Source of the DNA: an uncultured Gammaproteobacteria bacterium
GTDB lineage: Bacteria > Patescibacteriota > Patescibacteriia > S139-126
Direction of reading: 5' to 3'
Length of the DNA: 64,000 nucleotides
Assembly: GCA_964620905.1 (NCBI GenBank)
Contig: CAZUKA010000002.1
Location: 121,154 to 185,153 of the forward strand
The position numbers and the translations under genes were made by a program. Shown here piece by piece: positions 1 to 64,000 of this stretch (position 1 is its first letter; every line of letters begins with the position of its first letter). The notes under the pieces are model-generated. The model ran no database searches. It was not told the origin of the DNA and was given only the letters and a program-made list of their open reading frames with translations.

Positions 1-2
1 AA

Positions 3-701
3 AAATCATCAAACAATAAAGGTTTTTCTGTTTGGGTTTTTTTTGGCGCAGCTATTGGACTTTTATTTTTATTTATTGTTTTATTTTTTGTTAAATTATA
101 TTTTTATGAAAATAGTAACAGTTCAGCAATTATCAAATATGCTGCCGGGCCAAAAATTTCTTACGGTGATCCTTTAATTCGGGATGCAAAAACAGTTTAT
201 CCCAAAGTAATGTCAGATGATGTCAGAAAAGGTAATACCAATTCGCGAGTGACTATTTTTTATTATTGTGATTTGTTAAGCCCTTTATGTAGCCAACAGC
301 AAGAAGAGATTTATAAGTTATTGGCTTTTTATACGGATGATATTTTAAGAATTGTTTGGAAAGGAACCGCTTCTACCCCGGTAGGTTTATTAGCCCAACA
401 AGCTGCTTATTGTGCTAATGCTCAAGGAAAGTTTTGGGAATACCAGCAGGAAGTATTTAAAAATCAATCTAATATAGATATTAGATTTGTAGAAGTTTTA
501 GCGGAACAGTTAAATTTAGCTACTGACGAGTTTAGAACTTGTCTATATGAAGGCCAAATGGAAGGCAAGGTTTATCAAAACAATTTTGAAGCCGAAGACA
601 TGGGAATTGATGCTCTACCGTATTTTTTTATTGACAACACTCCCTTTCGTGGATTTTTCAGTAGTCAAGAATTAAGTGAAATTATCAATGAGTTTTTATA
701 A
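3..701 (+). CDS. DsbA-like thioredoxin-fold protein, membrane-anchored, 5'-partial
   Basis: The reading frame is open from nt 3, so the start lies upstream of the window. The upstream part encodes a TM helix (VWVFFGAAIGLLFLFIVLFFV). The FWEYQQEVFKNQ segment is DsbA-like, with an atypical C-x6-C (CDLLSPLC) in place of CxxC. Track ORF 210..701 is the in-window Met fragment. Confidence 0.5.
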   Translation, partial: KSSNNKGFSVWVFFGAAIGLLFLFIVLFFVKLYFYENSNSSAIIKYAAGPKISYGDPLIRDAKTVYPKVMSDDVRKGNTNSRVTIFYYCDLLSPLCSQQQEEIYKLLAFYTDDILRIVWKGTASTPVGLLAQQAAYCANAQGKFWEYQQEVFKNQSNIDIRFVEVLAEQLNLATDEFRTCLYEGQMEGKVYQNNFEAEDMGIDALPYFFIDNTPFRGFFSSQELSEIINEFL

Positions 702-2241
702 ATTAAAAATAGTCCCGGTCGTTTTTTTTGGATTTATATTTTTTTTATTTTTTACTTCCCAAGCATCAGCTCAACAATGTATATGGAGGGATACTTTTGG
801 CTGTGCTGGTTTTGGTGAATATACACAATATTCTCCTAATATAGAATTATGTGAGGGCGATCCTCCTAATAATAGTTCAACATGTTGCTGTCGACCCTCA
901 ACGCCCCCTCCGTCTGGGTACCAGTGGACCACTAGTTTAAGTTGTGGTAGTTTGGGTTATGAATGGTTTCAATACTTTGGTGATCCAAATAATTGTGGAG
1001 TGAAACCACAAGGCGGAACTTATTGTTGTGTTTATCAATCAAATTTTGTAAATATTGGTGGTTGTTGTCAGCGTGTGTGTGAACAAGGTAGTTTTAATTG
1101 TTCTGATGGTTGTTTTCAGGGCAATTGCCCAAATAGTATTCCGGGAGTTGTTCGTTATGTTTATACACAATCAGGTGATTGTCAGAGTAATGTATGTGTT
1201 TATGTTACAGCTAGCACTGGAACAGTAGATACAGTTCAAAGTGAGCCGATTGAATTCAAGCCACAGGTAACCATTCCTGGTTCAATTAAAATAGGAGATA
1301 AGACTTTTTCTATTAATCGTGATCAGGGTATTATTGTTGATGGTGCTCTATTATCAAGATATATTGGGGTGCTTTTTAATTGGTTGATTGGTGTTATTGG
1401 TATTATTGCGGTGGTTTATCTGGGTTGGGGTGGCATGCAGTGGCTGGCAGCTGCGGGTAGTGCGGAAAGTATAAATAAAGCCAAAGAAACTATCAAAGAT
1501 GCCATAATCGGTTTGGTATTGGTAGCCGGGTCATATACAATGTTATTTATTATCAACCCGCAGTTGGTAGGGTTTGATAAGCTTAACATTGAAGAGGTAG
1601 AAGGTATAATTTTAATAAGTGATACACAATACGAAAAAATTACTGGTAAAAAACCAGTTAAAGCATTTAGCGAAGAAATGAAAAATGCTATGAGGCAAGT
1701 TTCTCAAGCCAACAATATACACTATTGTGTTTTAGCGACAATTTTTACCAAAGAATCAGCAGGTAATGTCAAAGCTTTGGGTCATGATGAAAATGTGAGG
1801 AAAGAGGGAATTAAATCACGTCGGGATTTTATTAATAGTGGTTGTTTATTATTTAGTGGTAAAAAATCAACTGCTGTTTGTAGTATTACTGGAGCTGCAA
1901 TAAATGATGATAAAATTGATGAGGGTAAATCTGATTTGGGATTGGATTGGCGGTTTTCACATGGTATTGGAGTTGGACAAATTACTATTTACCCCAACGG
2001 ACCAGCTTGTAATGGAGCATCACATTGTCGACAGATTGGCAATAAATCATATACTCCCAAGAGTTTGTTTGATCTTAATACAAATTTAGATGCCGTAGTA
2101 ACTTTGTGGAAAACAGATGTTTGTTCAGGCAACGTTAATCAAGACTGTTTTCGTAAATATAATGGTAGCGGACCAGCTGCTGAAGAATATGGGCGAGAAG
2201 CTTGGGCCATATATAATAATTGTTTAACACAAAATCCCTAG
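676..2241 (+). CDS. cysteine-rich secreted/membrane protein with a TrbC/VirB2-like double-TM segment and a C-terminal lytic-transglycosylase-like region
   Basis: Signal peptide, then many Cys. A hydrophobic pair (LIGVIGIIAVVYLGWGG...LVLVAGSYTMLFII) resembles conjugative pilin or T4SS proteins. C-terminal 'TKESAGN' looks like an SLT catalytic motif. AT-rich host codon usage. Confidence 0.45.
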   Translation: MKLSMSFYKLKIVPVVFFGFIFFLFFTSQASAQQCIWRDTFGCAGFGEYTQYSPNIELCEGDPPNNSSTCCCRPSTPPPSGYQWTTSLSCGSLGYEWFQYFGDPNNCGVKPQGGTYCCVYQSNFVNIGGCCQRVCEQGSFNCSDGCFQGNCPNSIPGVVRYVYTQSGDCQSNVCVYVTASTGTVDTVQSEPIEFKPQVTIPGSIKIGDKTFSINRDQGIIVDGALLSRYIGVLFNWLIGVIGIIAVVYLGWGGMQWLAAAGSAESINKAKETIKDAIIGLVLVAGSYTMLFIINPQLVGFDKLNIEEVEGIILISDTQYEKITGKKPVKAFSEEMKNAMRQVSQANNIHYCVLATIFTKESAGNVKALGHDENVRKEGIKSRRDFINSGCLLFSGKKSTAVCSITGAAINDDKIDEGKSDLGLDWRFSHGIGVGQITIYPNGPACNGASHCRQIGNKSYTPKSLFDLNTNLDAVVTLWKTDVCSGNVNQDCFRKYNGSGPAAEEYGREAWAIYNNCLTQNP

Positions 2242-2245
2242 GATT

Positions 2246-3592
2246 ATGAAACAAATTTTTGCCTGTACCAAGTGCGGAGCACAGTTTCAAAAGTGGGAAG
2301 GTCGGTGTCGGGAGTGTGGTGGTTGGGGGACTTTACAAGCGGAAAACGTGAGTACCAGCACTGAGAAAAAAAATAGTAATAATTTCAATCCGCTTGATGC
2401 GGATATTATTGATTTAAGCCAAGTGACAGCTGGAAGTGTTGGTAGGATAAAAATTGGTGAGCTAGAAATAGATCGTGTGTTGGGTGGTGGCTTAGTACCT
2501 GGTTCATTATTATTACTTGGTGGCGATCCAGGGGTTGGCAAATCAACTTTGGTTTTGCAGATAACTGACTATTTGTCTAAACAAGATAAAGATATTTTGT
2601 ATGTTTCTGGGGAAGAATCAGCCGAACAGGTAAAAGGCAGAGTAGAAAGAATGAAAATCAATACAAAACATCTTAAATTTATTGCCAGTACGCAAGTTGG
2701 GGCAATTTGTGCAACTTTGACAAAGTACAAACCAACGTTGGCTGTGATTGATTCAGTACAGACTATGGTTTATGAGGAAGTGGAAACCGAAGCAGGTGGT
2801 GTGTCTCAAATTCGGGCTGTGGCAGCAAAATTGATGGAAACTGCCAAGCAAAACAATATCTGTATAATTTTGATTGGTCATGTAACCAAACAAGGCCGGG
2901 TGGCAGGTCCCAGAACCATGGAACATTTGGTGGATGTAGTGTTGTATTTGGAAGGTGACAAGCAACAACAGTTTCGTATTTTGCGGTCAGTAAAAAACCG
3001 TTTTGGGTCAACTGGTGAGGTGGGAATATTCAAAATGAGTACACGGGGACTTGAACCAGTGAAGGATCCAGCTGGAATATTTGTTCAAAGTCAGCAGTTT
3101 AGTCCAGGAACTATTCACTCGGTGATGTGGGAGGGTAGTCGAGCATTTTTGGTGGAAATTCAGGCTTTGACTTCAGCTACCAAATTTGGCTATCCCAAGC
3201 GGACGGTCAATGGACTGGATTATAAACGAGTGGAAATGTTACTGGCGGTGCTACAAAAAAGAGCCAAAATTTTTTTGGCTAGTGATGATGTGTTTATCAA
3301 TTTAGCCGGAGGTATCAGTAGTAAAGATCCAGGTCTTGATTTGGGAGTTTGTTTGGCTGTAGTATCGGCTAAATCAAATCAGTCTTTTAGTCTACCCACA
3401 GCCGCTATGGGTGAAGTGGCTTTATCTGGGCAAGTAAAAGCATCAGCACAGCTAGAAAAAAGAGTTCGGGAAGCAGTCAGGTTGGGTTATAAGAAAATTA
3501 TTATCCCTAAAACCAATATCAAAATTACCAGTAGTAAAGTCGAAATTTTACAGGTGGAAAATATTTTGGAAACAGTGAATAATAGCTTTTAG
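2246..3592 (+). CDS. radA: DNA repair protein RadA/Sms
   Basis: N-terminal C4 zinc ribbon (CTKCGAQF...CRECGGWG), Walker A GGDPGVGKSTL, RecA-like core, and Lon-protease-like C-terminal domain. Confidence 0.92.
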   Translation: MKQIFACTKCGAQFQKWEGRCRECGGWGTLQAENVSTSTEKKNSNNFNPLDADIIDLSQVTAGSVGRIKIGELEIDRVLGGGLVPGSLLLLGGDPGVGKSTLVLQITDYLSKQDKDILYVSGEESAEQVKGRVERMKINTKHLKFIASTQVGAICATLTKYKPTLAVIDSVQTMVYEEVETEAGGVSQIRAVAAKLMETAKQNNICIILIGHVTKQGRVAGPRTMEHLVDVVLYLEGDKQQQFRILRSVKNRFGSTGEVGIFKMSTRGLEPVKDPAGIFVQSQQFSPGTIHSVMWEGSRAFLVEIQALTSATKFGYPKRTVNGLDYKRVEMLLAVLQKRAKIFLASDDVFINLAGGISSKDPGLDLGVCLAVVSAKSNQSFSLPTAAMGEVALSGQVKASAQLEKRVREAVRLGYKKIIIPKTNIKITSSKVEILQVENILETVNNSF

Positions 3593-3664
3593 CTTTCGGC
3601 TTATAGCTTTTAGGTAAATAATTACTAACAGCTGGAAGCTAACAGCTACAAGCTAGAAGCTAAT

Positions 3665-3988
3665 TTAGAGTGCTTTAACTATTCTCTCAAAATCTTTTAA
3701 ATCTTCCCAAGAGATTTGATTTTGTTTATAGAGTTTATGTGCCTCCATGCGCATTTTGTATTTAGTGTGTCCAGAAAATTTTCCGCCCGGAGGTAGGTAG
3801 CTGGCATGTTTGGAAATAAGATCTTCAAATTTTTTCAAATCCGCACTTGATAAATTGGCTGTTTGCGAGCCGCCCTTGATTTTGGCATGGGATAATTTTT
3901 GGTGTAAAGATTCCGGTCCGTAGGATTTATTGAGTTGTGAGCCGGTTTTAATTTGTCCACTGCCAAAGATGTTTTTAAATATGCCCAT
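3665..3988 (-). CDS. hypothetical protein
   Basis: 107-aa ORF in AT-rich host DNA with no recognisable motif. An overlapping ORF at 3835..4029 is less protein-like. Confidence 0.35.
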   Translation of the reverse strand: MGIFKNIFGSGQIKTGSQLNKSYGPESLHQKLSHAKIKGGSQTANLSSADLKKFEDLISKHASYLPPGGKFSGHTKYKMRMEAHKLYKQNQISWEDLKDFERIVKAL

Positions 3989-4054
3989 TTTTTTAGTATT
4001 AAGTATTTAGTATAAAGTATAAAGGTCAAGTATATAGTTATTTTAACACTATTT

Positions 4055-4091
4055 TTTTATATAAAAAAGGACGCTTGGGGGAAGCGTCCTT
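4055..4091 (-). terminator. rho-independent terminator downstream of the DksA-like gene
   Basis: Hairpin aaggacgcttgggggaagcgtcctt followed on the minus strand by a T-run. Confidence 0.5.
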
Positions 4092-4103
4092 GGAATTGGC
4101 GGG

Positions 4104-4592
4104 TTATTTTTTTGTATGTCTGATACAATTTTTTGCGGCGGGGTAAGCTTTTAATCGCTCATATTCAATATAATTATTGGCATTTTTTTTAATTGTACTG
4201 ATTTTTTGAGCAATTGAAACTTCTTTGAAGTTTATTTTTTTGTGATTTTCAACAACGCAGTGTGGACATACTCCGTATGTCCCATTTTCTATTCTTTCGA
4301 GTGCTTTTATCATACCGATGAAAGTTTTTTTATCTCTTTCGCAAAGAAGGGCATTGGTTACTTTTGTTTGTTCTTCCGAACCGTGTTCAAAAACATTTCC
4401 TGGGATACAATTGTCATGTCCGTTTTCTTTAATTGCATTGAGCAAATGCTCAACGCTGCCATTGAGTTCATGTATTTTTTCTTTGATTAAAGATGTAAAG
4501 AATTCTCTGTCTTTATGGGAAATTACTTTCCTCGTAAGTTGTTTGGGTATGACTGTTTTTTTTGCACTCAAAGTACTCATTATAAACCTCAC
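4104..4592 (-). CDS. DksA/TraR-family zinc-finger protein
   Basis: Coiled-coil N-terminus, then ALERIENGTYGVCPHC...AAKNCIRH. This matches the DksA C-terminal motif (RIxxGxYGxCxxCG ... C.xC). The finger is partly degenerate. Confidence 0.6.
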   Translation of the reverse strand: MRFIMSTLSAKKTVIPKQLTRKVISHKDREFFTSLIKEKIHELNGSVEHLLNAIKENGHDNCIPGNVFEHGSEEQTKVTNALLCERDKKTFIGMIKALERIENGTYGVCPHCVVENHKKINFKEVSIAQKISTIKKNANNYIEYERLKAYPAAKNCIRHTKK

Positions 4593-4891
4593 TATTATTA
4601 GTTAATTTAATTTTATTTAATTTGCCGAAAACTAATAAAGTGATTATGGTGATTTATTGAAAATCATATGTTACTCCTTTCTTTTTGTTTTTTATTTTTT
4701 ATTGATACCATACGAAAATCGTATGGCTGGTTTGAAAAATCTCCGGTCACGGAGATAAAAATGAAAGTGTGAGGTTAACTTCCAAATTATCAAATGTGAC
4801 CGGTCTGGTTTGGTCTGATTCGGCTGGTCAGACCGTTTTAATTTTTAATGAATGATTATAAATTGTAAAATATAAAAATCAAATTGTCAAG

Positions 4892-6949
4892 CTATTCGGG
4901 ATGAATAAATGTATATTTATTGGTAAATTCTTTTTTAAGCAAAGGATATAGGTCAAGATTGGGTGAGGTGGTTATTATTTTTTGAGCTGCTTCTCTGGCA
5001 TTTTTTATTGTTTCCCAATCGTTAAGATCAGCAATCTTTAAATTCCAAAAACCTGATTGTTTGGTGCCATATAGTTCTCCACCGCCTCGATTTTTTAGGT
5101 CATATTCGGCTAGTTTTATGCCATCATCATAAAGAGTCATAGCTTGCAGGCGATGTAAGGTATTTTTGTTTTGATTGTCAGTAAAAAGTAGACAATAGGA
5201 TTGAATGTTCGATCGACCGACTCTACCTCTAAATTGATGTAATTGTGCCAAGCCAAATCTATCGGCCCCCTCGATTATTATTAAGTTGGCATTGGGAACA
5301 TCAACGCCAACTTCTATCACTGATGTGGATACCAAAATATCAATTTTTTTATTTTTAAAGTCAGTCATAATTTTTTCCTTGACAGCTGATTTTAATTTGC
5401 CGTGCAGTAAACCAATTCTAAATTGGGGAAATATTTTGGTAGTCAATTTTTCGTATTCTTGAGTGGCTGCTTTGACACCTAAACGATCTGATTCATCAAT
5501 TAGTGGGCAAATGACAAAAGCTTGTCCGCCGGCTTGGATTTTGTTGGCAATAAATTGATAGGCCTGAATACGGTTTTGTTCAGCAACAATTTTTGTGATT
5601 ATTTTTTTTCTACCCAGTGGTTTTTCACGAATAATTGAAATATCCAAATCACCATAGATAGTAAGAGCTAAGGTTCTAGGAATTGGCGTGGCGGTCATTG
5701 AGAGAAAATGGGGAATAGTATTTTTTGTTTTGTCTTTTAGTTTTTTTCTTTGTTCAACACCAAAGCGATGTTGTTCATCAACAATAATTAGGCCAATATC
5801 AGTATAAGCAACTTTTTCTTGCAATAAAGCGTGAGTGCCGATAATTATATCCACTTTTCCTTGAGACAAAAATTTTTTTAGTTCGGATTTTTTTATATTT
5901 GAGTCATTTATTTTTTGATGTGTTCTAGTGAACAGACAAATATTTAGTTTGAATTTTTTCAGAGTATTTTGAAAAGTGTGGTAGTGTTGTTGGGCTAGAA
6001 TTTCAGTTGGTGTCAAAACTATGGACTGTAATTTATGTATGGCACAATTTAAACAGGCAATAGCTGCTACAACTGTTTTTCCAGAACCTACATCACCTTG
6101 CAACAATCGATTCATGGGTTGAGTAGCACTGATATTTTTCAATATTTCCCAAGCTGATTTTTTTTGGTCTACGGTCAAAGTAAATGGCAATGATTTTACT
6201 AAATCCCTAGTTTCTTCTTGATGGAAAGGGATAGTTGGGGCTGTTTGTTTGGCTAGTAATTGTTTATTTTTTTCCTTTTGTAATGAAATAAAAAAGAGTT
6301 CATCAAATTGCAGTCTTTTGGTAGCCAGTAAAAATTCGTTTTTCGTTTTTGGCCAATGAATATTGTATAAGGCTTGATTGAGGGAGGGTAATTGGTATTT
6401 ATTGGTAATTATATTTGGTAAATAATCTTGGTAGTTGTTTAAAAGCGGAGTAATAATTTTTATCAGTTGACGTAGTTGTTTTTGACTTATACCTTGGGTG
6501 GTTGGGTAAATTGGAATAATTCTGCCAGTATGAATGTGCTGTTCAGTTTTTTCCCACAGAGGATTGGTAAATTGTAGAGTATGATAGTCATCATCTACTC
6601 GGCCAGAAATATATATTTCCTCACCTCGATTTAAGTATTTATGTAAATAAGGTTGATTGAACCAAATAGTTTTGATAGAACCTGTCTCATCGCTAATCAA
6701 ACATTCAGTTAGGTGCAAACGTCTGTGTCTAGCTCGGCGACTGGAAATAAGTTCTATTTTACCTTTCACAGTAGCAGTTTCATTTATTTTCAAATCAGCA
6801 ATAGGCTTGAGGTTAGAAAAATCTTCAAAACGATAAGGAAAATGCCAAAGTAAATCTTGGGCATAGATTAGACCAATTTTTTTTAGTTTATTGGCAGTCG
6901 CTTTTCCAACTTTTGGTAAGTCAGAAAGTTTGGTATTTAGAGTTAGCAT
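4892..6949 (-). CDS. recG: ATP-dependent DNA helicase RecG
   Basis: Wedge/OB N-terminal region. Helicase motifs GDVGSGKT, DEQHRFGV, TATPIPRT and QxxGRVGR. Confidence 0.9.
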   Translation of the reverse strand: MLTLNTKLSDLPKVGKATANKLKKIGLIYAQDLLWHFPYRFEDFSNLKPIADLKINETATVKGKIELISSRRARHRRLHLTECLISDETGSIKTIWFNQPYLHKYLNRGEEIYISGRVDDDYHTLQFTNPLWEKTEQHIHTGRIIPIYPTTQGISQKQLRQLIKIITPLLNNYQDYLPNIITNKYQLPSLNQALYNIHWPKTKNEFLLATKRLQFDELFFISLQKEKNKQLLAKQTAPTIPFHQEETRDLVKSLPFTLTVDQKKSAWEILKNISATQPMNRLLQGDVGSGKTVVAAIACLNCAIHKLQSIVLTPTEILAQQHYHTFQNTLKKFKLNICLFTRTHQKINDSNIKKSELKKFLSQGKVDIIIGTHALLQEKVAYTDIGLIIVDEQHRFGVEQRKKLKDKTKNTIPHFLSMTATPIPRTLALTIYGDLDISIIREKPLGRKKIITKIVAEQNRIQAYQFIANKIQAGGQAFVICPLIDESDRLGVKAATQEYEKLTTKIFPQFRIGLLHGKLKSAVKEKIMTDFKNKKIDILVSTSVIEVGVDVPNANLIIIEGADRFGLAQLHQFRGRVGRSNIQSYCLLFTDNQNKNTLHRLQAMTLYDDGIKLAEYDLKNRGGGELYGTKQSGFWNLKIADLNDWETIKNAREAAQKIITTSPNLDLYPLLKKEFTNKYTFIHPE

Positions 6950-7175
6950 GAATTAATTATAACTAAATAAAAATAAATAAAAAACAGCCCTCCGCTGTAT
7001 AATTATCAATTATTAATAACCAGTTACTAGTCAATTATTTAATTTATTAATTAACTAATTAGAAAATTCATTAGATATTAGTTATTAGTAATTGGTTTTA
7101 TTTATTATTTATTCTAGTTTCAATATTCTAAGTTTAATTATGGTGCCCCCGATAGGATTCTCATCCAGTCATTTT

Positions 7176-7250
7176 TGGTGCTCTCAGTAGGAATCGAACC
7201 TACATTACGAGATCCGCAATCTCGCGTTCTATCCGTTGAACTATGAGAGC
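7176..7250 (-). tRNA. tRNA-Arg (anticodon read as GCG)
   Basis: A 75-nt cloverleaf on the minus strand: acceptor GCUCUCA/UGAGAGC, D-stem GUUC/GAAC, anticodon stem CGAGA/UCUCG with loop UUGCGGA, T-arm GUAGG-UUCGAUU-CCUAC, then ACCA. Confidence 0.75.
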
Positions 7251-7261
7251 CTCAATTAATG

Positions 7262-7341
7262 ACGGGACGGGCCTACATTACGAGATCCCTGCCTACCGCA
7301 GATAAAACCATCTCGCGTTCTATCCGTTGAACTACAGGGGC
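7262..7341 (-). other. tRNA-like 5' partial copy carrying a 23-nt insertion, immediately upstream of tRNA-Arg
   Basis: The D-arm, anticodon stem and variable region are identical to tRNA-Arg, but the acceptor 5' strand is different (GCCCCUG). A 23-nt hairpin-forming insert (GGUUUUAUCUGCGGUAGGCAGGG) replaces the anticodon loop. No T-arm or 3' acceptor strand follows. Confidence 0.4.
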
Positions 7342-7410
7342 AAAAATTATCAAAAATAAAAGCTCAAAGTGAGCTTTTAAATATTAACAGAAGCAATAGT
7401 AAGTTTCAAG

Positions 7411-7914
7411 TTATATTTTCAACTTGCGGCTAATATTCTCTGAAATCGGTTCGCTTTCGCGCTCGATGTCTTCGTCAATATATTCCAATAAAGTATTTCT
7501 AATCTCAACTGGATTTTGGTCTTGCAAAGGAATAGGCAGTCTAGGAAGAAGCAGACTTTTGAATTCCAAATATAAATTTTTAACTTCCGGCGGCTGATAA
7601 TTTATCCAAAAATTTTTTAACTCCGGCCATTCGTAAAGCATTTGGTTTAGTATCACACCTTCTTCAGTAATACGGAAACGAATATTTTCCGGTTCTCTTT
7701 GACGGTTAATATAAATAATGACCGTGGCGATAATTAAAATGAAAATAAATAAAATATTGCTGGTGGCCACACCATAGATGATAAGAAGCGTTAGAACCAC
7801 ACTATAACCAATCAGCCAGGAACGACTGTAATGGTGTTTGATAAATTCAGGAAATTGCCAAGCTGCTAGTTCTTTACCCACTTCGTGTTCTTCTTTTGAT
7901 AAGTCTTTTGGCAT
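7411..7914 (-). CDS. membrane protein (2 TM), hypothetical
   Basis: 167-aa ORF with two hydrophobic helices and an acidic C-terminus. Host-like composition. Confidence 0.5.
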   Translation of the reverse strand: MPKDLSKEEHEVGKELAAWQFPEFIKHHYSRSWLIGYSVVLTLLIIYGVATSNILFIFILIIATVIIYINRQREPENIRFRITEEGVILNQMLYEWPELKNFWINYQPPEVKNLYLEFKSLLLPRLPIPLQDQNPVEIRNTLLEYIDEDIERESEPISENISRKLKI

Positions 7915-8039
7915 ATATCTGGATTATACAAGATTTTTATCAGTTTGACAATTATAAACAGTTAGTTATAATATAGACAAAGAAGATATTTTAGTGTGCT
8001 GTGGTGAGTTAAAAACTTACCTTAGCACATTAACAAAAC

Positions 8040-8180
8040 CGCCATTCTAATTTGTGCGGTTTTTTGTTTATCTTGTCCTTCTAGTACTGTTGTTTTTTGA
8101 CAATAGTACTAGGAGGGCACAGGCAGACAAACTGCCGCAGGCACTTAGGGTTGGTCACCTAAGCTGTGAGTTCTCCTCAT
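8040..8180 (+). ncRNA. candidate structured RNA or 5' leader (GC-rich, multi-hairpin)
   Basis: GC-rich island inside a 480-nt ORF-free AT-rich gap. A 16-bp stem lies at 8085-8117 (ccttctagtactgttg / caatagtactaggagg). Nested helices AGGAG/CUCCU and CACAG/CUGUG enclose two hairpins, GGCAGACAAACUGCC and CUUAGG-N8-CCUAAG. I could not assign a family. Confidence 0.35.
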
Positions 8181-8188
8181 AATAATTA

Positions 8189-8371
8189 ATGTGTAAATTT
8201 ATGTACACAGCAATTAGAGGAGCTCTAACCTTAGCTTTGACTATTCTGGTGCTCCAGATTTTTTTGCCCGAAGTGGCTAGTGGACTAATCGCTCTAGTAG
8301 CGAGAATGCTAGAAATCGCTTTGGCGATTCTCTCCCAAGTCCCAACCTCTTTGGCGCAATAATAAATTTAA
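8189..8371 (+). CDS. small hydrophobic peptide (about 56-60 aa, 2 predicted TM)
   Basis: ATG at 8189 or 8201 gives MYTAIRGALTLALTILVLQIFLPEVASGLIALVARMLEIALAILSQVPTSLAQ, with the stop followed directly by the terminator hairpin. Too short for the ORF track. Confidence 0.35.
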
Positions 8372-8403
8372 GCTTCTGATTAATTCAGAAGCTTATTTTT
8401 TTT
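8370..8403 (+). terminator. rho-independent terminator
   Basis: aagcttctga-ttaat-tcagaagctt followed by a 9-nt T-run. Confidence 0.6.
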
Positions 8404-8713
8404 CGTAAAATATTAGAATCAAAGAAACAATCCCAATAATCACTCCTAGTATTTGATATTTATTTAAATTTTCTTTGTACAACCAAAGTCCAATAATAGC
8501 TGCTAAAATAGCACTAGCTACAGAAAAGATAATTGCTCCACGAGCTAAACCACTGCCTGATTTTAAAGCCCAAAGCCAAAAAGCATTGGCAGCTACATAA
8601 CCTAAAATAGCACCAATCCATCTGATCTTACCACCGTGCAGTGAATATTCCTTGGCAATAATATCTGCTATTGATTCAAATAGGATAAGTAAAATTAGTC
8701 CAATAACCCACAT
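8393..8713 (-). CDS. SMR/DMT-superfamily-like small 4-TM membrane protein
   Basis: About 106 aa from Met at 8713, four TM helices, a conserved Glu in TM1 (LFESIAD), similar in size to EmrE. The track ORF extends to 8785 through an upstream Met that is probably not used. Confidence 0.45.
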   Translation of the reverse strand: MWVIGLILLILFESIADIIAKEYSLHGGKIRWIGAILGYVAANAFWLWALKSGSGLARGAIIFSVASAILAAIIGLWLYKENLNKYQILGVIIGIVSLILIFYEKK

Positions 8714-10406
8714 TCTTTTTATTAATAATATAATTATAATATAATTGACAGTAATAATAAATCTCACTACAATATTTAAGTACAATTAAATATATGGAGA
8801 GGTGGCCGAGTGGCTGAAGGCGGCAGGTTGCTAACCTGTTATAGGAGTTTAAATCCCTATCGAGGGTTCGAATCCCTCCCTCTCCGCCAGATTGGCAACT
8901 TTGAACCTTAGTCACGGCAAGGGTTTTTGAGCCCTTGCCACCGACTTTTGGGGGTTCGAAATTGCTAGAGTTTAAGTCCATAAGAACATCAAAGACTGGC
9001 GTCCATATCGGCGTCAGTTTTTGATTTTGCACCGTGAAGCCCTCAAAGCACAGCTTCACCAGTGTTCGCTTCTGATGCATACCACTGGTCTGGAATACTT
9101 TGTCGGCGTGTTCCGTGAAGTCGAGTATCTCGTTAAACTTTTGCACGAATTTGTCCGACTTACCCTCAAGAATCGACAAGCGTTCCTGATACATCTCTTT
9201 CTCCTTTAAAAGCTCGTCCTGAATCTTTATAAACACATCTGCGTCTATGATGCGTTTTGAGCGATCCACAACGATGTTACGGATCTGTTGTTGCACCCTT
9301 ACCAACTCCTGCTTGAGAGTCCTTCGTTCCTTTTCTTCCTGACCCATTCGCTCTTTGGCGAAGTGCTGGAAGTAAGCATCCAAGACCTTCTTAAATCGAT
9401 CCGGCAACTGCACCCTAGAGAGATGCATTGCGACCTGTTCCTCAACCGTCTCCCATCGTATGTATTTACGCTCTGAACAAGCCTTGTCGTTCCAATGGGT
9501 GCATGCGTAGTAGAGATGACCCTTTTGCGTCTGTCCACAGAGCGTAGAACCGCAGACGGCACATCGCATAAAACCGGCCATCGGATAGGAGTGCTTGCGA
9601 CTGCGATCAGCAGAGTGATTGTGTTGTTGGATGATCTCTTGAACGTCATCAAATACCTTTTTAGTAATCAAAGATGGAAAGTTTGCCTGACATGTTGCTG
9701 AACGGGTTTTAACAAGACCATAGTAGATCGGGTTTGCGAGAATGTGTTCGATCGACGTCCGTCTCACTAAATTGCCGTACTTACTTTTGAAACCACGCTT
9801 GGCAAGTTCGGCCGCAAGCGAATCGTAGCTGTACTTTCCAGTCGCGTAGAACTCGAAGGCCATCTTTATAAATGGTGCTCGTAGATTGTCGACAATGAGC
9901 GATTTTGTTTTCTTGTCGTTTAAGTAGCCAGTCGGTGCGTATCCAGGGAACCGGCCACGCTCTACGGCCTCCTTGAGACCCTTCTTGACCTCCCAGCTGA
10001 TGTTCTGGGACGTCCATTGAGCAATTGAGGACATGATGTTCTCGACCAACTCTCCGGAGAAAGACTCATCAAATTGCTCGACCACCGAGATCAGACGAAC
10101 GTCATGCTTTTTGAGCATCATCTTGATGGCCGCATAGTCGGCAACGTTGCGACACATACGGTCCAACTTGTGCATTAAGATAACGTCGACCTTGGCATCG
10201 GTCTTTGCTCGGTGAAGCATTTTTTGAAGCTGTGGACGTTCGACCGTTCGAGCCGATTCGCCCTTCTCCTCGTAGATGCCATCCTGTGCAAGATTCCAGT
10301 GGTGATCCATGCCGTACTTCTGACATGCTTTCACCTGTGCTGGAATACTCAGTTCTCGTTCGGCCTGACGAGAGGTAGAGACACGGCCGTAGATTAAATA
10401 ATTCAT
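8676..10406 (-). CDS. large serine recombinase (phage integrase)
   Basis: N-terminal resolvase catalytic domain (YGRVSTSRQ), recombinase domain, zinc ribbon (CAVCGSTLCG...YYAC), coiled-coil. The ORF has no stop before attL. Its last ~70 codons are the antisense of tRNA-Ser, so the phage-encoded part ends near 8890. Confidence 0.85.
   Translation of the reverse strand: MNYLIYGRVSTSRQAERELSIPAQVKACQKYGMDHHWNLAQDGIYEEKGESARTVERPQLQKMLHRAKTDAKVDVILMHKLDRMCRNVADYAAIKMMLKKHDVRLISVVEQFDESFSGELVENIMSSIAQWTSQNISWEVKKGLKEAVERGRFPGYAPTGYLNDKKTKSLIVDNLRAPFIKMAFEFYATGKYSYDSLAAELAKRGFKSKYGNLVRRTSIEHILANPIYYGLVKTRSATCQANFPSLITKKVFDDVQEIIQQHNHSADRSRKHSYPMAGFMRCAVCGSTLCGQTQKGHLYYACTHWNDKACSERKYIRWETVEEQVAMHLSRVQLPDRFKKVLDAYFQHFAKERMGQEEKERRTLKQELVRVQQQIRNIVVDRSKRIIDADVFIKIQDELLKEKEMYQERLSILEGKSDKFVQKFNEILDFTEHADKVFQTSGMHQKRTLVKLCFEGFTVQNQKLTPIWTPVFDVLMDLNSSNFEPPKVGGKGSKTLAVTKVQSCQSGGEGGIRTLDRDLNSYNRLATCRLQPLGHLSIYLIVLKYCSEIYYYCQLYYNYIINKKNVGYWTNFTYPI
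8796..8889 (+). tRNA. tRNA-Ser (anticodon GCU)
   Basis: Acceptor GGAGAGG/CCUCUCC, anticodon stem GCAGG/CCUGU with loop UUGCUAA, long variable arm, T-arm GAGGG-UUCGAAU-CCCUC, discriminator G plus CCA. Its 3' end is the attachment-site core. Confidence 0.85.
8871..8899 (+). repeat. attL direct repeat (tRNA-Ser 3' end)
   Basis: aatccctccctctccgccagatt(G)gcaac matches 47985-48013 with one mismatch. Confidence 0.8.
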
Positions 10407-10457
10407 AATTTGTTTTTATATAACTTGAGGGCTCTCCTTTGTGGAGAGCCCTGGCGA

Positions 10458-11174
10458 TTAATATTTTTTTATGTGATATGTCAGCCTTCCTAACATCTTG
10501 CTTTCACTCAGAGGGTAGGATTTCTTGAACCCTTCCTTCTCCGGTCGAAGCTCAAGATGGTCGCCCCTCACTTGGTAATAAGTCATCGCCAAACCATCCG
10601 GCGTGCTCATGATCACAATGTCACCATTTTTGGTTGGTGCATCGGCATCAAGGATTATGAAGTCCCCGGAAAGAATACCGGCATCGGGGAGTGCAAGATC
10701 GGATACACGGAGTCCAAATACTCGATGTCCCGGAATCACACCATCCTTGGGAAGTAAAACAAAATCACTCGTTCGACTCAGATGACCATCGAGATCGTCG
10801 ATGGGGATCGCTACGAGCACCGGCAATTTGAAATGACCATCAACAGAAAAAGAATTTTTCAATTCCTCAAGCCCTTGCTCAAGTCTGCTTGCGGCCTCGT
10901 GTACACGCTTCTCGCCGACACCCTTGATGTCGAATTTATAATTGCTCTCCATGCTGACCTGTCGGATTTTGCCTTCGGTCCAACGCTTCCTCACCTCCTC
11001 CTCGGGGAGTTGGTAGGCCTTAGCGAAAGTGACCAGCTGTTTCTGAGATGGAATGCGAGCTCCATTCTCCAGCTGGCTGATATAGCTCGACGAAAAACCG
11101 AGCCGCTCGGCCAGCTCTTTTATAGTCCACTTATTCGATTCTCTTTGTTTTTTTAGATATGAACCAAATGACAT
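10458..11174 (-). CDS. CI/LexA-like repressor (XRE HTH plus S24 peptidase-like C-terminal domain)
   Basis: N-terminal HTH (WTIKELAERLGFSSSYISQLENGARIPS), C-terminal beta-rich LexA/CI-type domain. Divergent from the Cro-like gene. Confidence 0.7.
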   Translation of the reverse strand: MSFGSYLKKQRESNKWTIKELAERLGFSSSYISQLENGARIPSQKQLVTFAKAYQLPEEEVRKRWTEGKIRQVSMESNYKFDIKGVGEKRVHEAASRLEQGLEELKNSFSVDGHFKLPVLVAIPIDDLDGHLSRTSDFVLLPKDGVIPGHRVFGLRVSDLALPDAGILSGDFIILDADAPTKNGDIVIMSTPDGLAMTYYQVRGDHLELRPEKEGFKKSYPLSESKMLGRLTYHIKKY

Positions 11175-11242
11175 ATTTGTTGATTTTGCTTAATCGGTTA
11201 ATGGCGACCTTGATTGCTTAACTATAGCAAATTAGTAAACAT

Positions 11243-11258
11243 TAAGCAACTTTGCTTA
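11243..11258. promoter_or_regulatory. operator palindrome TAAGCAA-CT-TTGCTTA
   Basis: Perfect 7-bp inverted repeat in the repressor/cro intergenic region. Confidence 0.55.
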
Positions 11259-11283
11259 TCCACACCCCAATATATTGACCTTG

Positions 11284-11299
11284 TAAGCAAAATTGCTTA
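11284..11299. promoter_or_regulatory. operator palindrome TAAGCAA-AA-TTGCTTA overlapping a putative cro promoter
   Basis: Second copy of the palindrome. It sits between ttgacc (11274-11279, -35-like) and taatat (11298-11303, -10-like). Related half-sites occur at 11186-11193 and 11214-11230. Confidence 0.5.
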
Positions 11300-11333
11300 A
11301 TATGACTGTAGGGGTCTAAAAGTTAAACAATTT

Positions 11334-11540
11334 ATGAACAAAACACCAGTGAATGTAAAACTCCGTGACCTTCGAATCAAGAAAGGGCTAACGCAATACC
11401 AACTAGCCCGAATTCTTGGTTTTAGGCACAACACTGCGATCAGCCGGTACGAGACAGGACGGAAGCGTCCGAATCTCGAAACAGCCCAGCGGATCGCTTT
11501 GGCTCTCGGAGTCAGAGTAGAGGAAGTTTTCTTGCCTTAG
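11334..11540 (+). CDS. Cro-like XRE-family HTH regulator
   Basis: 68 aa with HTH LTQYQLARILGFRHNTAISRYETGRKRP. Divergent to the repressor. Confidence 0.75.
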   Translation: MNKTPVNVKLRDLRIKKGLTQYQLARILGFRHNTAISRYETGRKRPNLETAQRIALALGVRVEEVFLP

Positions 11541-11593
11541 GCAAGGTGGGGTCAATAAAAGTGTGAGGTCACTCTTATGAACCAAACCACCGC

Positions 11594-11872
11594 ATGTCCA
11601 AACCAGACAAAGAAGAGGAAGCTCTTGTTGAGCTTACTCGCAATGCACTCGCCGAGGTACTCGGTCGAGAGCCGTCCCGACAAGAAGTTTGGAAAGTCCA
11701 TGCTGGCTTTAAGCGCATGGCGTTCATGCTATTGGATCACATGGATCACATTAAAAAACATGACAACGAAAATCCTGATCAAGAGACTCTTCCGGAGGAT
11801 GTGGAGCCGGATGACTCGGAAACCGCCAACAAGGAAGGAACTTCTTTGGAGACGGGAGAGTCTTCTGACTAA
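11594..11872 (+). CDS. acidic hypothetical protein
   Basis: 92-aa protein-like frame. The overlapping 11577..11972 frame is R/W-rich and less plausible. Confidence 0.35.
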   Translation: MSKPDKEEEALVELTRNALAEVLGREPSRQEVWKVHAGFKRMAFMLLDHMDHIKKHDNENPDQETLPEDVEPDDSETANKEGTSLETGESSD

Positions 11873-11965
11873 TTTCACCATCCGAGAGCTTGAAAATCCA
11901 ACTATGCGACGAGACTTCTGCCGAGCGATGGACAACATCGATCGAGCCCTACCCAAATCCAAGGA

Positions 11966-12595
11966 ATGGTAGACGGCGTCTTACTCTCCCCTCAATGGCG
12001 CCAGACGGTGATGGGAGGAATAAGGCGCGGTCTGTGGTCGATCACGCCTTTATTATTCGTTGCCATGTCCGATGAAAAAATAAAAGTTAGAGATTTAAGA
12101 AATGGCGATTGGTATTGGATCAACAAAGTACTCCTTGATGAGTACGGCGAGAAACTCAAGCCAATCGGCATCGCAATTTATAACTGCCTGGCGGCACATG
12201 CTAATCAGGAGGGTTTTTGTTTTCCCTCACACAAGCACATTGCCAAAAAAATAGGAGCCAGCATCTCGAGCGTGCAAAGAGGCATTCGGGAACTTATAAA
12301 ACTGAATCTCGTCCGCAAGGGCCGACAACGCTACCACAACCTGTACTACCTGTTGAAACTAGATAGGTCATACAGACCGACCTCAAACAAGCTCGGTCAG
12401 TCAGACCAGTACATCGGTCATGCAGACCGGTCAGATCAGTCAGCCGGAACTACTAACAAGAATAAAGAAAAAGATTTAAATAAAAAGAATTACGCTCGTG
12501 ATCAAAAAACTGTGGATAACTTGGAGGAAATGAAATCGAAGCTCGTTGAAAAGATGTCGATGGGTGCAAAAAAGACGGCAATGGATGACACCTGA
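11966..12595 (+). CDS. winged-HTH DNA-binding protein (possible replication initiator or DnaD-like organiser)
   Basis: FPSHKHIAKKIGASISSVQRGIRELIKLNLV is typical of phage replication-initiator HTH domains. The likely start is the internal Met near 12068. Confidence 0.45.
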   Translation: MVDGVLLSPQWRQTVMGGIRRGLWSITPLLFVAMSDEKIKVRDLRNGDWYWINKVLLDEYGEKLKPIGIAIYNCLAAHANQEGFCFPSHKHIAKKIGASISSVQRGIRELIKLNLVRKGRQRYHNLYYLLKLDRSYRPTSNKLGQSDQYIGHADRSDQSAGTTNKNKEKDLNKKNYARDQKTVDNLEEMKSKLVEKMSMGAKKTAMDDT

Positions 12596-12720
12596 TTTGT
12601 CCGTTAGCCGACCGGGAGGTAGTCGACCCCGAACCGGAAACGTTTATTAATTAATTCCATGATCAAAGGTTTCTGAAGCTCCGGAATCAATACCAAGCGC
12701 CAGCGACCCCAGCGAATAAT

Positions 12721-13011
12721 ATGGAACAAGAACCATTAAATATCGGCAATTGCCCTCATTGCACAAACATCGTCTTCAAGAACGGCGCATTTAATTCCAA
12801 TGCTTCATTCACGATGCGTTGTCCCAGCTGTCAGAAACTTCTTGAGATAGAAATAAAAACAAGGATTGAGATCACTATAAAACCTGCTGAAAGATACATC
12901 TCAGAGAAAAAACCAAAGTTCGGAAAATTATCAATTGCTTTTCTACTGCCGATTCCAGCTACCCATTATGCAGTGTGTGCTTGCGTAATGTGTGTAAATT
13001 GTCTTTTTTGA
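12721..13011 (+). CDS. zinc-ribbon protein
   Basis: CPHC...CPSCQ pair. Confidence 0.35.
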   Translation: MEQEPLNIGNCPHCTNIVFKNGAFNSNASFTMRCPSCQKLLEIEIKTRIEITIKPAERYISEKKPKFGKLSIAFLLPIPATHYAVCACVMCVNCLF

Positions 13012-13070
13012 GAGGACAGTTCGTTGAAAGTAAAAAGGAGCTCAACGCCCCTTTTTGTATTTTGCTTTGG

Positions 13071-14246
13071 TTATCGCAGTAGACCTGCTAGTTTATTTTT
13101 TGCGCTTACAAACGAATCTTTTTCAGATTCAGGAATAGTCCCTCCTCGGGGGAAATTCGTAGTTTGAGGGTTTATGGGATTACCATCTTCAAACATGGCA
13201 TATTGCAGATGGGGGCCAGTTGAGATACCTGTCGACCCTACATAACCAATAACGTCTCCCTGAACTACATCCACACCATTTTTAATACCTTTGGCGATCT
13301 TTGAAAGATGGGCGTATTGCGTAAGATAACTGCCATGCTTCAACTCCACCGTAATACCGAGTCCACCTTTTGAACCTGCAGTGGTTACTTTTCCATCTGC
13401 AGTAGCAATGACTGGTGTACCCGAATCGGCGGCGTAGTCGATCGCGCGATGCGGAGTGACTTTTTTAGTTACTGGATTGGTACGCTGGTAGCTATAGCCT
13501 GAACTTATCCGAGCGTAATTAAGCGGCGATTTAAGAAACTGACGAGCAAGTGACTGTCCATCCGCGTCATAGAATTTATCGTTATAACGGAATGCTGTGT
13601 ATGTTGTGCCACTATTAGTAAATTTGGCGGCCAACACTTTACCAGCGCCAGCATCCTTGCCGTCCAATGATCGTTTTTCGTAGACAACAGAAAACGAATC
13701 GCCACCCCTAATATCAGTAGCGAAGTCGATATCGCTTGAAAAGATATCAGCGATCTCCATCGTGACCTTATCTGCAATACCAGCATTTTGAGCCGAGACA
13801 AAGAGTGAATCGGTTATAGTCCCATTTGCGGTTACGTTTTGTATTTGATACGGAATAGGTTTTGTAGTTGCTTTAAAAGCGTCATCCTCTTTTACCACAA
13901 TGACAACCGTCTCACTCGTAAGCGGATATTCCACTGAAGCAAACACCTCATTTATAAAGATCAGCTTAATAACCTTACCTGTTTGAATTCTTGTGAAGTC
14001 GAAGGCCTCCTTTGAGGAATTAAGGATAGCAAGAGCCTGATCATAAGGAATCTGAAAAGACCCTAAGATACTCGTAAAAGTGTCGCCGGACTGTATTTTG
14101 TACTCGGCGACCTTTTTCTGATCCGTGCCTATTGCCTGTTGCGCTTGGACTTCTTGCTCGGGCTCGTTATTTAAAATTTTTGAACTTACGAGGGGGACGG
14201 ACGCCATCAGGATACCCCCGATCACTAACGAAACTATTATGTTCAT
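13071..14246 (-). CDS. M23 family metallopeptidase (secreted)
   Basis: N-terminal TM or signal sequence. M23 motifs HRAIDY...D and GSTGISTGPHLQY (HxH). Confidence 0.88.
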   Translation of the reverse strand: MNIIVSLVIGGILMASVPLVSSKILNNEPEQEVQAQQAIGTDQKKVAEYKIQSGDTFTSILGSFQIPYDQALAILNSSKEAFDFTRIQTGKVIKLIFINEVFASVEYPLTSETVVIVVKEDDAFKATTKPIPYQIQNVTANGTITDSLFVSAQNAGIADKVTMEIADIFSSDIDFATDIRGGDSFSVVYEKRSLDGKDAGAGKVLAAKFTNSGTTYTAFRYNDKFYDADGQSLARQFLKSPLNYARISSGYSYQRTNPVTKKVTPHRAIDYAADSGTPVIATADGKVTTAGSKGGLGITVELKHGSYLTQYAHLSKIAKGIKNGVDVVQGDVIGYVGSTGISTGPHLQYAMFEDGNPINPQTTNFPRGGTIPESEKDSFVSAKNKLAGLLR

Positions 14247-14331
14247 AGGTCATTCATTTTAACAAAAATAGCTCTTCATTTCAACCTCATAAAGAGCCTT
14301 ATTTTTAGGCCTATAATGACGGAAAATAATC

Positions 14332-16236
14332 TCATCTAAACAGCCTCAGCCCATTCAGAATCACAAGGATTGCCACTCCGGTATCGGCGGCAATAGCAAT
14401 TCCAAGATGTGCCATTCCAAAAACCGCCAAAACCACGAAAACAAGTTTTGAACCGACTGCCAGAGCAATATTGAACTTCACTGTTCCGAGGGTTCTTTTG
14501 CCAAGGCGAATTACATCAGGGATCAACTCGATACGGTCGCTCATAAGCACCATGTCTGCTGTTTCAAGGGCGATGTCCGTTCCTTTTCCTCCCATTGCGA
14601 TTCCTACATCGGAAAGGGCGAGGGCCGGAGCGTCATTAACGCCGTCGCCGACCATAGCTACAACCCCATACTTGCTTTTTAACTCCTTTATTTTCTCGAC
14701 TTTTTCCTCAGGTAAGAGTCCTGCAAAAACATTTTGGATGCCGAGCAACTTTGCTATATACGATGCACTATGAACATTGTCTCCGGTAAGCATTGTCGGG
14801 ACTATATTATTTTCCGAAAGCATCTTTACTGTCTTCGCCGAATCTTCTCGAACAGTATCTGATATGCCGATCATTCCCATGACCTTATCTTTCTCGCTTA
14901 CAAGGACTACTGTCTTTCCCTCCATCTCGAGCTTTTCGACTTGCTTTGATAGTTCACCGATAGACACATTATGAGCATCCATCATCTTGAGATTGCCGAC
15001 ACAGTGTTCAAGATCATTGCAGACTTTGCATATAGCCTTTCCTCCTTTGCCGGGAATGTTCTGGTACGACTCCATTTGGTGTGGAGTAATTCCTTTTTTC
15101 TTTGCGTATTCGATGATCGCCTCTGCAAGCGGATGTGTTGAGAATGACTCCATACCGGCGACATCCTCAAGCAGTTCTTTTTCGGTAAACCCATCAAAGA
15201 CGACGACATCGGTAACTACCGGCTTACCCAGCGTCAGCGTTCCGGTTTTATCGAATGCGATTGCTTTTACTTTGCCAAGAAGCTCAAGATATTTACCTCC
15301 CTTGATAAGAATGCCTTTCTTCGATGCTCCACCGAGAGCGGCGGTGACAGTGACTGGGGTAGCAATAACAAGAGCGCATGGACAGGCGATTACCAAAAGC
15401 GTGATCGCACGTTCAAGCCAAACGTAGAAACTACCGTCAAAGAAAAGCACTGGTACTCCTACGATGAAAAGTGCCGCGATTGCTATGCTGGGCGTATAGT
15501 ATTTGGCAAAGCTTTCGACAAACTCCTCCGACTGAGTCTTTGACTTTTGAGCACCGGATACCAGCTGTACGATTTTTGAAATAGTTGAATCCTTGCTTGC
15601 TTTCGTGACTTTGATCTCAAGATATCCATTGACGTTGATTGTTCCGGCATAAACCGCATCTCCAACGATTTTGTCTTTTGGGAGGGACTCACCAGTGATA
15701 GATGCCTCGTTAATAGCACTCGTACCTATGACGATAACACCATCGAGAGGGATGAGATCACCTGGCTTTACCACCACGATCGAATTCAAAGCTACTGCAT
15801 CAATATGCACAGTAGAACCGTCTTTGAGTGTTGCTTGTTTTGGATTATTGCTTATTAATTCCTCGAGGGCTTTGCGAGAACGTTTTTTGCCGAAGCTTTC
15901 AAACGCCTCTGCAAGAGAAAAGAAAAATACGACCGCTGACGCCTCGCCAAGCTGTCCGAGGTAGAGAGCGCCAATGGAGGCGACCACGACCAAAAACTCA
16001 ATATTGAGAAACTTCTTTTTCGTGAGACCCTCGAATGCTTCTTGCACGACGAAGATGCCCCCCACGATGATAGCCGTAAGAAAAAGTATGTTTGTTATAT
16101 TTTCTGCGATTCCTGCGTAGGAGAGCAGAAAGCCGACAACTGTACCGACACCAGAAATAATGGTCGCAATTGTACGCCAGTTTATCGACTTCTTTTCTTC
16201 CACGATCTCTTCTGTTTTACAGCATTGTGATGACAT
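14332..16236 (-). CDS. P1B-type heavy-metal translocating ATPase (Zn/Cd/Pb-type features)
   Basis: CPC in TM6, DKTGTLT, MLTGD, GDGVNDAP. TM7 Lys (GSK) and TM8 Asp (AADTG), with no MxxSS, favour a ZntA/CadA-like specificity. No N-terminal HMA domain, only an N-terminal Cys-Cys. Confidence 0.88.
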   Translation of the reverse strand: MSSQCCKTEEIVEEKKSINWRTIATIISGVGTVVGFLLSYAGIAENITNILFLTAIIVGGIFVVQEAFEGLTKKKFLNIEFLVVVASIGALYLGQLGEASAVVFFFSLAEAFESFGKKRSRKALEELISNNPKQATLKDGSTVHIDAVALNSIVVVKPGDLIPLDGVIVIGTSAINEASITGESLPKDKIVGDAVYAGTINVNGYLEIKVTKASKDSTISKIVQLVSGAQKSKTQSEEFVESFAKYYTPSIAIAALFIVGVPVLFFDGSFYVWLERAITLLVIACPCALVIATPVTVTAALGGASKKGILIKGGKYLELLGKVKAIAFDKTGTLTLGKPVVTDVVVFDGFTEKELLEDVAGMESFSTHPLAEAIIEYAKKKGITPHQMESYQNIPGKGGKAICKVCNDLEHCVGNLKMMDAHNVSIGELSKQVEKLEMEGKTVVLVSEKDKVMGMIGISDTVREDSAKTVKMLSENNIVPTMLTGDNVHSASYIAKLLGIQNVFAGLLPEEKVEKIKELKSKYGVVAMVGDGVNDAPALALSDVGIAMGGKGTDIALETADMVLMSDRIELIPDVIRLGKRTLGTVKFNIALAVGSKLVFVVLAVFGMAHLGIAIAADTGVAILVILNGLRLFR

Positions 16237-16240
16237 ACGT

Positions 16241-16426
16241 TTATTTGTTTTTCCAAGACTTCTTTAAGTCTTTCCAAAATCTCTTGTGAATTTCTATAGT
16301 GTCAGCGAGATGTTTTTCGGCCAAATGCTTCACATCGCCACCAGCTTCTCCTATTATTTCTTGGTGGATTCTAATTTCTTCTTGAGCGTGATCCTTTAAT
16401 GCTTGTATTGCTTTTTTGAGGTTCAT
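16241..16426 (-). CDS. small hypothetical protein
   Basis: 61-aa ORF directly downstream of the ATPase gene. Confidence 0.3.
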   Translation of the reverse strand: MNLKKAIQALKDHAQEEIRIHQEIIGEAGGDVKHLAEKHLADTIEIHKRFWKDLKKSWKNK

Positions 16427-16441
16427 ATGTTTTTTGTTTTA

Positions 16442-16663
16442 TTAATTAGTAATGAGTGTGGTAGTTGCCGGTGATTCTTGCACCGCTTTCTTAGTACTAT
16501 TCCTGTCGTTCCGAGTGGCATATGCATAACCGAGGAGCAAAATAAGCAGTACCACCGTGATGGCAACTTTTTTCGGCTCTACCTTGTCAGAGTGGTTATG
16601 CATATACTTTAATAATTGACGTAGTATTTGATCTTCGCGCTGGCCGTTAGATCGGAAACCCAT
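16442..16663 (-). CDS. small membrane protein, hypothetical
   Basis: 73 aa with one TM. Its start overlaps the end of the upstream gene. Confidence 0.3.
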   Translation of the reverse strand: MGFRSNGQREDQILRQLLKYMHNHSDKVEPKKVAITVVLLILLLGYAYATRNDRNSTKKAVQESPATTTLITN

Positions 16664-17271
16664 TTCTGCGCTTCTTGTTGGAACTTCTGTCCCTTAAGTT
16701 GTTCACCGACCTGCTTCCTGAAATCCTCCATCTTCACGTCTTTGGGAGGAGTTGCCTTTGAATCTTTGATGTAGGTATCTATCTCTGCCTCAGTTACCGC
16801 CACCTTGTCAGCAAGCAATTTTTCCAGTTTCTTCTGGATGGTTATTTGCTCTCGAAGTTTTTCCTCTGTCATACCTTGCTGAGCAAGTGCCGTTTCAAAG
16901 GTCCCGCCTTGTGCAGTGACTTGAGTCTTTATCTTATCAATTTCCGCGTCAATTTCCTCTTTGGTCGCAGTCACTTTTTGCTTGTTCAATTCAGTCTCAA
17001 TAAGCTTCTTATCGATGATCGCTTCAAGCGCTTGTTTGCCTCCTTGTTTTTCCAACTCCTTAATGACTGATAGACGGCTAATCGGACTGCCGTTTACCGT
17101 TGCGGCCACAAAGATTCCTTTGGCAAAGAACAGAGCAACAATGATAAGAATTACTGCGACTCCGATCGCAATAACGAGCGGTTTGGGCTTCTTAAATTTC
17201 AAGTTTACATACCCCGATTTGTGTTCTTGCGGGAAGTTCTGTGTTTCTAATTTATTTATGTCCTGTTCCAT
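16609..17271 (-). CDS. SurA N-terminal-domain-like periplasmic chaperone, membrane-anchored
   Basis: TM anchor followed by AATVNGSPISRLSVIKELEKQGGKQALEAIIDKKLI, typical of SurA_N/PpiD-like chaperone domains. Confidence 0.55.
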   Translation of the reverse strand: MEQDINKLETQNFPQEHKSGYVNLKFKKPKPLVIAIGVAVILIIVALFFAKGIFVAATVNGSPISRLSVIKELEKQGGKQALEAIIDKKLIETELNKQKVTATKEEIDAEIDKIKTQVTAQGGTFETALAQQGMTEEKLREQITIQKKLEKLLADKVAVTEAEIDTYIKDSKATPPKDVKMEDFRKQVGEQLKGQKFQQEAQKWVSDLTASAKIKYYVNY

Positions 17272-17282
17272 ATTTTTATATC

Positions 17283-18032
17283 TTAATTATTAATTTTAAG
17301 AGCATCGTCTAACATTTTTTTGAATTCCTCATATCCTCTTGGATTCTCAATCTTTTTGCCGTTGAGGAAGAAGGTTGGGGTACCTTGAATGCCTAATTTT
17401 GTTCCAGTATTTTTATCGCGTTCAATACGATTTTTAACCTCTTGCGAATCTACATCTTGTTTAAATTTAGCAAGGTCGAGACCAAGCTGTTTTGCATATC
17501 CTTCAAAAACCTCAGGGGTAGCGATTTGCTTTTCTCCCCAATCTCTCTGGTTTTCAAAGACAATATCGTGCATCTCCCAGTATTTTCCTTGTTTGCCGGC
17601 GGCTTCAACGGCAGATGCTGATGTCATGCTGTTTTTGTGTCCGGGGAGCGGAAAGTATCTTACAACAAATTTCACCCTATCTTTATATTCTTCAGACAAG
17701 CGTTTTACCACAGGATAGTACGCGCCACATGCTTCGCATTCGAAATCAAGATATTCAACAAGCGTGACTGTCCCTTCTTTATTCCCCTTAACCCAATCAT
17801 CCGATGCAACCGTGAGAAGTTCACTAGTTGGAACAGTCGGTCGAGTCGCTCCATACCAGAAAAGTCCGCCAATTGCTCCGGCAATGACGAGTATTATCGC
17901 GAGCCTCTTTGTCCATTGCTTAACTTTATTTGAGCGTTGATGTAGCTGTTCTTCTCTGGCTTTTTCTTGTCGCCTTATCTCTTTTCGCTCTTTTTTGGTG
18001 AGCGGTTTATTATTTTGTTCATTCAATTCCAT
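17283..18032 (-). CDS. DsbA-like thiol:disulfide oxidoreductase (membrane-anchored)
   Basis: TM anchor and thioredoxin fold with a CEAC active site (LDFECEACGAYYP). Confidence 0.75.
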   Translation of the reverse strand: MELNEQNNKPLTKKERKEIRRQEKAREEQLHQRSNKVKQWTKRLAIILVIAGAIGGLFWYGATRPTVPTSELLTVASDDWVKGNKEGTVTLVEYLDFECEACGAYYPVVKRLSEEYKDRVKFVVRYFPLPGHKNSMTSASAVEAAGKQGKYWEMHDIVFENQRDWGEKQIATPEVFEGYAKQLGLDLAKFKQDVDSQEVKNRIERDKNTGTKLGIQGTPTFFLNGKKIENPRGYEEFKKMLDDALKINN

Positions 18033-18055
18033 GATGGTATATCAATTAATGTTAA

Positions 18056-19132
18056 TTACTTAACGAGCTTTTCCGGTCCCACCGCCCGATCATATCTTCT
18101 GCCATCAAACATAATTGTGGGTATTTTGATCGTTTTTATTCTGTTCTCTACAATCTCTTTTTGACTAGCTAATCTTGTTTGTATTTCGCCTGAATTAACA
18201 GCTTGCCGTATCTTGTTGCGGTCATCTTCTGAGTACCCGATATCAGTGAGCCATGAAAGGATTTTATCTTCGGCCTCCTTTGCGGTATACATCGTGTTGA
18301 ATTTTATCTGATAGTCCACATTGTCTGTATCTTTGCTGGTGAACATCCTTTCCAAAATCTGCCAATCGGCTGGTGTTTTTGCCGAAGGTAATGGATAGAG
18401 CTTCACCGCCTCCAGATATGAGGCAATCATCTTAGAATGCGGAAAGCGGTAACCGTTGGACTGTTTGTTGTCCGGTATTGGGTATACCAGATAGGTTAGG
18501 TTGTAGCGGTCGGCAAAATCAGTCTCCTTAATATTACCAAACAACTTGGCGCAGAATTTACAGCTTGGATCGATTATCTCAAGAGCGACAGATTTACTAG
18601 AATCATATGGTTTGTAGTAGGTGTTGGATTCGGAAATAAATTCGTTCGGGTTCCACTCTTTAAATCGGTTCGGGATCATTGTGATCGTCTCGCCCAAGGT
18701 AAGCACTCCGTCTTTAGCCCACATGAGCACTTGTCCTTCTTTAACTGACACCCAGAATCCTGGTTTTCCAGAGTTTATTCCACAACCCCCACCACCCAAT
18801 GAACAGGACTCTGGATTATTTGGGTTACAAGTGTCATAGACGAACAAATTGAGACCACTATTAAGCACCACTAAAAGACTCCACATGCTTAGAATCACAA
18901 AAACCGAAGCCAAGACCCCAATCCACCGATCAAGAAATCTAGCTAAGCGGGGTTTAGTAACGATAAATTTGCCCAAAAGTTTGGCCTTGGCTTCTTCTTG
19001 GAAATTAATATCGCACGGTCTGAAGGTCATTTTTCTGAGTACGCACTTCCATGCCTTTTTTGCCAAGGATCGGTAACTGGCCGAAAAAATACCCAAGACC
19101 GCGAAAATGATAAATGCTGCTATGCAAAACAT
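18056..19132 (-). CDS. membrane protein with thioredoxin-like CxxC domain (disulfide oxidoreductase)
   Basis: Two N-terminal TM helices, paired loop cysteines, and a C-terminal soluble domain with IDPSCKFCAKLF (CxxC). Confidence 0.5.
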   Translation of the reverse strand: MFCIAAFIIFAVLGIFSASYRSLAKKAWKCVLRKMTFRPCDINFQEEAKAKLLGKFIVTKPRLARFLDRWIGVLASVFVILSMWSLLVVLNSGLNLFVYDTCNPNNPESCSLGGGGCGINSGKPGFWVSVKEGQVLMWAKDGVLTLGETITMIPNRFKEWNPNEFISESNTYYKPYDSSKSVALEIIDPSCKFCAKLFGNIKETDFADRYNLTYLVYPIPDNKQSNGYRFPHSKMIASYLEAVKLYPLPSAKTPADWQILERMFTSKDTDNVDYQIKFNTMYTAKEAEDKILSWLTDIGYSEDDRNKIRQAVNSGEIQTRLASQKEIVENRIKTIKIPTIMFDGRRYDRAVGPEKLVK

Positions 19133-19136
19133 ATTT

Positions 19137-20348
19137 TTATAAGTTAGTGATAATCGTTTTAAGTGTTTTCACAAAGAACTCGACTTGTTCTTTGGTATTG
19201 TTAAGGCCCAACGAAACTCTCACCAAAGGCGGATATTTTTTCAGATTTTTCAAGTAATAGTGACAGCAAAAATAACCGCTTCGCACCATGATGTTCTGTG
19301 CGGAGAGAAAGATTGCTAGACGATGAGCATCAATCTTGTCGAAATAGAAGCTCGTGATAGGACTAGGAGAACTATTAATAAGCTTCAGCGTTGGAATTTG
19401 AGAAAGCTCATTAAAAAGAAACTGCGCAAGCTTTTCTTGGTGGACGGGTGCTGACACTCCTTCCTTCTTAAAACTTTTGAGCCAATCCAAGGAGGCGCCA
19501 AGACCAACAATGCCAGCGAAATTTTGTAGACCAATTTCTAACCTACTTCCTAAGTCATCCGAATCGGATATCAGCCGATATTTTTCCGCTTCCACATCTT
19601 CTACCATACCTCCGCCAATAAATCCGATGTCCAGTGCGGCAAGAAGAGATTTCTTGATAATGATTACTCCTAAGCTGGGGCCATACATTTTATGTCCGGA
19701 AAAGAACAATGCGTCAAAATCACTTTCACGAATGATCTTTTGGTCATGGCTTATCCCTTGAGCGGCATCAACAAGTACTATCCCGCCTGTTTTGTGAACA
19801 TCATCAGTGATTTCCTTTAAGTTGATCAACTCGCGTCCATCAATATTGGACATACTATTTAGAACTACGATTGCGCCGGAAATATCATCTTTGTTGTACA
19901 TTAACGATCCGTTTGCTGACCGCTCTAGGATAGTGCGCGGAATGCTCAGTCTTTTGGCGGCAGTCATCGTCGGCAAAAACACCGAATTGTGCTCAATGTC
20001 CGAGGTTATAATTTTATTGAACTTCGGAGGCAACTGGCCGAGTACCAAATTTATGCCGTAAGTAGTGTTCAGCGTAAATGCCACCGCATATTCGGAAGCT
20101 GGCTTACCTACGAACGATAGTACTTTCTTTCTTGTCTCCTTTATTTTTTCATCCAGCTTTATACCCCAATCGTATTTCACCCGTCCTCCGCATGAATTGT
20201 ACTCGTGGTAATACTCCGCCATAGCATCAATAACTTGCTGTGGACGCAGTGTTTGGCATGCCGAATCCAGATATAGGACATCTTTGTTCAGATAAGAGAA
20301 ATCTGGATCATCATTTTTTGTTTTTTTGTTGATGTTTAAGAAATTCAT
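19137..20348 (-). CDS. class-V aminotransferase / cysteine desulfurase family protein
   Basis: PLP-lysine motif SGHKMYGPSLGV (SufS/NifS-like). Confidence 0.75.
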   Translation of the reverse strand: MNFLNINKKTKNDDPDFSYLNKDVLYLDSACQTLRPQQVIDAMAEYYHEYNSCGGRVKYDWGIKLDEKIKETRKKVLSFVGKPASEYAVAFTLNTTYGINLVLGQLPPKFNKIITSDIEHNSVFLPTMTAAKRLSIPRTILERSANGSLMYNKDDISGAIVVLNSMSNIDGRELINLKEITDDVHKTGGIVLVDAAQGISHDQKIIRESDFDALFFSGHKMYGPSLGVIIIKKSLLAALDIGFIGGGMVEDVEAEKYRLISDSDDLGSRLEIGLQNFAGIVGLGASLDWLKSFKKEGVSAPVHQEKLAQFLFNELSQIPTLKLINSSPSPITSFYFDKIDAHRLAIFLSAQNIMVRSGYFCCHYYLKNLKKYPPLVRVSLGLNNTKEQVEFFVKTLKTIITNL

Positions 20349-20350
20349 AA

Positions 20351-21094
20351 TTATTTTTCCTGCAAAGCTGTCTCAATGAGTTGCTTTATAGAAGCATATG
20401 GCTGTGCGCCAGAGAGTGGATATTTTTTGCCGTTTTTGGCAACAACAATACTCCACGGTGTGCCATTGCCACCAGTTGCTTGAGCATTTTGCACCTCGTC
20501 TTCTATGTGTTTATCGTATTTAGTACTTGCAAGACATGTGCTAAATTTCGTCTTATCTAAACCGACATACTCTGCGATCTTTGGTAGCTCTGCAAGGTCG
20601 AGTCCGTTGTTTGCAGGAGTGATTTCATAGAGGCGATCAGCATATTCCCAGAATTTGTCGTTTCCTCCCTGGTCGTTTGCACACTCAAGCGCAACAGCTT
20701 CTTTTCGCGCTTTAGAGTGAAGCTGATCAAGTGGAAAATGTCTGTACACCCAAGCTACTTTTCCATCCTTGCCGTAGGTATCGATTACTTCTTTCATTGT
20801 TGTATGAAATCTCTTACAGAACGGGCATTCGGTATCCGAATACTCGACTATTTTTATCGGTGCATCTGGATTGCCTCGAATGTGGTCTTTTGATGTGACG
20901 GGCGTCATTTGTTCAAGATCACCTGTCTGCTGTGCCACCTGCTGTTGTTGTGGCTGATTTGCGGTACCTGCTGTAGGTGCCTTGCCACCGCTGTAGATTA
21001 CTGCGCCGGCAATGAGTACTCCAGCAATAACTACAGCTATTGGCATAGAAAGCGAGAACGTATTTTTTTGTGTTTGTTGATTATTTTCTTCCAT
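20351..21094 (-). CDS. DsbA-like thiol:disulfide oxidoreductase
   Basis: TM or signal sequence plus CPFC active site (YSDTECPFCKRFH) and DsbA-like insertion. Confidence 0.8.
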   Translation of the reverse strand: MEENNQQTQKNTFSLSMPIAVVIAGVLIAGAVIYSGGKAPTAGTANQPQQQQVAQQTGDLEQMTPVTSKDHIRGNPDAPIKIVEYSDTECPFCKRFHTTMKEVIDTYGKDGKVAWVYRHFPLDQLHSKARKEAVALECANDQGGNDKFWEYADRLYEITPANNGLDLAELPKIAEYVGLDKTKFSTCLASTKYDKHIEDEVQNAQATGGNGTPWSIVVAKNGKKYPLSGAQPYASIKQLIETALQEK

Positions 21095-21159
21095 ATCAAT
21101 ATAAAGTTAAAATTAATAAAGCCAGCACAAAAAAGTGCTGAACTGAGAGAAAGCGGACG

Positions 21160-21576
21160 TTAGAAAATCTTCGGATTAAGAATTCCACTAGAAAAAGCTT
21201 CTTGGAGGGGATCAAATATCTGATACTTTCTTAAGTAAAAAGGGTTTATGTATATCTCTGGCCAAGGTTGATCGTGTATAGAAAATTTCTTCCAAGCTCC
21301 AATTGCCAATAAGGCAAGCAGTGCGAGAAGTGCAGAAAGAAAAGATAGAGCATCTTTTGCCGGAAGCGTGGTAAACATGCTCTGCCATTCCTGAATATGC
21401 TCCATCGGGTTCATTTTGCAGATAGACATCGAGTGACCGCTGAACGGACAGTTTCCTGTTGCAGTACTCATGTCCATTGCTCCAAGACCGAAACACGATA
21501 TGCCAAAAAGAAGGACAGTAAGAACTGCAAGTATGATGGGAAACTTTATTATGTTTTTAGTCGATTTGAAAAACAT
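21160..21576 (-). CDS. membrane protein, hypothetical (Cys/His/Met-rich loop)
   Basis: 138 aa with two TM helices and a NCPFSGHSMSICKMNPMEH loop that may bind metal. Confidence 0.4.
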   Translation of the reverse strand: MFFKSTKNIIKFPIILAVLTVLLFGISCFGLGAMDMSTATGNCPFSGHSMSICKMNPMEHIQEWQSMFTTLPAKDALSFLSALLALLALLAIGAWKKFSIHDQPWPEIYINPFYLRKYQIFDPLQEAFSSGILNPKIF

Positions 21577-21593
21577 ATATCAATTATACAAAA

Positions 21594-24383
21594 TTAAAAT
21601 CCATACTGATCCATTCGTAATTTGAAGGCATCACGGCCACCCTCAGTGACGAGGATTATTTCTTCCTTAATTTCCTTTTTATCGATTGCACCCATAGCTT
21701 TGATTGATCCACGGGTCTGGTCGCCAGCTTTTATGTAATCGCAACAGACTACAAGTTCGGCATCGCCATTAACGACAAAGTTTGCACTGTGGCTTGCAAA
21801 AATAAGCTGTCGTTTACTCTTAGCTCTCCAGACCTGCTGGACGATATCTTTGAACATCTTACTATCGATATCGTCTTCTGGCTGGTCAATGATTAGTGGC
21901 GCACCTGACTGATTCAAAAGGACGGTGAGCAAAGCCGTTGCTTGTTGGCCAGCTGACGCATCTGAAAATCCGATATAGTCTTTCTTTGCCTTGTTGGTGC
22001 AATAAGAAAACTTTGGATTAAATTCCAGCTCTGTGACAGAGAGGTCGAGCCACCGTGCAGAGTCAAAGCTAGTCGCAATTCTTGTGCGTTCAGTATCGAT
22101 AAAATTGCACTTATTAAGAATCGGAGTATCCGGCATCTCATCGGGTCCCTCCGTAGAGTGCAGTGCGAGCTTCTCAAGTTCTGAAAGAATGCCGTTCCAC
22201 TCAACAAGTGGATTGCTGGCTTTCAACAGAGATTGACAGATTTTCTCAAGCTTCGCTTCGTTGATATTCATACCGGAAAAAGCCGTCTTGAGTTTTAGAG
22301 TGAGGGCGTTGGTGTCCAGACTGTTTGTGATTTCCGCCTTAATGAGATCACCGGATAGTGCGGTGAACTGAGTACATTGCTTTTCAAGAGCCTTGATCTT
22401 TTGAGTATGCAAGCCGTCCCACTTAGTGCGGAGTTTTTTGTACGCAGTTTCCGGATCGCCAAGAGCCGCAAGCGCGTTGCGTTTTTCCGTCTGCTGTTTT
22501 TTGAGTGTGGCGATACGCTTCTCAAGAGTTTGTATCTGATCGAGCTGTTGCTGGTTAACCTTAGCTTTTACTTTTGCGGCCTCGTATTTCTTATCAAATG
22601 TCACCTTAAGTTTTTCCCACTCCTTGATCTCGTCGTTGATAGTCTTAAGTGATGCTGGCTTAAAAAGATTTGAGAGTGCGGTAACGCCAGCTTCTATTTC
22701 TGTAAATTTAGAAGCGTATTTGGTTTGAATTCGGCCGATCAGAGCTTTATTCTCCAGCTCGACTTCCTCCTCTTCGACTTCCTCGCCCTCTAATGCCTCT
22801 ACAAGATTCCCGACATGTTCCTGTGTGGTCTCAAGCTCGTTTTTGAGAGCTTCAATGATCGCTTCCTCGTTATCGTATTTTGCCTTCTGATCGATAGTTT
22901 TCTGATCCTCCTTAGACAATCCCTTGAGACTCTTGCGAAGTTTTCCCAGCTGTTCGGTCGATGAAGCTATCTCTACATTATTTTTATTGACCTCCGCCTC
23001 GATTTCATTCATCCGGATTAAATCACCATAAGCGGATCGCATCTTTGCTTCCGTGTCTCGCACATCCGAACGAATTTGATCGAGTTCCTGTTTGATTGGA
23101 AGTTCGACAAAACGCTTCAGCTCATCGATGCGTACACCTACGCTACTTAGCTGTTTCTGACTGTACGCTTGGATCGGAAGCAAATTTCGTACTTGCTGTT
23201 CTGTGGCCGGAGAGAATTCGCCATCGCCAATTTTAAGCAAAATTTCCTGCTTCTTTGAGTTACGTTTTACGATATGGGGTACATCGTTGAGAAGGAATTC
23301 GACATGCACCTCACCGTCAAATTTCTGGAGAGTATTGTCGATTAAATTCTTGCGCTTGGTCTGCACGATGTCCATGTCCTCGCTCTCTACCGGCTGATCA
23401 CAAAGACCCCATCGGAGATATTCGAGGATTGTAGACTTGCCTGTACCACGACCACCAATGATGGCGTTGTACTGCTGGTTTAAATCAAAGCCAACCTGCC
23501 CAAGAAACTTGGAGTTTGTGACGCTGATCGATGTGATCCAAAGATTCGGGAGTTCGGGTTCAACGAGAGAGACTCTGGATTCTCTGGCCAAGCATGCTTG
23601 ACGGAGTGCCTCTGCAGTCGGTTCTGACCATTTAACGTATGTGCTAGGTAGGCCAAGATCGGAATGATCACGTTTGCGGTTATCGGAAGTTTGAAAGACC
23701 GCAATCGGTTTGTACCCATTGTTTTGCTGGCGTCCCTCGAGGATATTTTTGTAGCCATCGCTCGACTTTGAATACTCACCATCAACATAACCACCCACGC
23801 AACGCATCTCTTTGTAGTGCTTTGCAAATCCGTCACGGAAAAGAGTTTTATGTCCTGCAGTGGTGACGTTCGGAAGTATGATGTATTTTCCTTTAAGCCA
23901 AAAGTGCTGGTTTAGTCGATCCTCGAGATCGTTCAATCCGGTGATCGATGTCGGCGATACAGACTCAACACTTGCGAGTTTGCTATTTGTCGGATCGGTG
24001 GCCGCAATAGTGAGTGTGGTCAGAATGTCCCCAAATTTTGTCTCGTCGAAATCAGCATCAAGCAAAAGTATCGCTTGGCACGGTGGAGATGAAAGTGTGA
24101 GCTCGATACCAGGAAAAACAACGATCTGATCCTGTGGTTCAATGGATTCACCGATAAGATTAACTTCCGATGCCGCCGCCGCTTTCACATACGGAAACAT
24201 GCAAAAGTCATGGTGATCAGTTATCGCAATCGCATTGAGACCTTTTGTTCGGCATGCCTGAATAAGCTCTTCTGCATAAGCTTTGCGTTCTGCTGGTGTA
24301 GCGGCTTCCGCACCGTCCCAATTTGCATCTCGGGGAGTGTGAACTTGGAAGTCGCATTTGTAGAAGTGTGCACCTTTGTCCAT
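21594..24383 (-). CDS. PHP-phosphoesterase fused to SMC/Rad50-like ABC ATPase with long coiled-coil (candidate defence protein)
   Basis: N-terminal PHP motifs (QVHTPRD, ITDHHD). Walker A IIGGRGTGKST, about 350 aa of coiled-coil, a signature-like SGDLI, Walker B LIIDQPEDDID, H-loop FASHS. Confidence 0.8.
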   Translation of the reverse strand: MDKGAHFYKCDFQVHTPRDANWDGAEAATPAERKAYAEELIQACRTKGLNAIAITDHHDFCMFPYVKAAAASEVNLIGESIEPQDQIVVFPGIELTLSSPPCQAILLLDADFDETKFGDILTTLTIAATDPTNSKLASVESVSPTSITGLNDLEDRLNQHFWLKGKYIILPNVTTAGHKTLFRDGFAKHYKEMRCVGGYVDGEYSKSSDGYKNILEGRQQNNGYKPIAVFQTSDNRKRDHSDLGLPSTYVKWSEPTAEALRQACLARESRVSLVEPELPNLWITSISVTNSKFLGQVGFDLNQQYNAIIGGRGTGKSTILEYLRWGLCDQPVESEDMDIVQTKRKNLIDNTLQKFDGEVHVEFLLNDVPHIVKRNSKKQEILLKIGDGEFSPATEQQVRNLLPIQAYSQKQLSSVGVRIDELKRFVELPIKQELDQIRSDVRDTEAKMRSAYGDLIRMNEIEAEVNKNNVEIASSTEQLGKLRKSLKGLSKEDQKTIDQKAKYDNEEAIIEALKNELETTQEHVGNLVEALEGEEVEEEEVELENKALIGRIQTKYASKFTEIEAGVTALSNLFKPASLKTINDEIKEWEKLKVTFDKKYEAAKVKAKVNQQQLDQIQTLEKRIATLKKQQTEKRNALAALGDPETAYKKLRTKWDGLHTQKIKALEKQCTQFTALSGDLIKAEITNSLDTNALTLKLKTAFSGMNINEAKLEKICQSLLKASNPLVEWNGILSELEKLALHSTEGPDEMPDTPILNKCNFIDTERTRIATSFDSARWLDLSVTELEFNPKFSYCTNKAKKDYIGFSDASAGQQATALLTVLLNQSGAPLIIDQPEDDIDSKMFKDIVQQVWRAKSKRQLIFASHSANFVVNGDAELVVCCDYIKAGDQTRGSIKAMGAIDKKEIKEEIILVTEGGRDAFKLRMDQYGF

Positions 24384-24386
24384 AAA

Positions 24387-24890
24387 TTAAAATTTCGTAA
24401 TATGCTCCTGATTGCTTGAATAGCCTGCAGTGCCGTCGTTAGTGGCCATGCTGAAGTACGACTTCTTCGCAACGATAATAAAGTCTTCAAAGAATGGTTT
24501 GAACGACAAAACCTGCGAGTCTGCTTGCAGTGCTCGCATGAGTTTCTTGTCGTCCTCATTCGGAGTCGGATCAGTAGAGCCGGGATGATTGATCAAGACC
24601 ATAAACTTCTTGGCAAGAAATAGAGAAAAGTAATGCCAGAGCATCTGCGTGTCGAGATTCTTGGGGGAGGAACCAAGAAAGACCTGATGCCCGAGGAACA
24701 GGTTTTTGTCATCGAGATAGATTCCAATCACTTTGGAAACTGCCTCGTCTTCCAAGTCTTTGAGGAATTTATAGAGGTCTTCCGGATCACGAACCTGACC
24801 CTGAATCGGAGGCTCTACATCGGTCTCAACGATCTCATATTTCTTGAGATATCGTTTGCCGTCATCATTTTTGTGTTCATCATTTTTCAT
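24387..24890 (-). CDS. RadC-like JAB/MPN domain protein
   Basis: LINHPGSTDPTPNEDD matches the RadC HNHPSG...PS..D signature, with the first His replaced by Ile. There are 3 nt between its start and the stop of the upstream gene. Confidence 0.65.
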   Translation of the reverse strand: MKNDEHKNDDGKRYLKKYEIVETDVEPPIQGQVRDPEDLYKFLKDLEDEAVSKVIGIYLDDKNLFLGHQVFLGSSPKNLDTQMLWHYFSLFLAKKFMVLINHPGSTDPTPNEDDKKLMRALQADSQVLSFKPFFEDFIIVAKKSYFSMATNDGTAGYSSNQEHITKF

Positions 24891-24915
24891 AGGCGATTTC
24901 CAAAGTTTGGTTAAT

Positions 24916-25992
24916 TTATAATTTTACATACCGGGTCCCACGACCACGTCCGACCCGTTTGACCAGTCCGAGTTCGATCAATCGTTCCAGTGCCTGACTG
25001 ACCGTAACACCGACAATGCCGGTGGCTTTGGCAATCTCGCCCGGAGCGGCCTCGCCGACCGATGAGAGATACTTCCATACCTCGTATTGCTTGGGAGAAA
25101 GGGTGTCTTCGACTTTTTCATCTTGCAGATACGAGAGAGCCTTCGTTGCTTGTTCTTTTACGACCGACAAAAAGAAATTAAGCCATGGCACGATGGTATC
25201 GTGTTCGGTCTTGAATGTTTCCTGAGACTTGCGAAGTGCCAAGTAGTATTCATCCTTGCGACGTTCAACAATTTGCTCGTGTGAGACGTACTGCACGAAC
25301 TGGTAGCCAGATCGGAGTAGCAAAAGATTTGTGAGAACGCGCGAAAGACGCCCATTGCCGTCTTCAAATGGGTGGATTTTTAGAAACTCAACTACGAAAT
25401 TTGCGATGAGAAGCAAAGGATGGAAACGATTCTTCTCAAAAGCGTCCGTTGTCCAATCAACAAGTTCCTGCATTTCCTTTGCAGTCAGAAATGCTGGCGT
25501 CGTCTCGAACATGATTCGAGCGACTTTGCCGTCCGGTCCAAGTACACCGACAGTGTTCTCTTTCTTTTTGTAACCGCCACGATGTGTGTCGTCCTTGTGG
25601 GAGTATTTAAGAAGCTGATTGTGAAGCGATGTGATCACGCTCTCTCGAAGTGGTAGGGTCTGGAAGCTGTCGAATACATTCTGAAGTACCTCAAGATACC
25701 CCTGCACCTCCTGCGTGTCACGATCGGAAAACTTTGAGACTGAAAGTCCCTGCATAATTTTCTCAACCTCTTCGTCGGTGAGCTTCGCACCCTCGATACG
25801 AGTGGATGCACCGGCAGAAGTAATAAGCACCGACTGCTTCAAGCTAGTAATGGCTTGCGGAGTCATTCGCAAACCGGACTTAAATTCACCTCGAATACCA
25901 TCGATCTCTGCCAAGAGAGCAACGATGTGTGGCTCGGGGTTTTTGATCCTGAGATCAAACTTTTGAGTGATATCGTTCATAATTTTGCTCAT
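24916..25992 (-). CDS. Fic/DOC family protein with C-terminal winged HTH
   Basis: Fic motif HPFEDGNGRLSRV. The N-terminus has an inhibitory-helix-like S-TRI-EG ([ST]xxxE[GN]). The C-terminal HTH is VGVTVSQALERLIELGLV. Confidence 0.85.
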   Translation of the reverse strand: MSKIMNDITQKFDLRIKNPEPHIVALLAEIDGIRGEFKSGLRMTPQAITSLKQSVLITSAGASTRIEGAKLTDEEVEKIMQGLSVSKFSDRDTQEVQGYLEVLQNVFDSFQTLPLRESVITSLHNQLLKYSHKDDTHRGGYKKKENTVGVLGPDGKVARIMFETTPAFLTAKEMQELVDWTTDAFEKNRFHPLLLIANFVVEFLKIHPFEDGNGRLSRVLTNLLLLRSGYQFVQYVSHEQIVERRKDEYYLALRKSQETFKTEHDTIVPWLNFFLSVVKEQATKALSYLQDEKVEDTLSPKQYEVWKYLSSVGEAAPGEIAKATGIVGVTVSQALERLIELGLVKRVGRGRGTRYVKL

Positions 25993-26129
25993 ATACGTTA
26001 TGTATGTGATTATATGGGATTATATGATTAAATGCAAGTAATAGGCCTGTGGGCGACCAACAACCCACCAAAACAAGGGATTTTCGCCATTAAACACGAC
26101 TTTGTGGTATAATATCCACAATAATCCTT

Positions 26130-26597
26130 ATGCAAAAAGACTTCACATTCCAGCTCATCAAAGGAAAGATTGGTGAGATCATCTTCGACCAAATGTTCCG
26201 AGAAGCGGCCGAATTTACGGTCATACCTTTTGGCTACGAATCAACTGTGCCAGAGATCGCACAATTTGCCCGATCGGTAGAGCATAAAGAAGTACTCGAT
26301 GCGATCCGCAACACCCCAGATTTTGCTCTCATCTCCCACAACCAAAAGCAGGTCTTTTTGGTAGAGGTTAAATTCAGGACGAGAATGAATTCCGAGGAAG
26401 TGCTCAAGACCGCTGGAAAGATACACGAGCGATGGAAGCTCGCATGGCTTTTTATCGCCACGCCGGATGGTTTCTACTTCGATAGCTGTACTAACGTGAT
26501 CGAGAAGGGATCAATTATGCCTCTCAACGCCAGCTGGGTGAATCCGGAACTGCAGAAAAAATACTTGGAGATAATGAATAAATTCCAGACCGACTAG
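26130..26597 (+). CDS. hypothetical protein with possible PD-(D/E)xK nuclease motif
   Basis: 155 aa. The spacing E...PDFALISHNQKQVFLVEVKF resembles a D...(E)VK restriction-endonuclease-like core. Weak. Confidence 0.35.
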   Translation: MQKDFTFQLIKGKIGEIIFDQMFREAAEFTVIPFGYESTVPEIAQFARSVEHKEVLDAIRNTPDFALISHNQKQVFLVEVKFRTRMNSEEVLKTAGKIHERWKLAWLFIATPDGFYFDSCTNVIEKGSIMPLNASWVNPELQKKYLEIMNKFQTD

Positions 26598-26719
26598 ACT
26601 TATACACAGTGTGCATATTTCCAATCCACTTGTGCGAACTTTATTCGTAGTGCTATAATAAATTCACAATCGAATAACTTAATGCCTCAAGGGGCATTCC
26701 TGAAAGGGATTCCGAGTTT

Positions 26720-26769
26720 AAGGGCTCGTGACCAATCGCTTAATTGCGAAAGGTCACGAGCCCTTTTTC
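26720..26769 (+). terminator. rho-independent terminator
   Basis: aagggctcgtgacc...ggtcacgagccctt followed by tttt. Confidence 0.6.
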
Positions 26770-26926
26770 GTTATCCGATTGTTTCCAGCTCTCTGATACC
26801 TCCCGGGTCGAGCATCCACCAACTGTGATCGACCTCACACTGCACTGGACTCACGGGTCCCGTGTAAATAAAAAAAATTTCACAGCGGATGTGGGGGTGT
26901 CGGAGAGCTGGAACAAAATAATATTT

Positions 26927-27946
26927 ATGTTTTCCAAATTTCAATCATTACCAAGTTACTTCGGCGGCAAGCGAAAGCTTGTAAAGCACATTTTCAAACC
27001 TATCAAAAAGACAGAGGGTGTTTTTATCGATGCATTTCTTGGAGGCGGATCAGTAAGTCTCTATGCAAAAGCAAAAGGATACAAAGTTATTGCGAACGAC
27101 ATCGCATTCCGATCCGTGATCATCGGCCGGGCCCTGATTGCCAACAACAACGTGAAGCTAGAGAGCGAGGACTTGGCAAGACTCTTCCTCAAAGCCAAGC
27201 ACGACGGCTTTATTCGCAAGAACTATTGCCCGAAAGTATTCACGAGTAAGATCGCAGACTTTCTCGACACCGCTATCGTGAATGCTCATGCAGTCGAGAA
27301 CGAAACCAAGCGACATCTTCTCCTACATCTCCTCATAAAGTTTATTTTGTCCTGCCGACAATTTGGAAAATTCACGCACACCAGAGACACGCTCGATCTC
27401 GAAGCCCGAAAGTGGGAGTGGCCTCTCCGGTCCAAGTCGCATGCCCCGAAAAATCTCCGCATGATCCAAAACCCGATGATGACTTTGGAAAAATTAAAAG
27501 ACGAAATTAATCATGGCGTATTTGATAATCATCAAGACAATGAAATTCATCAAAAAGATGTGTTCGACTTTCTCAAGAAAGTTACTGGTGATGTTGTTTA
27601 TTTTGATCCTCCTTATCCTGGCTCTTCTGCCTACGAAGTTGAGTATGGGATTTTAGATAACATCCTTGTCGGCAAAAAACTCGACAACAAACCCAGCCCT
27701 TTCTCCAACAAAGATGCCGATGAATTCCTTGAGCGGATGTTCGAGTCGGCAAAGCACATTCCTCAATGGATTATCTCCCTCGGCCAGAACAAGGAGGATG
27801 TGGGAGTGAAGCCGGACAAGCTTCTCGCAATGGTGCAGAAGCATCGGAAGGCCGAAGTGATCATGCTCGATCACAAATGGTCGGTGTCAAACGCCGGAGG
27901 TCGAAACCAGAGCAACAATATCGAGTACATGATCATAACTGTATGA
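26927..27946 (+). CDS. Dam-type N6-adenine DNA methyltransferase
   Basis: N-terminal SYFGGKRKL, motif I FLGGGSV, motif IV DPPY (VYFDPPYPG). Start chosen at the Met downstream of the terminator. The track ORF begins at 26744. Confidence 0.85.
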   Translation: MFSKFQSLPSYFGGKRKLVKHIFKPIKKTEGVFIDAFLGGGSVSLYAKAKGYKVIANDIAFRSVIIGRALIANNNVKLESEDLARLFLKAKHDGFIRKNYCPKVFTSKIADFLDTAIVNAHAVENETKRHLLLHLLIKFILSCRQFGKFTHTRDTLDLEARKWEWPLRSKSHAPKNLRMIQNPMMTLEKLKDEINHGVFDNHQDNEIHQKDVFDFLKKVTGDVVYFDPPYPGSSAYEVEYGILDNILVGKKLDNKPSPFSNKDADEFLERMFESAKHIPQWIISLGQNKEDVGVKPDKLLAMVQKHRKAEVIMLDHKWSVSNAGGRNQSNNIEYMIITV

Positions 27947-28752
27947 AAAAATTAACAGAACAAATCAAGACGGTGAAAATAAAGGAATGCGTTCCGAACT
28001 GGTGGAATCCCAACGAGATGAACGCTCGCCAATTTGCGTCGCTCAAGAAAGCGATCACGAAATTCGGACAGACGAAGCCGATTCAAGTCGGCATCTGGCC
28101 GAACATGAAAGTCAAAGACGGCTATGTGATCGTCGGTGGTTATCACACATGGAAAGTGCTCGGCGAGATCGGTAGTGCAGAGATCGAAGTGAACGTCCAC
28201 GAATTCAAAAACGAGGACGAAGCCAAGCTCTACGGATTGACCGACAACATTCACGGGTCCAACCAGCAAATCAAACTCGGCAAGCTCGCATACGAGCTGA
28301 CACAAAACGGATACTCAATCAAAGAGATCGCAAGCAACCTCGGCGAGGATGACGTGAATGTCAAAGATGCCCTCGACCTCGTGAAAGACGAGATCGAAAA
28401 GAAAATGATCGAGCTTAAGAAAGCGGAACGTGAAAACTTTGTCATCCTGAACTTTATCGTCGACAAAGACCCGAAAGAAGCGGCCGATGATTTTATTACT
28501 GCCGTCACTGCCTTTGCCAAAACCAAGGGTGTAAAAGTGTCCAAGGCAGTGAAAGACGTGAATTCGCAGAGAGAAACCATTGCCCTTATAAGCTTCAACG
28601 TAACCAATCCGCAGAAAAACGTTGTAGATGAAGCACTTTCTGCGTTAACCAAGACCGAAAAGATGACCGATAGTGAGGCGATTGCGGAGATTTGTGGTCG
28701 TTTTTTGCATACACCAACTCACACCAACATACACCAAAATGGCAAAAATTGA
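27943..28752 (+). CDS. ParB-like nuclease domain protein
   Basis: N-terminal ParB/Srx-like segment (KECVPNWWNPNEMN...FGQTKPIQV). Such genes commonly sit next to terminase genes in phages. Start placed at the Met at 27943. Confidence 0.55.
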   Translation: MKKLTEQIKTVKIKECVPNWWNPNEMNARQFASLKKAITKFGQTKPIQVGIWPNMKVKDGYVIVGGYHTWKVLGEIGSAEIEVNVHEFKNEDEAKLYGLTDNIHGSNQQIKLGKLAYELTQNGYSIKEIASNLGEDDVNVKDALDLVKDEIEKKMIELKKAERENFVILNFIVDKDPKEAADDFITAVTAFAKTKGVKVSKAVKDVNSQRETIALISFNVTNPQKNVVDEALSALTKTEKMTDSEAIAEICGRFLHTPTHTNIHQNGKN

Positions 28753-29161
28753 CGTCAAAAACAAAAAGAGTCAGGAGGCCGTACGGCTCAAGTATGAGGG
28801 TGAGACGTATGAGACCATATCCAAAAAGCTCAAGACCCCAATTGATACCATCAAGAGCTGGTTTCGGAGTGAGGGGCCACTGCGAGAGGAGTACGACACC
28901 TATGCTAACGAACAGAACGAGCTTCGGCTTAGTGAGTCGAACCAAATCCTCAAGAGAAACATCCACACCGCCTCGAACATGCTCGTTGCCCTCATGGGAA
29001 GTCCGGACGATAACGTCAAATTTCGTGCCGTCAAAGAGATGCACGATCGTGTCCATGGCAGTCCCAAGCAGACGTTCGATCGTGAGGGACTGTTTGGCAC
29101 AGACATAAGCTATGAACAAATCCTCCGCAAAGCCAGAGAGAAACCCCCTCCAGATGGTTAA
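28739..29161 (+). CDS. terminase small subunit (putative)
   Basis: HTH-containing 140-aa protein (ETYETISKKLKTPIDTIKSWF) directly upstream of and overlapping TerL. Confidence 0.5.
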   Translation: MAKIDVKNKKSQEAVRLKYEGETYETISKKLKTPIDTIKSWFRSEGPLREEYDTYANEQNELRLSESNQILKRNIHTASNMLVALMGSPDDNVKFRAVKEMHDRVHGSPKQTFDREGLFGTDISYEQILRKAREKPPPDG

Positions 29162-30761
29162 AGACATCACCGAAGTGATGAGGATTTGTGATGCTGATCC
29201 GCAAACCTTCATCGAGCACTGTTTATCAATAAAAACCAAGAATCAGCAGACAGTTCTTTTACACCTGAATACCGCACAGACCATGATCCACGACAGGATC
29301 ACGGCACTCCGGAAACTAGGCAAGCCGATAAGAATGATCATCTTGAAAGCGAGACAGGAGGGGGTCTCCACTCTCTGCGAAGCTCTGATCTTCGAACGGA
29401 CTGCCAGATTCGAGAACACAAACTCGCTTATAGTCGCACACGAACCCGAATCAACAGATGCAATCTTTGCCATGAGTAAGCTCTTCTACGACTTACTGCC
29501 AACGTGGGCGAAGCCAATGCGTCGGTACGACAACAAGAAGCAGATGGTGTTCGAGAATCCGGAGGAGAAATCGAGAGCAAAAGACCCAGGACTGCGAAGC
29601 CGAATGGTTATCGCAACTGCCGAGAAAGCGAAAGTGGGTAGAGGTTTGACCCTCCACAACTTTCACGGATCGGAAGTGGCGTTCTGGAAAAACGCAAAGG
29701 AACTGATGCTCTCGGTACTGCAAGCAATCCCGAACCTACCGAACACAAGCGTGTTCCTAGAGTCCACTGCCAACGGATTCGGAGGTGACGGCGAATACTT
29801 CTACAAGACCGTGCAAGACGTACTTGCCGGTAAGAGCGAATTCGAGCTTGTGTTCCTGCCATGGCACCTGATGGATGAATACAGCACGCCATTCACCGGA
29901 GATAAAGAAAAGATAAAGTTTTCCGAATCTCTGGACGAATACGAAAAGAGTATCAAGGCATCCGCAAAGCTGACCCTTGAACAGCTCAACTGGCGACGCT
30001 GGGCGATCCAGAACCTGACCGGTGGAGACATCGAGAAATTCAAACAGGAGTACCCAGCCACGATCGAGGAAGCATTCGTTGCCTCAAGTAGGTCAGTCAT
30101 CCCGAAGCAGTACATCGAAGCCCAGGGCAAATTCACCCGAAGCCCGATACGAAAGCTCGACGACATCCTGATCTACGAGGAACCGAATCCGAAACACTTC
30201 TACAGCTTGGGTGCAGACCCGAGCGAAGGAATCGGACAAGACGACTCCGCAATCACGATCTTCGACAAGATGACCGGCAGAGAGGTGGGATCGTACATCG
30301 GACAGATACAGCCGGACTTGTTTGCCAAGAAAATCAAACAGGCGGCCGAACTCTTCAACGATGCACTGGCAGTAGTGGAAATAAACAATCACGGTCTAGC
30401 GGTAATCAACGCTCTCAAAGGCGAATACTCGAATCTCTACCAACGCACGGTGTTCGATAAGCAGACGAATACCAAGCGCAAAGAGCTGGGATGGAAAACA
30501 AGCCAAACCACAAAGCCCCTCATGGTAGATGACTTCATCTCCGGACTCCGAGATGACGACATCGGACTCTCAAGTCAGACAACCGTAAGCCAGATGATGA
30601 CGTTCGTACACACGAATGAAAGCAACCGGTACGGAATGGGTGCAGAGAGCGGACAGAAAGACGATGCCCTTATATCGGCAATGCTCGCATGGCAAGGACT
30701 GAAAGAACTACCGAGCGAGATGCCAAACAGGAGAAAAGGTCGAGCAATGAAACTTTACTAA
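29112..30761 (+). CDS. terminase large subunit
   Basis: N-terminal ATPase region (ARQEGVSTL P-loop-like) and C-terminal RNaseH-like nuclease (GADPSEGIGQDDSAITIFD). Size and synteny are typical. Confidence 0.85.
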   Translation: MNKSSAKPERNPLQMVKDITEVMRICDADPQTFIEHCLSIKTKNQQTVLLHLNTAQTMIHDRITALRKLGKPIRMIILKARQEGVSTLCEALIFERTARFENTNSLIVAHEPESTDAIFAMSKLFYDLLPTWAKPMRRYDNKKQMVFENPEEKSRAKDPGLRSRMVIATAEKAKVGRGLTLHNFHGSEVAFWKNAKELMLSVLQAIPNLPNTSVFLESTANGFGGDGEYFYKTVQDVLAGKSEFELVFLPWHLMDEYSTPFTGDKEKIKFSESLDEYEKSIKASAKLTLEQLNWRRWAIQNLTGGDIEKFKQEYPATIEEAFVASSRSVIPKQYIEAQGKFTRSPIRKLDDILIYEEPNPKHFYSLGADPSEGIGQDDSAITIFDKMTGREVGSYIGQIQPDLFAKKIKQAAELFNDALAVVEINNHGLAVINALKGEYSNLYQRTVFDKQTNTKRKELGWKTSQTTKPLMVDDFISGLRDDDIGLSSQTTVSQMMTFVHTNESNRYGMGAESGQKDDALISAMLAWQGLKELPSEMPNRRKGRAMKLY

Positions 30762-30763
30762 AT

Positions 30764-32659
30764 ATGGCAACCACCAAACAATTACAAAAATATAATAGCG
30801 AGTACGACGAAGCGAAAAAGAACTTCGTGTACTATTTCAAACCCGAATTTGATCGGGGTTATAAGCTGTTCTCATCCTACAACGGCGATCGTGCCGCCGA
30901 GCTTGAGCTGACCAATGACGGTGAGATATGGCAGTCCAACGTTTTTATTCCCCAAGTATTTGCATACATCAAGACGTTCCTCCAAAAGACCGTCGGCATT
31001 ACCCCTGACTTCAAGCTCGAGGGAAAGAATAACGAAGCCCTCAAAGACCTGATCCTCTGGCTGTGGGAAGTCGGAATGAGTGACGACCTGATCGATTACT
31101 TCCTGCAAGTCTTTATCTGCGGAACGACCATTGGCAAAGACTTCCTCAAGAAAGAGACCAAGAAAAAGAGAAAGAAAGAGATAGGCATTGTCGAGAAAAT
31201 AAAGAAACTCATATTCAAGACCGAGACCTCCAAGATCACCTTCCGTCCTGACTTTGACCCCGTAGACATTTATAACTTCTATCCTCACCCGAGGATGAAA
31301 AAGATGTCCGACCCGTTCCCTGTATTCCACCGATACGTGCTGACATTGGATGAAATGAAAGCCCAATATCCAGATGTTCCATCGAGTAAGTGGACTCAAT
31401 TCGTAGACAAAGACGGAGTGGTTACAAAGTCCGGTGGAGATACAACCGACTACGCATACGTGCGAAAGGAAGTCCTGATCCAACTGCGTAAGAGTTTGAG
31501 AGAGACAACCAAAGCATCCTCACCAATCGAGGGCAACCCGAATAATCCGGTCCAAATGCCAATAACCGATGAGAAGCTCTTCGAGGTCGTAGAGAGATGG
31601 ACTGACGACATGATGACCGTATTCCTGACTATGGACGGAACACCGATCGAGATCAAAGACGGTGAGAACCCATACGACCATCAAGAGAAACCCTACTCTC
31701 GTACCGGCTTCTTCCCCCGAGCGTTCTCGTTCTACTGGCTCGGTATACCGAAACTGGTAGACCATTTGCAGGAACTCTTAAACTCCGTAACCAATCAGAG
31801 AGTGGATGCCATCACAATGAAAATCCACAGCATGATTGCCGCGGCACCAGTGGCTCTCCCCGGTTATAAGCAATCAACCATCAGCATACGACCGTTAGGA
31901 ATTCTGTGGACGAATGATCCAAACTCCGTAAGAGAGCTGAAGTTTGGAGATGTGAACTCCTCTGCGTTTATTGAGCCGGATCACATCAAAGAAGCAATGC
32001 GTATCGCAGTCGGAATCGACGAATACACAACCACTGCCGGTGCAGATAAGAGACAGACGGCAACCGTTGCCTCGTTCATGCGAGAAGCAACACTCGAGGG
32101 AGTAAAGCTTTTCCTGATCATGTTACGAGGTTCGTACATCACGCACTTTGAACACTGGATTTGTATGGTCAAGCAATTCTGGACAACCAAAGGCGTGATG
32201 CCAGACAAGGCCGTCGCAATTCTCATGCGTCACGGACTTATAACCCCTGAGACAGAAAACATCGAAGGACTCTTTGACGATGAATACGAGATATCCCTCG
32301 AATCAACTTCGGCTCTCGCTTCCTCCTCCGAGCTCAAGAAAGCAAAAGACTTGGAACTCTGGGATCTGATCAAAGAAGTAGACCAGATCGTGGATTCAGA
32401 AACCGGCACGGTGTACTCCGTAAAGAAATTCAAAGTCCTGATGAAGCTCTTTGAGGATTACGGCTGGGAACCGGACAACTACATCAGCGAAATAAAACAA
32501 CAGCCGGTCACACCTCCGGTTGACCCAATGACTCCACCGGAAACTGGAATACCGACCGGTGATGCACCTGCGATTGATACACCGCCCGATGTAGTGCCAG
32601 AGCAAGGACTCCCCGGTAACGAAATAGGTGCGATGCTCGGTAACGCAATGAAACAATAA
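30764..32659 (+). CDS. portal protein
   Basis: About 630 aa directly after TerL, acidic C-terminal tail. Called on synteny and size. Confidence 0.65.
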   Translation: MATTKQLQKYNSEYDEAKKNFVYYFKPEFDRGYKLFSSYNGDRAAELELTNDGEIWQSNVFIPQVFAYIKTFLQKTVGITPDFKLEGKNNEALKDLILWLWEVGMSDDLIDYFLQVFICGTTIGKDFLKKETKKKRKKEIGIVEKIKKLIFKTETSKITFRPDFDPVDIYNFYPHPRMKKMSDPFPVFHRYVLTLDEMKAQYPDVPSSKWTQFVDKDGVVTKSGGDTTDYAYVRKEVLIQLRKSLRETTKASSPIEGNPNNPVQMPITDEKLFEVVERWTDDMMTVFLTMDGTPIEIKDGENPYDHQEKPYSRTGFFPRAFSFYWLGIPKLVDHLQELLNSVTNQRVDAITMKIHSMIAAAPVALPGYKQSTISIRPLGILWTNDPNSVRELKFGDVNSSAFIEPDHIKEAMRIAVGIDEYTTTAGADKRQTATVASFMREATLEGVKLFLIMLRGSYITHFEHWICMVKQFWTTKGVMPDKAVAILMRHGLITPETENIEGLFDDEYEISLESTSALASSSELKKAKDLELWDLIKEVDQIVDSETGTVYSVKKFKVLMKLFEDYGWEPDNYISEIKQQPVTPPVDPMTPPETGIPTGDAPAIDTPPDVVPEQGLPGNEIGAMLGNAMKQ

Positions 32660-32663
32660 CACT

Positions 32664-32903
32664 ATGACTCAACCACTTCACAAAGACATAGAAGCAACGA
32701 TCAGCAACTTGTACGAAACCAAGTATTTTGAAGCGTTGTCCGAGCTTATTGCGAGTGAACTCGAAACCACTAAGACGTGGCTACTCAACAAACAACTGAC
32801 TGCAGACGAGATTCGGTTTTATCAAGGTCGAGCCGAGGGACTCGGAGTCATACTCCTGCAGATAAAAGCTATTCACGATGAACATGTGAAAGCACCACCG
32901 TAA
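32664..32903 (+). CDS. hypothetical protein
   Basis: 79-aa ORF followed by a structured region and a terminator. Confidence 0.4.
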   Translation: MTQPLHKDIEATISNLYETKYFEALSELIASELETTKTWLLNKQLTADEIRFYQGRAEGLGVILLQIKAIHDEHVKAPP

Positions 32904-33001
32904 AACAAAACAACCAAAGGAAATCGCCAAACATTTTTTGAGAGGTTCAGCTGGCCTCTTAAGATAGGATTTCTGGCGATTTCCATATCTTGAGAGACCA
33001 A

Positions 33002-33031
33002 CCGAGCCTCCCGAAAAGGGGCTCGGTTTTA
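33002..33031 (+). terminator. rho-independent terminator
   Basis: ccgagcctcccgaaaaggggctcgg followed by tttt. Confidence 0.5.
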
Positions 33032-33098
33032 TTAACAGCAGACGCCAACGTTCCGACCGTGATCGGATACCAAGGATCAATCTGCCATTAACACGCCT

Positions 33099-33941
33099 AT
33101 GGAAAAACCAAACGAATCCGGCGCCGAACCGAAAACACCGTCATTTGACGATGCAGTCGGCAAGGAACAACCGGTCAATTCAATCCCGTCAGGCACCTCG
33201 AAAGAGGAACAACCTGACAAGAAACCGGACGCCTCGAAACCCGAGGATCAATCCGGCGGTACGCCAGCCGATAAAGGCGAAAGTCCCGAGGACAAAGACA
33301 AAAAGCCCGAGGGCGACAAGACCTTCTGGGGCAAGTTCAAGAGCGAGGATGATGCAAAACGCTCATATGACGAAGCCCAGACCAAGATTATCGATCAAGG
33401 TAAAGAGATCAATGATCTCAAAACCTCAACTGAGAAAAACCAACAATTTCTCTCGGTACTCGATAAGGCACTGGTCAAGAATCCGCAACTAGCCGAACAG
33501 CTGAAAGCAAGTATTGCCGAAGCTATGAAAGCCAGCGATGCAGAGCCAGAGGATCAACCGGACATCGACACACTCCTCGATAAGAAGCTCGAGGAACGGG
33601 AAACGAAAGCAAAGACCAAGACCGAGATAGACAAATGGATTGCCGATCACGAGGACTTCAAAACTCCAGAGATCGGTCACCAGATTCTCGATCTTATCGA
33701 GAAAGAAAAGCTTCCGTTCAATGCCCGAACGCTTCAACTGGCCTACGATTCCGTAACCAAGGATTCGCAGACAAAGAAAGCGGCCGACGAAGCTCTCAAG
33801 AAAGAGGAAGTTAAAAACCTCGAAAGAGAGAATGCATCAGGAGTCGGCGGTGGCCAACCAGCCACCAAAGGCAAAACCGACCAAGAAAATCCATTCGATG
33901 ATCTTGTCGGTGAAAGTATTAACCCCAACAAAGTCCGGTAA
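33099..33941 (+). CDS. scaffolding protein (putative)
   Basis: Highly charged (K/E/D) helical protein between the portal and major capsid genes. Confidence 0.55.
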   Translation: MEKPNESGAEPKTPSFDDAVGKEQPVNSIPSGTSKEEQPDKKPDASKPEDQSGGTPADKGESPEDKDKKPEGDKTFWGKFKSEDDAKRSYDEAQTKIIDQGKEINDLKTSTEKNQQFLSVLDKALVKNPQLAEQLKASIAEAMKASDAEPEDQPDIDTLLDKKLEERETKAKTKTEIDKWIADHEDFKTPEIGHQILDLIEKEKLPFNARTLQLAYDSVTKDSQTKKAADEALKKEEVKNLERENASGVGGGQPATKGKTDQENPFDDLVGESINPNKVR

Positions 33942-33997
33942 CGCTTATAAGATTTTGAGGTCTCGTGAGCGGTTGCCGGCAGTAACAACCACAACCT

Positions 33998-35221
33998 ATG
34001 GCAGAACCAAATCACATCATCGGCACGAGGAACACGCTGACTATTGAACAGTCACAACGTATTCCCGATGTCGACGACAAAATCTTCCTGCTTGAACCCG
34101 GAGAATCTCCGCTCACTGCTTTCTTGACCCAAATCGGAAAAATCGGTGACGGAGGTGGCAAGTTCAAGGGCATGGCTCTCCAAAAGAGAGTCGTGTACAA
34201 CCCGGAATTCACTGAGTACGAGGATCAGTATTCCGGAGTCTGGGCTCGGATCAACAACGGAGCCGGATACGCATCCGGTGACACAGCGTTGGTCGTAGAC
34301 AGCCCGGGCGCATCAATCTTCACCAAGTTCGACCTCATCAAGAACACTCGAACCGGTGAAATCATGCGTGTCACTTCGGTCAACTATTCCACGAACACCC
34401 TCACGGTAGCTCGTGGAGCCGGTGCGACAGCGGCGGCCGCCATCCTAGATGACGACTGGCTGTTGGTCATCGGTCCCGCCTTTGAGGAAGGGTCTAAGTC
34501 TGGCGATTCCAACACGACCAAACTCGTGAAGGTAACCAACTACACCCAAATCTTCAAGACCAAATTCGGCGTCACCCAAACCGAGAACGCTTCGAAGCTC
34601 TATCCGCAAGGCAACCCCGGTGCGGACTTGAAGTACCTGCGTGCAAAGCATGGTATCGAACAAGCAAAGAAAATCGAACGTGCGTACTGGTTCGGTGAAA
34701 AGAAAGAGGTCACCGGTCCCGATGGTAAACCGCTTCGCCTCTCCGGAGGAATTTTGGAAGCGATCATCGCCGCCGGCAACGTCCAGGACGAGGCGTCTTC
34801 AGCTTTGACCGAAGCGGAATTCCGATCGTTCCTGCAGAACTATGCGTTCAAGTACGGATCAGCCGAGAAGTATTTCTTCTGCGGTAACACCGTGCTCGGA
34901 TACTTGGAAAGCTTTGCAACTTCCAAGATGTACATCGTGCCGAACGACAAGACCTACGGAGTCGAAATCCGTAAGTTCCAGTCGTCATTCGGAACGCTGA
35001 ACATTGTTCGCCACCCGATGTTCGACAACCAGTATGCCGGCCTTGGCGTAGTGGTCGATCTCTCCACGCTCAAGCATTGCCCACTGAATGGTCGAGACAC
35101 TTCTCTCGAAACCAACATTCAGGACAACGATGCTGACGAGGAAGTCGATCAGTACAAGACTGAAGTCGGTCTACAGAGAGTCAACTTCGAAAAGAACGCA
35201 TTGCTCAAAGGCGTCGCCTAA
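33998..35221 (+). CDS. major capsid protein
   Basis: 407 aa directly after the scaffold gene, followed by a strong hairpin. Called on synteny and composition. Confidence 0.65.
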   Translation: MAEPNHIIGTRNTLTIEQSQRIPDVDDKIFLLEPGESPLTAFLTQIGKIGDGGGKFKGMALQKRVVYNPEFTEYEDQYSGVWARINNGAGYASGDTALVVDSPGASIFTKFDLIKNTRTGEIMRVTSVNYSTNTLTVARGAGATAAAAILDDDWLLVIGPAFEEGSKSGDSNTTKLVKVTNYTQIFKTKFGVTQTENASKLYPQGNPGADLKYLRAKHGIEQAKKIERAYWFGEKKEVTGPDGKPLRLSGGILEAIIAAGNVQDEASSALTEAEFRSFLQNYAFKYGSAEKYFFCGNTVLGYLESFATSKMYIVPNDKTYGVEIRKFQSSFGTLNIVRHPMFDNQYAGLGVVVDLSTLKHCPLNGRDTSLETNIQDNDADEEVDQYKTEVGLQRVNFEKNALLKGVA

Positions 35222-35241
35222 ATCGAATAAGCGTCTCTGCT

Positions 35242-35282
35242 CTTACTCGCTGGCTTTCACTCACGTGGAAGCCAGGAGTAAG
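35242..35282 (+). terminator. terminator-like hairpin downstream of the capsid gene
   Basis: 15-bp stem cttactcgctggctt / aagccaggagtaag. No clear T-run. Confidence 0.3.
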
Positions 35283-35323
35283 GGTGGAGGCCGAAATTAC
35301 AAATTAATCACCCAAACTTACTT

Positions 35324-35680
35324 ATGGCTAAATTCAATTCACACATCAAAAGTTTGCGAATCGTACTCAAGTCCGCCCAGCCGATATTCGAGGGAGGCCT
35401 CAAGGTCGGCGACACCCCGGGCGAGTACGCTCAATTCTCAGACGGACAATTCGAGACCGCAAACGAGGAACACGTTTCCAAGTTAGAGGGTCTCTCAACA
35501 TACGGCATCGATTTCTGGAAAGTTTCCGAGGAATCCACACCGATTGATCCGCCGACAGTCGACGGCGAACTGCAGAAACTCACCAAAAAGGAATTACAAA
35601 CCTTGGCCGGCGAGAAAAACGTCGAACTAGACGGTTCAGAAACCAAAGACCGCCTGATCGAACTCCTGCAGGGCAAATAG
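35324..35680 (+). CDS. hypothetical virion protein with SAP/Rho-N-like C-terminus
   Basis: KLTKKELQTLAGEKNVELDGSETKDRLIELLQGK resembles a SAP/Rho N-terminal motif. Confidence 0.4.
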   Translation: MAKFNSHIKSLRIVLKSAQPIFEGGLKVGDTPGEYAQFSDGQFETANEEHVSKLEGLSTYGIDFWKVSEESTPIDPPTVDGELQKLTKKELQTLAGEKNVELDGSETKDRLIELLQGK

Positions 35681-35715
35681 ACCATTATGAGGTCGCTAAA
35701 TAACACACCAATCTT

Positions 35716-36495
35716 ATGGCAATCGTATCAGCAGACTTAAAAGAATATGAGTCGAACAGTGCCGACTCAGACGGCGGTGGAATCACGGCAACAGAAGTCG
35801 TGGACAACGTCGATAACAATCTCTTCACCGACATAACAGGCGACGAGGCGGCGGCCGGAGGCACTGAATACCGGAAATCCTTCCGCAAGAATACACACGG
35901 ATCACTTTCGTGGCAGAACGTCGTGACATGGCTTCAATCACAACCGACCAACGCCGCCCTCTCATTCGGATTCGGCATTGATCATGCAGATGATGTCGAT
36001 GGTGCTCAGGGAAACATGTCAGCGTTCTCCGCAAACGCTGTTGTCGCCGTCGTTTCCGACGGTGCAGACACAAGACAGGTGACAATCGTCGGCGAGGATG
36101 CATCTGGAAACAGACAGACGGAAAACCTGACACTGAACGGAACGACTGAGGTCGTCGGTGCTCTAACGTTCTCCAAACTCTACGGTGCATATGTGGCATC
36201 GCTTTCCGGATCACGCATCGTAACAATCCGACAAGGATCAGGAGGCACTACTCGAGGCACCATCGGAGTAAACAAAAAGACCAGCTTTATCTGGTACGGC
36301 AGACGTTACTCCGGAGGATCTCCAGTCGATGCCGAGGGTGGAAACATGGCAAGCAAACCAGCTGGCATGGGACACGGCGACATTGCGTCCGCTGGAAACT
36401 TCGGCATTTGGTATCGCCTGACATGGCCAGCCGGAGCCGGTGCAGTAACCGCTAATTCAAGCCAGGTTAAATCCGAGGGCGACACGGCGGCGTAA
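35716..36495 (+). CDS. hypothetical structural protein (Gly/Ala-rich)
   Basis: 259-aa ORF in the structural module. Confidence 0.4.
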   Translation: MAIVSADLKEYESNSADSDGGGITATEVVDNVDNNLFTDITGDEAAAGGTEYRKSFRKNTHGSLSWQNVVTWLQSQPTNAALSFGFGIDHADDVDGAQGNMSAFSANAVVAVVSDGADTRQVTIVGEDASGNRQTENLTLNGTTEVVGALTFSKLYGAYVASLSGSRIVTIRQGSGGTTRGTIGVNKKTSFIWYGRRYSGGSPVDAEGGNMASKPAGMGHGDIASAGNFGIWYRLTWPAGAGAVTANSSQVKSEGDTAA

Positions 36496-36514
36496 ACGGA
36501 AAAATCAATGAGCT

Positions 36515-38068
36515 ATGGCTAAAACATTCTTAACAAAAAAGAATAACGCCAAGAGCACGATCACGGACAATCCTTTGACATCGGGTGCGACTACCGTGAA
36601 CGTGCAATCCGGCGACGGTGCAAAGTTTCCGGCGGCTCCATTCCACGCCACGCTCTATACGAGCGATCCGAGCGTGGGCGAAATTGTGAAAGTAACTGTT
36701 AAATCAATAGATGCATTCACAATCGAGCGAGCCAAAGAAAACACGACCGCCCAAGAATGGGCGCAAAACACCAAAATCGAACTCTTGGTAACAGCCAAGC
36801 TCTTTGACGACTTCCAAACCCGAACCGAGATCATTGTCGCAACCGACGGGTCGGGAGATTACAACTGCGACGGAACGGCTGATCAAACAGAGATAAACGA
36901 AGCGATCAGCAACTTGCCAGCCGGTGGCGGTATTGTTCGCCTAAAGAAAGGAACATACACACTGACTGGTCTCGTTGAAATTCTCAAAGACAATGTCGTG
37001 TTTGAAGGCGAAGGGGCGTCGACGCTTATAAAAGCGGCCAATGCCAGTAACCTCGGCGACATTGTGCGTGTGGGAGACGGCGGTACGACACCGTACTCGA
37101 ATATCGTCATCAGGAACCTAAAAGTCGATGGTAATCAAGCCAATCAAACCTCCGGAAATTCCAGCCCGATAGTGCTCTGGGGTACAAGCTCAAACAAGCA
37201 CAAACGAATTCTCATCGAGAACTGCTGGCTTACCGGTGCGCGTCTTGACTGTCTGAAAGTCATCGGCGTAGAGGAAAGCATAATCAGAAATTGCTTCATC
37301 CATGACAACACCGGAACTGGAATAGGTCTCTTCACCAACTCACAGCACAACACAATTACAGGAAATGTTCTGACTTCAAACGGCTACGGCGTGTATGACA
37401 GTGCATGCAATTACAACACAATAACTGGCAACGTAAGTCGAAGCAATGGTTATGGATTCTACCTGAGCGGTGCGTGGCGAGAAGCCATCACCGGCAACGC
37501 CATCTTCACCAGCACGAACTACGGAGTGTACATCGTCGGGGGTCAAAGGAATGCCGTAACCGGCAATCATCTCTACGGCGATAGCTGGGGAATGATTATC
37601 GGAAATAGCTCAAACATCACCAAGTACAACGTCATCTCCGGAAACACGGTCGCGTGGGCGACGAACCAAGGCATCGCTCTCTATCACGGAAGCGGTACCA
37701 CGATCAGTAACGTGATAACTGGCAATCACATCTTCGGATGCGGAGGTCATGGAATTTACCTGTACGGATCTTCCTACAACACTGTAACCGGAAACGCCAT
37801 TGATAACGCTTCCCGGACGACCAACAACACGTCCCATAGCATATTCCTCACTAATAATGGAACGGTCTATTCGACTTACAACGTTATCTCTTCGAACAAT
37901 TGCCACGCGACTCAAGCGAACAAGTCCGCCTATCACATCCGTGAACAGAGTACGAGCGATGACTTCAATCTAGTAATCGCAAATGTCTGCAAGGACGGAG
38001 TGACCGCACAGATCGGACTTCAAGGCACCAACTCAGTGAGAGGAACAAACATTCCAGCAACTGGATAA
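36515..38068 (+). CDS. tailspike/tail fibre with right-handed parallel beta-helix (pectate-lyase-like) repeats
   Basis: Repeated (N/I)TGN / NxxxxN-hairpin repeats (NTITGNVLTSNGYG, NAITGNAIFTS, NAVTGNHLYG, NTVTGNAIDNAS) are typical of beta-helix depolymerase domains. Confidence 0.65.
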   Translation: MAKTFLTKKNNAKSTITDNPLTSGATTVNVQSGDGAKFPAAPFHATLYTSDPSVGEIVKVTVKSIDAFTIERAKENTTAQEWAQNTKIELLVTAKLFDDFQTRTEIIVATDGSGDYNCDGTADQTEINEAISNLPAGGGIVRLKKGTYTLTGLVEILKDNVVFEGEGASTLIKAANASNLGDIVRVGDGGTTPYSNIVIRNLKVDGNQANQTSGNSSPIVLWGTSSNKHKRILIENCWLTGARLDCLKVIGVEESIIRNCFIHDNTGTGIGLFTNSQHNTITGNVLTSNGYGVYDSACNYNTITGNVSRSNGYGFYLSGAWREAITGNAIFTSTNYGVYIVGGQRNAVTGNHLYGDSWGMIIGNSSNITKYNVISGNTVAWATNQGIALYHGSGTTISNVITGNHIFGCGGHGIYLYGSSYNTVTGNAIDNASRTTNNTSHSIFLTNNGTVYSTYNVISSNNCHATQANKSAYHIREQSTSDDFNLVIANVCKDGVTAQIGLQGTNSVRGTNIPATG

Positions 38069-38074
38069 ACGCTT

Positions 38075-39376
38075 ATGTTCAACTCCTACCAATTCAACAG
38101 CGCAAGACTCAACGACACCGGCTCTTCAGCCGTGAGCAAGGCAATGAGCTACGTGCTCGACGTGTTCGGATTGATATCAAAGCCGGTCACGTATGTCTTC
38201 GATCAAGCGATAACAGTGGAAGCCATACGAACGTACCTGCTCGACATCAAAAATCTTGCTGGAAAAGTAGGAACGTATCTCATGGACGTGTACGCTCTCG
38301 CCGAAAAAGCTCTGACGTATGTCTTCGACATGCGAAGCCTTATCGACAAAACATCCACCTACCTCTGGGACGGACTGCAACTCATCACAAAGCAAATCAC
38401 ATATCTGATCGACATCATCGGCGGTGCTGTGATGACGATGACTTACAAGCTCGATGTACGGCAACTGGCAACAAAGAGTACGACATACCTGCATGACATC
38501 CTACTCACGATCGGACAGACGATAACTTACGTGTTCGACTCATTCCTGTCGGCCGCGCGAGAGACAACGTACCGGATGGATATAAGAAATCTTGCGACAA
38601 AGCTCACAACTTACCTGATCAATATCGGGGATGTGGTCGCAAAGATCATGACGTACAGATTCGACATGCGAAATCTAGCAAGCCACGCAACCACGTACCT
38701 ACTCGATCTTCGAAGCCTGATAAGCAAAACATGGACGTATGTGCTGGATGTAAGAAACCTTGCGACCAAGAGCATACAGTACCTGTTCGACATGGCCGGT
38801 GCTGTCAGCAAAAGCACTGAGTACGTGTTTGACGTGCTGATGAGTGCAATAAAACAGACGACCTATCTCTTCGACATGAGAAGCCTTGCAGAAAAAGCAT
38901 CAACATATCTTCTCGACATTCGAGGACTCATTGCAAAGATGATGACGTACATATGGGATATCCGGATGCTCGCATCGAGAGTGACGAGTTACCTGTGGGA
39001 CATCAAAAGCTTCGTGTCCAAGTCGATCACATACACATTCGACATCCTAAGTTATATCGCCAAAGTCTGGACGTACCAATTCGACATCCTGATTGGAGTC
39101 GGCAAGGTGTGGACGTATCTTCTCGACATTCGAGGACTGGTATCGAGGACGTGGAAGTACGTGTGGGACATCCTGAAAATTCCACCCGGTGTAAAGATCG
39201 CCATTGAATTCCTCTCGGCAAAAATATCCGTGCTCATGCTTTCCGCAAAAGAAACGCTGGGACTTACCACTGCCAAGAACAACATTGAGGTCAAAACTGC
39301 CCGAGCAGATCAACAGCTTCAGAATGCAAAAGCTGACGTGACGCTTCCGAGCAATAAGCAAAACATAAACTTATGA
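38075..39376 (+). CDS. tandem 14-aa repeat protein (TY-x-x-D-[IM]-R-x-L-A-x-K-x-x), likely fibrous virion protein
   Basis: More than 20 consecutive 14-residue repeats, e.g. TYLLDIRGLIAKMM, TYIWDIRMLASRVT, SYLWDIKSFVSKSI, TYTFDILSYIAKVW. Confidence 0.55.
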   Translation: MFNSYQFNSARLNDTGSSAVSKAMSYVLDVFGLISKPVTYVFDQAITVEAIRTYLLDIKNLAGKVGTYLMDVYALAEKALTYVFDMRSLIDKTSTYLWDGLQLITKQITYLIDIIGGAVMTMTYKLDVRQLATKSTTYLHDILLTIGQTITYVFDSFLSAARETTYRMDIRNLATKLTTYLINIGDVVAKIMTYRFDMRNLASHATTYLLDLRSLISKTWTYVLDVRNLATKSIQYLFDMAGAVSKSTEYVFDVLMSAIKQTTYLFDMRSLAEKASTYLLDIRGLIAKMMTYIWDIRMLASRVTSYLWDIKSFVSKSITYTFDILSYIAKVWTYQFDILIGVGKVWTYLLDIRGLVSRTWKYVWDILKIPPGVKIAIEFLSAKISVLMLSAKETLGLTTAKNNIEVKTARADQQLQNAKADVTLPSNKQNINL

Positions 39377-39687
39377 GCATAAAAATCGTACAAAACGACT
39401 CCCGTCCTCCACTGGAATTCTCCCTGACGCAAGACGGTGCTCCGGTAAACCTTACTGGATGCACTGTGAAATTCTACATGAAAAACGCTACAACCGGATC
39501 GGTAAAGATCAATGGTGTTGCGTGTACGATCACCGACGCAGTCAAAGGAAAATGCCGGTACAGCTGGACGGGTTCAGACACCGACACGGTCGGAACGTAT
39601 CTCGGTGAGGTCGAGGTCACGTTTGGCGACGGAAAGATTCAGACCGGCTTCAAACAATTATCAATCATCATCCGTGATGACATCTAA
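39373..39687 (+). CDS. hypothetical small virion protein (beta-rich)
   Basis: 104-aa ORF whose start overlaps the stop of the upstream gene. Confidence 0.4.
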   Translation: MSIKIVQNDSRPPLEFSLTQDGAPVNLTGCTVKFYMKNATTGSVKINGVACTITDAVKGKCRYSWTGSDTDTVGTYLGEVEVTFGDGKIQTGFKQLSIIIRDDI

Positions 39688-39693
39688 ACGCAT

Positions 39694-40326
39694 ATGAACC
39701 GAGGCGAAATAAGACAATCAATAAAAAACGAAGTCGACGATCAAACACTCGACGATACGATCTCAAACTCGTGGATTCAACGTGCGGATGAAAAGGTGCA
39801 AAGCTGGCGTCCTCCCGAGGATCGTGATCAGACATTCGACTACTGGGACTACCTCAAGACCGAACAGCCATACACGACGGTAGCCAACCAACCAAAATAT
39901 CCAGTTCCCGAAAATTACCGAGCGTTCGTGGAATTAAAGATCGGAACTGATACACAACCGTACACGCTGATCGACTTCCGAGCACGTACCCGATACACGG
40001 ATCACGTGGTGTACACACTCGGCGGTTCTTTCTACCCGATAACAACTCCGACTGCAGACGGCGACGCAATGATGCTGGTCTTTGTCCGCATATCGGATGA
40101 CTTCGCATCGGATAACGACGAGCCAGAGGTCGAAAAGTTATATCACCAAGCCTACGTCGAATGGGGCAAAAAGATGTACTACAACCAGCAAGGCGACACC
40201 GAGCTTGAACGCCAAGCTGATAACAACTTCGAACGGATCATGATCGGAAAATGGCGAGATCAAGAGCTTGCCCGAATGGCGTCGGCCGACGATCAAGCTT
40301 CAATCCCACGAAGCAGTCTCGTATAA
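39694..40326 (+). CDS. hypothetical structural protein
   Basis: 210-aa ORF. Confidence 0.4.
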   Translation: MNRGEIRQSIKNEVDDQTLDDTISNSWIQRADEKVQSWRPPEDRDQTFDYWDYLKTEQPYTTVANQPKYPVPENYRAFVELKIGTDTQPYTLIDFRARTRYTDHVVYTLGGSFYPITTPTADGDAMMLVFVRISDDFASDNDEPEVEKLYHQAYVEWGKKMYYNQQGDTELERQADNNFERIMIGKWRDQELARMASADDQASIPRSSLV

Positions 40327-40330
40327 ATCT

Positions 40331-42019
40331 ATGGCACTAGCAAAGAAAATCTGGAAAGCGTCACGATTCCACAAAGGCATTTCAAATCTGAATGCCGACG
40401 GTAGTTTTTGGTTTTCAAATGGACTCGACATAGACCAGTACCCTCCGTACATCAAAGTCTCAAATAAGTTTTTCAAAGAATCGGACAGCGTGTTACTACC
40501 AGCACTCGATGAACCGTGGGGTATGGCGTATTTCAACAACCGGTACTACATGGCGAACCGTAACAACGGAAAGATTTTTGAGAATACTTACTCCAGCTGG
40601 GTGGAAGTCCACGACAACGTGAACATCTGGGGAGGAAGCGGAATGTTTGCAGACGAGGATTATCTCTACTACGCCGGAAGTACGTGGATCGGACGCTACG
40701 ACAAAACCACATGGACGGACTCGTGGCAGTCGCTCAACGTTAATACCGCTTTTGATCCCGTACCAATCACAAAGTTTTTGAAATTCATCTGTTTCGGAAA
40801 CAAACAGTACATGGCGGCGTGGGATACGGCCGCAAGTTCATGGAATCCAAACCGGCTGACGCTTCCATCCGGATACGTCATTCGCTGGCTCGCTCCACTT
40901 ACCGACTATCTGGTGGTCTCTGCTCATCATGAGAGCCAAGGATCGGCATTGTTTTTCTGGGATGGATATTCACAAACCTATAACCGTGTCCTCCAGCTGA
41001 CGCAAACGGAATGCCTATCCGGTGTCGTCGATAAAAACGTGCTGTACATGGTGATGAGAGACGGCTGGATTTGCCGGTTCAACGGTGCAGGAATCGAAAA
41101 GCTGAATCGCTTCCCAGACATGGACTACCAAGACTATATCAACATCCTTGCTCAATGCGTAAAGGTGTACCAAGGCATGATCTACATCGCAAAAGCATCG
41201 AACACATTCGAAGTGACCCGACGCCATCAATTCTGCGGAATCTGGGTATTCAATCCTGCGACCAACGCCCTCTACTACAAACACCGGTTCTCAAACAATG
41301 CGGTCAATAACCACACCGGCGGTGTCTCAAGCGTGCAATTCCTATTCGTCGATCGAAACACGATCCGTGTCGGATATCGAGACAGCACGAAATACATCGT
41401 CGATGTGAACCATGACACCGGAACGTATCGGCCGTACGACTTCGGTGCGTACTGGGTCAGTCCACTTGTGGATGACGAACCGTATCTGCGAAAGAGATTC
41501 AAGCAAGCGATCTTGAACTTTATGAAGCCGATGCCGAACAGTAGCTTCTCTCGGTTTGAAGTGAAGTACAACACGAGCGAACGCTGGGTGCGAGACATGA
41601 AAAGTGTAAACAGTGGTGGTTCCGACTTCTGCATCCTTTCAAGTTTTCCGACTGGCATGGAAATCGGCGACGAAGTGATAGTAACGACCGGCGGTGCGGC
41701 CGGACAAACACGGCATATCAAAGCTATGGACACCGTAACCAAACGCATCGACTTTGACGAAACGCTTTACTATGTCGGCGGTTCGATCGGGACGATGTCG
41801 GCCGGTGACATGGTCATGATCACGCCTTTCAAAAAACTCGGAACGATCAAGGGAAACGAAAACTCCGGCAAGGTAAACAAGATGATCCGCTTCAATGCGA
41901 GGACAAAGAAAATCCAATTCAAGGTCGAAATTTGGAGTAACTCCGGCTTCGGTGGCGAGTGGGACATGGGTCTGAAAGATTTCTCCGCCATTTTTGTGCC
42001 GGATCGAATAATCAAATAA
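40331..42019 (+). CDS. virion structural protein (W/Y-rich, beta-propeller-like?)
   Basis: About 560 aa from the Met at 40331. The track ORF begins at 40268. Confidence 0.45.
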   Translation: MALAKKIWKASRFHKGISNLNADGSFWFSNGLDIDQYPPYIKVSNKFFKESDSVLLPALDEPWGMAYFNNRYYMANRNNGKIFENTYSSWVEVHDNVNIWGGSGMFADEDYLYYAGSTWIGRYDKTTWTDSWQSLNVNTAFDPVPITKFLKFICFGNKQYMAAWDTAASSWNPNRLTLPSGYVIRWLAPLTDYLVVSAHHESQGSALFFWDGYSQTYNRVLQLTQTECLSGVVDKNVLYMVMRDGWICRFNGAGIEKLNRFPDMDYQDYINILAQCVKVYQGMIYIAKASNTFEVTRRHQFCGIWVFNPATNALYYKHRFSNNAVNNHTGGVSSVQFLFVDRNTIRVGYRDSTKYIVDVNHDTGTYRPYDFGAYWVSPLVDDEPYLRKRFKQAILNFMKPMPNSSFSRFEVKYNTSERWVRDMKSVNSGGSDFCILSSFPTGMEIGDEVIVTTGGAAGQTRHIKAMDTVTKRIDFDETLYYVGGSIGTMSAGDMVMITPFKKLGTIKGNENSGKVNKMIRFNARTKKIQFKVEIWSNSGFGGEWDMGLKDFSAIFVPDRIIK

Positions 42020-42023
42020 ATAT

Positions 42024-42230
42024 ATGCCCGAAGAAACACTAACATTTCGACTTGAAAAGATAGATGCAGAGAATGTGAAAAAGACTGACACACGTGAGGA
42101 AGTGTCGGTCGTAAATGTTCCAGCTCTGCAGTTTCAGAAAGTAATACTGGAAAAAACGATCAGTGACTCGCAAGAACAGCTCGACCAAATCAATGAGGTC
42201 TTGGTCGAGTGGGAAAAATTACCGAAATAG
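42024..42230 (+). CDS. hypothetical protein
   Basis: 68-aa ORF. Confidence 0.3.
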   Translation: MPEETLTFRLEKIDAENVKKTDTREEVSVVNVPALQFQKVILEKTISDSQEQLDQINEVLVEWEKLPK

Positions 42231-42451
42231 TTATGGATGATTACAACAATAAAAACAATCAACAGCCGAAGCAGGATTTTGATCCAAATCTGGGGTCGAT
42301 CTTAACCCTACTTCGAGACATCCCGGTGCTTAACACCGTTCCGTCTGACGCACCAAGAACACAGATCAGTTTTGCGTTTTACGAGAGCGGTGGCACACGC
42401 CGGTTCTATGTCTTTTTTAACGGAGCGTGGAGGTACGCAACCCTTACTTAA
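42209..42451 (+). CDS. hypothetical protein
   Basis: 80-aa ORF. Confidence 0.3.
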   Translation: MGKITEIVMDDYNNKNNQQPKQDFDPNLGSILTLLRDIPVLNTVPSDAPRTQISFAFYESGGTRRFYVFFNGAWRYATLT

Positions 42452-42457
42452 AAACTT

Positions 42458-43792
42458 ATGGCAACAATAACAATACAAAAAGGTCAAACATTATCGGGAA
42501 TCGCCAAACAGCAAGGCACGACACTCGATGCCTTAATGAAAGCAAACCCGTCAATCAAGAATGCGAACCTGATATACGCCGGTGCGAGTTTGAACTTGCC
42601 CGGAGCACCGACTTCACCCGTTGTTGCCCCTAAGGCGAGCGTTCCAACCCCTCCTGCACCTGTGACACCTTCTTCGCCCGTAACCCAGCGCGTTGACCAA
42701 ATTTCGAGCACGGGGACGACCGGTGTACCCCAGAAAAGCACCCTGTATGGCGCTGAAGTGCCTTCTTCGACCAGCTTGCTCACAAAATACCGATCTGAAC
42801 TAGGTCTCGATTCTGCCCTCAAAAGCATGCAGGACAACCAGACTGCCTACCTCGATACCCTCAAGAATTTGCCGAAAAAAGCAGACATCTACGCACAAGA
42901 AAAATCGAAACTTGGCATAGACGTGATGCAGAAAAATCTGCAGAGCTTGGATGATCGTTTGGCAACGATGGAAATGTCACTCGATGATTCAGAGAAAGAC
43001 ATTCGTGATCGAATGGTTAAAAGCGGTGCGATGGTGACGGAAAGCCAAACGCAACGCTTGGTCGCTACCGAGAAACAACCACTCATGGATGAGTACAGAA
43101 AACTTCTCAACGAGCGCAATCGACTAGCCGACAAACTCGGAGTAGCTGATACATCGGCAAAAGAGTCGGCCGGCATGCAGTACGAGGACTCGACACTACC
43201 ACTCACGATCGCAGAAAAAACTCTCGGCTTCCAGAAAGACCAATACGGCGTTCTCGGGGATCTCTTGAAGCAAGTATTCGGTGCTTCAGAAAAAGACGTC
43301 GCCAACATTATAGACGATGCCAAGTACGGCAAAGATCAAGAAAAGAAAGATGCTCAAGATGTGATCGACCGTGCAATCAAACTCGCAAACCTCGCCAACG
43401 ATACTCCGGCCGGCGTGTCTTACGATATCGGTGGCACAAAGGTCACAGGAAAAAAAGTCTCAAGCGGTTCTGATGGAGGAGGATCATCGAGCGATGTAGA
43501 AGCTTACGCACTCGAGCTTCTAAACAATCCAAACTTCACTGCAAGTAACGTGCCTCAAAACATCCGTGCTCAAGTTCTGCAGAAACGAGATCAGATCATC
43601 GCTGAAGCAAACACGCAACAGCAAGCTGATGCGGCGGCTCAAGCTTTGAAATCGAGCCAGCCAAAGATAACAGCTCAAGACTTCGGTGCTGGGGTCAAAG
43701 ACGTATTCACTCAACAGATACCGAGTATTGCGAAGTCCGGATTCAACACCAGCAAGAACTTCCTGAAAGGACTCTTCGGCATCGGAAATTAA
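42458..43792 (+). CDS. LysM-domain virion protein
   Basis: N-terminal LysM (ITIQKGQTLSGIAKQQGTTLDALMKANP...LIYAGASLNLP), a Pro/Thr linker and a coiled-coil-rich body. Confidence 0.6.
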   Translation: MATITIQKGQTLSGIAKQQGTTLDALMKANPSIKNANLIYAGASLNLPGAPTSPVVAPKASVPTPPAPVTPSSPVTQRVDQISSTGTTGVPQKSTLYGAEVPSSTSLLTKYRSELGLDSALKSMQDNQTAYLDTLKNLPKKADIYAQEKSKLGIDVMQKNLQSLDDRLATMEMSLDDSEKDIRDRMVKSGAMVTESQTQRLVATEKQPLMDEYRKLLNERNRLADKLGVADTSAKESAGMQYEDSTLPLTIAEKTLGFQKDQYGVLGDLLKQVFGASEKDVANIIDDAKYGKDQEKKDAQDVIDRAIKLANLANDTPAGVSYDIGGTKVTGKKVSSGSDGGGSSSDVEAYALELLNNPNFTASNVPQNIRAQVLQKRDQIIAEANTQQQADAAAQALKSSQPKITAQDFGAGVKDVFTQQIPSIAKSGFNTSKNFLKGLFGIGN

Positions 43793-43798
43793 AACGCT

Positions 43799-46612
43799 AT
43801 GGCTTACATCAAAGACCCTAAAACTGGAAAGTATGTGAATACCGGTTCTGCACCGGCCACTCCTCCACTCACACCATCAGCACCATCAGCTGGTACTGCA
43901 GTGAAGTACCAAAAGAATGCCGAGGGAAAATTTGTGACGACTGAAGTTCCAAAAACGGCCGGTAAGCCAAACGTGACCACAGTCGAGGGACTACGTGATT
44001 TTGCTCTGCAAAATAACGTGGACGTCTCCTCCACTCAACCTAAAGAATCAACCCTGCAAAAAATACTCCACGTACTCAACACCGGAGGATATGCAGTCGG
44101 TGGCCTTATAAGTGGAAAAGGAATCAAAGCCGGAATCCAAGAACGCATTCAGCCATCTGAAGCACTCGGAATAAAAAGCAAAGTCGGTGGATTTATCGCA
44201 GACATTTTGCTTGATCCTACGACGTACCTCACATTCGGCTACGGGGCCGGTGCAAAACTAGCGACAAAGGCCGGTACAGTCGTGTTGAGCAAAGCTGGAA
44301 CATCAATCCTCAAGAAATCGATCCTTGAAGTCGGAGAGACTGCCGCCCGAAAAGCATTTGCAGAAAAAGTTCTTGCCGAGGGTGGTGAGAAGTTTTTAGC
44401 CAAAGGAGGTCTTAAATTTGCCGGTAAACAGATACTTCCACGATCGGCGGTCACTGCACCGTTCAGAGCGGCCGACTGGATCGCAGAAAAAACACCTGTG
44501 GTCGGCAAACTATACGAGAGTGCAAAAGACCTCGCAGGTAAAGCATTCGTACCGTTTAAGAGCATCAAAGAATTGCCGGGACGAATCGGAGAGGATTACG
44601 TTGATAAATTTTCACAATTTAGTAAAGCAACACGATCGGAAGTCAGTAAAGCTGTCGGTGAAGCAGTCGATCTTGGTAAGACAGCAACAAAAGAGCTCGG
44701 AAAAGATGCTGGAACTAGAGTCGGCCGACTGATCGAGGGAATGACAGACATTCCTGTAAAGACAGCCGCCGGAGTCGAGCAAGTAGCAACTAAAGGAAAC
44801 AGTGTCATCGACAATATCATCGGACACATTCAAGGCGAACATAAACGCTTTGCATCTTTAGAAAAAGAACGAGGACTGCTCGACACCGAGATTCCAGATT
44901 ATCTGCGTCACTACCTGACACCAGAGGGTCGTGAGTTCCTCGCAAAGAATACTGACGTTGCACAAGAGCTTCTGCAAAAGACGAGAGTAAGCACTCCGTT
45001 CGCAAAAGAAAGAAACCTCGATGACACGATCGTAAATATTAATAGTTACTTCCGCAAGACTCACGGCGTGAAGCTATTCGAGCAAGACGCATTCAAAGCG
45101 TTTGGTGCTCGTAAAGCCGAACACGTCAAAGCCGTGAATACCTACGACTTTCTGACTGACGTTGGAAAACAATTCGGCAAGCAAGCCGAAATGGTCACCA
45201 AAGAATTTAAGCATCCGATAAGTGGACAGATGGTGAAAAAAGAAATGGCAAAGCCAATCTTCGACAACGGAATGCGATACATCGAAAGCACCGTGCCTCA
45301 ACTCAAAGGCGTACTTCTGCCCGAACAGATCGTGAAGCATGTCGAGGAAACTTATAAGGTGCTAACGAGCGATGAAGCGACAAAGGGTTTCCTTAAAATC
45401 TACGACAAAGCTCTCGGATTTTGGAAAGGATCAGTGACCGGATGGTTTCCAGCATTCCACGTTCGAAACTCGATCGGTGGAGTTTTCAATAATTTTATAG
45501 CTGGAGTCAAAAACCCTGCACGCTATCTGCAGGGAGATCAAATCGCTCGGGGTGCAAAAGGATCGATCACAACCAAGCTGGGTACGAAATACACCTACCA
45601 GCAAATAAAAGAAATTGCTGAGAAGCTGGGAGTGGTAGGACAGCCCGGTTACTTGGATGTGATGCGTGAGGTCGAAAAAGATGTCGGTAAAGGTGCTGTC
45701 GGCAAACTTATGGATCTGCCGAAAAACGCAATGGAGATCACTGAGAACAGATTGCGTCTGCCTCTTTTTGTGGATCGCTTAATCAGAGGAGATGCACCAG
45801 AGCAAGCCGCAAAGTCTGTATTCCAATTCCACTTCGACTACGCACCGGAAGCACTCGCACCGTTTGAGCAGAACATTATGAAGCGACTGTTGCCGTTCTA
45901 CCGATGGACTCGTGGCAACATTCCGCTTCAGCTCGAGCAGATGGTAAAGCAACCGGGCAAGTATGCCTCCATCGGCAAGTTTGTAGACAACCTCCAAGTC
46001 GACAAAGAGAAAGCCAAAGAGGAATTCCAATATCTGCCTCCGTACATGCGTGAGGGATTGCCGGTCCGACTTGGTGAGAAAAACGGATTCTCACAGTACC
46101 TCTACGGTCTAGGTCTGCCGGTCGAGGATATCAACAGACTCTATAAAGGAAGCCCACAGCGAACGTTGGCGAGTATGGTCGGCGAACTATCACCGATCCT
46201 GAAGTATCCGATCGAAGCGGCCACCGGTCAGAACCTATTCACCGGTGAGCCGATCAAGGAAGGAAGCCGAGTCTATCCATTCGTGAATGCAGTCCCCGGA
46301 CTGCGTGACTGGCTTGAGGTTACCGAGCATAAAAATAAGGACGGCAATATCAGTTATCGAGGAAACGCTTATAAGCTTCACTTCCTCAATACCGCTCTTG
46401 GTCGCTTCTACACCACAGCTGGAAAACTTTCCGATGACAACACATCAGGAGTCGTGAAGTTTCTCTACGGACTCGTCGGTGCAAAAGCAAAGTCAGTCGA
46501 CATGGAAAAAGAAAAGTTCTGGCGTGATCGAGACATTCAAGATCGACTCGAGCAAGCGTTGGAAAGTAGAGGTCTCATCAACAGATTCGATTCGGTATAC
46601 GTACCAAAATAA
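43799..46612 (+). CDS. large virion protein (937 aa; possible internal/ejection or tail-associated protein)
   Basis: Largest ORF of the structural module. The Gly/Ala/Lys-rich N-terminal third gives no clear tape-measure periodicity. Confidence 0.45.
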   Translation: MAYIKDPKTGKYVNTGSAPATPPLTPSAPSAGTAVKYQKNAEGKFVTTEVPKTAGKPNVTTVEGLRDFALQNNVDVSSTQPKESTLQKILHVLNTGGYAVGGLISGKGIKAGIQERIQPSEALGIKSKVGGFIADILLDPTTYLTFGYGAGAKLATKAGTVVLSKAGTSILKKSILEVGETAARKAFAEKVLAEGGEKFLAKGGLKFAGKQILPRSAVTAPFRAADWIAEKTPVVGKLYESAKDLAGKAFVPFKSIKELPGRIGEDYVDKFSQFSKATRSEVSKAVGEAVDLGKTATKELGKDAGTRVGRLIEGMTDIPVKTAAGVEQVATKGNSVIDNIIGHIQGEHKRFASLEKERGLLDTEIPDYLRHYLTPEGREFLAKNTDVAQELLQKTRVSTPFAKERNLDDTIVNINSYFRKTHGVKLFEQDAFKAFGARKAEHVKAVNTYDFLTDVGKQFGKQAEMVTKEFKHPISGQMVKKEMAKPIFDNGMRYIESTVPQLKGVLLPEQIVKHVEETYKVLTSDEATKGFLKIYDKALGFWKGSVTGWFPAFHVRNSIGGVFNNFIAGVKNPARYLQGDQIARGAKGSITTKLGTKYTYQQIKEIAEKLGVVGQPGYLDVMREVEKDVGKGAVGKLMDLPKNAMEITENRLRLPLFVDRLIRGDAPEQAAKSVFQFHFDYAPEALAPFEQNIMKRLLPFYRWTRGNIPLQLEQMVKQPGKYASIGKFVDNLQVDKEKAKEEFQYLPPYMREGLPVRLGEKNGFSQYLYGLGLPVEDINRLYKGSPQRTLASMVGELSPILKYPIEAATGQNLFTGEPIKEGSRVYPFVNAVPGLRDWLEVTEHKNKDGNISYRGNAYKLHFLNTALGRFYTTAGKLSDDNTSGVVKFLYGLVGAKAKSVDMEKEKFWRDRDIQDRLEQALESRGLINRFDSVYVPK

Positions 46613-46616
46613 CAAT

Positions 46617-46844
46617 ATGGAAAGAACAGCCTATCAAAACAAAATACAAGATGAGCGTCTCGACCGTGTAGAAAAGACGGTGAACGAAATCAAAGACAAT
46701 CATCTCATACACCTACAGACCGACATGAGCAAGGTCGGAACCGACGTTGATTGGCTCAAACGATTTTTCTGGATCATCGCTACGGCGTCAGTGGGAGGTC
46801 TGATCACAGCAATTATTAACTTACTACTAACCATCAATAAATAA
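46617..46844 (+). CDS. XhlA-like lysis-associated membrane protein
   Basis: 75 aa from the Met at 46617: coiled-coil N-terminus plus a single C-terminal TM (FFWIIATASVGGLITAIINLLL), directly upstream of the endolysin. Confidence 0.5.
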   Translation: MERTAYQNKIQDERLDRVEKTVNEIKDNHLIHLQTDMSKVGTDVDWLKRFFWIIATASVGGLITAIINLLLTINK

Positions 46845-46848
46845 ACTT

Positions 46849-47415
46849 ATGGAAATCATTCAAAAGAAATCACCAAACTTCTGGGTCGGTCGCAAAGGTT
46901 ACCGGCCGGAGGGCGTGGTCATCCACATCATGGACGGCACACTCATCGGCACCGATTCATGGTTCGCAAATCCCTCATCGCAAGTAAGCGCGCATTACGG
47001 AATCGGGAAAAATGGCGAAGTCCACCAATATGTGCAAGAAAACGATTCCGCCTGGCACGCCGGTCGTGTCGATGCACCTCTCTGGAAGCTTATAAAACCG
47101 AATGTGAACCCGAACCTGTACACGATCGGGATCGAACACGAGGGTAAGCCAAACGATGTATGGACTGACTCTATGAAGCAATCAAGTGCAACCTTGATCC
47201 GAGAAATTTGCCAGCGATGGCAGATTCCAATCGACCGGAATCACATCGTTGGCCACTTTGAGATCTTCTCAAAGAAACCAAACTGTCCGGCAAGCAACAA
47301 ACAGATTCTCGACGAACTGGTAGACCTTGCCGGCCAACAGACGACCAATCCCTCTATCGAGGATGGTGTGAGGAAAATCGAGGAAGGATTGGAAATTATT
47401 AAGCGAGCATTTTAA
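46849..47415 (+). CDS. N-acetylmuramoyl-L-alanine amidase (amidase_2/PGRP-type endolysin)
   Basis: GVVIHIMDG...SAHYGIGKNGEVHQYV...AWHAG...GIEHEG...HF match amidase_2 zinc-site motifs. Confidence 0.85.
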   Translation: MEIIQKKSPNFWVGRKGYRPEGVVIHIMDGTLIGTDSWFANPSSQVSAHYGIGKNGEVHQYVQENDSAWHAGRVDAPLWKLIKPNVNPNLYTIGIEHEGKPNDVWTDSMKQSSATLIREICQRWQIPIDRNHIVGHFEIFSKKPNCPASNKQILDELVDLAGQQTTNPSIEDGVRKIEEGLEIIKRAF

Positions 47416-47420
47416 CCACT

Positions 47421-47630
47421 ATGACAACACCACAAAAAGAAGCCCTGAAGCACCTTGCAATCGTGTTCTTTTACTCCGCAGTATCAGCAATCCTGCCGAT
47501 ACTGATAGCCTATGCCGAGAATGACCCTCGTTGGGCATTATTGATCCCGGTGATCAATGCTGGGTGGTATTCGGTAACCCGATACCTCAAAGAACAGAGA
47601 TTGATCGAGGATGCCCGAGGGGAGGAATAA
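47421..47630 (+). CDS. holin-like small membrane protein
   Basis: 69 aa with two TM helices, immediately after the endolysin. Confidence 0.5.
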   Translation: MTTPQKEALKHLAIVFFYSAVSAILPILIAYAENDPRWALLIPVINAGWYSVTRYLKEQRLIEDARGEE

Positions 47631-47984
47631 TCGCTAAAGCTTGCGGAAATCCGGTCCTAGTAGACCTTCTGTGCGAAAGCCGGAACGTCAAAATAGGCCG
47701 GATTTTCCTTGTGAATTCTTCGTAATTCACGTACAATTCTATCTATACGATTGAAAGAAACTGTTGTTCTAGGCCGTGTAATCGGTTCAAAGTTCCGCCA
47801 ATCGTCACCGCCATTCCTAAATTTGTGAAGTTAGTCACGAATTTAGGAATGGTGAATGCGGATGTTGGGATTCGAACGGGCAGGAATGAGCAAGTCCCGA
47901 CAAGGTCGGGACGCAGCGAGATGACATTGAATGTCCGGTGGACATTCAATGCTGCCCAGGGCAAGGAGCTGAAAGATCCGCGGA

Positions 47985-48013
47985 AATCCCTCCCTCTCCG
48001 CCAGATTAGCAAC
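47985..48013 (+). repeat. attR direct repeat (copy of the tRNA-Ser 3' end)
   Basis: aatccctccctctccgccagatt(A)gcaac. GC-rich phage DNA lies to the left and AT-rich host DNA to the right. Confidence 0.8.
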
Positions 48014-48046
48014 CTTTATTTCATTAAAGGTTTTAATTTTACCGTT

Positions 48047-48613
48047 ATGAAGAATATTACCAAAAGACAGATAGTGTGGTTTGTTATATTAGTACTTATA
48101 TTATTAATACTTTTAATAATACAGTTTAAACCATTTGTCGGTGAAGTGCAGTGGAATGAGGTTTTTGCTTATAGTATTATGCTTTTGGTGGTTGGAGGTG
48201 CTTATGAATTGTGGCAATGGTTAAAAAAACAAAATAAGATGTATCGCTTTGCTTTTAGCATCGGACTTATGAGTATAATTTTTCTTGGTTGGGTAAGCGG
48301 TGCAGTTGGTATTATTGGAAGTGAAAATAATCCAGTTAATTTGATGTATTGGGCGGTGCCAACTGTTATGATTATTGGGTCATTTGTTTCGCGTTTTAGG
48401 TCAAAAGGGATGTCATATACACTATTTAGCACAGCACTAGTTCAATTTTTAGTTCCTGTAATGGCATTGATTATTTCCTCCGAAGTATCTTGGGGCAATG
48501 CTGGTGTCATTGGTGTATTTATAATTAATTTTATATTTGTTACCCTTTTTGCTGGATCATCCTGGTTGTTTCGTCAATCAAGCTATTTTGATTCTAAGAT
48601 TGGCTACAAATAA
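48047..48613 (+). CDS. polytopic membrane protein, hypothetical
   Basis: About 188 aa from the Met at 48047, five or six TM helices, AT-rich. The track ORF 47825..48613 crosses attR and is too long. Confidence 0.5.
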   Translation: MKNITKRQIVWFVILVLILLILLIIQFKPFVGEVQWNEVFAYSIMLLVVGGAYELWQWLKKQNKMYRFAFSIGLMSIIFLGWVSGAVGIIGSENNPVNLMYWAVPTVMIIGSFVSRFRSKGMSYTLFSTALVQFLVPVMALIISSEVSWGNAGVIGVFIINFIFVTLFAGSSWLFRQSSYFDSKIGYK

Positions 48614-48751
48614 ATTTCGAAAAGAAAAATTATATTATAAATAAATTCAGTTTGTTTGAAAATTTTCATAAACTCGAGTTATATGTGCTAAGTGGTAATG
48701 ACTTAGATTTTAGTTTTCTTAGACAAGAGTACAAAAATAAAGTTAGTATTT

Positions 48752-49411
48752 TTAGTTTTTTGCCAGCACCAGTCCGATGACTTTGTTGGCACCGTTTTGT
48801 CGCAGTACTTTAGCTGCTTCATTTAAACTCGCGCCAGTAGTGACAACATCATCTACTAATAATATTTTTTTGCCAATGATTTTTTCTTTGTTGGCAACTG
48901 AAAAAACACCGCTAATATTTTTTTGTCTCTGGTGCATATTCAATTTTGTTTGGTGTTTGTTGTATCTATGTCTAATCAATGCGTTGGTAATTAGTTTTGT
49001 TTGTAACCAAACACTAATTTCTGTAGCTAAAATTTCACTTTGATTAAAACCTCTTTCCAAATACCGTCGGTGGTGCAGGGGAATAGGTACAATAACAAAA
49101 TTTTGCAAACTTTTTGTTAATTTGTTTTTTTTGATATAAGTTACTGCTAAAGTAGCTAGTATGTTTCCCAAGTGTTGTTGATAGTGAAATTTATATAGGT
49201 CAATCAATCTGGCCAAAACATTATAATTGTAAAAACTGGCGATATGTACCTGATCAAGATAGTCTTGATAGCGGATTTTTTCTGGTGGTTGGCTGGGTCT
49301 AATAGGAATTTTTTTTAAACATTCCGGGCAGATGAACTCTCCCAGACTATTACAAGACAAACACTCTTTGGGGAAAAAGAGTGTCTGTAAGAAAGATAAT
49401 ATTTTTTTCAT
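48752..49411 (-). CDS. comFC: ComF family protein (phosphoribosyltransferase domain)
   Basis: N-terminal Cys4 zinc finger (CLSCNS...CPEC) and PRTase motif ILLVDDVVTTGASL. Confidence 0.8.
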   Translation of the reverse strand: MKKILSFLQTLFFPKECLSCNSLGEFICPECLKKIPIRPSQPPEKIRYQDYLDQVHIASFYNYNVLARLIDLYKFHYQQHLGNILATLAVTYIKKNKLTKSLQNFVIVPIPLHHRRYLERGFNQSEILATEISVWLQTKLITNALIRHRYNKHQTKLNMHQRQKNISGVFSVANKEKIIGKKILLVDDVVTTGASLNEAAKVLRQNGANKVIGLVLAKN

Positions 49412-49419
49412 ACTATCGA

Positions 49420-51942
49420 TTAGCTAACCACCAATTTTTTTTGTCGCACCGAAAGTTTAAAAGATTTTTTTAGGGAGTTTTTCAAGAAAGCATCGGCTAA
49501 CGGTTGATCAACATATTTTTCTATATTACGTCTGATTTCGCGCGCGCCTTTATTGATGGCAATGCTTGTTTGTGCTAGCCAAGTTATAGCTGTTGGAGAT
49601 ATATCCAGTTTTAGGCCACGCTTTGCCAAGTTGGTGGCCAATTCAGCAAGTTGTAACCTGACGATTTTTTTCAAACTGTTTTTATCCAAAGCGTTGAAGA
49701 CCAATATTCGATCTAAGCGATTTAAAAGTTCTGGTTTGAATTCTTGTTCTAATTCTTGGATTACTTGTAGTTTTATTTGTTCGGCTGTGAATTTTTGCCC
49801 AACTTTATTTTGGCTGAAACCAAAAGACAAAGCATTACTAAATTTGTCCGAGGCAAGATTGGAAGTCATGATAATAATGGTGTGTTTAAAATTTATTTTT
49901 CTCCCCTCGGCATCTGTTATGTGACCTTCATCTAAAATTTGTAACAACAGATTGAAAACATCCGGATGACCTTTCTCTATTTCATCAAATAATACAACAC
50001 TGTATGGTCGGCGTCTGACTGCATCAGTGATTTTTCCGCCTTCTTTGTAACCAACATAACCTGCCGGAGCGCCTATTAGTTTGGAAATATTGAAGCTTTC
50101 GGCAAATTCTGACATATCGATTCTGATCAATGATTGCTGATTACCAAAATATTCTTGTGCCAAACGTTTTGCTAGTTCTGTTTTTCCAACGCCCGAGGGG
50201 CCCAAGAATAAAAAGCTACCAATCGGACGATTTGGATTGTTTAGACCAATTTGAGCTTTTTTGATAATAGCACAAACCGAGGCGATTGCTTCACTTTGAC
50301 CGATGATGTGCTGATTTAATTTTTTTTCTAAATTATAAATTCTTTGATCGTTTTGTTGATTGAGATAAGACAAGGGAATACTGGTAATTTGCGCTACCAC
50401 CTGACTAATTTCATTGGCATCGATAGGGGGTTTGACTGGGGGATTTTGTTTTAATCGATTTTCAATTTTGGTAATTTCTTGTTTTAATTTTTTTTCTGAC
50501 TCTTTTAGACTAATGGCCAAATCATAGTTTTCTTCTTTGATAGTTTGATATTTTTGTTTATTGATCCGTTTAATTTCATCATGCAGGATCATAAGTTTTT
50601 TCTGACTGAGATTGGGTTTGTATTTAATTTTTGCTCGACTAGCAGCTTCATCTATCAAGTCGATTGCCTTGTCTGGTAAAAATTTTTCCGGTTGATAACG
50701 GATAGATAGATCAACTGCTAACAAAATAGCTTCATCACTTATTTTTACTTGGTGATAATTTTCATAATATTGGCGTAGACCTTTGAGAATATTGATGGTT
50801 TGTTCTCGGGAAGGCTCGTTGATTTGAATTGTTTGAAATCTGCGTTCCAGTGCTGGGTCAGATTCTATGTATTTACGGTATTCGTTCATAGTGGTGGCAC
50901 CAATACATCTGATTTCTCCTCGGGCGAGCGCGGGTTTTATAATATTGGCAGCATCCATAGTGCCACCGGTAGTAGAACCAGCGCCGATAATATTGTGAAG
51001 TTCGTCAATAAAAATTATTATATTTGGGTCTTGTTTTATTTCCTCTAAAATATTTTTCAGTCTTGCCTCAAATTCTCCCCGGTACATAGTACCTGCTAGC
51101 ATTAATCCTAGATCAAGATTAAGTATTTTTTTATTTTTTAATATTTCCGGCACATCATTTTGTACAATTTTCTTAGCCAGTCCTTCAACAATAGCAGTTT
51201 TGCCCACACCCGGATCACCCAATAGCAAAGGATTGTTTTTGTGACGCCGCGACAGAATTTGAATTAAACGTTCAATCTCTGATTGGCGACCAATGACCGG
51301 GTCAATTTTTTGTTGGATTTCCTCACTGGTCAGATCAATAGAAAAAAGTTCTAGTAGACTTTTTTCCCGGGTAATATTTTTTTGTTCTAAATTTTTATCC
51401 TCCTGCCAGGTGGGGTTGAATACTTCGGAAAAAACGTCGGTAATATCGGAAAAATTTGAAGTTGAGTTTAAAATAGTTTCTAGATTTTCTTGTAAGCGTA
51501 TTAGAGGTATATTTTTTTCCTGAAATAGTTGACTAATTTTTTCATCGGGTAGGAGAATAATAGCCAGTAGTAAATGTTCTGTGCCGACATAAAGATGCCG
51601 GTATTCAAAGGCCAGATTCAACATTTTGGTAATAATTTTTTGAGCAGCAGCAGAAAGTTCCAAAGTGATTATATTGTGATTGCTCATTCCTTCAACCAGT
51701 TTGTGATTTTCGCTTAAACCGTTTTTGTGTAATATTTCCGCCGCCAGGCTCCCAGGTTGTTTCAAAATGCCTTGCAGTAGATGAATTGGTTCCACGGCAT
51801 TTAAATTTTCCTGTTTAGCCAAAAAACCAGCAATCTTCAAAGCATTTTTTAAATGTTTAGTAAATTTATTAAATATATCGGCATTGATCATAAATAAATA
51901 TTTTAGTATAGAGATTATACGACAGATAACTGCATCTGGCAA
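49420..51942 (-). CDS. Clp/Hsp100 AAA+ chaperone (ClpC/ClpB-like)
   Basis: Clp_N repeats, two AAA modules (GDPGVGKT and GPSGVGKT) and a short coiled-coil linker. Confidence 0.88.
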
Positions 51943-52038
51943 CCCGGGGAAAGCAAAATAGTTAGAACGGTTTTAATATTCTGAAGAGATAAAATCTAAA
52001 AACTAATCCCAGTTCGTTTTGGGCGGAGCGAGAATAAT

Positions 52039-52947
52039 TTATTGAGAGACTGGTCGGGCCATTTTGCGTAAAGCCGCGATTCTTTCTTCAATTGGTGGAT
52101 GAGTAGAAAAATATTTGGTAAAATTTTTGCCTTGCAAGGGATTGGCGATATACAGATGAGCCGTGGCTTTATTACTACGTCCGATTTGAGCATGAGTTGA
52201 TATTTTTTCTAAAGCCCGTGCCAAGCCTTCGGGATAACGGGTGAGCAGTGCTCCGGAAGCATCGGCTAAAAATTCTCTTTTTCGAGAAATTGCTAGTTTT
52301 ATAAGTTCGGCAAATATTGGCGATAAAATTGCCAGGATCAGTCCAACCAAAGCAAAAACGGCCGTATTGTTTTGTCGATGATTTGAATCACGAAAAAAAT
52401 TGAAACGGATAAACCAATCAGCTAGCAAGGTAATAGTACCAACCAGTACAATCACCAGCATCATGAGTCTAATATCAAAATTTTTAATATGTGATAGTTC
52501 ATGGGCAATTACTCCTTCGAGTTCTTCATTTTCCAATCCCTCAATAATTCCAGTGGTTAGAGCAATAGATGAATGTTTAGGATCGCGCCCAGTAGCAAAA
52601 GCGTTTAACGCTGGGTCTTTGATGAGGTAGATTTTAGGCATCGGTATTCCGGCTGTGATTGAAAGGTTTTCAACCAACCGAAAAACATAAGGGTTTTGTT
52701 CTTGGCTAATCGGTCCAATTGCCCCGGCGGTTTTGAGGGCTATTTTATCTCCCTGGTAGTAGCTGATTAGAGTCATAAGTACAGTAATAATAACTGCTAT
52801 GATAAGCCCATTGTAGCCATAACCAGTTGCTTGACCAATAACATAACCCAAAAAGATTACCAAAATAGTAAAAATAGTAATCAAAAGCACACTTTTTCTT
52901 TTATTGGAATCAATTTGGGAATACATAAATATAAAATCAAAATGCAA
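52039..52947 (-). CDS. htpX: M48 zinc metalloprotease HtpX
   Basis: Four TM helices and HELSHIKN (HExxH). Confidence 0.85.
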   Translation of the reverse strand: MHFDFIFMYSQIDSNKRKSVLLITIFTILVIFLGYVIGQATGYGYNGLIIAVIITVLMTLISYYQGDKIALKTAGAIGPISQEQNPYVFRLVENLSITAGIPMPKIYLIKDPALNAFATGRDPKHSSIALTTGIIEGLENEELEGVIAHELSHIKNFDIRLMMLVIVLVGTITLLADWFIRFNFFRDSNHRQNNTAVFALVGLILAILSPIFAELIKLAISRKREFLADASGALLTRYPEGLARALEKISTHAQIGRSNKATAHLYIANPLQGKNFTKYFSTHPPIEERIAALRKMARPVSQ

Positions 52948-52988
52948 AAATCAAAATGCAAAATTTAATTTAATTTTAGTAATTTTAT

Positions 52989-53543
52989 TCAGAATTGGAC
53001 TTTGACGTTTTCACGTTCTTGCGCTTCGGCAATTTCAAAAAATTCTCGTGCTTTAAAGCCCAAGGAATTAGCAATTAGATTGTTGGGAAAAACTTGAATT
53101 TTGGTATTGAAGTCACGTACCATACCATTGTAAAAACGTCTGGCAGCTTGGATTTTATTTTCTGTGTCAGATAATTCGTCTTGCAATTTAGCAAAGTTTT
53201 CACTGGCTCGCAGTTGCGGATAGTTTTCTGCTACGGCAAATAGCGACTTCAAAGTATTAGATAACATATTTTCTGCTTCTGCTTTGTCAGCTAGTGAGCC
53301 GGCTTGCATGGCTTTGCTCCTAGCTTCGGTAACTTTGGTAAAGAGTTCTTTTTCGTGGGCAGCATAACCCTTGACAGTTTCCACCAGATTGGGAATTAAG
53401 TCATAACGTCTTTTTAGTTGAACATCTATATCACTCCAAGCCTCATCAACTCGGTTTTTCAAACGAATCAGTCCATTGTAAACAGCAATCAGCCACAGGA
53501 CAACCGCTCCCAAAATGATAAATAAAATAGTTGTTGTTTGCAT
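52989..53543 (-). CDS. lemA: LemA family protein
   Basis: N-terminal TM plus LemA-typical YNGLIRLKNRVDEAWSDIDVQLKRRYDLIPNLV. Confidence 0.85.
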   Translation of the reverse strand: MQTTTILFIILGAVVLWLIAVYNGLIRLKNRVDEAWSDIDVQLKRRYDLIPNLVETVKGYAAHEKELFTKVTEARSKAMQAGSLADKAEAENMLSNTLKSLFAVAENYPQLRASENFAKLQDELSDTENKIQAARRFYNGMVRDFNTKIQVFPNNLIANSLGFKAREFFEIAEAQERENVKVQF

Positions 53544-53556
53544 AATTTTTAATTAA

Positions 53557-54153
53557 TTATTTAGTTAGAAAATGAGTGGTTTCTATTTCCAAGGCAGTAA
53601 AAGAATCACTGTTTATTTTTTGTTGTGCCTTGATGCTGACATTGTCATCAATTCGCAGATCATTGATGGTGCCAGGTACGGTTTTTATTTCCGCCGGACC
53701 AACTTGGTCAGCTTTTTCATAAATGTTATTTACTTGAATGTCAGTTTCGTTGGTGATTTTAACTTCATATATTTTTTCCTCAAAGGTCATATTTAAAAAT
53801 GATATGATTGATTTTTCTTTATCAATCCCAATTATTCTTCCTTGGCGATTGAAAGCCGGAGAAATTCGTTCATCAGCTAAAATAATTTCATTGAGCAATG
53901 TTTCTGGTAGATCAAACTCATCTAGATCAGTATTGGGAGCAATTTGTTCAATAAGAATTTGTTTTTCGGTTTTTTCCGTTTCAGTGTCTGTTTCCAGGTT
54001 TACTGTGTCGGTTTTATCGGTTGTGGCAGGTGGAGTTGCCGGTGCAAAAAGACCGAGATTATTTTTATACCAAGCTAAAAATATTATCAAAATAACTAAG
54101 CAAAAAACCAAAATACCACTGGCTATAATGACTTTTTTTTGTTTGGCTTCCAT
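53557..54153 (-). CDS. membrane-anchored hypothetical protein
   Basis: 198 aa with an N-terminal TM. Co-directional with lemA and htpX. Confidence 0.5.
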   Translation of the reverse strand: MEAKQKKVIIASGILVFCLVILIIFLAWYKNNLGLFAPATPPATTDKTDTVNLETDTETEKTEKQILIEQIAPNTDLDEFDLPETLLNEIILADERISPAFNRQGRIIGIDKEKSIISFLNMTFEEKIYEVKITNETDIQVNNIYEKADQVGPAEIKTVPGTINDLRIDDNVSIKAQQKINSDSFTALEIETTHFLTK

Positions 54154-54216
54154 AGAGATTTTTTATTTTTATATTTTTATTGTATAATTAATACCAACAG
54201 TAGTCAATTCAACCTT

Positions 54217-57078
54217 ATGTCAAAAAACAGCTTTTTTATAGGATTAATAACTTTTTTTAGTTTTTTTATTTTTTGTTTTTTTGCCCCAGAAGTTCAGGCA
54301 CAATGTTATAGCGGTAGTTGGGCACAACCAACCTGTGATCCTACCAGAGTTGATCCTGGTTCGTGCAATATTTTACCACCGCTTTTTTCCGGAGCAACTT
54401 GTGAGCAAGACACTGGCTATTTGCGAATTGACAAGTATACTACTCAAGCTAGAGATAAAACTTATCTGACAGGAGGAATTATTCAGGTAGGTGATGTAAC
54501 CGCTAATTGGAAGCCAACTAACGGTGGTTGGATTGCTGCTCAAGGACCAATTATGTCAGGGATATTTCCTCCTGCATCTCCTCCGCCAAGCGGTTATAAT
54601 TCTAGTGGTGATATTGCCGCCCAGCTTGATATCTCTGCTGGTAGTAGTTTGCAGGTAGGTGGTTCGGCTTATTTTTATGGCGTTGTAAATATGTATAATA
54701 GATTAAATGTTAGTAGTATAACAACAATATCAGGAGATCCTCGTGACGAAAATTTATTACAAGTTGTTGATGCTGGTACTGAAACAGGAAATAGTTTATA
54801 CGTTCAGCAAAGAGGTGGAAGCAGAGGAAATATTTTAGTTTTAGAAACGACTGATAGAAATACCATAGCTGTTGATTATCGGGGTTATTTTAGCGCCACG
54901 CAAGATTTTGAAATTAAACAAGGTAGGGACTCTAGTTTTCGCATTAAAAAAGAAGACGATAATACTCTATTGAATCTGGATAATGTTGGGCAGTTAACCG
55001 TTGGTACTTCAATTTTTTCTAACCCAGGTAGGATAGAGACTTATGGCGAAGTAGTTGGTCGTCGCATTACTTCTTACAATAGCCTTAATCAGCCGCGTGG
55101 TCCTATTCAAGGTGATTATTTGCCAACTAGTGGTACGTCTTGTTCTTCATTAACTACTAGTACAGTTTTATTTTTTGATAAAACTTCAAATCAGTGGGTG
55201 TGTCGTGAACCTACAGCCATGGGTGCTACTGGAAATTTACTGTCTGTCTTGCAAGCTGGGTCTGATGCTTCTAGTTTTACTGGTAACGTTTTAATAGGCG
55301 GTCCGAATCCAACTTTTATTGGTAGTAGTGGTTTTACTGGTCCTACTTTGAATATAGATGCGAATGTTAATATTACCACAGCAGACAGCGTTATAGGTAA
55401 AATAGATTTTACTGACGCTCAGAGTTCAAGTCAGGCCTTTATTCAAGTAACTCGTGGTAGTATTGGTGGCCAATCAACAAATATGGATTTTTATACTGGA
55501 AATGCTAGAGCTATGTATATTAATCATACTCAGGATATATTAATGGGAGTGACAGGTGGAAAAGTAGGTATTGATTTAGGTGGTTCCAATCCCACACTTT
55601 CGCAAAAATTGGAAGTTGGCAATCCTACTGCTGGTGAGACAGCTAGAATAAGAATTACAGATACTAATCCTAACGATAATGCCGAATTACAACTAAAATA
55701 TAATACTGGCGCTAATGACCATTGGGCGATATATGTTGCTAATAATCAAGATGATTCTTATCGTATTTGGGGCGGTGGTAGCGATAGAATGGTTATTACT
55801 CAAACTGGATTAGTTGGCTTGGGAGTAGTACCTGCCAATGCTAGATTGCATTTATTCAATCAGGGTAGTAGTGGTAATACCAGTCTAAGATTGCAGTATG
55901 ATTATACTGATTTGAATCCCAATGGTGAGAGAGACAGCGATTGGTATCTGCAAGCAAATACTACACAAGGTTCTTTTAGAGTAGTAAATAATAGTATTTC
56001 TCGATTAACTATAATGGATTCTGGCAATATTGGTATTGGTAATAATATAAACAATCCTAGTGCTAATTTGCAGGTTAATCCTTCAAATAATGTTGAGGGT
56101 GTAAAAATTGTTACCAGTAATTTTTCACCGTTGGTAGTGAGGAATAGTGGAGATACTGCTGATTTATTTCGGGTTAATCAAAATGGATATGTGGGTGTAA
56201 ATGTTACACCAACAAATGGAAGGTTACATGTGTCAGGGACTTATAGTGATGGGTGGAGTTCTGGTTTTCGACTAACTAGAACAGGTGATGCTACGGTTGA
56301 CGATGCTGATTTTCGCATTAATGTAATTGATTCTAGTACATATTTTAAAAATTTTTATTACGGTCAGAATTTTGAATTCAGAAACTCTTCAGATACTGCA
56401 GTAATGACAATAAGATCTACCAGTCCCTCAGTAATTAGTGGAAATTTTGGTGCATCAAACGGTGCAAATTGTTCTGTTGGACAAGTATTGATAAAAACTG
56501 GTGTTAGCACTTGGGCATGCGGTGCAGCTGGGAGTGATCAGGATTTGAGATCAGTTTTGTCGATCAATAATGATGCCGATGGTCAGGATATTTTAAATGT
56601 TGGAAATCTAACTGTAAATAATAAAATTACTGTAAATACCATTGACCCGGTTTATACTATTCAAGGTGAAAAATATGCTACTTATATGCCTGCTATGACC
56701 GGGGTTAAGGAAGAAACTACCGGGCTTTTTAAATTGGTATATGATCAAAAAAGTGGACTAGCGGTTTATACAGCTGATTTCAATAAACTGTCCAAAGAAT
56801 CTGATTTGTGGTTGTTTGCTCAGACTATAAATTATCAGGAAAATTTTGATCAAGTGGTAGCTTTACTTACCCCGGCTTTTGATGGTCGAGTTTGGTATGA
56901 GAAAGATGTTATTGAAAAAACTTTGACTATTTATGCCAAACCCATCAACCAGCTTTCAAAAGTGTATGAGGTATCTTACCGTTTGACTGGTCCGAGATTT
57001 GATTATGAACAATGGCCAAATACAACCGATGAGGATGTTGAAGGATTGAATTTGGATAAATTTTTGCAAGGACAATAA
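54217..57078 (+). CDS. large secreted surface protein (about 950 aa)
   Basis: Signal peptide (FFAPEVQA), Gly/Ser/Thr/Asn-rich beta-rich repeats. Start taken at the Met at 54217. Confidence 0.55.
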   Translation: MSKNSFFIGLITFFSFFIFCFFAPEVQAQCYSGSWAQPTCDPTRVDPGSCNILPPLFSGATCEQDTGYLRIDKYTTQARDKTYLTGGIIQVGDVTANWKPTNGGWIAAQGPIMSGIFPPASPPPSGYNSSGDIAAQLDISAGSSLQVGGSAYFYGVVNMYNRLNVSSITTISGDPRDENLLQVVDAGTETGNSLYVQQRGGSRGNILVLETTDRNTIAVDYRGYFSATQDFEIKQGRDSSFRIKKEDDNTLLNLDNVGQLTVGTSIFSNPGRIETYGEVVGRRITSYNSLNQPRGPIQGDYLPTSGTSCSSLTTSTVLFFDKTSNQWVCREPTAMGATGNLLSVLQAGSDASSFTGNVLIGGPNPTFIGSSGFTGPTLNIDANVNITTADSVIGKIDFTDAQSSSQAFIQVTRGSIGGQSTNMDFYTGNARAMYINHTQDILMGVTGGKVGIDLGGSNPTLSQKLEVGNPTAGETARIRITDTNPNDNAELQLKYNTGANDHWAIYVANNQDDSYRIWGGGSDRMVITQTGLVGLGVVPANARLHLFNQGSSGNTSLRLQYDYTDLNPNGERDSDWYLQANTTQGSFRVVNNSISRLTIMDSGNIGIGNNINNPSANLQVNPSNNVEGVKIVTSNFSPLVVRNSGDTADLFRVNQNGYVGVNVTPTNGRLHVSGTYSDGWSSGFRLTRTGDATVDDADFRINVIDSSTYFKNFYYGQNFEFRNSSDTAVMTIRSTSPSVISGNFGASNGANCSVGQVLIKTGVSTWACGAAGSDQDLRSVLSINNDADGQDILNVGNLTVNNKITVNTIDPVYTIQGEKYATYMPAMTGVKEETTGLFKLVYDQKSGLAVYTADFNKLSKESDLWLFAQTINYQENFDQVVALLTPAFDGRVWYEKDVIEKTLTIYAKPINQLSKVYEVSYRLTGPRFDYEQWPNTTDEDVEGLNLDKFLQGQ

Positions 57079-57197
57079 ATTTAGTTTTTTAGTTTAGATG
57101 AACCCGATTTTTTTAAAAAATCGGGTTTTGTCAACAGGTTTGCATATTTTAGAAATTGTGTTTATAATAATTTACCGCAGAGATTTTAGATAAATGG

Positions 57198-58793
57198 TTG
57201 TTTTACACTATGAATGAAATAAAAAGACATAAATATTTGTTTATCAATATTGTAGCCCTAAGTATAGTGGGAGCAGTTTTTAGTTGGTTAATTTTATCTG
57301 ACTATCAAAGTGGTGATATTTTTGCCACTGGTAAAACTGATACCAATATAGATGAGCAGGAAATAAAAGTTTTAACCAACCGTCAAGGTAAAGAGTGGTT
57401 TTTACCGGTTGGTACTTATAAATTTAAATCATCGGTTAGTAAAAAAGATCTGAAATTTTTATCAGGGGAAATTGATCCTTTGGATGCCGCGGTAGGTGAA
57501 AAGCAAAAAATTAGTATAATTGTCCAATCACCAGTCGGTGTGAAAAAAGTTTTGGCGCGAATTGCCACTGACAAAAAAATAAAAGAACTGGAGTTAACAA
57601 AGGTAAGTTCGGTATCGGCACTTGATTATACATCTGATTATTTTATCTTGGCTGGTCAAGATTTAAAAATTGATTCCAAAATTATAAAAATAGTGCGGTC
57701 ACTAGAAACGGTGGCGAAAAAAATATCTGTTTTCAATTTTGCCAGCGCGCAAAGCAATGCAGGGGAAAAATGGGAAGCTACTTGGTTGGTGGATGATACT
57801 TATGAAAAAAATTATAAAATTACATTTATTGCCGAAGATAATAGCGGTCTGACAAACAATTTTACTTTGACTTGGTCTGACCCTTGTCCGATAGCTATCA
57901 ATGCTTTGCCGCCCGGTGGTAGTGGTAGTACTTGGGGATTGGAACAAGATTGTACAATTTTGCCAGGGATGGTTGATGGAATTGAGAATGGTAATGTTTT
58001 GATTGATAAGGGTAATACTATTTTTGTTCAAGGTACTTTTGTATTCAACCCGAATTTTCGCATCGATGTTGCTGATGGAAATATTATAATTGGTACTAGT
58101 AGCGGCGGCCAAATCAAAAAAACCTATATGTGGTATTGTGATCCAGATGGTGATGGCTATACCAGCACTGGTCAGATTGGTACTATCTATGCCCAAGATA
58201 CTAAACCAGCTTGTGGTGGGGGTACTGGAGGTGGTTTTAACAATTTACTGCAAAGAGTAGTAAAACTATTTAAACCACAACCAACTCTATCGGCAGAAAT
58301 CTGCGGTAAAACCACTTTAGTTTATGCCAAGCGACGCTATGATTATAAAGGCGTAGCCGATGGCTCATTAAAAGACTGTTACGAAGAATCACAATATGCC
58401 CATGATGGTTCAACTGTTTTTTGTGAAAAAGGTCGTAACTGCGATCGAATTACTGGTAGTTGTGATGGTAGTGCAAATTTTGACTATAACTGTGATAATA
58501 TTATTACCCAACAATTTACAACTATAGCCAGTTGTGGTTATGCACCCCAAGGTTGTTATAATGGATGTTATAGCAGTTGTGATCAGTTTCTCACTCCTGG
58601 TTGGAAAGATAGCCCGGCTCCAAATTGTGGAGATCAAGGAATAATGGCAAATATCTGTTACCACAATGGTGATGGATTTTGTGGAGAAGATTTAAACAAT
58701 GGAAATCCGCTTTATTGTAGTGGTTCAAGACCATATAACTGTCTGTGGATGGAGCCGGATGGCAATACAACAGTAACACAACCTTGTAGGTAG
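57198..58793 (+). CDS. secreted cysteine-rich protein
   Basis: N-terminal TM or signal sequence and a C-terminal third very rich in Cys (CDPDGDGY, CGGG, CDGSANFDYNCDN). Confidence 0.5.
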   Translation: MFYTMNEIKRHKYLFINIVALSIVGAVFSWLILSDYQSGDIFATGKTDTNIDEQEIKVLTNRQGKEWFLPVGTYKFKSSVSKKDLKFLSGEIDPLDAAVGEKQKISIIVQSPVGVKKVLARIATDKKIKELELTKVSSVSALDYTSDYFILAGQDLKIDSKIIKIVRSLETVAKKISVFNFASAQSNAGEKWEATWLVDDTYEKNYKITFIAEDNSGLTNNFTLTWSDPCPIAINALPPGGSGSTWGLEQDCTILPGMVDGIENGNVLIDKGNTIFVQGTFVFNPNFRIDVADGNIIIGTSSGGQIKKTYMWYCDPDGDGYTSTGQIGTIYAQDTKPACGGGTGGGFNNLLQRVVKLFKPQPTLSAEICGKTTLVYAKRRYDYKGVADGSLKDCYEESQYAHDGSTVFCEKGRNCDRITGSCDGSANFDYNCDNIITQQFTTIASCGYAPQGCYNGCYSSCDQFLTPGWKDSPAPNCGDQGIMANICYHNGDGFCGEDLNNGNPLYCSGSRPYNCLWMEPDGNTTVTQPCR

Positions 58794-58921
58794 ATTTATA
58801 TATTTAAAACACCGCCCTGACTGGACGGTGTTTTTGTAGGTTTATTTTTTAATAAATACTCTTAAGCTTACTTACAAAGTTTGTACTGAAAAAAACCACC
58901 TAATTTAAGGTGGTTTTTAGT

Positions 58922-59992
58922 TTATGAATCCAATATACCTAAGGTGAGTTCGTTTATCAGTTCTTTAACTGAGAGAATTTTATTAACTCGGTGCACATTG
59001 GCACCAGCAAAAATTAAACCTTCATCTATTTTACCTTTGAAAGAGTCAACTAGTTTTACCGCTATACAATAGCCGGCTTGATCTCTTTCGCAGGAGTCAA
59101 TGCAATGATAAGGGCAAATAGTTTTGGTTGGTTTATCTTCAGTTAATTTTTTTAAGAATGGATTCATAATAGCTCTGCCTGGCATGCCGACTGGACTTTT
59201 GATAATCATAATATCTTCTTTTTTTGCCTGGATATAGGCTAGCTTGAATTCTTCTGCCACAGGGCATTCACGGGTGGCCACAAAACGTGTTGCCATTTGT
59301 ATGCCACTAGCACCAAGTGCAAGAAAATGAGCGATATCGCTACCAGTATAAATTCCACCAGCCACAACCAAAGGGATTTTTTTGCCGATTTTTTGTTCAT
59401 ACGGTGCAATTATTTTTAGTGTGTCAAGTAAAATTTTTTCCAAATTATAATTTATTGGATCAGCTAATTGCTCCAAAGAGAATCCCAGGTGACCACCTGC
59501 CAAAGGACCTTCAATGATAAAGGCGTCAGGTAGGCGGTCATATCTTTCCCAATAATTTATAATTATTTTAGCTAGTCTAGCTGAACTAATGATTGGAACC
59601 AAAGCCACATGAGGTTCAGGTACTATTTCTGGTAAGGTTTTAGGAATCCCTGCACCATAGACGATAATATGAGCACCAGCCTTAACCGCTGTTTTGATTA
59701 GTTCATTTTTATTGGTTAACACGCCCATAACATTGATGGCAAAAGGATTTGAGGTAAGATTTTTTAGAATTTCAATATTTTTTTCCAATGATTGATTGGA
59801 AATTCTGATATAATCAGCAGCTTTGACACCTTTATAGAGATCCATTAGACCGATAGTGGTCAGTGTTCCTAAACAATCTGCTTGAGCTACAGCAGCTACT
59901 AGGGTTGGTCCGGTAATACGAACGCCCATTGAACCCATAACAATAGGTAAACGAAAACTATATTGGCCAATAGTAAGTTTTGGTATTTTCAT
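58922..59992 (-). CDS. nitronate monooxygenase / FabK-like (NMO family) enoyl reductase
   Basis: TIM-barrel FMN oxidoreductase motifs (IIEGPLAGGHLG and the GAxG Gly-rich loops), with a C-terminal Cys cluster (CPYHCIDSCERDQAGYC). Confidence 0.75.
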   Translation of the reverse strand: MKIPKLTIGQYSFRLPIVMGSMGVRITGPTLVAAVAQADCLGTLTTIGLMDLYKGVKAADYIRISNQSLEKNIEILKNLTSNPFAINVMGVLTNKNELIKTAVKAGAHIIVYGAGIPKTLPEIVPEPHVALVPIISSARLAKIIINYWERYDRLPDAFIIEGPLAGGHLGFSLEQLADPINYNLEKILLDTLKIIAPYEQKIGKKIPLVVAGGIYTGSDIAHFLALGASGIQMATRFVATRECPVAEEFKLAYIQAKKEDIMIIKSPVGMPGRAIMNPFLKKLTEDKPTKTICPYHCIDSCERDQAGYCIAVKLVDSFKGKIDEGLIFAGANVHRVNKILSVKELINELTLGILDS

Positions 59993-60260
59993 GATATAAC
60001 TTCCTTGTATTTTGATATTTTTAAGGTAAATTGTTTTTAGTTTGACACTAAATTAATTTTTGGTCAAAATTATTTGACAATTTTTTATTTTTCCATTAAT
60101 ATAATTTCACAATTAAATAACCCTTAGTATGTTTGTCAATTGGTATATTTTTGCTTTATGAATGGCAAACAGAAGCAATAAGGAAATATTAGCCCTTATT
60201 GGGCTTTTTTTAAATCAATTTATTAGTAATTAGTATTAATAATTAGTAATTAACAAGTGT

Positions 60261-60686
60261 ATGCCCACAATTCATCAATTGATAAAGAGACCAAGAAAAA
60301 CAAAAAAAGCCAAGTCTAAATCACCGGCTTTACAATCTACTTTCAATGTTTTGCGTCGGCACCGGACAAAATTACCCAAAGGCAGTGCTTTTAAGCGGGG
60401 GGTTTGTGTGAAAGTTACTACTACCACACCAAAAAAACCAAATTCAGCTTTGCGTAAAATCGCTAGAGTCAGACTTTCCAATGGTATGGAAGTGACAGCT
60501 TATATCCCTGGAGAAGGACATAATTTACAAGAACATAGCGTAGTAATGATTCGCGGGGGCAGAGTAAAAGATTTACCAGGTGTGCGTTATAAAGTAGTAC
60601 GGGGGGTGTTTGATACTCAAGGTGTGCAAAATCGTAAACAGAGCCGATCTCGTTATGGTGCTAAACGGCCAAAAGCAGAAAAATAA
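60261..60686 (+). CDS. rpsL: 30S ribosomal protein S12
   Basis: [13 protein letters not shown]...[10 protein letters not shown]...[16 protein letters not shown]. Confidence 0.95.
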
Positions 60687-60731
60687 TAAGCAATTCCTAA
60701 TACTTTATTCTTAATTCTAAATTCAAATATT

Positions 60732-61211
60732 ATGCGTGGAAAAAGAGCATCTAAAAGAAAAATAGAACCAGATCCAAAGTATCATTCTTTGGAAGTGGCC
60801 AAATTTATTAACCACATCATGTTGCATGGCAAAAAAGCCGTTGCTCAAAAAATTGTTTATGATTGTTTTGACTGGTTGACTTCTAAAACTAAACAAAAAC
60901 CGATTGAGATTTTTGAAAAAGCTTTGCGTAATGTCGCCCCAGTAGTAGAAGTAAAAGGTAGACGCGTGGGAGGAGCTAACTATCAAGTGCCTATTCCTGT
61001 AACCGGAGAGCGAAAAAACAATTTGGCTTTTAGGTGGTTAATCGAAGCGGCCCGCAATAAAAAAGGTAAAGCCATGTCACAAAAATTAGCCGAGGAAATT
61101 TTAGCCGCCACTAACAATGAGGGCGATGCTATCAAAAAGAAGCAAGATGTACAAAGAATGGCCGAAGCAAACAGAGCTTTTGCCCATTTTGCCAATTTTG
61201 TCAGACGCTAA
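60732..61211 (+). CDS. rpsG: 30S ribosomal protein S7
   Basis: Conserved S7 sequence directly downstream of rpsL. Confidence 0.93.
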   Translation: MRGKRASKRKIEPDPKYHSLEVAKFINHIMLHGKKAVAQKIVYDCFDWLTSKTKQKPIEIFEKALRNVAPVVEVKGRRVGGANYQVPIPVTGERKNNLAFRWLIEAARNKKGKAMSQKLAEEILAATNNEGDAIKKKQDVQRMAEANRAFAHFANFVRR

Positions 61212-61253
61212 TTAGTTCAATTATTAATTTTAAAATTGTAAATTATAAAAAAT

Positions 61254-63347
61254 ATGGCTCGAGAATATTCATTAGAAAAGACACGTAATATTGGTATTAT
61301 CGCGCACATTGATGCCGGTAAAACTACGGTTTCAGAAAGAATTTTGTATTATACCGGTAAAAAACATAAATTAGGTGAAGTACATGAAGGGCAAGCGGAG
61401 ATGGATTGGATGGAACAAGAAAGAGAAAGAGGAATAACCATTACTTCCGCTGCCACTACTTGTTTTTGGAAGGACTGTCGGATCAATATTATTGATACCC
61501 CTGGACACGTTGATTTTACCGCCGAGGTGGAACGTAGTTTGCGTGTTTTGGATGGTGGAGTAGTGGTTTTTGATGGTGTGGCTGGAGTAGAATCACAATC
61601 CGAGACGGTCTGGCGACAAGCTGATAAATATAGTGTGCCGCGCATTGCTTTTATCAATAAGATGGATAGAATGGGCGCAGATTTTTATTATGATTTAAAG
61701 ACGATTCACGATCGTTTAACCAAACACGCCCACCCGATTCAATTGCCAATAGGGGCGGCGGAAACCTTTCAGGGTATTGTAGATCTGTTGGAACAAAAGG
61801 CTTATTATTATCGTGATGATTTGGGAGTTAAAATTGAAGAAACCGAGGTACCGGAAAATATGCAAGACAAAGTAGCACAATACCGAGGAGAATTAATTGA
61901 AGCTATTGTAGAAAATGACGAGCATTTGATGCATAAGTATTTGGAAGGTGAAGAAATACCGGTAGATGAATTGCGCCGAGTTTTAAGACAAGCAACTATT
62001 GAAAGTAAAATCGTACCGGTTTTATGTGGCAGCGCTTTAAAGAATAAAGGCGTACAAAAAATGTTGGATGCTGTGATTTATTATTTACCATCGCCTTTGG
62101 ATGTGGAAGCACCCATTGGACACGATGTTGATGATCATGATAAAGAAATCCCACTAGCTATTGGTGATGATAAACCATTGGCTGGATTAGCTTTTAAGAT
62201 CGCTACTGACCCTTATGTTGGTCGTTTGACTTTCTTTCGTGTTTATTCTGGTACCATCAAATCTGGTAGTTATGTTTTAAATAATACCACGGGTGAGAAA
62301 GAAAGAATTAGTCGTTTACTACGAATGCACGCTAATCATCGGGAAGAAATTGATGAGGCATATGCTGGTGAAATTGCCGCCATTGTTGGTCTTAAAAAAA
62401 CTACCACTGGTGACACACTCACCGATGTGGATCATGCTTTACTTTTAGAAAAAATAGAATTTCCAGAACCGGTTATTTCTATTGCTGTTGAACCAAAAAC
62501 TAAGCAAGATCAGGAAAAAATGGGCACAGCTCTCCAAAGATTGGCCGAAGAGGACCCAACCTTTAGGGTGAAAACTGATGAAGAGACTGGTCAGATGATC
62601 ATTTCTGGTATGGGAGAATTGCATTTGGATATTATTGTTGATCGGATGAAACGAGAATTTAAAGTTGAAGCTAACGTTGGCAAACCCCAGGTGGCTTATA
62701 AAGAAACAATCAAAGCTCAAGCTGAAGCCGAAGGAAAATATATCAGACAATCTGGTGGTCGGGGACAGTATGGTCATTGTTGGGTACGAGTGGCACCAAA
62801 TGAAGCTGGTAAAGGTTATGAATTTATCGACGAGATTAAAGGTGGGGTAATACCAAGAGAATATATCCCAGCAATAGATAAAGGTATCAAGGAAGCTTTG
62901 GAAAATGGCGTCTTAGCTGGATATCCGGTTATTGATGTTAAAGCTACTGTTTACGATGGTTCTTATCATGAAGTTGATTCTTCGGAAGCGGCTTTTAAAA
63001 TTGCGGGTAGTAAAGCTTTTCAGGATGCCTTTAAAAAAGCCTCTCCGATTTTACTGGAACCGATTGAAAAGCTGGAAGTGGTTGTTCCAGAAGAATATAT
63101 GGGTGATGTGATTGGTGATTTAAATGCCAAACGAGGACAAATTTTAGAGATGACTGACCGGGGTAATAATAAAGTGGTTTATGCTTATGTACCTTTGGCT
63201 TCCATGTTTGGATACGTAACAACTTTACGTTCTATGACCCAAGGGCGCGGTACTTCATCTATGGAATTTGCTCATTATGCTGAAGTACCAACTAATGTTG
63301 CCAAAGAAATAATTGAGGGTAATAGCGGTAAACAAAAGCAAGAATAA
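61254..63347 (+). CDS. fusA: elongation factor G
   Basis: [25 protein letters not shown] and EF-G domains IV and V. Confidence 0.95.
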
Positions 63348-63365
63348 ATAACTTAAATTATTTTT

Positions 63366-63662
63366 ATGGAATGGCAAAATATTATATCAACTTTAAAAAA
63401 AATTGGTCATGAGCTGGTGATCATGGATAAAGAAGATACTTATGTTTTGATGCCTTTTAAACGTTATGATGAATTATTGAACAGTCAACGTGATATTAAA
63501 CAAATGAGTGAAGAAGAGTTAATTCAAAATATCAATCAACAGGTGGCAGATTGGCGGGTTAGCCAGCAACAAATAGAGCAAGAATCAGAGATAAATTTGG
63601 CAGATAAGTCAGTTTCTTCAGCAGATAATGATGATATGTTTTATATAGAACCGGTTGAATAA
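63366..63662 (+). CDS. small acidic hypothetical protein between fusA and tuf
   Basis: 98-aa ORF. This position in the str operon is unusual. Confidence 0.35.
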   Translation: MEWQNIISTLKKIGHELVIMDKEDTYVLMPFKRYDELLNSQRDIKQMSEEELIQNINQQVADWRVSQQQIEQESEINLADKSVSSADNDDMFYIEPVE

Positions 63663-63902
63663 GTTTCCACAAGTTTTCAATAACTTATTCAAAAAAGTTT
63701 AATTTTAGCTAATTTTAGTTGAAATAGTAAAAAAATCTGTATTTTTTTATTAGTAAAGGTAAATACTTGCAAAATAAAAATAACTTTGTTATAATCACCA
63801 AGCATATTTGATTTGAATAATTAATAAATAATTTTAATTTATAGTTAACGGCTGGGTAAAACCCAAACTATTTTGGGGTCGTTAACGAGAGGTAACAATA
63901 AA

Positions 63903-64000
63903 ATGGCAGAAATGTTTGATCGTTCAAAAGAGCACGTCAATGTCGGCACCATCGGTCATGTTGATCATGGTAAAACTACTTTAACTGCCGCCATGTTGAC
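63903..64000 (+). CDS. tuf: elongation factor Tu (5' fragment; continues beyond the window)
   Basis: [32 protein letters not shown]. Confidence 0.9.

What the first reader, a model, noticed from the sequence alone, without database searches (positions are those of the whole stretch)
7141..7345. tRNA-Arg locus with tRNA-like fragments on both sides
The intact tRNA-Arg sits at 7176-7250 on the minus strand. Immediately 5' of it lies an 80-nt copy sharing its D-arm, anticodon stem and variable region exactly. That copy has a different acceptor strand (GCCCCUG) and a 23-nt hairpin-forming insertion where the anticodon loop should be. Immediately 3' lies a 35-nt CCA-terminated fragment (7141-7175) whose CGGGGGC-A-CCA end is perfectly complementary to that alternate acceptor strand. 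Two readings fit. One is remnants of a second tRNA-Arg gene disrupted by past site-specific integration or excision, making the locus a recombination hotspot. The other is a split, permuted or intron-containing tRNA arrangement.
Basis: seen in the sequence. Interest (0 to 1): 0.55.

Follow-up and report, generated by a model that had tools for sequence, protein, structure and literature searches.

The report
Broken tRNA-Arg gene bracketing its replacement
A working arginine tRNA gene sits inside the T-loop of a second, broken arginine tRNA gene of a different allele, which records one tRNA allele replacing another in a tiny-genome bacterium and is not a split or spliced tRNA.

Summary
On the minus strand, 7341->7141 reads as an outer tRNA-Arg-like gene ("A") with two disruptions. 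Its anticodon loop is replaced by 23 nt. Its T-loop is replaced by 115 nt holding an intact tRNA-Arg(GCG) ("B", 7176-7250) between two mutually complementary flanks.

Two further assemblies carry the arrangement. One is identical. The other is about 5% diverged.

The outer copy is not a split, permuted or intron-bearing tRNA.
- Only B scores as a tRNA.
- There is no BHB motif and no group I intron.
- The outer copy has no usable anticodon loop or T-loop.
- Its acceptor has shrunk in the diverged strain.

Related Paceibacter-like genomes explain the fragments. Two tRNA-Arg(GCG) alleles occupy this syntenic site.
- A-type (GUCCCCG/CGGGGGC) stands alone in L072 and in an outer clade.
- B-type (GCUCUCA/UGAGAGC) stands alone in the sister species.
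- L063 shows the mirror image: a 21-nt B fragment next to an intact A-type gene.

So the fragments are the remains of an A-type gene disrupted when B-bearing DNA entered it. Site-specific integration is not shown, and how the insertion happened is unresolved.

The finding is of moderate interest. A 39-kb prophage in the neighbouring tRNA-Ser is a separate finding.

The parts
7335..7341 (-). 5' acceptor strand of the outer, disrupted A-type tRNA-Arg copy (GCCCCUG).
   Evidence: Sequence. It pairs 7/7 (one U.G) with 7145-7151. It is the same type as the intact alleles GUCCCCG of L072 and L063.
7310..7334 (-). Outer copy: positions 8-32 (D arm and 5' anticodon stem), 25 nt identical to the inner tRNA.
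   Evidence: (family D6). The D-loop C/T difference between the window and L053 is present in both the outer and the inner copy of each genome.
7287..7309 (-). 23 nt (GGUUUUAUCUGCGGUAGGCAGGG) standing where the five loop bases UGCGG should be. This destroys the outer copy's anticodon loop.
   Evidence: unique in the window. 9 of 23 positions differ in L053, with no consistently kept helix. ARAGORN rejects the outer copy unless this stretch is repaired.
7272..7286 (-). Outer copy: 3' anticodon stem, variable region and 5' T-stem strand (AUCUCG UAAU GUAGG), 15 nt identical to the inner tRNA.
   Evidence: It carries GUAGG as in B, where intact A-type alleles have AUAGG.
7251..7271 (-). 21-nt 5' flank of the inner tRNA (CCCGUCCCGUCAUUAAUUGAG). 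It forms the 5' arm of the bracket helix that replaces the outer T-loop.
   Evidence: unique in the window. It is identical in L053 and complementary to 7157-7175.
7176..7250 (-). Intact B-type tRNA-Arg(GCG) with encoded CCA. This is the functional gene.
   Evidence: ARAGORN. Rfam 70.3 bits. It is identical to the single tRNA-Arg of L002 and L025 and differs by 1 nt from that of L001.
7157..7175 (-). 19-nt 3' flank of the inner tRNA (AAAAUGACUGGAUGAGAAU). It forms the 3' arm of the bracket helix.
   Evidence: It is identical in L053.
7141..7156 (-). 3' end of the outer A-type copy: T-stem 3' strand, acceptor 3' strand, discriminator and CCA (CCUAU CGGGGGC A CCA).
   Evidence: All 16 nt are identical to the 3' ends of the intact A-type tRNAs of L063 and L072.
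7357..7409 (-). Context: a promoter-like site (TTGAAA-17-TAATAT, 7409->7381) and a terminator-like hairpin (7379->7357) upstream of the composite.
   Evidence: Both are kept in all relatives upstream of their single tRNA-Arg. The outer and inner copies are therefore presumably transcribed as one precursor (inference).
6984..6998 (-). Context: terminator-like hairpin downstream of the composite, before recG.

Best explanation
The locus holds one working gene and the wreck of another. The working gene is the B-type tRNA-Arg(GCG) at 7176-7250. The sequences on either side of it are the two halves of an A-type tRNA-Arg(GCG) gene. A-type is the allele with acceptor GYCCCYG/CGGGGGC that stands intact at this same site in related lineages.

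The A-type gene was split in its T-loop by a 115-nt piece of DNA. That piece carried the B-type gene with a 21-nt 5' flank and a 19-nt 3' flank. The A-type anticodon loop is also destroyed, by a 23-nt replacement.

B took over decoding. The A halves are a pseudogene that is decaying, and its interior has probably been homogenised against B by gene conversion.

The whole unit is presumably transcribed as one precursor. B would then be released by the ordinary 5' (RNase P) and 3' end-processing. The A halves would be left as by-products that can pair with each other.

Shown: the anatomy, the allelic identity of the pieces, the restriction to one narrow lineage, the signs of decay, and a mirror-image event in L063. 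Inferred: the direction of the event (B into A), co-transcription, and gene conversion. Not resolved: the enzymology of the insertion. The candidates are illegitimate or homology-facilitated recombination with imported DNA, or a decayed integrative element.
For: 1. Only the inner gene is a tRNA by ARAGORN and by the Rfam covariance model, even at E<=10. The outer copy is called a tRNA only when both disruptions are repaired in silico.
2. Sister species (recG 79-81% identical: L001, L002, L025; also L054-56 and L062) have the same synteny, orf167 - hairpin - tRNA - recG, with a single clean B-type tRNA.
3. A-type alleles exist intact at the same site. L072 has GUCCCCG...CGAGA...AUAGG UUCGAUU CCUAU CGGGGGC ACCA. 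L063 has one too. The outer copy's 3' 16 nt are identical to theirs. An outer clade of six contigs carries the related GUCCCCG/CGGGGAC form: L064, L065, L067, L068, L070 and L073.
4. L063 is 98% identical to the clean-B L054 in orf167. It shows the reciprocal event: a 21-nt 5' fragment of B, then 20 nt, then an intact A-type gene.
5. Decay. Between the window and L053 the outer 5' part plus spacer differs by 12.6%. This compares with 1.3% for B, 4.2% for the recG-side intergenic spacer (7.6% for the longer intergenic stretch at 7915-8795) and 5.1% for recG. In L053 the outer acceptor has lost G1 and one C/G, leaving 5 pairs.
6. Gene conversion. The D-loop C/T variant is shared by the outer and inner copy within each genome. 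The outer 5' T-stem strand is B-like GUAGG, which pairs by G.U with an A-type CCUAU.
7. The arrangement is real. It is seen in three assemblies and two sequence variants.
Against: - The ends of the outer copy sit where the resident tRNA's ends sit in relatives. On the orf167 tree the nearest relatives are all B-type. 'A was resident, B came in' therefore needs either an A-type ancestor for this lineage or an earlier clean replacement. The order of events is not proven.
- The two flanks of the inserted piece are significantly complementary (p about 0.004) and unchanged between the two strains. A random patch does not predict that.
- No donor for the flanks was found in the viral contigs or in the window.
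- The outer 3' fragment is still identical to intact alleles over 16 nt, so the relic is either young or constrained.
- Only two diverged examples exist, so tests of selection have little power.
Confidence: 0.75

Rival explanations
1. Scar of site-specific integration. On this view a tRNA-targeting integrative element, using a tyrosine or serine recombinase, integrated into the T-loop of the resident tRNA-Arg. A second may have integrated into the anticodon loop. The element brought its own tRNA-Arg and later decayed to almost nothing. This agrees with the best explanation on what the pieces are. It differs on how the insertion happened.
For: - Both disruptions of the outer copy lie in the anticodon loop and the T-loop. 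These are the two sublocations that tRNA-targeting integrases classically use (own knowledge: Williams 2002; the general model is in PMC4383910, seen).
- The neighbouring tRNA-Ser carries a bona fide integrated prophage.
- The spacer downstream of this tRNA-Arg is rearranged in several relatives: L062, L067, and a CCA-ended scrap in L002 and L025.
Against: - No integrase and no island remnant is present. Only 21 and 19 nt flank B.
- The fragments are not direct repeats of the intact gene's ends. The outer and inner 3' ends match at 15 of 22 positions, counted by hand from the sequence. Compare 30 of 32 for the true att repeat at tRNA-Ser.
- The element did not regenerate the target, as such elements normally do (PMC4383910).
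- The junction in L063 is in the D-loop, not at a shared site.
- In both lineages the insert is only 115-127 nt.
Confidence: 0.15
2. A functional nested or split tRNA-like RNA. On this view RNase P and 3' processing cut the inner tRNA out of the precursor. The two outer halves then stay paired through the acceptor, the T-stem and the bracket helix. They would act as a two-piece, CCA-ended tRNA-like molecule, or as a processing scaffold for the inner tRNA.
For: - The nested cloverleaf is the minimum-free-energy and centroid fold, with z = -4.6.
- The halves cofold at -47.1 kcal/mol.
- The bracket helix is significantly complementary and unchanged between two strains about 5% apart.
- The T-stem change in L053 is G-C to G.U, which keeps the pair.
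Against: - The arrangement is absent from all sister species, which manage with the bare tRNA.
- The outer copy has no 7-nt anticodon loop with U33 and no T-loop.
- The anticodon-region insert is the fastest-changing part, and neither candidate hairpin survives in both strains.
- The acceptor shrinks from 7 to 5 pairs and loses G1 in L053.
- There is no BHB motif and no group I intron.
- Zero changes in 40 nt of bracket helix is not significant at 5% divergence.
Confidence: 0.06
3. In-situ nested duplication of the resident B gene. On this view compensatory divergence of the outer acceptor stem followed, for example to keep the outer strands from competing with the inner acceptor.
For: - The outer and inner copies share 40 nt exactly.
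- All 8 differences in the acceptor and T-stem are transitions, with three fully compensated pairs.
Against: - The outer acceptor and 3' end match a pre-existing natural allele (L072, L063) exactly over 16 nt. No in-situ evolution is therefore needed.
- Giving the outer copy B-type acceptor strands in silico does not disturb folding of the inner acceptor. The proposed selective pressure finds no support.
Confidence: 0.03
4. Assembly artefact: a chimera of two strain variants of the tRNA-Arg gene.
For: The locus contains 25-nt and 15-nt exact repeats that could confuse a de Bruijn assembler.
Against: - Three assemblies from at least two samples and three pipelines agree.
- One of them carries 14 substitutions or indels within the same architecture.
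- The junction sequences are unique and mutually complementary.
Confidence: 0.01

Closest known systems
Displaced tRNA-gene fragments at the ends of genomic islands and prophages (integrase-mediated integration into tDNA; Islander model, PMC4383910)
   Same: A partial tRNA sequence lies next to an intact tRNA gene. The breakpoints are in the anticodon loop and T-loop. The locus behaves as a hotspot. A textbook case sits 1.6 kb away at tRNA-Ser in this same window.
   Different: No island and no integrase lie between the pieces. Both a 5' and a 3' fragment are present, and they bracket the intact gene. The fragments belong to a different allele and are not a direct repeat of the intact gene. 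The target was not regenerated but replaced by a complete second gene.
Archaeal and algal split, permuted and multi-intron tRNA genes (BHB-dependent; PMC4033280, PMC3218864, PMC3978253)
   Same: The tRNA coding sequence is interrupted at non-canonical positions. The two halves could pair through their acceptor stem and through an extra helix at the break.
   Different: This is a bacterial genome. There is no bulge-helix-bulge motif. The joined product would lack an anticodon loop and a T-loop. The arrangement is not conserved beyond two strains. The 'intervening sequence' is itself the functional tRNA.
Group I introns in Patescibacteria tRNA genes (PMC13011429)
   Same: Same phylum. A tRNA gene is interrupted in the anticodon loop and is missed by standard tRNA finders.
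   Different: Those introns average 257 nt, are self-splicing ribozymes and leave a functional tRNA. Here the anticodon insert is 23 nt, has no group I hit and varies between strains.
Homology-facilitated illegitimate recombination and patch insertion of foreign DNA during natural transformation (own knowledge: de Vries & Wackernagel 2002)
   Same: Short foreign segments are joined at non-homologous points inside or next to a homologous gene, leaving a truncated resident copy. The L063 event, with one junction in the D-loop and homology resuming downstream, fits this pattern.
   Different: The process has not been demonstrated in Patescibacteria. The event in the window is a pure insertion with both junctions in the T-loop. 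No donor was identified.
Intervening sequences in bacterial 23S rRNA removed without religation (own knowledge)
   Same: An extended helix replaces a terminal loop. If it were cleaved, the RNA would survive as paired pieces. That is what the outer halves would look like after the inner tRNA is removed.
   Different: Fragmented rRNA stays functional. Here the host molecule has lost its functional loops, and no processing data exist.

Membership tests
Functional tRNA (outer copy) | Recognised by tRNA covariance or heuristic models | tested here: not met
   Rfam tRNA at E<=10 and ARAGORN find only the inner gene. ARAGORN accepts the outer copy only after both inserts are repaired by hand.
Functional tRNA (outer copy) | 7-nt anticodon loop with U33, and a T-loop with the conserved U54-U55-C56 | tested here: not met
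   The loop is replaced by 23 nt (7287-7309). The T-loop is replaced by 115 nt. The residual UGAGAAU has G55 and A56.
Split / permuted / BHB-intron tRNA | Bulge-helix-bulge (3-4-3) motif at each exon-intron junction | tested here: not met
   The MFE and centroid folds of the window and of L053 show continuous helices with 1-nt bulges at the T-loop junction. No 3-nt/4-bp/3-nt motif appears at either disruption.
Split / permuted / BHB-intron tRNA | Joined exons give a canonical tRNA | tested here: not met
   Removing the inner tRNA, with or without the bracket helix, does not yield a tRNA at default thresholds.
Split / permuted / BHB-intron tRNA | Architecture conserved among related genomes | tested here: not met
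   It is present only in the window, L052 and L053. It is absent at the syntenic site from the other related contigs examined.
Split / permuted / BHB-intron tRNA | Splicing endonuclease and RNA ligase encoded by the genome | not testable with these tools
   Only 64 kb of the genome is available.
Group I intron-containing tRNA | Group I ribozyme core inside the anticodon loop | tested here: not met
   No Intron_gpI hit at the gathering threshold over the window, or at E<=10 over 7000-7500. The insert is 23 nt, against an average of 257 nt in PMC13011429.
Integrase-generated att scar at a tRNA gene | The displaced fragment is a near-exact direct repeat of the corresponding part of the regenerated tRNA | tested here: not met
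   The outer 3' end matches the inner 3' end at 15 of 22 positions, counted by hand from the sequence. The acceptor strands differ at 3-4 of 7 positions. In contrast the tRNA-Ser att repeat matches at 30 of 32 (family D8).
Integrase-generated att scar at a tRNA gene | Integrase gene or island between the regenerated gene and the fragment | tested here: not met
   Only 21 nt and 19 nt separate the pieces.
Integrase-generated att scar at a tRNA gene | Breakpoints at the anticodon loop or T-loop | tested here: met
   Both disruptions of the outer copy are at these loops. The related event in L063 is in the D-loop.
tRNA pseudogene left by allele replacement | An intact counterpart of the fragment's allele occupies the same locus in relatives | tested here: met
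   L072 has a clean A-type gene and L063 an intact one. The 16-nt 3' end is identical and the acceptor is of the same type.
tRNA pseudogene left by allele replacement | A second, intact gene with the same anticodon is present to carry the function | tested here: met
   The inner B-type tRNA-Arg(GCG) scores 70.3 bits.
tRNA pseudogene left by allele replacement | Relaxed constraint on the fragment | tested here: inconclusive
   Divergence is 12.6% against 4.2-7.6% in the intergenic stretches and 5.1% in recG, and the acceptor is truncated in L053. However, there are only two sequences, the changes are clustered, and the bracket helix and 3' end are unchanged.

The most novel reading that the evidence does not exclude
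The inserts might be a small, self-propagating 'tRNA cassette'. This would be a complete tRNA-Arg gene with roughly 20-nt flanks that invades the homologous resident tRNA gene. It would break the resident gene while supplying its substitute, so it could not be lost. That would be an addictive allele-replacement element.

Three points stop the evidence from excluding this.
- Two independent lineages carry minimal inserts of 115 and 127 nt, each consisting of just a tRNA-Arg gene plus short flanks, inside the resident tRNA-Arg gene.
- The two 5' flanks match at 12 of 19 positions (shuffle p about 0.007).
- The flanks in the window form a significant helix.

Alternatively, the paired outer halves could be a functional two-piece tRNA-like RNA.
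Probability: 0.07. Interest if true: 0.75.

Novelty: new variant of a known kind. Interest (0 to 1): 0.35.

Why it matters
- It is a clear natural example of one essential tRNA allele being swapped for another by DNA insertion. The swap is caught in both directions in sister lineages of Patescibacteria, a phylum with minimal genomes.
- It shows that tRNA genes in these organisms are exchanged between lineages, and that the acceptor-stem type is not simply inherited vertically.
- It warns annotators that half-tRNA fragments around a tRNA in these genomes are relics, not split genes.
- It gives a natural test substrate for bacterial pre-tRNA processing: a tRNA embedded in a tRNA-like scaffold.
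- It does not reveal a new RNA class or a new splicing system.

Tried and rejected
1. Split, permuted or intron-bearing tRNA. Rejected; see the membership tests.
2. Group I intron remnant. There is no Rfam signal.
3. In-situ duplication with 'orthogonalising' selection on the acceptor. Swapping B-type strands into the outer copy does not change the predicted pairing of the inner acceptor. A natural A-type allele explains the sequence.
4. Link to the adjacent prophage. Its att core is the tRNA-Ser 3' end. No tRNA-Arg-like or flank-like sequence occurs elsewhere in the window at up to 3 mismatches.
5. Search for a phage or element donor. These gave only unrelated tRNA-Arg(CCU) genes or chance 17-mers.
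6. Two metagenome-contig scans found nothing. This negative is weak. L053 is a JGI metagenome contig that contains the first pattern, and it was not returned.
7. Target-site duplication of the T-arm at the insertion. Similarity of the junction sequences to the T-arm is 8-11 of 17 and not significant.
8. A shared mobile-cassette family for the window and L063 inserts. The leaders match at 12 of 19 (p about 0.007). The trailers are unrelated, and the L063 flanks do not pair. This is kept only as a lead.

Full report
**What is there**

Read on the minus strand from 7341 to 7141, the locus has the following parts in order:

- An acceptor strand GCCCCUG.
- UA, a D arm, G, and an anticodon-stem strand CGAGA. 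The 25 nt at 7334->7310 are identical to the inner tRNA.
- 23 nt (7309->7287) in place of the loop bases UGCGG.
- The other anticodon-stem strand, the variable region UAAU and the T-stem strand GUAGG. These 15 nt are again identical to the inner tRNA.
- A 21-nt spacer CCCGUCCCGUCAUUAAUUGAG (7271->7251).
- A complete tRNA-Arg(GCG) with encoded CCA (7250->7176).
- 19 nt, AAAAUGACUGGAUGAGAAU (7175->7157).
- CCUAU-CGGGGGC-A-CCA (7156->7141).

ARAGORN and Rfam recognise only the inner gene, which scores 70.3 bits. This holds even in an E<=10 scan of 7000-7500.

The outer acceptor strands pair 7/7 and the outer T-stem strands 5/5, each with one G.U. The two spacers pair with each other: -14.6 kcal/mol against -6.0 +/- 2.3 for shuffles, p about 0.004. 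The 205 nt therefore folds as a cloverleaf inside the T-loop of a second cloverleaf, at -77.9 kcal/mol, z = -4.6.

The nesting and the bracket helix go beyond it.

**It is real**

The protein next door (orf167, 7411-7914) is encoded on a Logan contig, L052 (SRR10807626). That contig is 100% identical to the window over 4.4 kb, including the whole arrangement.

A JGI contig from another sample, L053 (3300009868), has an orf167 that is 98% identical. It carries the same architecture with differences.

**Host and neighbourhood**

The window is from a Patescibacteria genome close to Candidatus Paceibacter. Its recG (4892-6949) is 81% identical to that of DYGA01000001.

The order orf167 - terminator-like hairpin - tRNA-Arg - AT-rich spacer - recG is kept in all relatives retrieved.

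**Comparative evidence**

Sister species have a single clean tRNA-Arg(GCG) at this site. These are L001, L002 and L025 (recG 79-81% identical) and L054-56 and L062. Their tRNA is identical or nearly identical to the inner gene, with acceptor GCUCUCA/UGAGAGC, and has no flanking fragments. I call this allele B-type.

The origin of the outer copy became clear from more distant contigs.

- L072 has, at the same site, a clean tRNA-Arg(GCG): GUCCCCG-UA-GUUC..GAAC-G-CGAGA-UUGCGGA-UCUCG-UAAU-AUAGG-UUCGAUU-CCUAU-CGGGGGC-ACCA. I call this allele A-type.
- Six contigs of an outer clade carry the related GUCCCCG/CGGGGAC form: L064, L065, L067, L068, L070 and L073.
- L063 has an orf167 98% identical to that of the clean-B L054. 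It carries a 21-nt 5' fragment of the B-type gene (GCUCUUAUAGUUCAACGGAUA), then 20 nt, then an intact A-type gene.

The last 16 nt of the outer copy in the window are identical to the 3' ends of the L072 and L063 genes. The acceptor is of the same type (alignment A1).

The outer copy is therefore a broken A-type gene and the inner one is a B-type gene. L063 records the replacement in the opposite direction.

On a neighbour-joining tree of orf167 rooted with distant homologues, A-type acceptors occur in the outer clade and in L072. B-type occurs in the remaining inner lineages. The two relic-bearing lineages lie in different sub-clades. Allele type thus does not follow the tree. The relics show how alleles are exchanged.

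**Is the outer copy functional?**

It has neither an anticodon loop nor a T-loop.

Between the window and L053, divergence is as follows:

| Region | Divergence |
|---|---|
| recG | 5.1% |
| recG-side intergenic spacer (6950-7140) | 4.2% |
| inner tRNA | 1.3% |
| outer 5' part plus spacer | 12.6% |

The last figure comes mostly from the 23-nt insert, which differs at 9 of 23 positions. Neither candidate hairpin in the insert is kept in both strains.

In L053 the outer acceptor has lost G1, one C and one G, leaving five pairs. These are signs of decay.

Two features point to gene conversion of the outer interior by the inner gene.
- The D-loop C/T variant is shared by the outer and inner copies within each genome.
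- The outer 5' T-stem strand is B-like GUAGG, although it faces an A-type CCUAU.

There is no bulge-helix-bulge motif and no group I intron signal. Group I introns are the known kind of tRNA interruption in this phylum (PMC13011429).

**Mechanism**

The best-supported account is this.
- A 115-nt segment carrying the B-type gene entered the T-loop of an A-type gene.
- B now supplies tRNA-Arg(GCG).
- The A halves are a pseudogene.

Because the only promoter-like site lies upstream of the composite, the unit is probably transcribed as one precursor. B would then be released by ordinary end-processing. This last step is inference.

How the DNA got in is unresolved. Against a classical integrase event:
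- There is no island and no integrase.
- The fragments are not repeats of the intact gene's ends.
- The target was not regenerated.
- The L063 junction is in the D-loop.

For an integrase event:
- The two breaks are at the loops that such integrases classically use.
- The spacer downstream of this tRNA is rearranged in several relatives (L062, L067).

The L063 event has one non-homologous junction, with homology resuming downstream. That resembles homology-facilitated illegitimate recombination with imported DNA (own knowledge).

Two observations remain unexplained.
- The inserted flanks are significantly complementary.
- The inserts in the two lineages are both minimal (115 and 127 nt), and their 5' flanks match at 12 of 19 positions, p about 0.007.

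These leave a small chance of a dedicated tRNA cassette.

**Caveats**

- The direction 'B into A' rests on the outer ends occupying the resident position. The nearest relatives on the tree are B-type, so an earlier step is needed, or an A-type ancestor.
- Only two diverged copies of the nested form exist.
- The negative metagenome scans are uninformative, because they missed L053.

**Verdict**

- The 'remnants of a second tRNA-Arg gene / hotspot' reading is supported in substance.
- The split, permuted or intron reading is rejected.
- The structure is an unusual variant of a known phenomenon, tRNA-gene relics left by recombination. It is of moderate interest.

Noticed in passing
window 8871-48016: A prophage of about 39.1 kb is integrated into the 3' end of tRNA-Ser(GCT) (8796-8889, +). 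Its GC content is 0.42-0.52 against 0.33-0.37 for the host. The att repeats are 8871-8902 and 47985-48016, matching at 30 of 32 positions (family D8). It encodes a large terminase subunit, a major head protein, a tail fibre protein, an endolysin-like peptidase, an S24/HTH repressor and a large serine recombinase. L053 (about 95% identical strain) and L001 have the empty site. Temperate phages of Patescibacteria are little documented.
   Followed up: partly
window 8676-10406 (-): The serine recombinase ORF runs across attL. In the reconstructed excised (circular) form it ends at the att core and is 504 aa long. In the integrated form it reads on through the antisense of tRNA-Ser and host DNA, giving 576 aa. 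Integration therefore changes the enzyme's C-terminus, which could be a switch that depends on integration state.
   Followed up: partly
window 38314-39176, within ORF 38075-39376 (+): There is a degenerate repeat with a 42-nt (14-codon) period, 60-78% identical between copies, inside a 433-aa prophage ORF that has no PHROG match. It lies next to the tail fibre gene.
   Followed up: no
L063 2036-2150 (JGI 3300013137 Ga0172375_10108691): This is the mirror image of the finding. A 21-nt 5' fragment of the B-type tRNA-Arg is followed by 20 nt and then an intact A-type tRNA-Arg(GCG). By my hand comparison with the trailer of L054 (sequences), this replaces about 80 nt of the arrangement seen in L054, whose orf167 is 98% identical.
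   Followed up: yes
L062 704-1109 (Logan SRR11582161): Directly after the CCA of tRNA-Arg the sequence switches to GC-rich DNA with a 91-aa ORF. This differs from L001, whose orf167 is 98% identical. It is probably another insertion at this tRNA's 3' end. The contig ends before it can be characterised.
   Followed up: no
L067 2200-2990 (GCA_054046425.1): The tRNA-Arg-to-recG spacer is expanded to 993 nt. It is filled with repeated units resembling GTCATTCCGAC...GGGATGACA, which look like MITEs.
   Followed up: no
L002 and L025 3811-3830: A CCA-ended scrap (AGCTTATCTTCCCACCA) lies immediately after the tRNA-Arg, at the position of the outer 3' fragment in the window. It is flanked by a CACCAAG repeat. 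It could be a decayed A-type 3' end or a small duplication. The evidence does not decide.
   Followed up: partly
window 7357-7409 (-), and the same site in all relatives: The promoter-like -35 box TTGAAA directly follows the orf167 stop codon (TAACTTGAAA). It lies upstream of the terminator-like hairpin that precedes the tRNA. Both are conserved across the clade. How the tRNA is transcribed through this hairpin is unclear.
   Followed up: no
Metagenome-contig collection: The tandem D-arm pattern should match L053, a JGI metagenome contig, but the scan returned nothing. Negatives from that collection are therefore not evidence of absence.
   Followed up: yes

What the first reader, a model, noticed from the sequence alone, without database searches (positions are those of the whole stretch)
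8040..8403. GC-rich structured RNA candidate followed by a tiny two-TM peptide ORF and terminator in an ORF-free host gap
A 480-nt gap between host genes contains a GC-rich island. It holds an unusually long hairpin (16-bp stem, 8085-8117) and a nested multi-helix fold (AGGAG/CUCCU and CACAG/CUGUG enclosing two hairpins). Next comes a short ORF (8189-8371, about 56-60 aa, two hydrophobic helices, below the ORF-track cutoff), ending at a canonical terminator (8370-8403). This could be a cis-regulatory leader controlling a small membrane peptide, such as a type I toxin, bacteriocin-like or regulatory peptide. It could also be an independent sRNA. I could not match it to RNase P, tmRNA, SRP or 6S signatures.
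Basis: seen in the sequence. Interest (0 to 1): 0.5.

Follow-up and report, generated by a model that had tools for sequence, protein, structure and literature searches.

The report
Structured leader before tiny membrane-protein gene
The gap holds a real, previously undescribed gene unit of Patescibacteria (candidate phyla radiation bacteria): a strong promoter, a conserved four-helix RNA leader whose last helix pairs with the start of the coding region, and a conserved 53-residue membrane protein of unknown function.

Summary
Window 7945-8403 (+) is one transcription unit:
- a perfect TTGACA-16-TATAAT promoter (7945-7972);
- a 21-bp hairpin P1 (8074-8119), then hairpins P2 and P3;
- helix P4, which pairs leader 8166-8178 with codons 6-10 (8217-8229) and encloses the AUG at 8201;
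- a 53-aa ORF (8201-8362) and a strong terminator (8369-8403).

The ORF is under purifying selection (pN/pS about 0.2-0.3). It belongs to an unannotated family of about 53-aa proteins (at least 38 clusters), seen only in Patescibacteria MAGs. A covariance model built from the window's close relatives finds the leader, full length, directly upstream of every distant homologue examined. Across 14 sequences, 28 of 37 pairs carry compensatory changes.

Nothing matches in Rfam, Pfam, NCBIfam, PADLOC or the PDB. This genome almost never uses Shine-Dalgarno sites, and AGGAGG covaries to GGUGGG, so it is structural.

Best reading: a new cis-acting leader that controls translation of a conserved small membrane protein. 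The trigger is unknown. A type I toxin or bacteriocin is unlikely.

The parts
7945..7972 (+). Sigma-70-type promoter, TTGACA-16 nt-TATAAT (12 of 12 matches). The predicted transcription start is near 7979. Its -35 box overlaps the -35 box of the divergent promoter for the 167-aa gene.
   Evidence: TTGACAATT...TATAAT is conserved in all 8 close homologous loci. TTGACA-type promoters also precede the leader in distant loci.
7991..8033 (+). 5' hairpin H1, about 19 pairs. It is found only in the window's clade.
   Evidence: Compensatory changes are seen among the 8 close loci (pairs 23-70, 29-64, 33-60, 39-54).
8035..8069 (+). First intrinsic-terminator-like hairpin T1 (AAAACCGC/GCGGUUUU, large loop, then U6GUUU). 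It is weak, about -9 kcal/mol, and is either a leaky attenuator or the 3' end of an RNA of about 90 nt.
   Evidence: It is conserved in all 8 close loci and absent from distant loci. The sub-threshold Rfam Phe_leader hit (E 0.04) reflects only the hairpin-plus-terminator shape, and there is no conserved leader ORF (sequence reading).
8074..8119 (+). P1: a long hairpin with a variable distal part and a conserved base (GUCCUUCU / AGGAGGGC).
   Evidence: On A12, 11 of 15 pairs have compensatory changes. It is also recovered from a MAFFT-only alignment.
8122..8136 (+). P2: a short hairpin, GGCAG/CUGCC.
   Evidence: All 5 pairs have compensatory changes.
8144..8163 (+). P3: hairpin CUUAGG/CCUAAG with a conserved loop, GUUGGUCA (the motif NGUC is conserved across the family).
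   Evidence: 5 of 6 pairs have compensatory changes. The loop is complementary to codons 13-14 (UGACU, 8238-8242): 83% of cells pair, but there is no covariation.
8166..8178 (+). P4, 5' strand (GUGAG..CUCCUC). It pairs with codons 6-10.
   Evidence: I6; helices 4 and 5: 7 of 11 pairs have compensatory changes.
8179..8200 (+). A/U-rich stretch before the start codon, with no Shine-Dalgarno site. The motif UAAUNAUUAA is conserved. In this clade a small hairpin, UGUGUA/UACACA (8190-8195 with 8204-9), places the AUG in its loop.
   Evidence: invariant columns; the genome lacks SD sites.
8201..8362 (+). 53-aa ORF (MYTAIRGALTLALTILVLQIFLPEVASGLIALVARMLEIALAILSQVPTSLAQ, then the stop codon). It is predicted to be a helical hairpin membrane protein.
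   Evidence: pN/pS about 0.2-0.3; family; AlphaFold2 pLDDT 89, helices 2-21 and 23-45.
8217..8229 (+). P4, 3' strand, inside the ORF (GAGGAG CUCUAAC, codons 6-10).
   Evidence: Codons 1-12 have no nonsynonymous changes and reduced synonymous change.
8369..8403 (+). Strong, bidirectional intrinsic terminator T2 (11-bp stem, T8, about -16 kcal/mol).
   Evidence: A terminator follows the ORF in every homologous locus.

Best explanation
Window 7945-8403 is a monocistronic unit.

1. A strong promoter drives an mRNA whose leader of about 220 nt folds into conserved helices.
2. P1, P2 and P3 lie in series.
3. P4 pairs leader nucleotides about -35 to -22 with codons 6-10. It can extend outward through the P3 3' strand and loop to codons 11-14.
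4. The AUG and its A/U-rich surroundings therefore sit in a loop of about 37 nt, clamped by a leader:CDS helix.

This organism does not use Shine-Dalgarno sites, so initiation should depend on an open start region. I infer that P4 limits or gates translation of the 53-aa membrane protein, and that the conserved P1-P3 domain sets whether P4 forms. One possible route is an exchange in which the P1 3' strand pairs with the P4 5' strand.

In the window's clade only, an added 5' hairpin and a weak terminator (7991-8069) sit between the promoter and P1. This should cause premature termination, and perhaps release an RNA of about 90 nt. Only read-through transcripts would then carry the gene.

Shown:
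- the promoter and terminator motifs;
- the helices and their covariation;
- coding selection on the ORF;
- the linkage of leader and ORF across the family.

Inferred:
- that P4 represses translation;
- that a switch exists;
- what triggers it;
- what the protein does.
For: Conservation:
- The whole unit is conserved in 8 close loci.
- The peptide family extends to at least 38 clusters of about 53 aa, all from Patescibacteria MAGs.

Leader linked to the ORF:
- Covariance model R1, built only from the window clade, finds full-length matches (model positions 1-180) ending inside the ORF in all 8 distant loci (E 1e-7 to 2.5e-4).
- It finds none in 16 loci that lack the ORF, and no second copy in the window.

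Covariation:
- On A12, 91.2% of cells pair, against 40-50% when the partners are slid.
- 28 of 37 pairs have changes on both sides (98 cells); 0 of 500 shuffles reach this (likewise).
- P1 and P3 are recovered with covariation from a plain MAFFT alignment.
- P4 appears in single-sequence minimum-energy folds.
- P4 also appears in leader x CDS duplex predictions, in the same register in all 15 sequences: dG -21 to -35 kcal/mol, z -1.2 to -5.7.
- P4 changes sequence but stays paired: CUCCUC/GAGGAG in the window, CCAACC/GGUUGG in L028, GUCCCUCC/GGAGGAC in L033.

Coding:
- pN/pS is about 0.2-0.3.
- Length is fixed at 53 aa.
- Serine codon-family switches occur.
- Codons 1-12 have unusually low synonymous change, as expected for a dual RNA and protein constraint.

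No SD use:
- Nearly all genes in the window lack GGAG-type sites, and several are leaderless.
- AGGAGGG covaries to GGUGGGA.

Terminators: T1 is weaker than T2 (-9 to -13 against -15.5 to -21 kcal/mol).
Against: - There are no expression, 5'-end or probing data.
- The CM-derived alignments lean towards the model's structure.
- Only 14 distinct sequences were used, and 6 of them come from one clade.
- One strand of P4 is coding and highly conserved, so part of its 'conservation' could be due to the protein.
- A closed loop presenting the AUG could aid initiation rather than block it.
- The proposed strand exchange has weak statistical support: 76-84% of cells pair, against 73-81% in shuffles.
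- RNAs truncated to remove the P1 5' strand still prefer P4 in 11 of 14 cases.
- No ligand, protein or sRNA partner was identified.
- T1 may terminate efficiently. In that case the ORF would need a promoter that I did not find.
Confidence: 0.6

Rival explanations
1. Type I toxin-antitoxin-like module. The 53-aa hydrophobic peptide would be a membrane toxin. Its full-length mRNA would be translationally inert because of P4. It would be activated by processing, for example RNase III cleavage of the long P1 duplex. The upstream RNA of about 90 nt, or an unseen antisense RNA, would be the antitoxin.
For: - The ORF is small and hydrophobic.
- The 5' UTR is long and highly structured, with a long-range helix over the start region.
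- P1 is a near-perfect duplex of 17-24 bp in every member, which is a plausible RNase III substrate.
- The window clade has a short hairpin-plus-terminator RNA next to it.
Against: - The gene is single-copy, syntenic and vertically conserved, at 40-50% identity across distant Patescibacteria. Type I toxins are typically patchy and fast-evolving.
- The peptide is neutral, or acidic in the distant family members, with no Lys/Arg-rich tail.
- The only antisense promoter-like site (8207-8179) is weak and is not conserved in L001 (sequence reading).
- Complementarity between the 5' module and the start region is short and does not covary (sequence reading).
- The 5' module is absent in distant loci.
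- Truncation in silico does not open P4 in 11 of 14 sequences.
- There is no PADLOC hit.
Confidence: 0.1
2. Ligand- or protein-sensing switch (an orphan riboswitch or protein-binding leader). P2 and P3 would be closed by the alternative helix (P1 3' strand AGGAGGGC with P4 5' strand), forming a three-way junction that binds an effector. The unbound RNA would fold into P1 plus P4, hiding the start region.
For: - The four segments are mutually complementary in every member. They change together at two positions: GGGC/GCCC, GGAC/GUCC and GGGU/ACCC (4 pairs with compensatory change).
- Conserved nucleotides are hard to explain by pairing alone: the P1 base sequence, the P3 loop NGUC, and GUUAGC.
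- In three sequences the alternative helix is the minimum-energy fold once the P1 5' strand is removed.
Against: - Covariation for the alternative helix is barely above composition-matched shuffles.
- The CACAG/CUGUG extension is not conserved.
- Few junction nucleotides are conserved.
- The only regulated gene is a small protein of unknown function, so no ligand suggests itself.
- P4 is thermodynamically dominant.
Confidence: 0.18
3. The leader is mainly a stability or processing element, or a separate structural RNA that merely abuts the gene, with no regulatory role. The pairing with the CDS would be incidental to GGA/GGN-rich codons.
For: - P1-P3 are simple hairpins in series, which can protect mRNAs from 5'-end-dependent decay.
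- The P4 3' strand encodes conserved residues (R/S-G-A/G-L-T), so its conservation does not by itself need an RNA explanation.
Against: - The leader strand of P4 changes to match synonymous and nonsynonymous changes in the CDS, for example UUAAGCC/GGCUUAA in L031 against GUUAGC/GCUAAC.
- Synonymous change is depressed in codons 1-12.
- There is no terminator between P3 and the ORF.
- The leader never occurs without the ORF in the sequences searched.
Confidence: 0.12

Closest known systems
Type I toxin mRNAs (hok/Sok, tisB/IstR-1, AapA1/IsoA1)
   Same: A small hydrophobic ORF of under 60 aa. A long, strongly folded 5' UTR. A long-range helix that buries the translation start. A monocistronic unit with its own strong promoter and terminator.
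   Different: No antisense or complementary sRNA was found. There is no SD site to sequester. The gene is single-copy and syntenic. The protein is conserved across a phylum-level group. The peptide has no basic C-terminal tail. Toxicity is untested.
Translational riboswitches with a sequestering helix (for example thiM TPP, or SAM-II-type expression platforms) and 'orphan' riboswitch candidates
   Same: A conserved multi-helix leader with covariation. The 3'-most helix overlaps the start region. Mutually exclusive pairings are possible.
   Different: No Rfam family matches. The hairpins lie in series rather than in a well-defined junction. The sequestered element is the coding region downstream of the AUG, not an SD site. 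The regulated gene gives no clue to a ligand.
Downstream-pairing translational control and RNA thermometers (ROSE, fourU), which occlude the start region by an imperfect helix
   Same: An imperfect helix with bulges around the start region, which could melt or be opened.
   Different: Those elements pair with the SD site or the AUG. Here the AUG lies in the loop, and codons 6-14 are paired. The only Rfam ROSE_2 hit is a chance match at the 3' terminator (E 2.5).
Terminator-based attenuators and 5'-UTR-derived short RNAs (this applies to module 7979-8069 only)
   Same: Promoter, then hairpin, then intrinsic terminator, upstream of the gene. Rfam's Phe_leader matches this shape below threshold (26 bits against a cut-off of 55).
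   Different: There is no conserved leader peptide and no evident antiterminator pairing. The module is confined to the window's clade.

Membership tests
Any Rfam 15 family | Covariance-model score at or above the family's gathering threshold | tested here: not met
   the whole window gives only two tRNAs; for 7850-8500 the best hits are miRNA and Phe_leader models, at 26 bits against cut-offs of 55-76; nothing in the distant loci.
Type I toxin-antitoxin | Small hydrophobic membrane peptide (under about 60 aa) | tested here: met
   53 aa, with two predicted helices, 2-21 and 23-45.
Type I toxin-antitoxin | Antisense or partly complementary sRNA antitoxin encoded at the locus | tested here: inconclusive
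   There is no conserved minus-strand promoter. The one consensus-like site, 8207-8179, scores 9 of 12 and degrades in L001. The 5' hairpin-terminator RNA has only short complementarity of 7-8 nt to the start region, and it does not covary (sequence reading). No transcript data are available.
Type I toxin-antitoxin | Translation start sequestered in the primary transcript | tested here: met
   P4, the leader:CDS helix, is present in all 15 sequences. There is no SD site involved.
Type I toxin-antitoxin | Toxicity of the peptide on expression | not testable with these tools
   This needs an expression experiment.
Type I toxin-antitoxin | Typical distribution: patchy, often multi-copy, rapidly diverging | tested here: not met
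   One copy in the window. Synteny is conserved: recG-167aa in the window's clade, ddl-ftsQ in distant clades. Identity is 40-50% across Patescibacteria lineages.
Riboswitch | Conserved structured aptamer supported by covariation | tested here: inconclusive
   P1-P3 have strong covariation. However, they are serial hairpins, and the junction-forming alternative helix has only weak support.
Riboswitch | Expression platform overlapping a terminator or the translation start | tested here: met
   P4 encloses the AUG and pairs with codons 6-10.
Riboswitch | Specific ligand binding | not testable with these tools
   This needs in-line probing, ITC or a similar assay.
Intrinsic terminator (T1 at 8035-8069 and T2 at 8369-8403) | G+C-rich stem-loop followed directly by a U run | tested here: met
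   T2 was found by the scan: 11-bp stem, T8, -16.4 kcal/mol. T1 was not picked up by the scan because its loop is larger than 8 nt. It folds as an 8-bp stem plus U6, at -9.3 kcal/mol.
Known protein families (Pfam, NCBIfam, PADLOC, PDB) | Significant profile or fold match for the 53-aa protein | tested here: not met
   No hits in Pfam, NCBIfam or PADLOC at E<=1 for the window's peptide; its relative P0005 has only a chance-level NCBIfam match (TrbL, E 0.072, 12 bits against a 442-bit cut-off). The PDB sequence search returns only designed helical repeats. Foldseek against the PDB gives 0 matches.

The most novel reading that the evidence does not exclude
The leader is a Patescibacteria-specific RNA switch. 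It would exchange four segments: P1 plus P4, against P1-3':P4-5' closing a P2/P3 junction. It would sense a metabolite, ion, protein or RNA, and so gate synthesis of a 53-aa membrane protein that is conserved across much of the phylum and usually sits at the end of the alr-ddl-ftsQ cell-wall and division cluster. That would make it one of very few dedicated riboregulators known in these reduced genomes, and a handle on an unknown envelope or division factor.
Probability: 0.2. Interest if true: 0.75.

Novelty: new member of a known kind. Interest (0 to 1): 0.55.

Why it matters
Patescibacteria have tiny genomes and few known regulators, and most have never been cultured. This work finds two linked, undescribed families:
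- a protein of about 53 aa that is among the better-conserved small proteins of the group;
- a leader RNA of about 180 nt with strong covariation that physically pairs with the gene's own coding region.

The organism initiates translation without Shine-Dalgarno sites. The unit therefore offers a concrete, testable case of how structure around the start codon controls translation in SD-less bacteria. In most lineages the gene lies next to alr-ddl-ftsQ, which gives it a possible link to the cell envelope or to division. If the leader is ordinary, meaning a stability element only, the finding still adds an RNA family and a protein family to the annotation of these genomes.

Tried and rejected
- Rfam, at gathering and permissive thresholds, on the window and on four distant loci: nothing relevant.
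- Pfam, NCBIfam, PADLOC, PDB sequence search and Foldseek for the peptide: no hits.
- AGGAGG as a ribosome-binding site: rejected. The genome lacks SD use, the motif lies 85 nt from the AUG, and it covaries to GGUGGG.
- ATG 8189 as the start: rejected, because it is ACG or AAG in L001, L022 and L021.
- ORFs inside the leader: rejected as not conserved. These are the 42-aa GTG ORF at 8054-8182 and an 18-codon GTG ORF at 7994-8050 (reading).
- An internal promoter between T1 and the ORF: none found (reading of the alignments).
- The 5' module pairing with the start region (CACAUUAA/UUAAUGUG, UGCUGUG/CACAGCA): short and not maintained in relatives.
- The 5' end pairing with the P1 5' strand (I5): not conserved in L018.
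- Activation by removing the P1 5' strand: P4 still wins in 11 of 14 in-silico truncations.
- The peptide or the leader next to distant homologues of the 167-aa gene (L002-L017): absent.
- A repeat of the tRNA-Ser 3' end, as an att site for the adjacent island: none found.
- Literature searches for Patescibacteria/CPR structured RNAs or small proteins: nothing on this element.
It was rerun with A3.

Full report
**Setting.** The window is a low-GC genome (about 0.33-0.39) of a Patescibacteria/CPR bacterium. Relatives of the flanking 167-aa gene and of the small ORF all come from Patescibacteria, Parcubacteria or Buchananbacteria MAGs, or from mislabelled 'uncultured' MAGs.
- Gene order around the finding is: recG (4892-6949, -), tRNA-Arg (7176-7250, -), a 167-aa membrane protein (7411-7914, -), the 478-nt gap, an EamA-like gene (8393-8711, -), tRNA-Ser (8796-8889, +).
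- After tRNA-Ser comes an island of about 39 kb with GC about 0.42-0.53 and a serine recombinase.

**Checking the observation.**
- The + strand of 8070-8190 folds at -52.3 kcal/mol (z = -6.3). 7978-8190 folds at -89.5 kcal/mol (z = -10.3). None of 200 shuffles did as well.
- The long hairpin spans 8074-8119 (about 21 pairs with G-U), not just 8085-8117.
- The minus strand folds less well (-43.7 kcal/mol over the longer stretch 8040-8190).
- The terminator at 8369-8395 plus T8 is canonical.
- The mechanical ORF is 8189-8362. The conserved start is ATG 8201, giving 53 aa.

The unit therefore runs from 7945 to 8403.

**The ORF is a real gene.**
- A word-indexed search found five clusters of 52-53 aa at 71-100% identity.
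- Their contigs, a genome scan and a metagenome scan gave eight full copies of the locus and one partial copy.
- Pairwise pN/pS is about 0.2-0.3. Length is fixed, and substitutions are conservative. Codons 1-12 have no amino-acid change and unusually little synonymous change.
- An exhaustive profile search, followed by a profile search of the 5.8-billion-sequence set, widened the family to at least 38 clusters.
  - Almost all are 51-57 aa.
  - The consensus is M[YF]xA[IL]RGALTLAL.I.VLK.FLPEVA..LIELI..., ending ..DQAS.NLP.
  - All are annotated 'hypothetical', and none has a Pfam domain.
- AlphaFold2 predicts a helical hairpin (helices 2-21 and 23-45, pLDDT 89).
- No relative was found in Pfam, NCBIfam, PADLOC or the PDB, by sequence or by fold.

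**The leader is conserved with the gene.**
- In the eight close loci the whole region aligns. RNAalifold predicts 79 pairs, 20 of them with compensatory changes.
- In distant family members (40-50% protein identity) the genomic context is different. It is usually alr-ddl-ftsQ, then an ORF-free gap of 450-730 nt, then the ORF, with convergent SdpI-like and ArsR genes and a PcsB/M23 peptidase further on.
- Even so, the 180 nt upstream of the ORF show the same plan:
  - a TTGACA promoter;
  - a long hairpin P1 closed by UUGCCCUUCC/GGAGGGCAA;
  - two short hairpins, P2 and P3;
  - a pyrimidine-rich segment that pairs with codons 6-10.
- A covariance model built only from the window's clade (R1) finds full-length matches in all eight distant loci, each ending inside the ORF (E 1e-7 to 2.5e-4).
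- R1 finds nothing in 16 loci that lack the ORF, and no second copy in the window.
- After one round of refinement (R2), the distant hits score 93-125 bits.

**Structure evidence.** On the 14-sequence alignment A12, 91.2% of cells form standard pairs, against 40-50% when partners are slid by 1-3 columns. 28 of 37 pairs show changes on both sides (98 cells), and no shuffle in 500 reaches any of the five measures.
- By helix, the pairs with compensatory changes are: P1 11 of 15, P2 5 of 5, P3 5 of 6, P4 7 of 11.
- This alignment is fitted to the model, so I looked for independent support.
  - A MAFFT-only alignment recovers P1 and P3, with 18 of 24 pairs covarying.
  - Single-sequence folds show P1-P4 in nearly every member.
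  - RNAduplex of leader (-60 to -9) against CDS (+10 to +48) gives -21 to -35 kcal/mol in the same register in all 15 sequences.
  - Of 200 dinucleotide shuffles, between 0 and 25 reach that energy; the count is 5 or fewer in 13 of the 15.
- P4 keeps pairing while changing sequence: CUCCUC/GAGGAG in the window, CCAACC/GGUUGG in L028, GUCCCUCC/GGAGGAC in L033, UUAAGCC/GGCUUAA in L031.

**What AGGAGG is not.** Of about 60 long ORFs in the window, almost none has a GGAG-like site at the proper distance. Several genes (recG, the 167-aa gene, 21160-21576) have TATAAT 6-8 nt before the ATG, so they are leaderless. The AGGAGGG at 8112-8118 lies 85 nt upstream of the AUG. It is the 3' strand of the base of P1. 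It becomes GGUGGGA in L032 and L033, with matching changes in its partner. It is structural, not a ribosome-binding site.

**Mechanism.** The AUG and its A/U-rich, SD-less surroundings lie in a loop of about 37 nt (about -21 to +15) closed by P4. In the window's clade a further small hairpin puts the AUG in its apical loop.
- P4 can extend outwards. The P3 3' strand and the conserved P3 loop (NGGUCA) are complementary to codons 11-14.
  - In the window's clade this extension shows some compensatory change. In L020, the P3 5' strand, the P3 3' strand and the CDS segment all changed together.
  - Across the family, the loop:CDS contact is 83% paired but does not covary.
- I infer that P4 restricts initiation, and that the P1-P3 domain modulates it.
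That helix would enclose P2 and P3 and free the CDS.
  - The four segments are mutually complementary in every member, and they co-vary at two positions.
  - The statistics are only marginally above composition-matched controls.
  - P4 remains favoured after the P1 5' strand is removed in silico in 11 of 14 cases.
  - A switch is therefore possible but not shown.

**The clade-specific 5' module.** Only in the window's clade do a hairpin (with compensatory changes) and a weak terminator lie between the promoter and P1. This terminator folds at -9 to -13 kcal/mol and has U6-7, against -15.5 to -21 kcal/mol for the 3' terminator.
- No room or motif for a second promoter exists between T1 and P1.
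- The gene must therefore be expressed by read-through. The module would act as an attenuator, and may yield an RNA of about 90 nt.
- It has no conserved leader peptide, no obvious antiterminator, and no conserved complementarity to the start region.

**Comparison with known systems.** The unit works most like a leader that occludes the translation start.
- It resembles type I toxin mRNAs in having a small hydrophobic ORF, a long folded UTR and a buried start. It fails or leaves open the other defining features.
  - No antitoxin RNA was found.
  - The gene is single-copy, syntenic and deeply conserved.
  - The peptide lacks a basic tail.
- It resembles translational riboswitches in having a covarying leader and a platform over the start region. 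It has no defined junction and no clue to a ligand.
- It matches no Rfam family, and I found no paper describing it.

**Verdict.** I file this as a new member of a known kind: a cis-regulatory leader RNA, coupled to a new small-protein family. Interest is moderate. The conservation and covariation are strong and the phylum is poorly understood, but the function and the trigger remain unknown.

Noticed in passing
window 8890-47900: An island of about 39 kb with higher GC (about 0.42-0.53, against 0.32-0.39 in the flanks). It starts right after tRNA-Ser(GCT) (8796-8889), with a large serine recombinase next to the tRNA (ORF ending at 10406, - strand) and a repressor-like gene (10458-11174). In relative L021 the small ORF is followed directly by the PRTase and ClpB genes that lie at 48752-51891 in the window. 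The island, likely a prophage or integrative element, is therefore an insertion. No repeat of the tRNA 3' end was found.
   Followed up: partly
whole window (for example 6950-6975, 7915-7935, 21577-21600): The genome, and the island too, almost never has a Shine-Dalgarno motif before its genes. Several genes look leaderless, with TATAAT 6-8 nt upstream of the ATG: recG, the 167-aa gene and 21160-21576.
   Followed up: partly
window 7923-7972: The promoter of the small-ORF unit (+, -35 box at 7945-7950) and the promoter of the divergent, apparently leaderless 167-aa gene (-, -35 box at 7951-7946, -10 box ending at 7923) have overlapping -35 hexamers on a TTTGACAA palindrome-like core. The two units may compete for RNA polymerase.
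   Followed up: no
L025 2272-2830; L028 2345-2830; L029 2271-2860; L033 2396-2830; L034 2296-2830: In distant relatives, the ORF-free gap of 450-730 nt between the ftsQ-like gene and the small ORF's promoter holds two near-invariant, mutually complementary boxes, 350-400 nt apart. These are UGCGUCGCAAAAUAU and GUGUCGyuUAAGAUAUAUUGUGCGAC, and a terminator-like hairpin follows them. This may be a large unannotated structured RNA closed by a long-range helix. There is no Rfam hit, and the boxes are absent from the window.
   Followed up: partly
L032 3001-3252: The deposited gene call for this family member is 83 aa, because the caller extended the ORF upstream through the leader (P1-P3). The conserved 53-aa start is at 3091. 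The 64-93-aa members may be similar over-extensions.
   Followed up: partly
window 8369-8395 and the homologous 3' terminators (L001, L018, L019, L021-L024): The terminator stem AAGCUUCUGA/UCAGAAGCUU is identical in all window-clade loci except L020, although the sequence on either side of it varies. Seven loci share the loop ACAACGU, where the window has UUAAU. The stem is bidirectional, and it also ends the convergent EamA-like gene in the window.
   Followed up: no
window 7411-7914 (-): The 167-aa membrane protein divergent from the unit is conserved in many Patescibacteria (31-79% identity). It has only sub-threshold Pfam matches, to DUF5673 and DUF2207_C. Its distant homologues are not next to the small ORF.
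   Followed up: partly

What the first reader, a model, noticed from the sequence alone, without database searches (positions are those of the whole stretch)
8796..48013. About 39 kb prophage integrated at tRNA-Ser(GCU) by a serine recombinase, with strong GC mismatch to its AT-rich host
A 23-nt identical block (29 nt with one mismatch) of the tRNA-Ser 3' end recurs about 39.1 kb downstream (8871-8899 and 47985-48013). The composition switches from about 30% GC to 45-55% GC at exactly these junctions. The interval carries a full lysogeny, packaging, head and lysis gene set. A GC difference this large between a phage and its host is unusual. It suggests either recent acquisition from a distant donor or a phage lineage whose composition is decoupled from the host. 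That matters for small-genome, CPR-like bacteria, where few prophages are characterised.
Basis: seen in the sequence. Interest (0 to 1): 0.65.

Follow-up and report, generated by a model that had tools for sequence, protein, structure and literature searches.

The report
CPR prophage inserted in tRNA-Ser
This is a real, intact-looking 39-kb temperate phage inserted into a serine tRNA gene of a small-genome Patescibacteria (CPR) bacterium; it is an ordinary kind of element, but its large serine integrase rarely targets tRNA genes and it belongs to a widespread lineage that stays near 48% GC in hosts of very different composition.

Summary
The 23-nt repeat (8871-8893 / 47985-48007; 30/32 over 32 nt) is the 3' end of tRNA-Ser(GCU), and GC switches there from about 0.35-0.36 to 0.47. 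Two related genomes carry the same tRNA-Ser with both flanks collinear and no insert, so this is a true insertion. Independent assemblies span attR and reach into attL, which excludes a chimera.

The interval holds a large serine recombinase (the only recombinase found), a cI/cro pair and an 8-kb cargo block. It also holds defence genes, TerL, portal, an SU10-type capsid, a podovirus-like tail module and lysis genes.

The same integrase (90-98% aa) abuts tRNA-Ser genes with three different anticodons in four other metagenomes. Its reading frame runs through attP, so integration swaps its C-terminal tail.

The host resembles Falkowbacteria. Copies of the phage at about 95% nucleotide identity sit in Paceibacterota/Minisyncoccia-like hosts. 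Flanking GC ranges from 0.33 to 0.50 while the phage stays at 0.48. This favours a lineage whose composition is decoupled from its hosts.

CPR prophages of about 39 kb are already catalogued, so this is a new member of a known kind with a rare integrase/target combination.

The parts
8796..8889 (+). tRNA-Ser(GCU), the integration target. It is intact after integration because the phage supplies an identical 3' part.
   Evidence: ARAGORN and Rfam at 60.5 bits. It is 94/94 identical to the uninterrupted tRNA in relatives L080 and L081.
8871..8902 (.). attL common core: 23 nt exact (8871-8893), with similarity to 8902.
   Evidence: The Logan contig L022 crosses it from the phage side into the tRNA, reaching 8864.
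8676..10406 (-). Large serine recombinase (integrase). The prophage-form ORF is 576 aa and reads through attL and the antisense tRNA. The predicted free-phage (attP) form is 524 aa.
   Evidence: Pfam Resolvase 4e-30, Recombinase 1.9e-13, Zn_ribbon_recom 9e-8. The catalytic domain matches TP901-1 integrase at 1.3e-13. The ORF was read and the attP form reconstructed. Third-position bias continues up to the core.
10458..11174 (-). CI-like repressor (HTH plus S24 peptidase).
   Evidence: Pfam HTH_3 9.6e-15 and Peptidase_S24 4.5e-7.
11334..13011 (+). Cro-like HTH (11334-11540) and early genes, including an HTH_36 protein (11966-12595).
   Evidence: Pfam.
13071..21094 (-). Cargo block. It holds an M23 DD-endopeptidase, a heavy-metal P-type ATPase, a SurA-like protein, two DsbA-like proteins, a thioredoxin-like protein and a SufS-like cysteine desulfurase. 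GC is 0.41-0.46.
   Evidence: Pfam and NCBIfam, with TIGR01525 at 582 bits above its cut-off. GC and tetranucleotide usage are intermediate between phage and host. The block was seen only in this variant.
21160..25992 (-). Accessory and defence genes: a 138-aa ORF, a TrlF-family/Ppl-like ATPase (21594-24383), RadC (24387-24890) and a SoFic-like Fic protein (24916-25992).
   Evidence: NCBIfam NF045780 at 494 bits, above its 350-bit cut-off. PADLOC Ppl 3.8e-37 and SoFic 4.6e-45. RadC and Fic are conserved across the lineage.
26130..28752 (+). A 155-aa ORF, a Dam-type N6-adenine methyltransferase and a ParB_N-like protein.
   Evidence: Pfam and PADLOC MTase_II.
28692..32659 (+). Packaging genes: a putative small terminase (138 aa, no hit), the large terminase (29112-30761) and the portal (30689-32659).
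   Evidence: PHROG phrog_2 TerL at 2.7e-19. The portal matches are weak: phrog_1216 at 8e-5 and PF23899 below its cut-off.
33099..35221 (+). A 280-aa putative scaffold protein and the SU10-type major capsid protein (33998-35221).
   Evidence: PF17236 at 5.9e-40 and 138 bits. An identical protein occurs on 19 contigs.
35324..46612 (+). Podovirus-like tail and ejection module. It holds a beta-helix protein (36515-38068), a protein built of 14-aa repeats (38075-39376), BppU_N (39373-39687) and an SU10 adaptor (39694-40326). It also holds a 583-aa protein, a LysM protein (42458-43792) and a 937-aa protein.
   Evidence: Pfam, PHROGs and the repeats.
46617..47630 (+). Lysis genes: a 75-aa ORF, an Amidase_2 endolysin (46849-47415) and a 69-aa ORF.
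   Evidence: PF01510 at 7.9e-28. The 69-aa protein is indexed in 162 blocks of the collection.
47812..47984 (.). Variant-specific right arm (P arm). It starts where near-identical phages diverge and is strongly structured. It contains a degenerate inverted copy of the tRNA-Ser 3' end at 47857-47876.
   Evidence: The divergence point is shown. The fold has z = -6.96.
47985..48016 (.). attR common core: a displaced copy of the tRNA-Ser 3' end.
   Evidence: The junction was assembled independently in L138 (SRR10807893) and L139 (SRR10807626) at 100% identity.
48014..48729 (+). Extra AT-rich segment holding a 188-aa membrane-protein gene (48047-48613). It is absent from the empty site of relatives and is probably the remnant of an earlier element at the same tRNA.
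   Evidence: blastn collinearity. A 64%-identical homologue lies at the right end of phage variant L012/L023. GC is 0.30-0.37.

Best explanation
The interval is a temperate, podovirus-like tailed phage of about 39.1 kb, lysogenised in a Falkowbacteria-like Patescibacteria (CPR) bacterium.

Its large serine recombinase recombined a phage attP with the 3' part of the host tRNA-Ser(GCU) gene. attP carries a copy of the tRNA from the T-loop to the CCA end, so attL regenerates an intact tRNA and attR keeps the displaced fragment.

attP lies inside the 3' end of the integrase gene. Integration therefore replaces the last 12 codons of a 524-aa integrase with a host-dependent tail, giving 576 aa here.

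The target sequence is shared by all tRNA-Ser isoacceptors, and the same integrase is found at the GCU, UGA and CGA genes in different hosts.

The phage belongs to a widespread lineage with a conserved structural half at about 0.48 GC. Its integrase/att and cargo modules are swapped between variants. The lineage lysogenises CPR hosts of very different GC content, which explains the mismatch.

Shown by the data: the insertion, the att repeats, the gene content, the linkage of integrase to tRNA-Ser, the lineage distribution and the compositional facts.

Inferred, not shown: catalysis by this integrase, the position of the crossover, the effect of the tail swap, current inducibility, and true host range.
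For: Repeat and GC switch.

Empty site: window 25-8889 and 48730-61707 are collinear with L080/L081. The tRNA is 94/94 identical and 8 nt stand in place of 39.84 kb.

Independent assemblies span attR (L138, L139) and reach into attL (L022).

Only one recombinase is present. All three LSR domains are found, the catalytic RVST motif aligns to TP901-1, and no Phage_integrase hit appears in any ORF.

Four further attL junctions carry the same integrase at 90-98% aa identity: tRNA-Ser GCU, UGA, GCU and CGA.

The ORF runs through the core, with third-position bias up to it.

A full phage gene set is present.

Lineage: an identical MCP on 19 contigs, and the last gene in 162 index blocks. GTDB genomes titled Saccharibacteria, Parcubacteria, Nomurabacteria, Paceibacterota, Uhrbacteria and Magasanikiibacteriota carry the MCP at 81-95% aa identity.

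Copies at 94-97% nucleotide identity keep GC 0.48 beside flanks of 0.33-0.50.

Host of the window is Falkowbacteria-like. Hosts of the ~95% copies L026 and L025 are Paceibacterota/Minisyncoccia.
Against: No attP (circular) or same-strain attB junction was found. IMG/VR gave 0 hits, and the 18 metagenome hits contained none.

The crossover dinucleotide is not mapped, and no dyad symmetry was detected in the reconstructed sites.

No recombination directionality factor was identified.

A common core of at least 23 nt within a tRNA gene is atypical for serine integrases, which usually show 5-8 bp cores inside ORFs (PMC8092301).

The insert relative to relatives is 716 nt longer than the repeat-bounded interval.

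Host taxonomy rests on best named hits at about 75% identity.

Seven genome records carrying the family are titled Gammaproteobacteria, Methyloversatilis or Kiritimatiellae. I could not resolve whether these labels are wrong.

Flanks at GC 0.49-0.50 (L012, L013, L028) may be phage cargo rather than host.
Confidence: 0.85

Rival explanations
1. Assembly chimera or mis-binning: a GC-rich phage contig was wrongly joined to an AT-rich CPR contig.
For: Logan unitigs from the same run break close to the junctions. L022 ends at window 8864 and L014 ends at 47886.
Against: The junctions are a precise direct repeat of the tRNA 3' end, with the integrase adjacent. Two independent assemblies span attR at 100% identity, and L022 carries 7 tRNA-specific bases beyond the core. 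Relatives show the exact empty site. Four other assemblies show the same integrase/tRNA-Ser junction.
Confidence: 0.02
2. The GC mismatch reflects a single recent transfer into a non-native host from a donor of about 48% GC. On this reading the lineage is adapted to GC-richer hosts and AT-rich lysogens are recent spill-overs.
For: There is no sign of amelioration: structural genes are at 0.48-0.49 and tetranucleotide correlation with the host is 0.07-0.23. Copies 94-97% identical in other contigs imply recent spread. Some flanks are 0.49-0.53 GC.
Against: AT-rich or intermediate flanks are frequent, not exceptional: 0.33, 0.33, 0.36-0.38 and 0.40 three times. More distant family members in named CPR genomes span GC 0.42-0.49. 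The two readings are not exclusive.
Confidence: 0.25
3. The element is a defective (grounded) prophage or a phage-derived genomic island that can no longer excise or form particles in this host.
For: No attP or empty-site sequence was found in the same samples; both contigs carrying this ComF-like gene show attR. The integrase tail is altered by 64 host-encoded residues. No directionality factor was recognised.
Against: All module genes are full length, with the same lengths as in eight or more near-identical copies from other samples. The cI/cro pair and the lysis genes are intact. Wide dissemination at 94-100% identity implies recent mobility.
Confidence: 0.12
4. Integration was catalysed by a different enzyme, such as a lost tyrosine integrase or host Xer. 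On this reading the serine recombinase is a resolvase or invertase unrelated to integration, as the long tRNA core might suggest.
For: Long common cores at tRNA genes are the hallmark of tyrosine integrases. Serine integrases typically have 5-8 bp cores in ORFs (PMC8092301). Only 4.9% of mapped S-Int elements use t(m)RNA genes (PMC7192596).
Against: No Phage_integrase domain was found in any ORF of the insert. The serine recombinase has the full integrase-type architecture. Its gene physically overlaps the core in five independent junctions. A small serine recombinase is already known to use the same tRNA-Ser 3' end (phiRSM, PMC3816273).
Confidence: 0.04

Closest known systems
Phage-encoded large serine integrases (TP901-1, Bxb1, phiC31, A118)
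   Same: It has the same three-domain architecture of Resolvase, Recombinase and zinc ribbon. The catalytic domain aligns to TP901-1 integrase. The gene lies next to attP at one prophage end, beside a cI-like repressor.
   Different: The target is a tRNA gene, and the common core is at least 23 nt and rebuilds the gene. Typical serine integrases use a 5-8 bp core inside an ORF that is disrupted (PMC8092301). The integrase ORF extends across attP. No directionality factor was recognised.
phiRSM-type Int/attP unit of Ralstonia filamentous phages
   Same: A serine-family recombinase integrates at the 3' end of a tRNA-Ser gene. The 13-nt phiRSM core TGGCGGAGAGGGT (PMC3816273) shares 12 of its 13 nt with the reverse complement of the acceptor-end sequence CCCTCTCCGCCA inside the core here.
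   Different: phiRSM uses a small resolvase-like recombinase without the recombinase and zinc-ribbon domains, a 13-nt core, and an ssDNA inovirus of about 9 kb. Here the enzyme is a 524-aa large serine recombinase in a 39-kb tailed phage.
Computationally mapped S-Int integrative elements in t(m)RNA genes (TIGER/Islander survey)
   Same: The combination of integrase family and target class is the same. That survey found 14 of 297 S-Int elements in t(m)RNA genes and called the usage previously unreported and in need of experimental proof (PMC7192596).
   Different: This case has an empty site, five independent junctions and use of several isoacceptors. None of the reported cases is from CPR, as far as I could check.
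Mx8 (Myxococcus) and SSV-type integrases whose gene contains attP
   Same: attP lies within the int coding sequence, so integration creates a new 3' end of int (PMC6070905, PMC4383910).
   Different: Those are tyrosine integrases. In SSV the gene is split in two. Here only the last 12 codons are exchanged.
Ccr recombinases of SCCmec
   Same: Both are large serine recombinases that target the 3' end of a conserved gene and regenerate it. Direct repeats and tandem accretion of elements at one site are a known feature of SCC (my own knowledge). The best NCBIfam partial hit is CcrB at 2.9e-36.
   Different: The scores are far below the family cut-offs (125 bits against 900). The target is rlmH, not a tRNA, and SCC is not a phage.
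Metagenomic CPR/Patescibacteria prophages and SU10-type podoviruses
   Same: CPR prophages in Paceibacteria, ABY1 and Gracilibacteria are catalogued, with complete CPR viral genomes averaging 39 kb (PMC11310336). Most Patescibacteriota phages in groundwater are reported as temperate, and about half as multi-host (PMC12911398). IMG/VR already holds 5 UViGs with the MCP at 89-94% identity. The MCP and adaptor belong to the SU10 Pfam families.
   Different: I found no paper describing this lineage, its integrase or its att site. The closest GenBank phage MCP is at most about 30% identical, so it is not a member of any named genus.

Membership tests
Large serine recombinase (phage-type serine integrase) | N-terminal resolvase catalytic domain with the nucleophilic serine | tested here: met
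   PF00239 at 4e-30 covering residues 5-152. The motif YGRVSTSRQ aligns with the TP901-1 integrase catalytic domain.
Large serine recombinase (phage-type serine integrase) | Recombinase domain plus zinc beta-ribbon domain C-terminal to the catalytic domain | tested here: met
   PF07508 at 1.9e-13 (residues 176-261) and PF13408 at 9.2e-8 (residues 276-328).
Large serine recombinase (phage-type serine integrase) | Coiled-coil motif within the zinc-ribbon domain that controls directionality | not tested
   Residues of about 340-430 look heptad-rich by eye. No coiled-coil prediction or structure model was run.
Large serine recombinase (phage-type serine integrase) | Typical att architecture: a short (2-8 bp) common core, with attB inside an ORF | tested here: not met
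   The core is at least 23 nt and lies in a tRNA gene. This feature is typical rather than defining (PMC8092301, PMC7192596).
Large serine recombinase (phage-type serine integrase) | Catalysis of attP x attB recombination, with excision dependent on a directionality factor | not testable with these tools
   This needs a biochemical or in vivo assay.
Integrated temperate tailed phage (prophage) | Insertion bounded by att direct repeats, with an empty site in related genomes | tested here: met
Integrated temperate tailed phage (prophage) | Lysogeny switch, terminase, portal, major capsid, tail and lysis genes | tested here: met
   The portal assignment is weak.
Integrated temperate tailed phage (prophage) | Excision, replication and particle formation | not testable with these tools
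   No attP sequence was found in the collections scanned.
tDNA-targeting genomic island with tyrosine integrase (Islander type) | Tyrosine integrase gene on the element | tested here: not met
   No Phage_integrase hit appeared in any ORF of the insert.
tDNA-targeting genomic island with tyrosine integrase (Islander type) | Intact tDNA at one end and a displaced tDNA fragment at the other | tested here: met
phiRSM Int/attP unit | Small (resolvase-size) serine recombinase | tested here: not met
   The protein is 524-576 aa and carries the recombinase and zinc-ribbon domains.
phiRSM Int/attP unit | attP equals the 3' end of tRNA-Ser | tested here: met
   The core contains CCCTCTCCGCCA, which matches 12 of the 13 nt of the reverse complement of the phiRSM core (PMC3816273).
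SU10-like (Kuravirus-type) podoviruses | SU10-family major capsid and adaptor proteins | tested here: met
   PF17236 at 138 bits (cut-off 24.1) and PF24175 at 49.9 bits (cut-off 27).
SU10-like (Kuravirus-type) podoviruses | Close sequence relationship to named members | tested here: not met
   The best GenBank phage MCP hit is at most about 30% aa identical, and none of the hits is a Kuravirus. The portal match to PF23899 is below its cut-off.
CPR / Patescibacteria host | Housekeeping proteins closest to CPR genomes | tested here: met
   Best named EF-G hits are Falkowbacteria, Patescibacteria group and Uhrbacteria at 74-76%. Named ClpC hits are all Patescibacteria. No rRNA or marker-set phylogeny was done.

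The most novel reading that the evidence does not exclude
One phage species (about 95% nucleotide identity, identical capsid protein) lysogenises hosts from different phylum-rank CPR lineages: Falkowbacteria-like here, and Paceibacterota/Minisyncoccia in L025 and L026.

Two things would make this possible. Its serine integrase targets the tRNA-Ser 3' end, which is invariant across isoacceptors and hosts. Its integrase/att modules are also freely exchanged between variants.

Because the right half of attP equals the right half of attB, attL resembles attB and attR resembles attP on that side. This could allow repeated insertion at the same tRNA. It could also explain the integrase-less defence islands that start with the same arm sequence at tRNA-Ser genes: either piggy-backing satellites or remnants of earlier elements.
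Probability: 0.3. Interest if true: 0.7.

Novelty: new member of a known kind. Interest (0 to 1): 0.5.

Why it matters
It gives a cleanly delimited and apparently intact prophage of an uncultivated CPR bacterium. Both junctions, an empty site and many near-identical copies are available. This makes it a good reference case for CPR phage biology.

It is one of the best-supported natural examples of a large serine integrase that targets a tRNA gene. That usage was described in 2020 as previously unreported and in need of experimental proof (PMC7192596).

The target is conserved in all tRNA-Ser genes, and serine integrases need no host factors. The Int/attP pair is therefore a candidate broad-host integration tool for genetically intractable CPR bacteria.

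The constant 48% GC across hosts of 33-50% GC cautions against using compositional matching for host prediction of CPR phages. It also runs against the general trend that phages track their hosts (R = 0.90) and are slightly AT-richer than them (PMC5989581).

Tried and rejected
1. Search for the circular (attP) or same-strain empty (attB) junction. The core plus 6 nt gave 0 hits in IMG/VR. The 18 metagenome hits were all attL-type or island junctions. The 188-aa gene product is not on record, and both contigs carrying the ComF-like gene show attR.

2. Dyad-symmetry scan of the reconstructed attP and attB to locate the crossover gave no clear centre.

3. Rfam on the whole window found only the two tRNAs. 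The structured right arm matches no known RNA family.

4. A tyrosine integrase or second recombinase was searched for in all genes and in the larger shadow ORFs. None was found.

5. I considered that the conserved GATTGGCAACTTTGAAC after tRNA-Ser is a native CPR trailer. This is disfavoured for three reasons. The relatives' empty site has TAAAAAAATAC instead. Only 18 exact matches exist in 241 million records. In several such loci GC also switches at the tRNA.

6. I considered that the true right boundary is 48729, with the inner repeat being an internal phage feature. This is disfavoured because GC drops from 0.52 to 0.30 exactly at 48000, and near-identical phages end before that point.

7. 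A search for relatives of the 188-aa protein in viral contigs found none.

8. Literature searches for this lineage or for serine recombinases in Patescibacteria phages found nothing specific.

Full report
OBSERVATION

ARAGORN and Rfam place a 94-nt tRNA-Ser(GCU) at 8796-8889 on the + strand. The 23-nt string AATCCCTCCCTCTCCGCCAGATT occurs exactly twice in the 64-kb window, at 8871-8893 and 47985-48007. None of 100 dinucleotide-preserving shuffles gave any match, even with three mismatches allowed. The similarity continues to 30/32 over 8871-8902 and 47985-48016. The block runs from the T-loop to the encoded CCA of the tRNA, plus a few further bases.

GC is 0.352 and 0.361 in the two flanks and 0.468 in between. 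In 200-nt windows the switch falls on the repeats. Tetranucleotide usage tells the same story. Host segments correlate with one another at 0.83-0.86, phage segments at 0.81-0.88, and host with phage at only 0.07-0.41.

IT IS A REAL INSERTION

I searched for relatives of the ClpC-like gene that lies 1.4 kb from attR and fetched their contigs. Two related genomes, with ClpC 76% and EF-G 92% identical, have the empty site: L080 (a 178-kb JGI contig) and L081 (GCA_020724865.1, 269 kb). Window 25-8889 is collinear with L080 21755-13174, and window 48730-61707 with L080 13165-1. The tRNA-Ser is 94/94 identical. Eight nucleotides stand where the window has 39.84 kb.

Independent Logan assemblies of two runs span attR at 100% identity: L138 equals window 47857-52411, and L139 equals 47926-51381. 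Another contig, L022, runs from the phage through the attL core into tRNA-specific bases. An assembly chimera is excluded.

GENE CONTENT

From attL the order is as follows.
- A large serine recombinase, then a CI-like repressor (HTH plus S24) divergent from a Cro-like HTH, then an HTH_36 protein.
- An 8-kb minus-strand cargo block holding an M23 DD-endopeptidase, a heavy-metal P-type ATPase, a SurA-like protein, two DsbA-like proteins, a thioredoxin-like protein and a SufS-like desulfurase.
- A TrlF-family/Ppl-like ATPase, RadC and a SoFic-like Fic protein.
- On the plus strand: a Dam methyltransferase, a ParB_N-like protein, the large terminase and a weakly supported portal.
- An SU10-family major capsid protein, a beta-helix protein, a 433-aa protein made of about 25 tandem 14-residue repeats, BppU_N and an SU10 adaptor.
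- Large proteins of 583 and 937 aa, a LysM protein, an Amidase_2 endolysin and two small ORFs.

There is no tape-measure or tail-tube gene, so the virion is probably podovirus-like. The closest capsid protein in 50,697 GenBank phage records is at most about 30% identical.

INTEGRASE AND ATT SITES

The serine recombinase is the only recombinase in the insert. No Phage_integrase domain was found in any gene or larger shadow ORF. It has the Resolvase, Recombinase and zinc-ribbon domains, and its catalytic motif aligns with TP901-1 integrase.

A metagenome scan for the core plus six bases returned 18 loci. Four of them (L059, L060, L067, L071) carry the same integrase at 90-98% aa identity. In each it reads antisense into a tRNA-Ser gene, with anticodons GCU, UGA, GCU and CGA respectively. 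One integrase family therefore uses at least three isoacceptor genes. These genes share the T-arm and acceptor 3' sequence.

The integrase ORF does not stop before the core. Residues 505-512 (QSGGEGGI) are encoded by the core itself. Differences from the L067 copy are biased to third codon positions right up to it, 21 of 32 in codons 431-500. Joining the attR left arm to the attL right arm predicts a 524-aa protein ending in SADLSAPCPGQH in the free phage. In prophages these 12 residues are replaced by host-dependent tails of 6-64 residues, giving 576 aa here.

This architecture resembles Mx8 and SSV, where attP lies inside int (PMC6070905, PMC4383910), but those enzymes are tyrosine integrases.

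The att architecture is unusual for the enzyme family. Serine integrases characteristically have 5-8 bp cores inside ORFs, whereas 25-76 bp cores that rebuild tRNA 3' ends are typical of tyrosine integrases (PMC8092301). [quoted passage not shown] A 2020 survey found 14 of 297 S-Int elements in t(m)RNA genes and called this previously unreported and in need of proof (PMC7192596). The small serine recombinase of phiRSM does use a 13-nt tRNA-Ser 3' end, almost the same acceptor sequence as here (PMC3816273).

THE RIGHT BOUNDARY

Relative to the empty site, the insertion includes 716 AT-rich nucleotides beyond attR (48014-48729) that carry a 188-aa membrane-protein gene. In the relatives the tRNA is followed by TAAAAAAATAC, not by GATTAGCAAC. 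A 64%-identical homologue of the 188-aa protein lies directly at the right end of another variant of the phage, L012/L023.

The other 14 loci from the metagenome scan also have tRNA-Ser followed by GATTGGCAACTTTGAAC, or in one case (L074) GATTGGCAACTTGGAAC, but no integrase. In the three loci I scanned the next genes are defence genes: an AAA_21/AAA_15 ATPase, an EcoRI-type methylase with GmrSD/HNH, and a type ISP restriction-modification enzyme with AbiU2. In several loci GC drops by 8-16 points at that junction. A third relative, L077, has yet another island at this tRNA, with a serine recombinase only 28% identical plus a type I restriction system.

My inference, at moderate confidence, is that the tRNA-Ser 3' end is an integration hotspot where elements accumulate. 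On this view the 716-nt piece is the remnant of an earlier element. The similarity of the two repeats beyond the tRNA end would then be similarity between two element arms. The alternative, that 48729 is the true end of the phage, is disfavoured. GC falls from 0.52 to 0.30 exactly at 48000, and near-identical phages end before that point.

HOST

The best named relatives of the host EF-G are Candidatus Falkowbacteria, Patescibacteria group and Uhrbacteria at 74-76% identity. All named ClpC relatives are Patescibacteria. The flanks encode a T4SS pilin, RadA, RecG, a ComF-like protein and ClpC.

THE LINEAGE AND THE GC QUESTION

An identical capsid protein is found on 19 contigs from wastewater, groundwater (including the Hainich 0.1-um fractions) and other samples. 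The identical last gene is indexed in 162 blocks of the collection.

In GTDB species representatives, 19 genomes carry the capsid at 81-95% aa identity. Their record titles include Saccharibacteria, Parcubacteria, Nomurabacteria, Paceibacterota, Uhrbacteria and Magasanikiibacteriota. Nucleotide identity over the structural half is 68-88% and GC is 0.42-0.49. IMG/VR holds five UViGs at 89-94%.

All near-identical copies (94-97% nucleotide identity) share sequence up to window position about 47812 and then diverge. Beyond that point they show other tRNA fragments, a ligase gene end and other sequences, so the integrase/att module is exchangeable. The gene upstream of RadC also differs between variants.

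In these copies the phage part is always 0.48-0.49 GC, while the flanks are 0.33, 0.36-0.38, 0.40 and 0.49-0.50.

The host of the 94-95% copy on a 397-kb wastewater contig has a LigA closest to Paceibacterota, Minisyncoccia and Nomurabacteria. The host protein next to another 94.5% copy is named Minisyncoccia bacterium. In the NCBI taxonomy these belong to a different phylum-rank taxon from Falkowbacteria.

The mismatch is therefore a property of the lineage, which keeps its own composition across hosts. A recent spill-over component cannot be separated from this, and both may be true. Phages normally track host GC (R = 0.90) and tend to be AT-richer than their hosts (PMC5989581). A prophage 11 points GC-richer than its host is thus against the trend.

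MECHANISM, WITH STATUS

Shown:
- The site, repeats and intact tRNA.
- The integrase/att linkage across hosts.
- attP lying inside int.
- Modular variants of the phage.
- The compositional facts.

Inferred:
- The integrase dimer pair recombines attP with the T-arm/acceptor part of tRNA-Ser.
- The crossover lies within the 23-nt core, but its position is unknown. No dyad symmetry was detected.
- The right half-sites of attP and attB are identical, so attL resembles attB on that side. This may permit repeated insertions.
- The C-terminal swap may alter integrase stability or activity, as in Mx8.
- The cI/S24 repressor suggests SOS-type induction.
- Cargo and defence genes may benefit the lysogen.

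COMPARISON AND NOVELTY

CPR prophages of about 39 kb in Paceibacteria, ABY1 and Gracilibacteria are already catalogued (PMC11310336). Groundwater Patescibacteriota are reported to be infected mostly by temperate phages, often linked to more than one host (PMC12911398). I found no description of this lineage or of its integration system.

I file it as a new member of a known kind, namely a temperate phage at a tRNA gene. It has a rare integrase/target combination and a notable distribution. Interest is moderate.

CAVEATS

- No attP or same-strain attB sequence was found.
- Host taxonomy rests on best named hits.
- Seven genome records carrying the family are titled Gammaproteobacteria, Methyloversatilis or Kiritimatiellae. 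I could not inspect their host sequence.
- Flanks at GC 0.49-0.50 may be cargo rather than host.

Noticed in passing
L061-L076 (metagenome loci); compare window 8890-8906: Fourteen loci (L061-L066, L068-L070, L072-L076) have a tRNA-Ser gene or 3' fragment (anticodons CGA, GGA, GCU where the gene is complete) followed by the same GATTGGCAACTTTGAAC as the phage arm (TTGGAAC in L074), but no integrase. In the three loci scanned (L064, L073, L075) the next genes are defence genes: an AAA_21 ATPase, an EcoRI methylase with GmrSD/HNH, and type ISP R-M with AbiU2. GC often drops at the junction. They may be integrase-less islands, remnants, or satellites using the same att.
   Followed up: partly
window 48014-48729: An AT-rich 716-nt segment with a 188-aa membrane-protein gene lies just outside attR. 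It is absent from the empty site of relatives. A 64%-identical homologue lies at the right end of phage variant L012/L023.
   Followed up: partly
window 47812-47984: The variant-specific right arm folds into three strong hairpins (z = -6.96). It contains a degenerate inverted copy of the tRNA-Ser 3' end (GCGGAtgttGGGATTCGAAC at 47857-47876). A GGATTCGAA motif preceded by a hairpin recurs in the different right arms of other variants (L016, L017, L018, L028). Its function is unknown and there is no Rfam match.
   Followed up: partly
window 38075-39376: A 433-aa structural protein consists of about 25 tandem 14-residue repeats (consensus TYxxDxxxLxxKxx) and matches no Pfam family. It has the same length in most copies of the lineage examined.
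   Followed up: partly
L077 13217-22472 (GCA_964493305.1): In a third relative the same tRNA-Ser(GCU) is inverted relative to the ComF-like gene. It is followed by a different island holding a 441-aa serine recombinase (28% identical) and a type I restriction-modification system. The locus is an integration hotspot.
   Followed up: partly
window 13071-21094; L012/L023 11000-19100; L031 11468-15276: Different variants carry different cargo of one theme: envelope, redox and metal homeostasis. This window has DsbA-like proteins, a heavy-metal P-type ATPase, SufS-like and M23 proteins. L012 has cupredoxin, HMA/DsbD, a P-type ATPase and CsoR. L031 has DsbA, VKOR and RNR, although the L031 RNR is 100% identical to a Candidatus Vogelbacteria protein, so that stretch may be host sequence.
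   Followed up: partly
L035, L039, L042, L045, L046, L047, L050: Seven GTDB genome records carrying the capsid at 90-93% identity are titled Gammaproteobacteria, Methyloversatilis or Kiritimatiellae. Some are contigs of 0.5-1.3 Mb. These could be mislabelled CPR genomes, mis-binned contigs or real non-CPR hosts. This was not resolved.
   Followed up: no
window 8393-8785 (-): A 130-aa small membrane-protein ORF lies between the 57-aa ORF and the tRNA-Ser. The corresponding about 390 nt are absent from relatives L080 and L081.
   Followed up: no
window 26000-47600: There is a strong positive AT skew (0.1-0.38) along the whole plus-strand structural module, meaning A exceeds T on the coding strand. 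The skew is negative in the minus-strand left arm.
   Followed up: no
window 54139-58793: Two large host ORFs (979 and 531 aa) have no Pfam match. Homologous DNA is present at the equivalent position in relatives, though it aligns only at the start and end of the first ORF.
   Followed up: no
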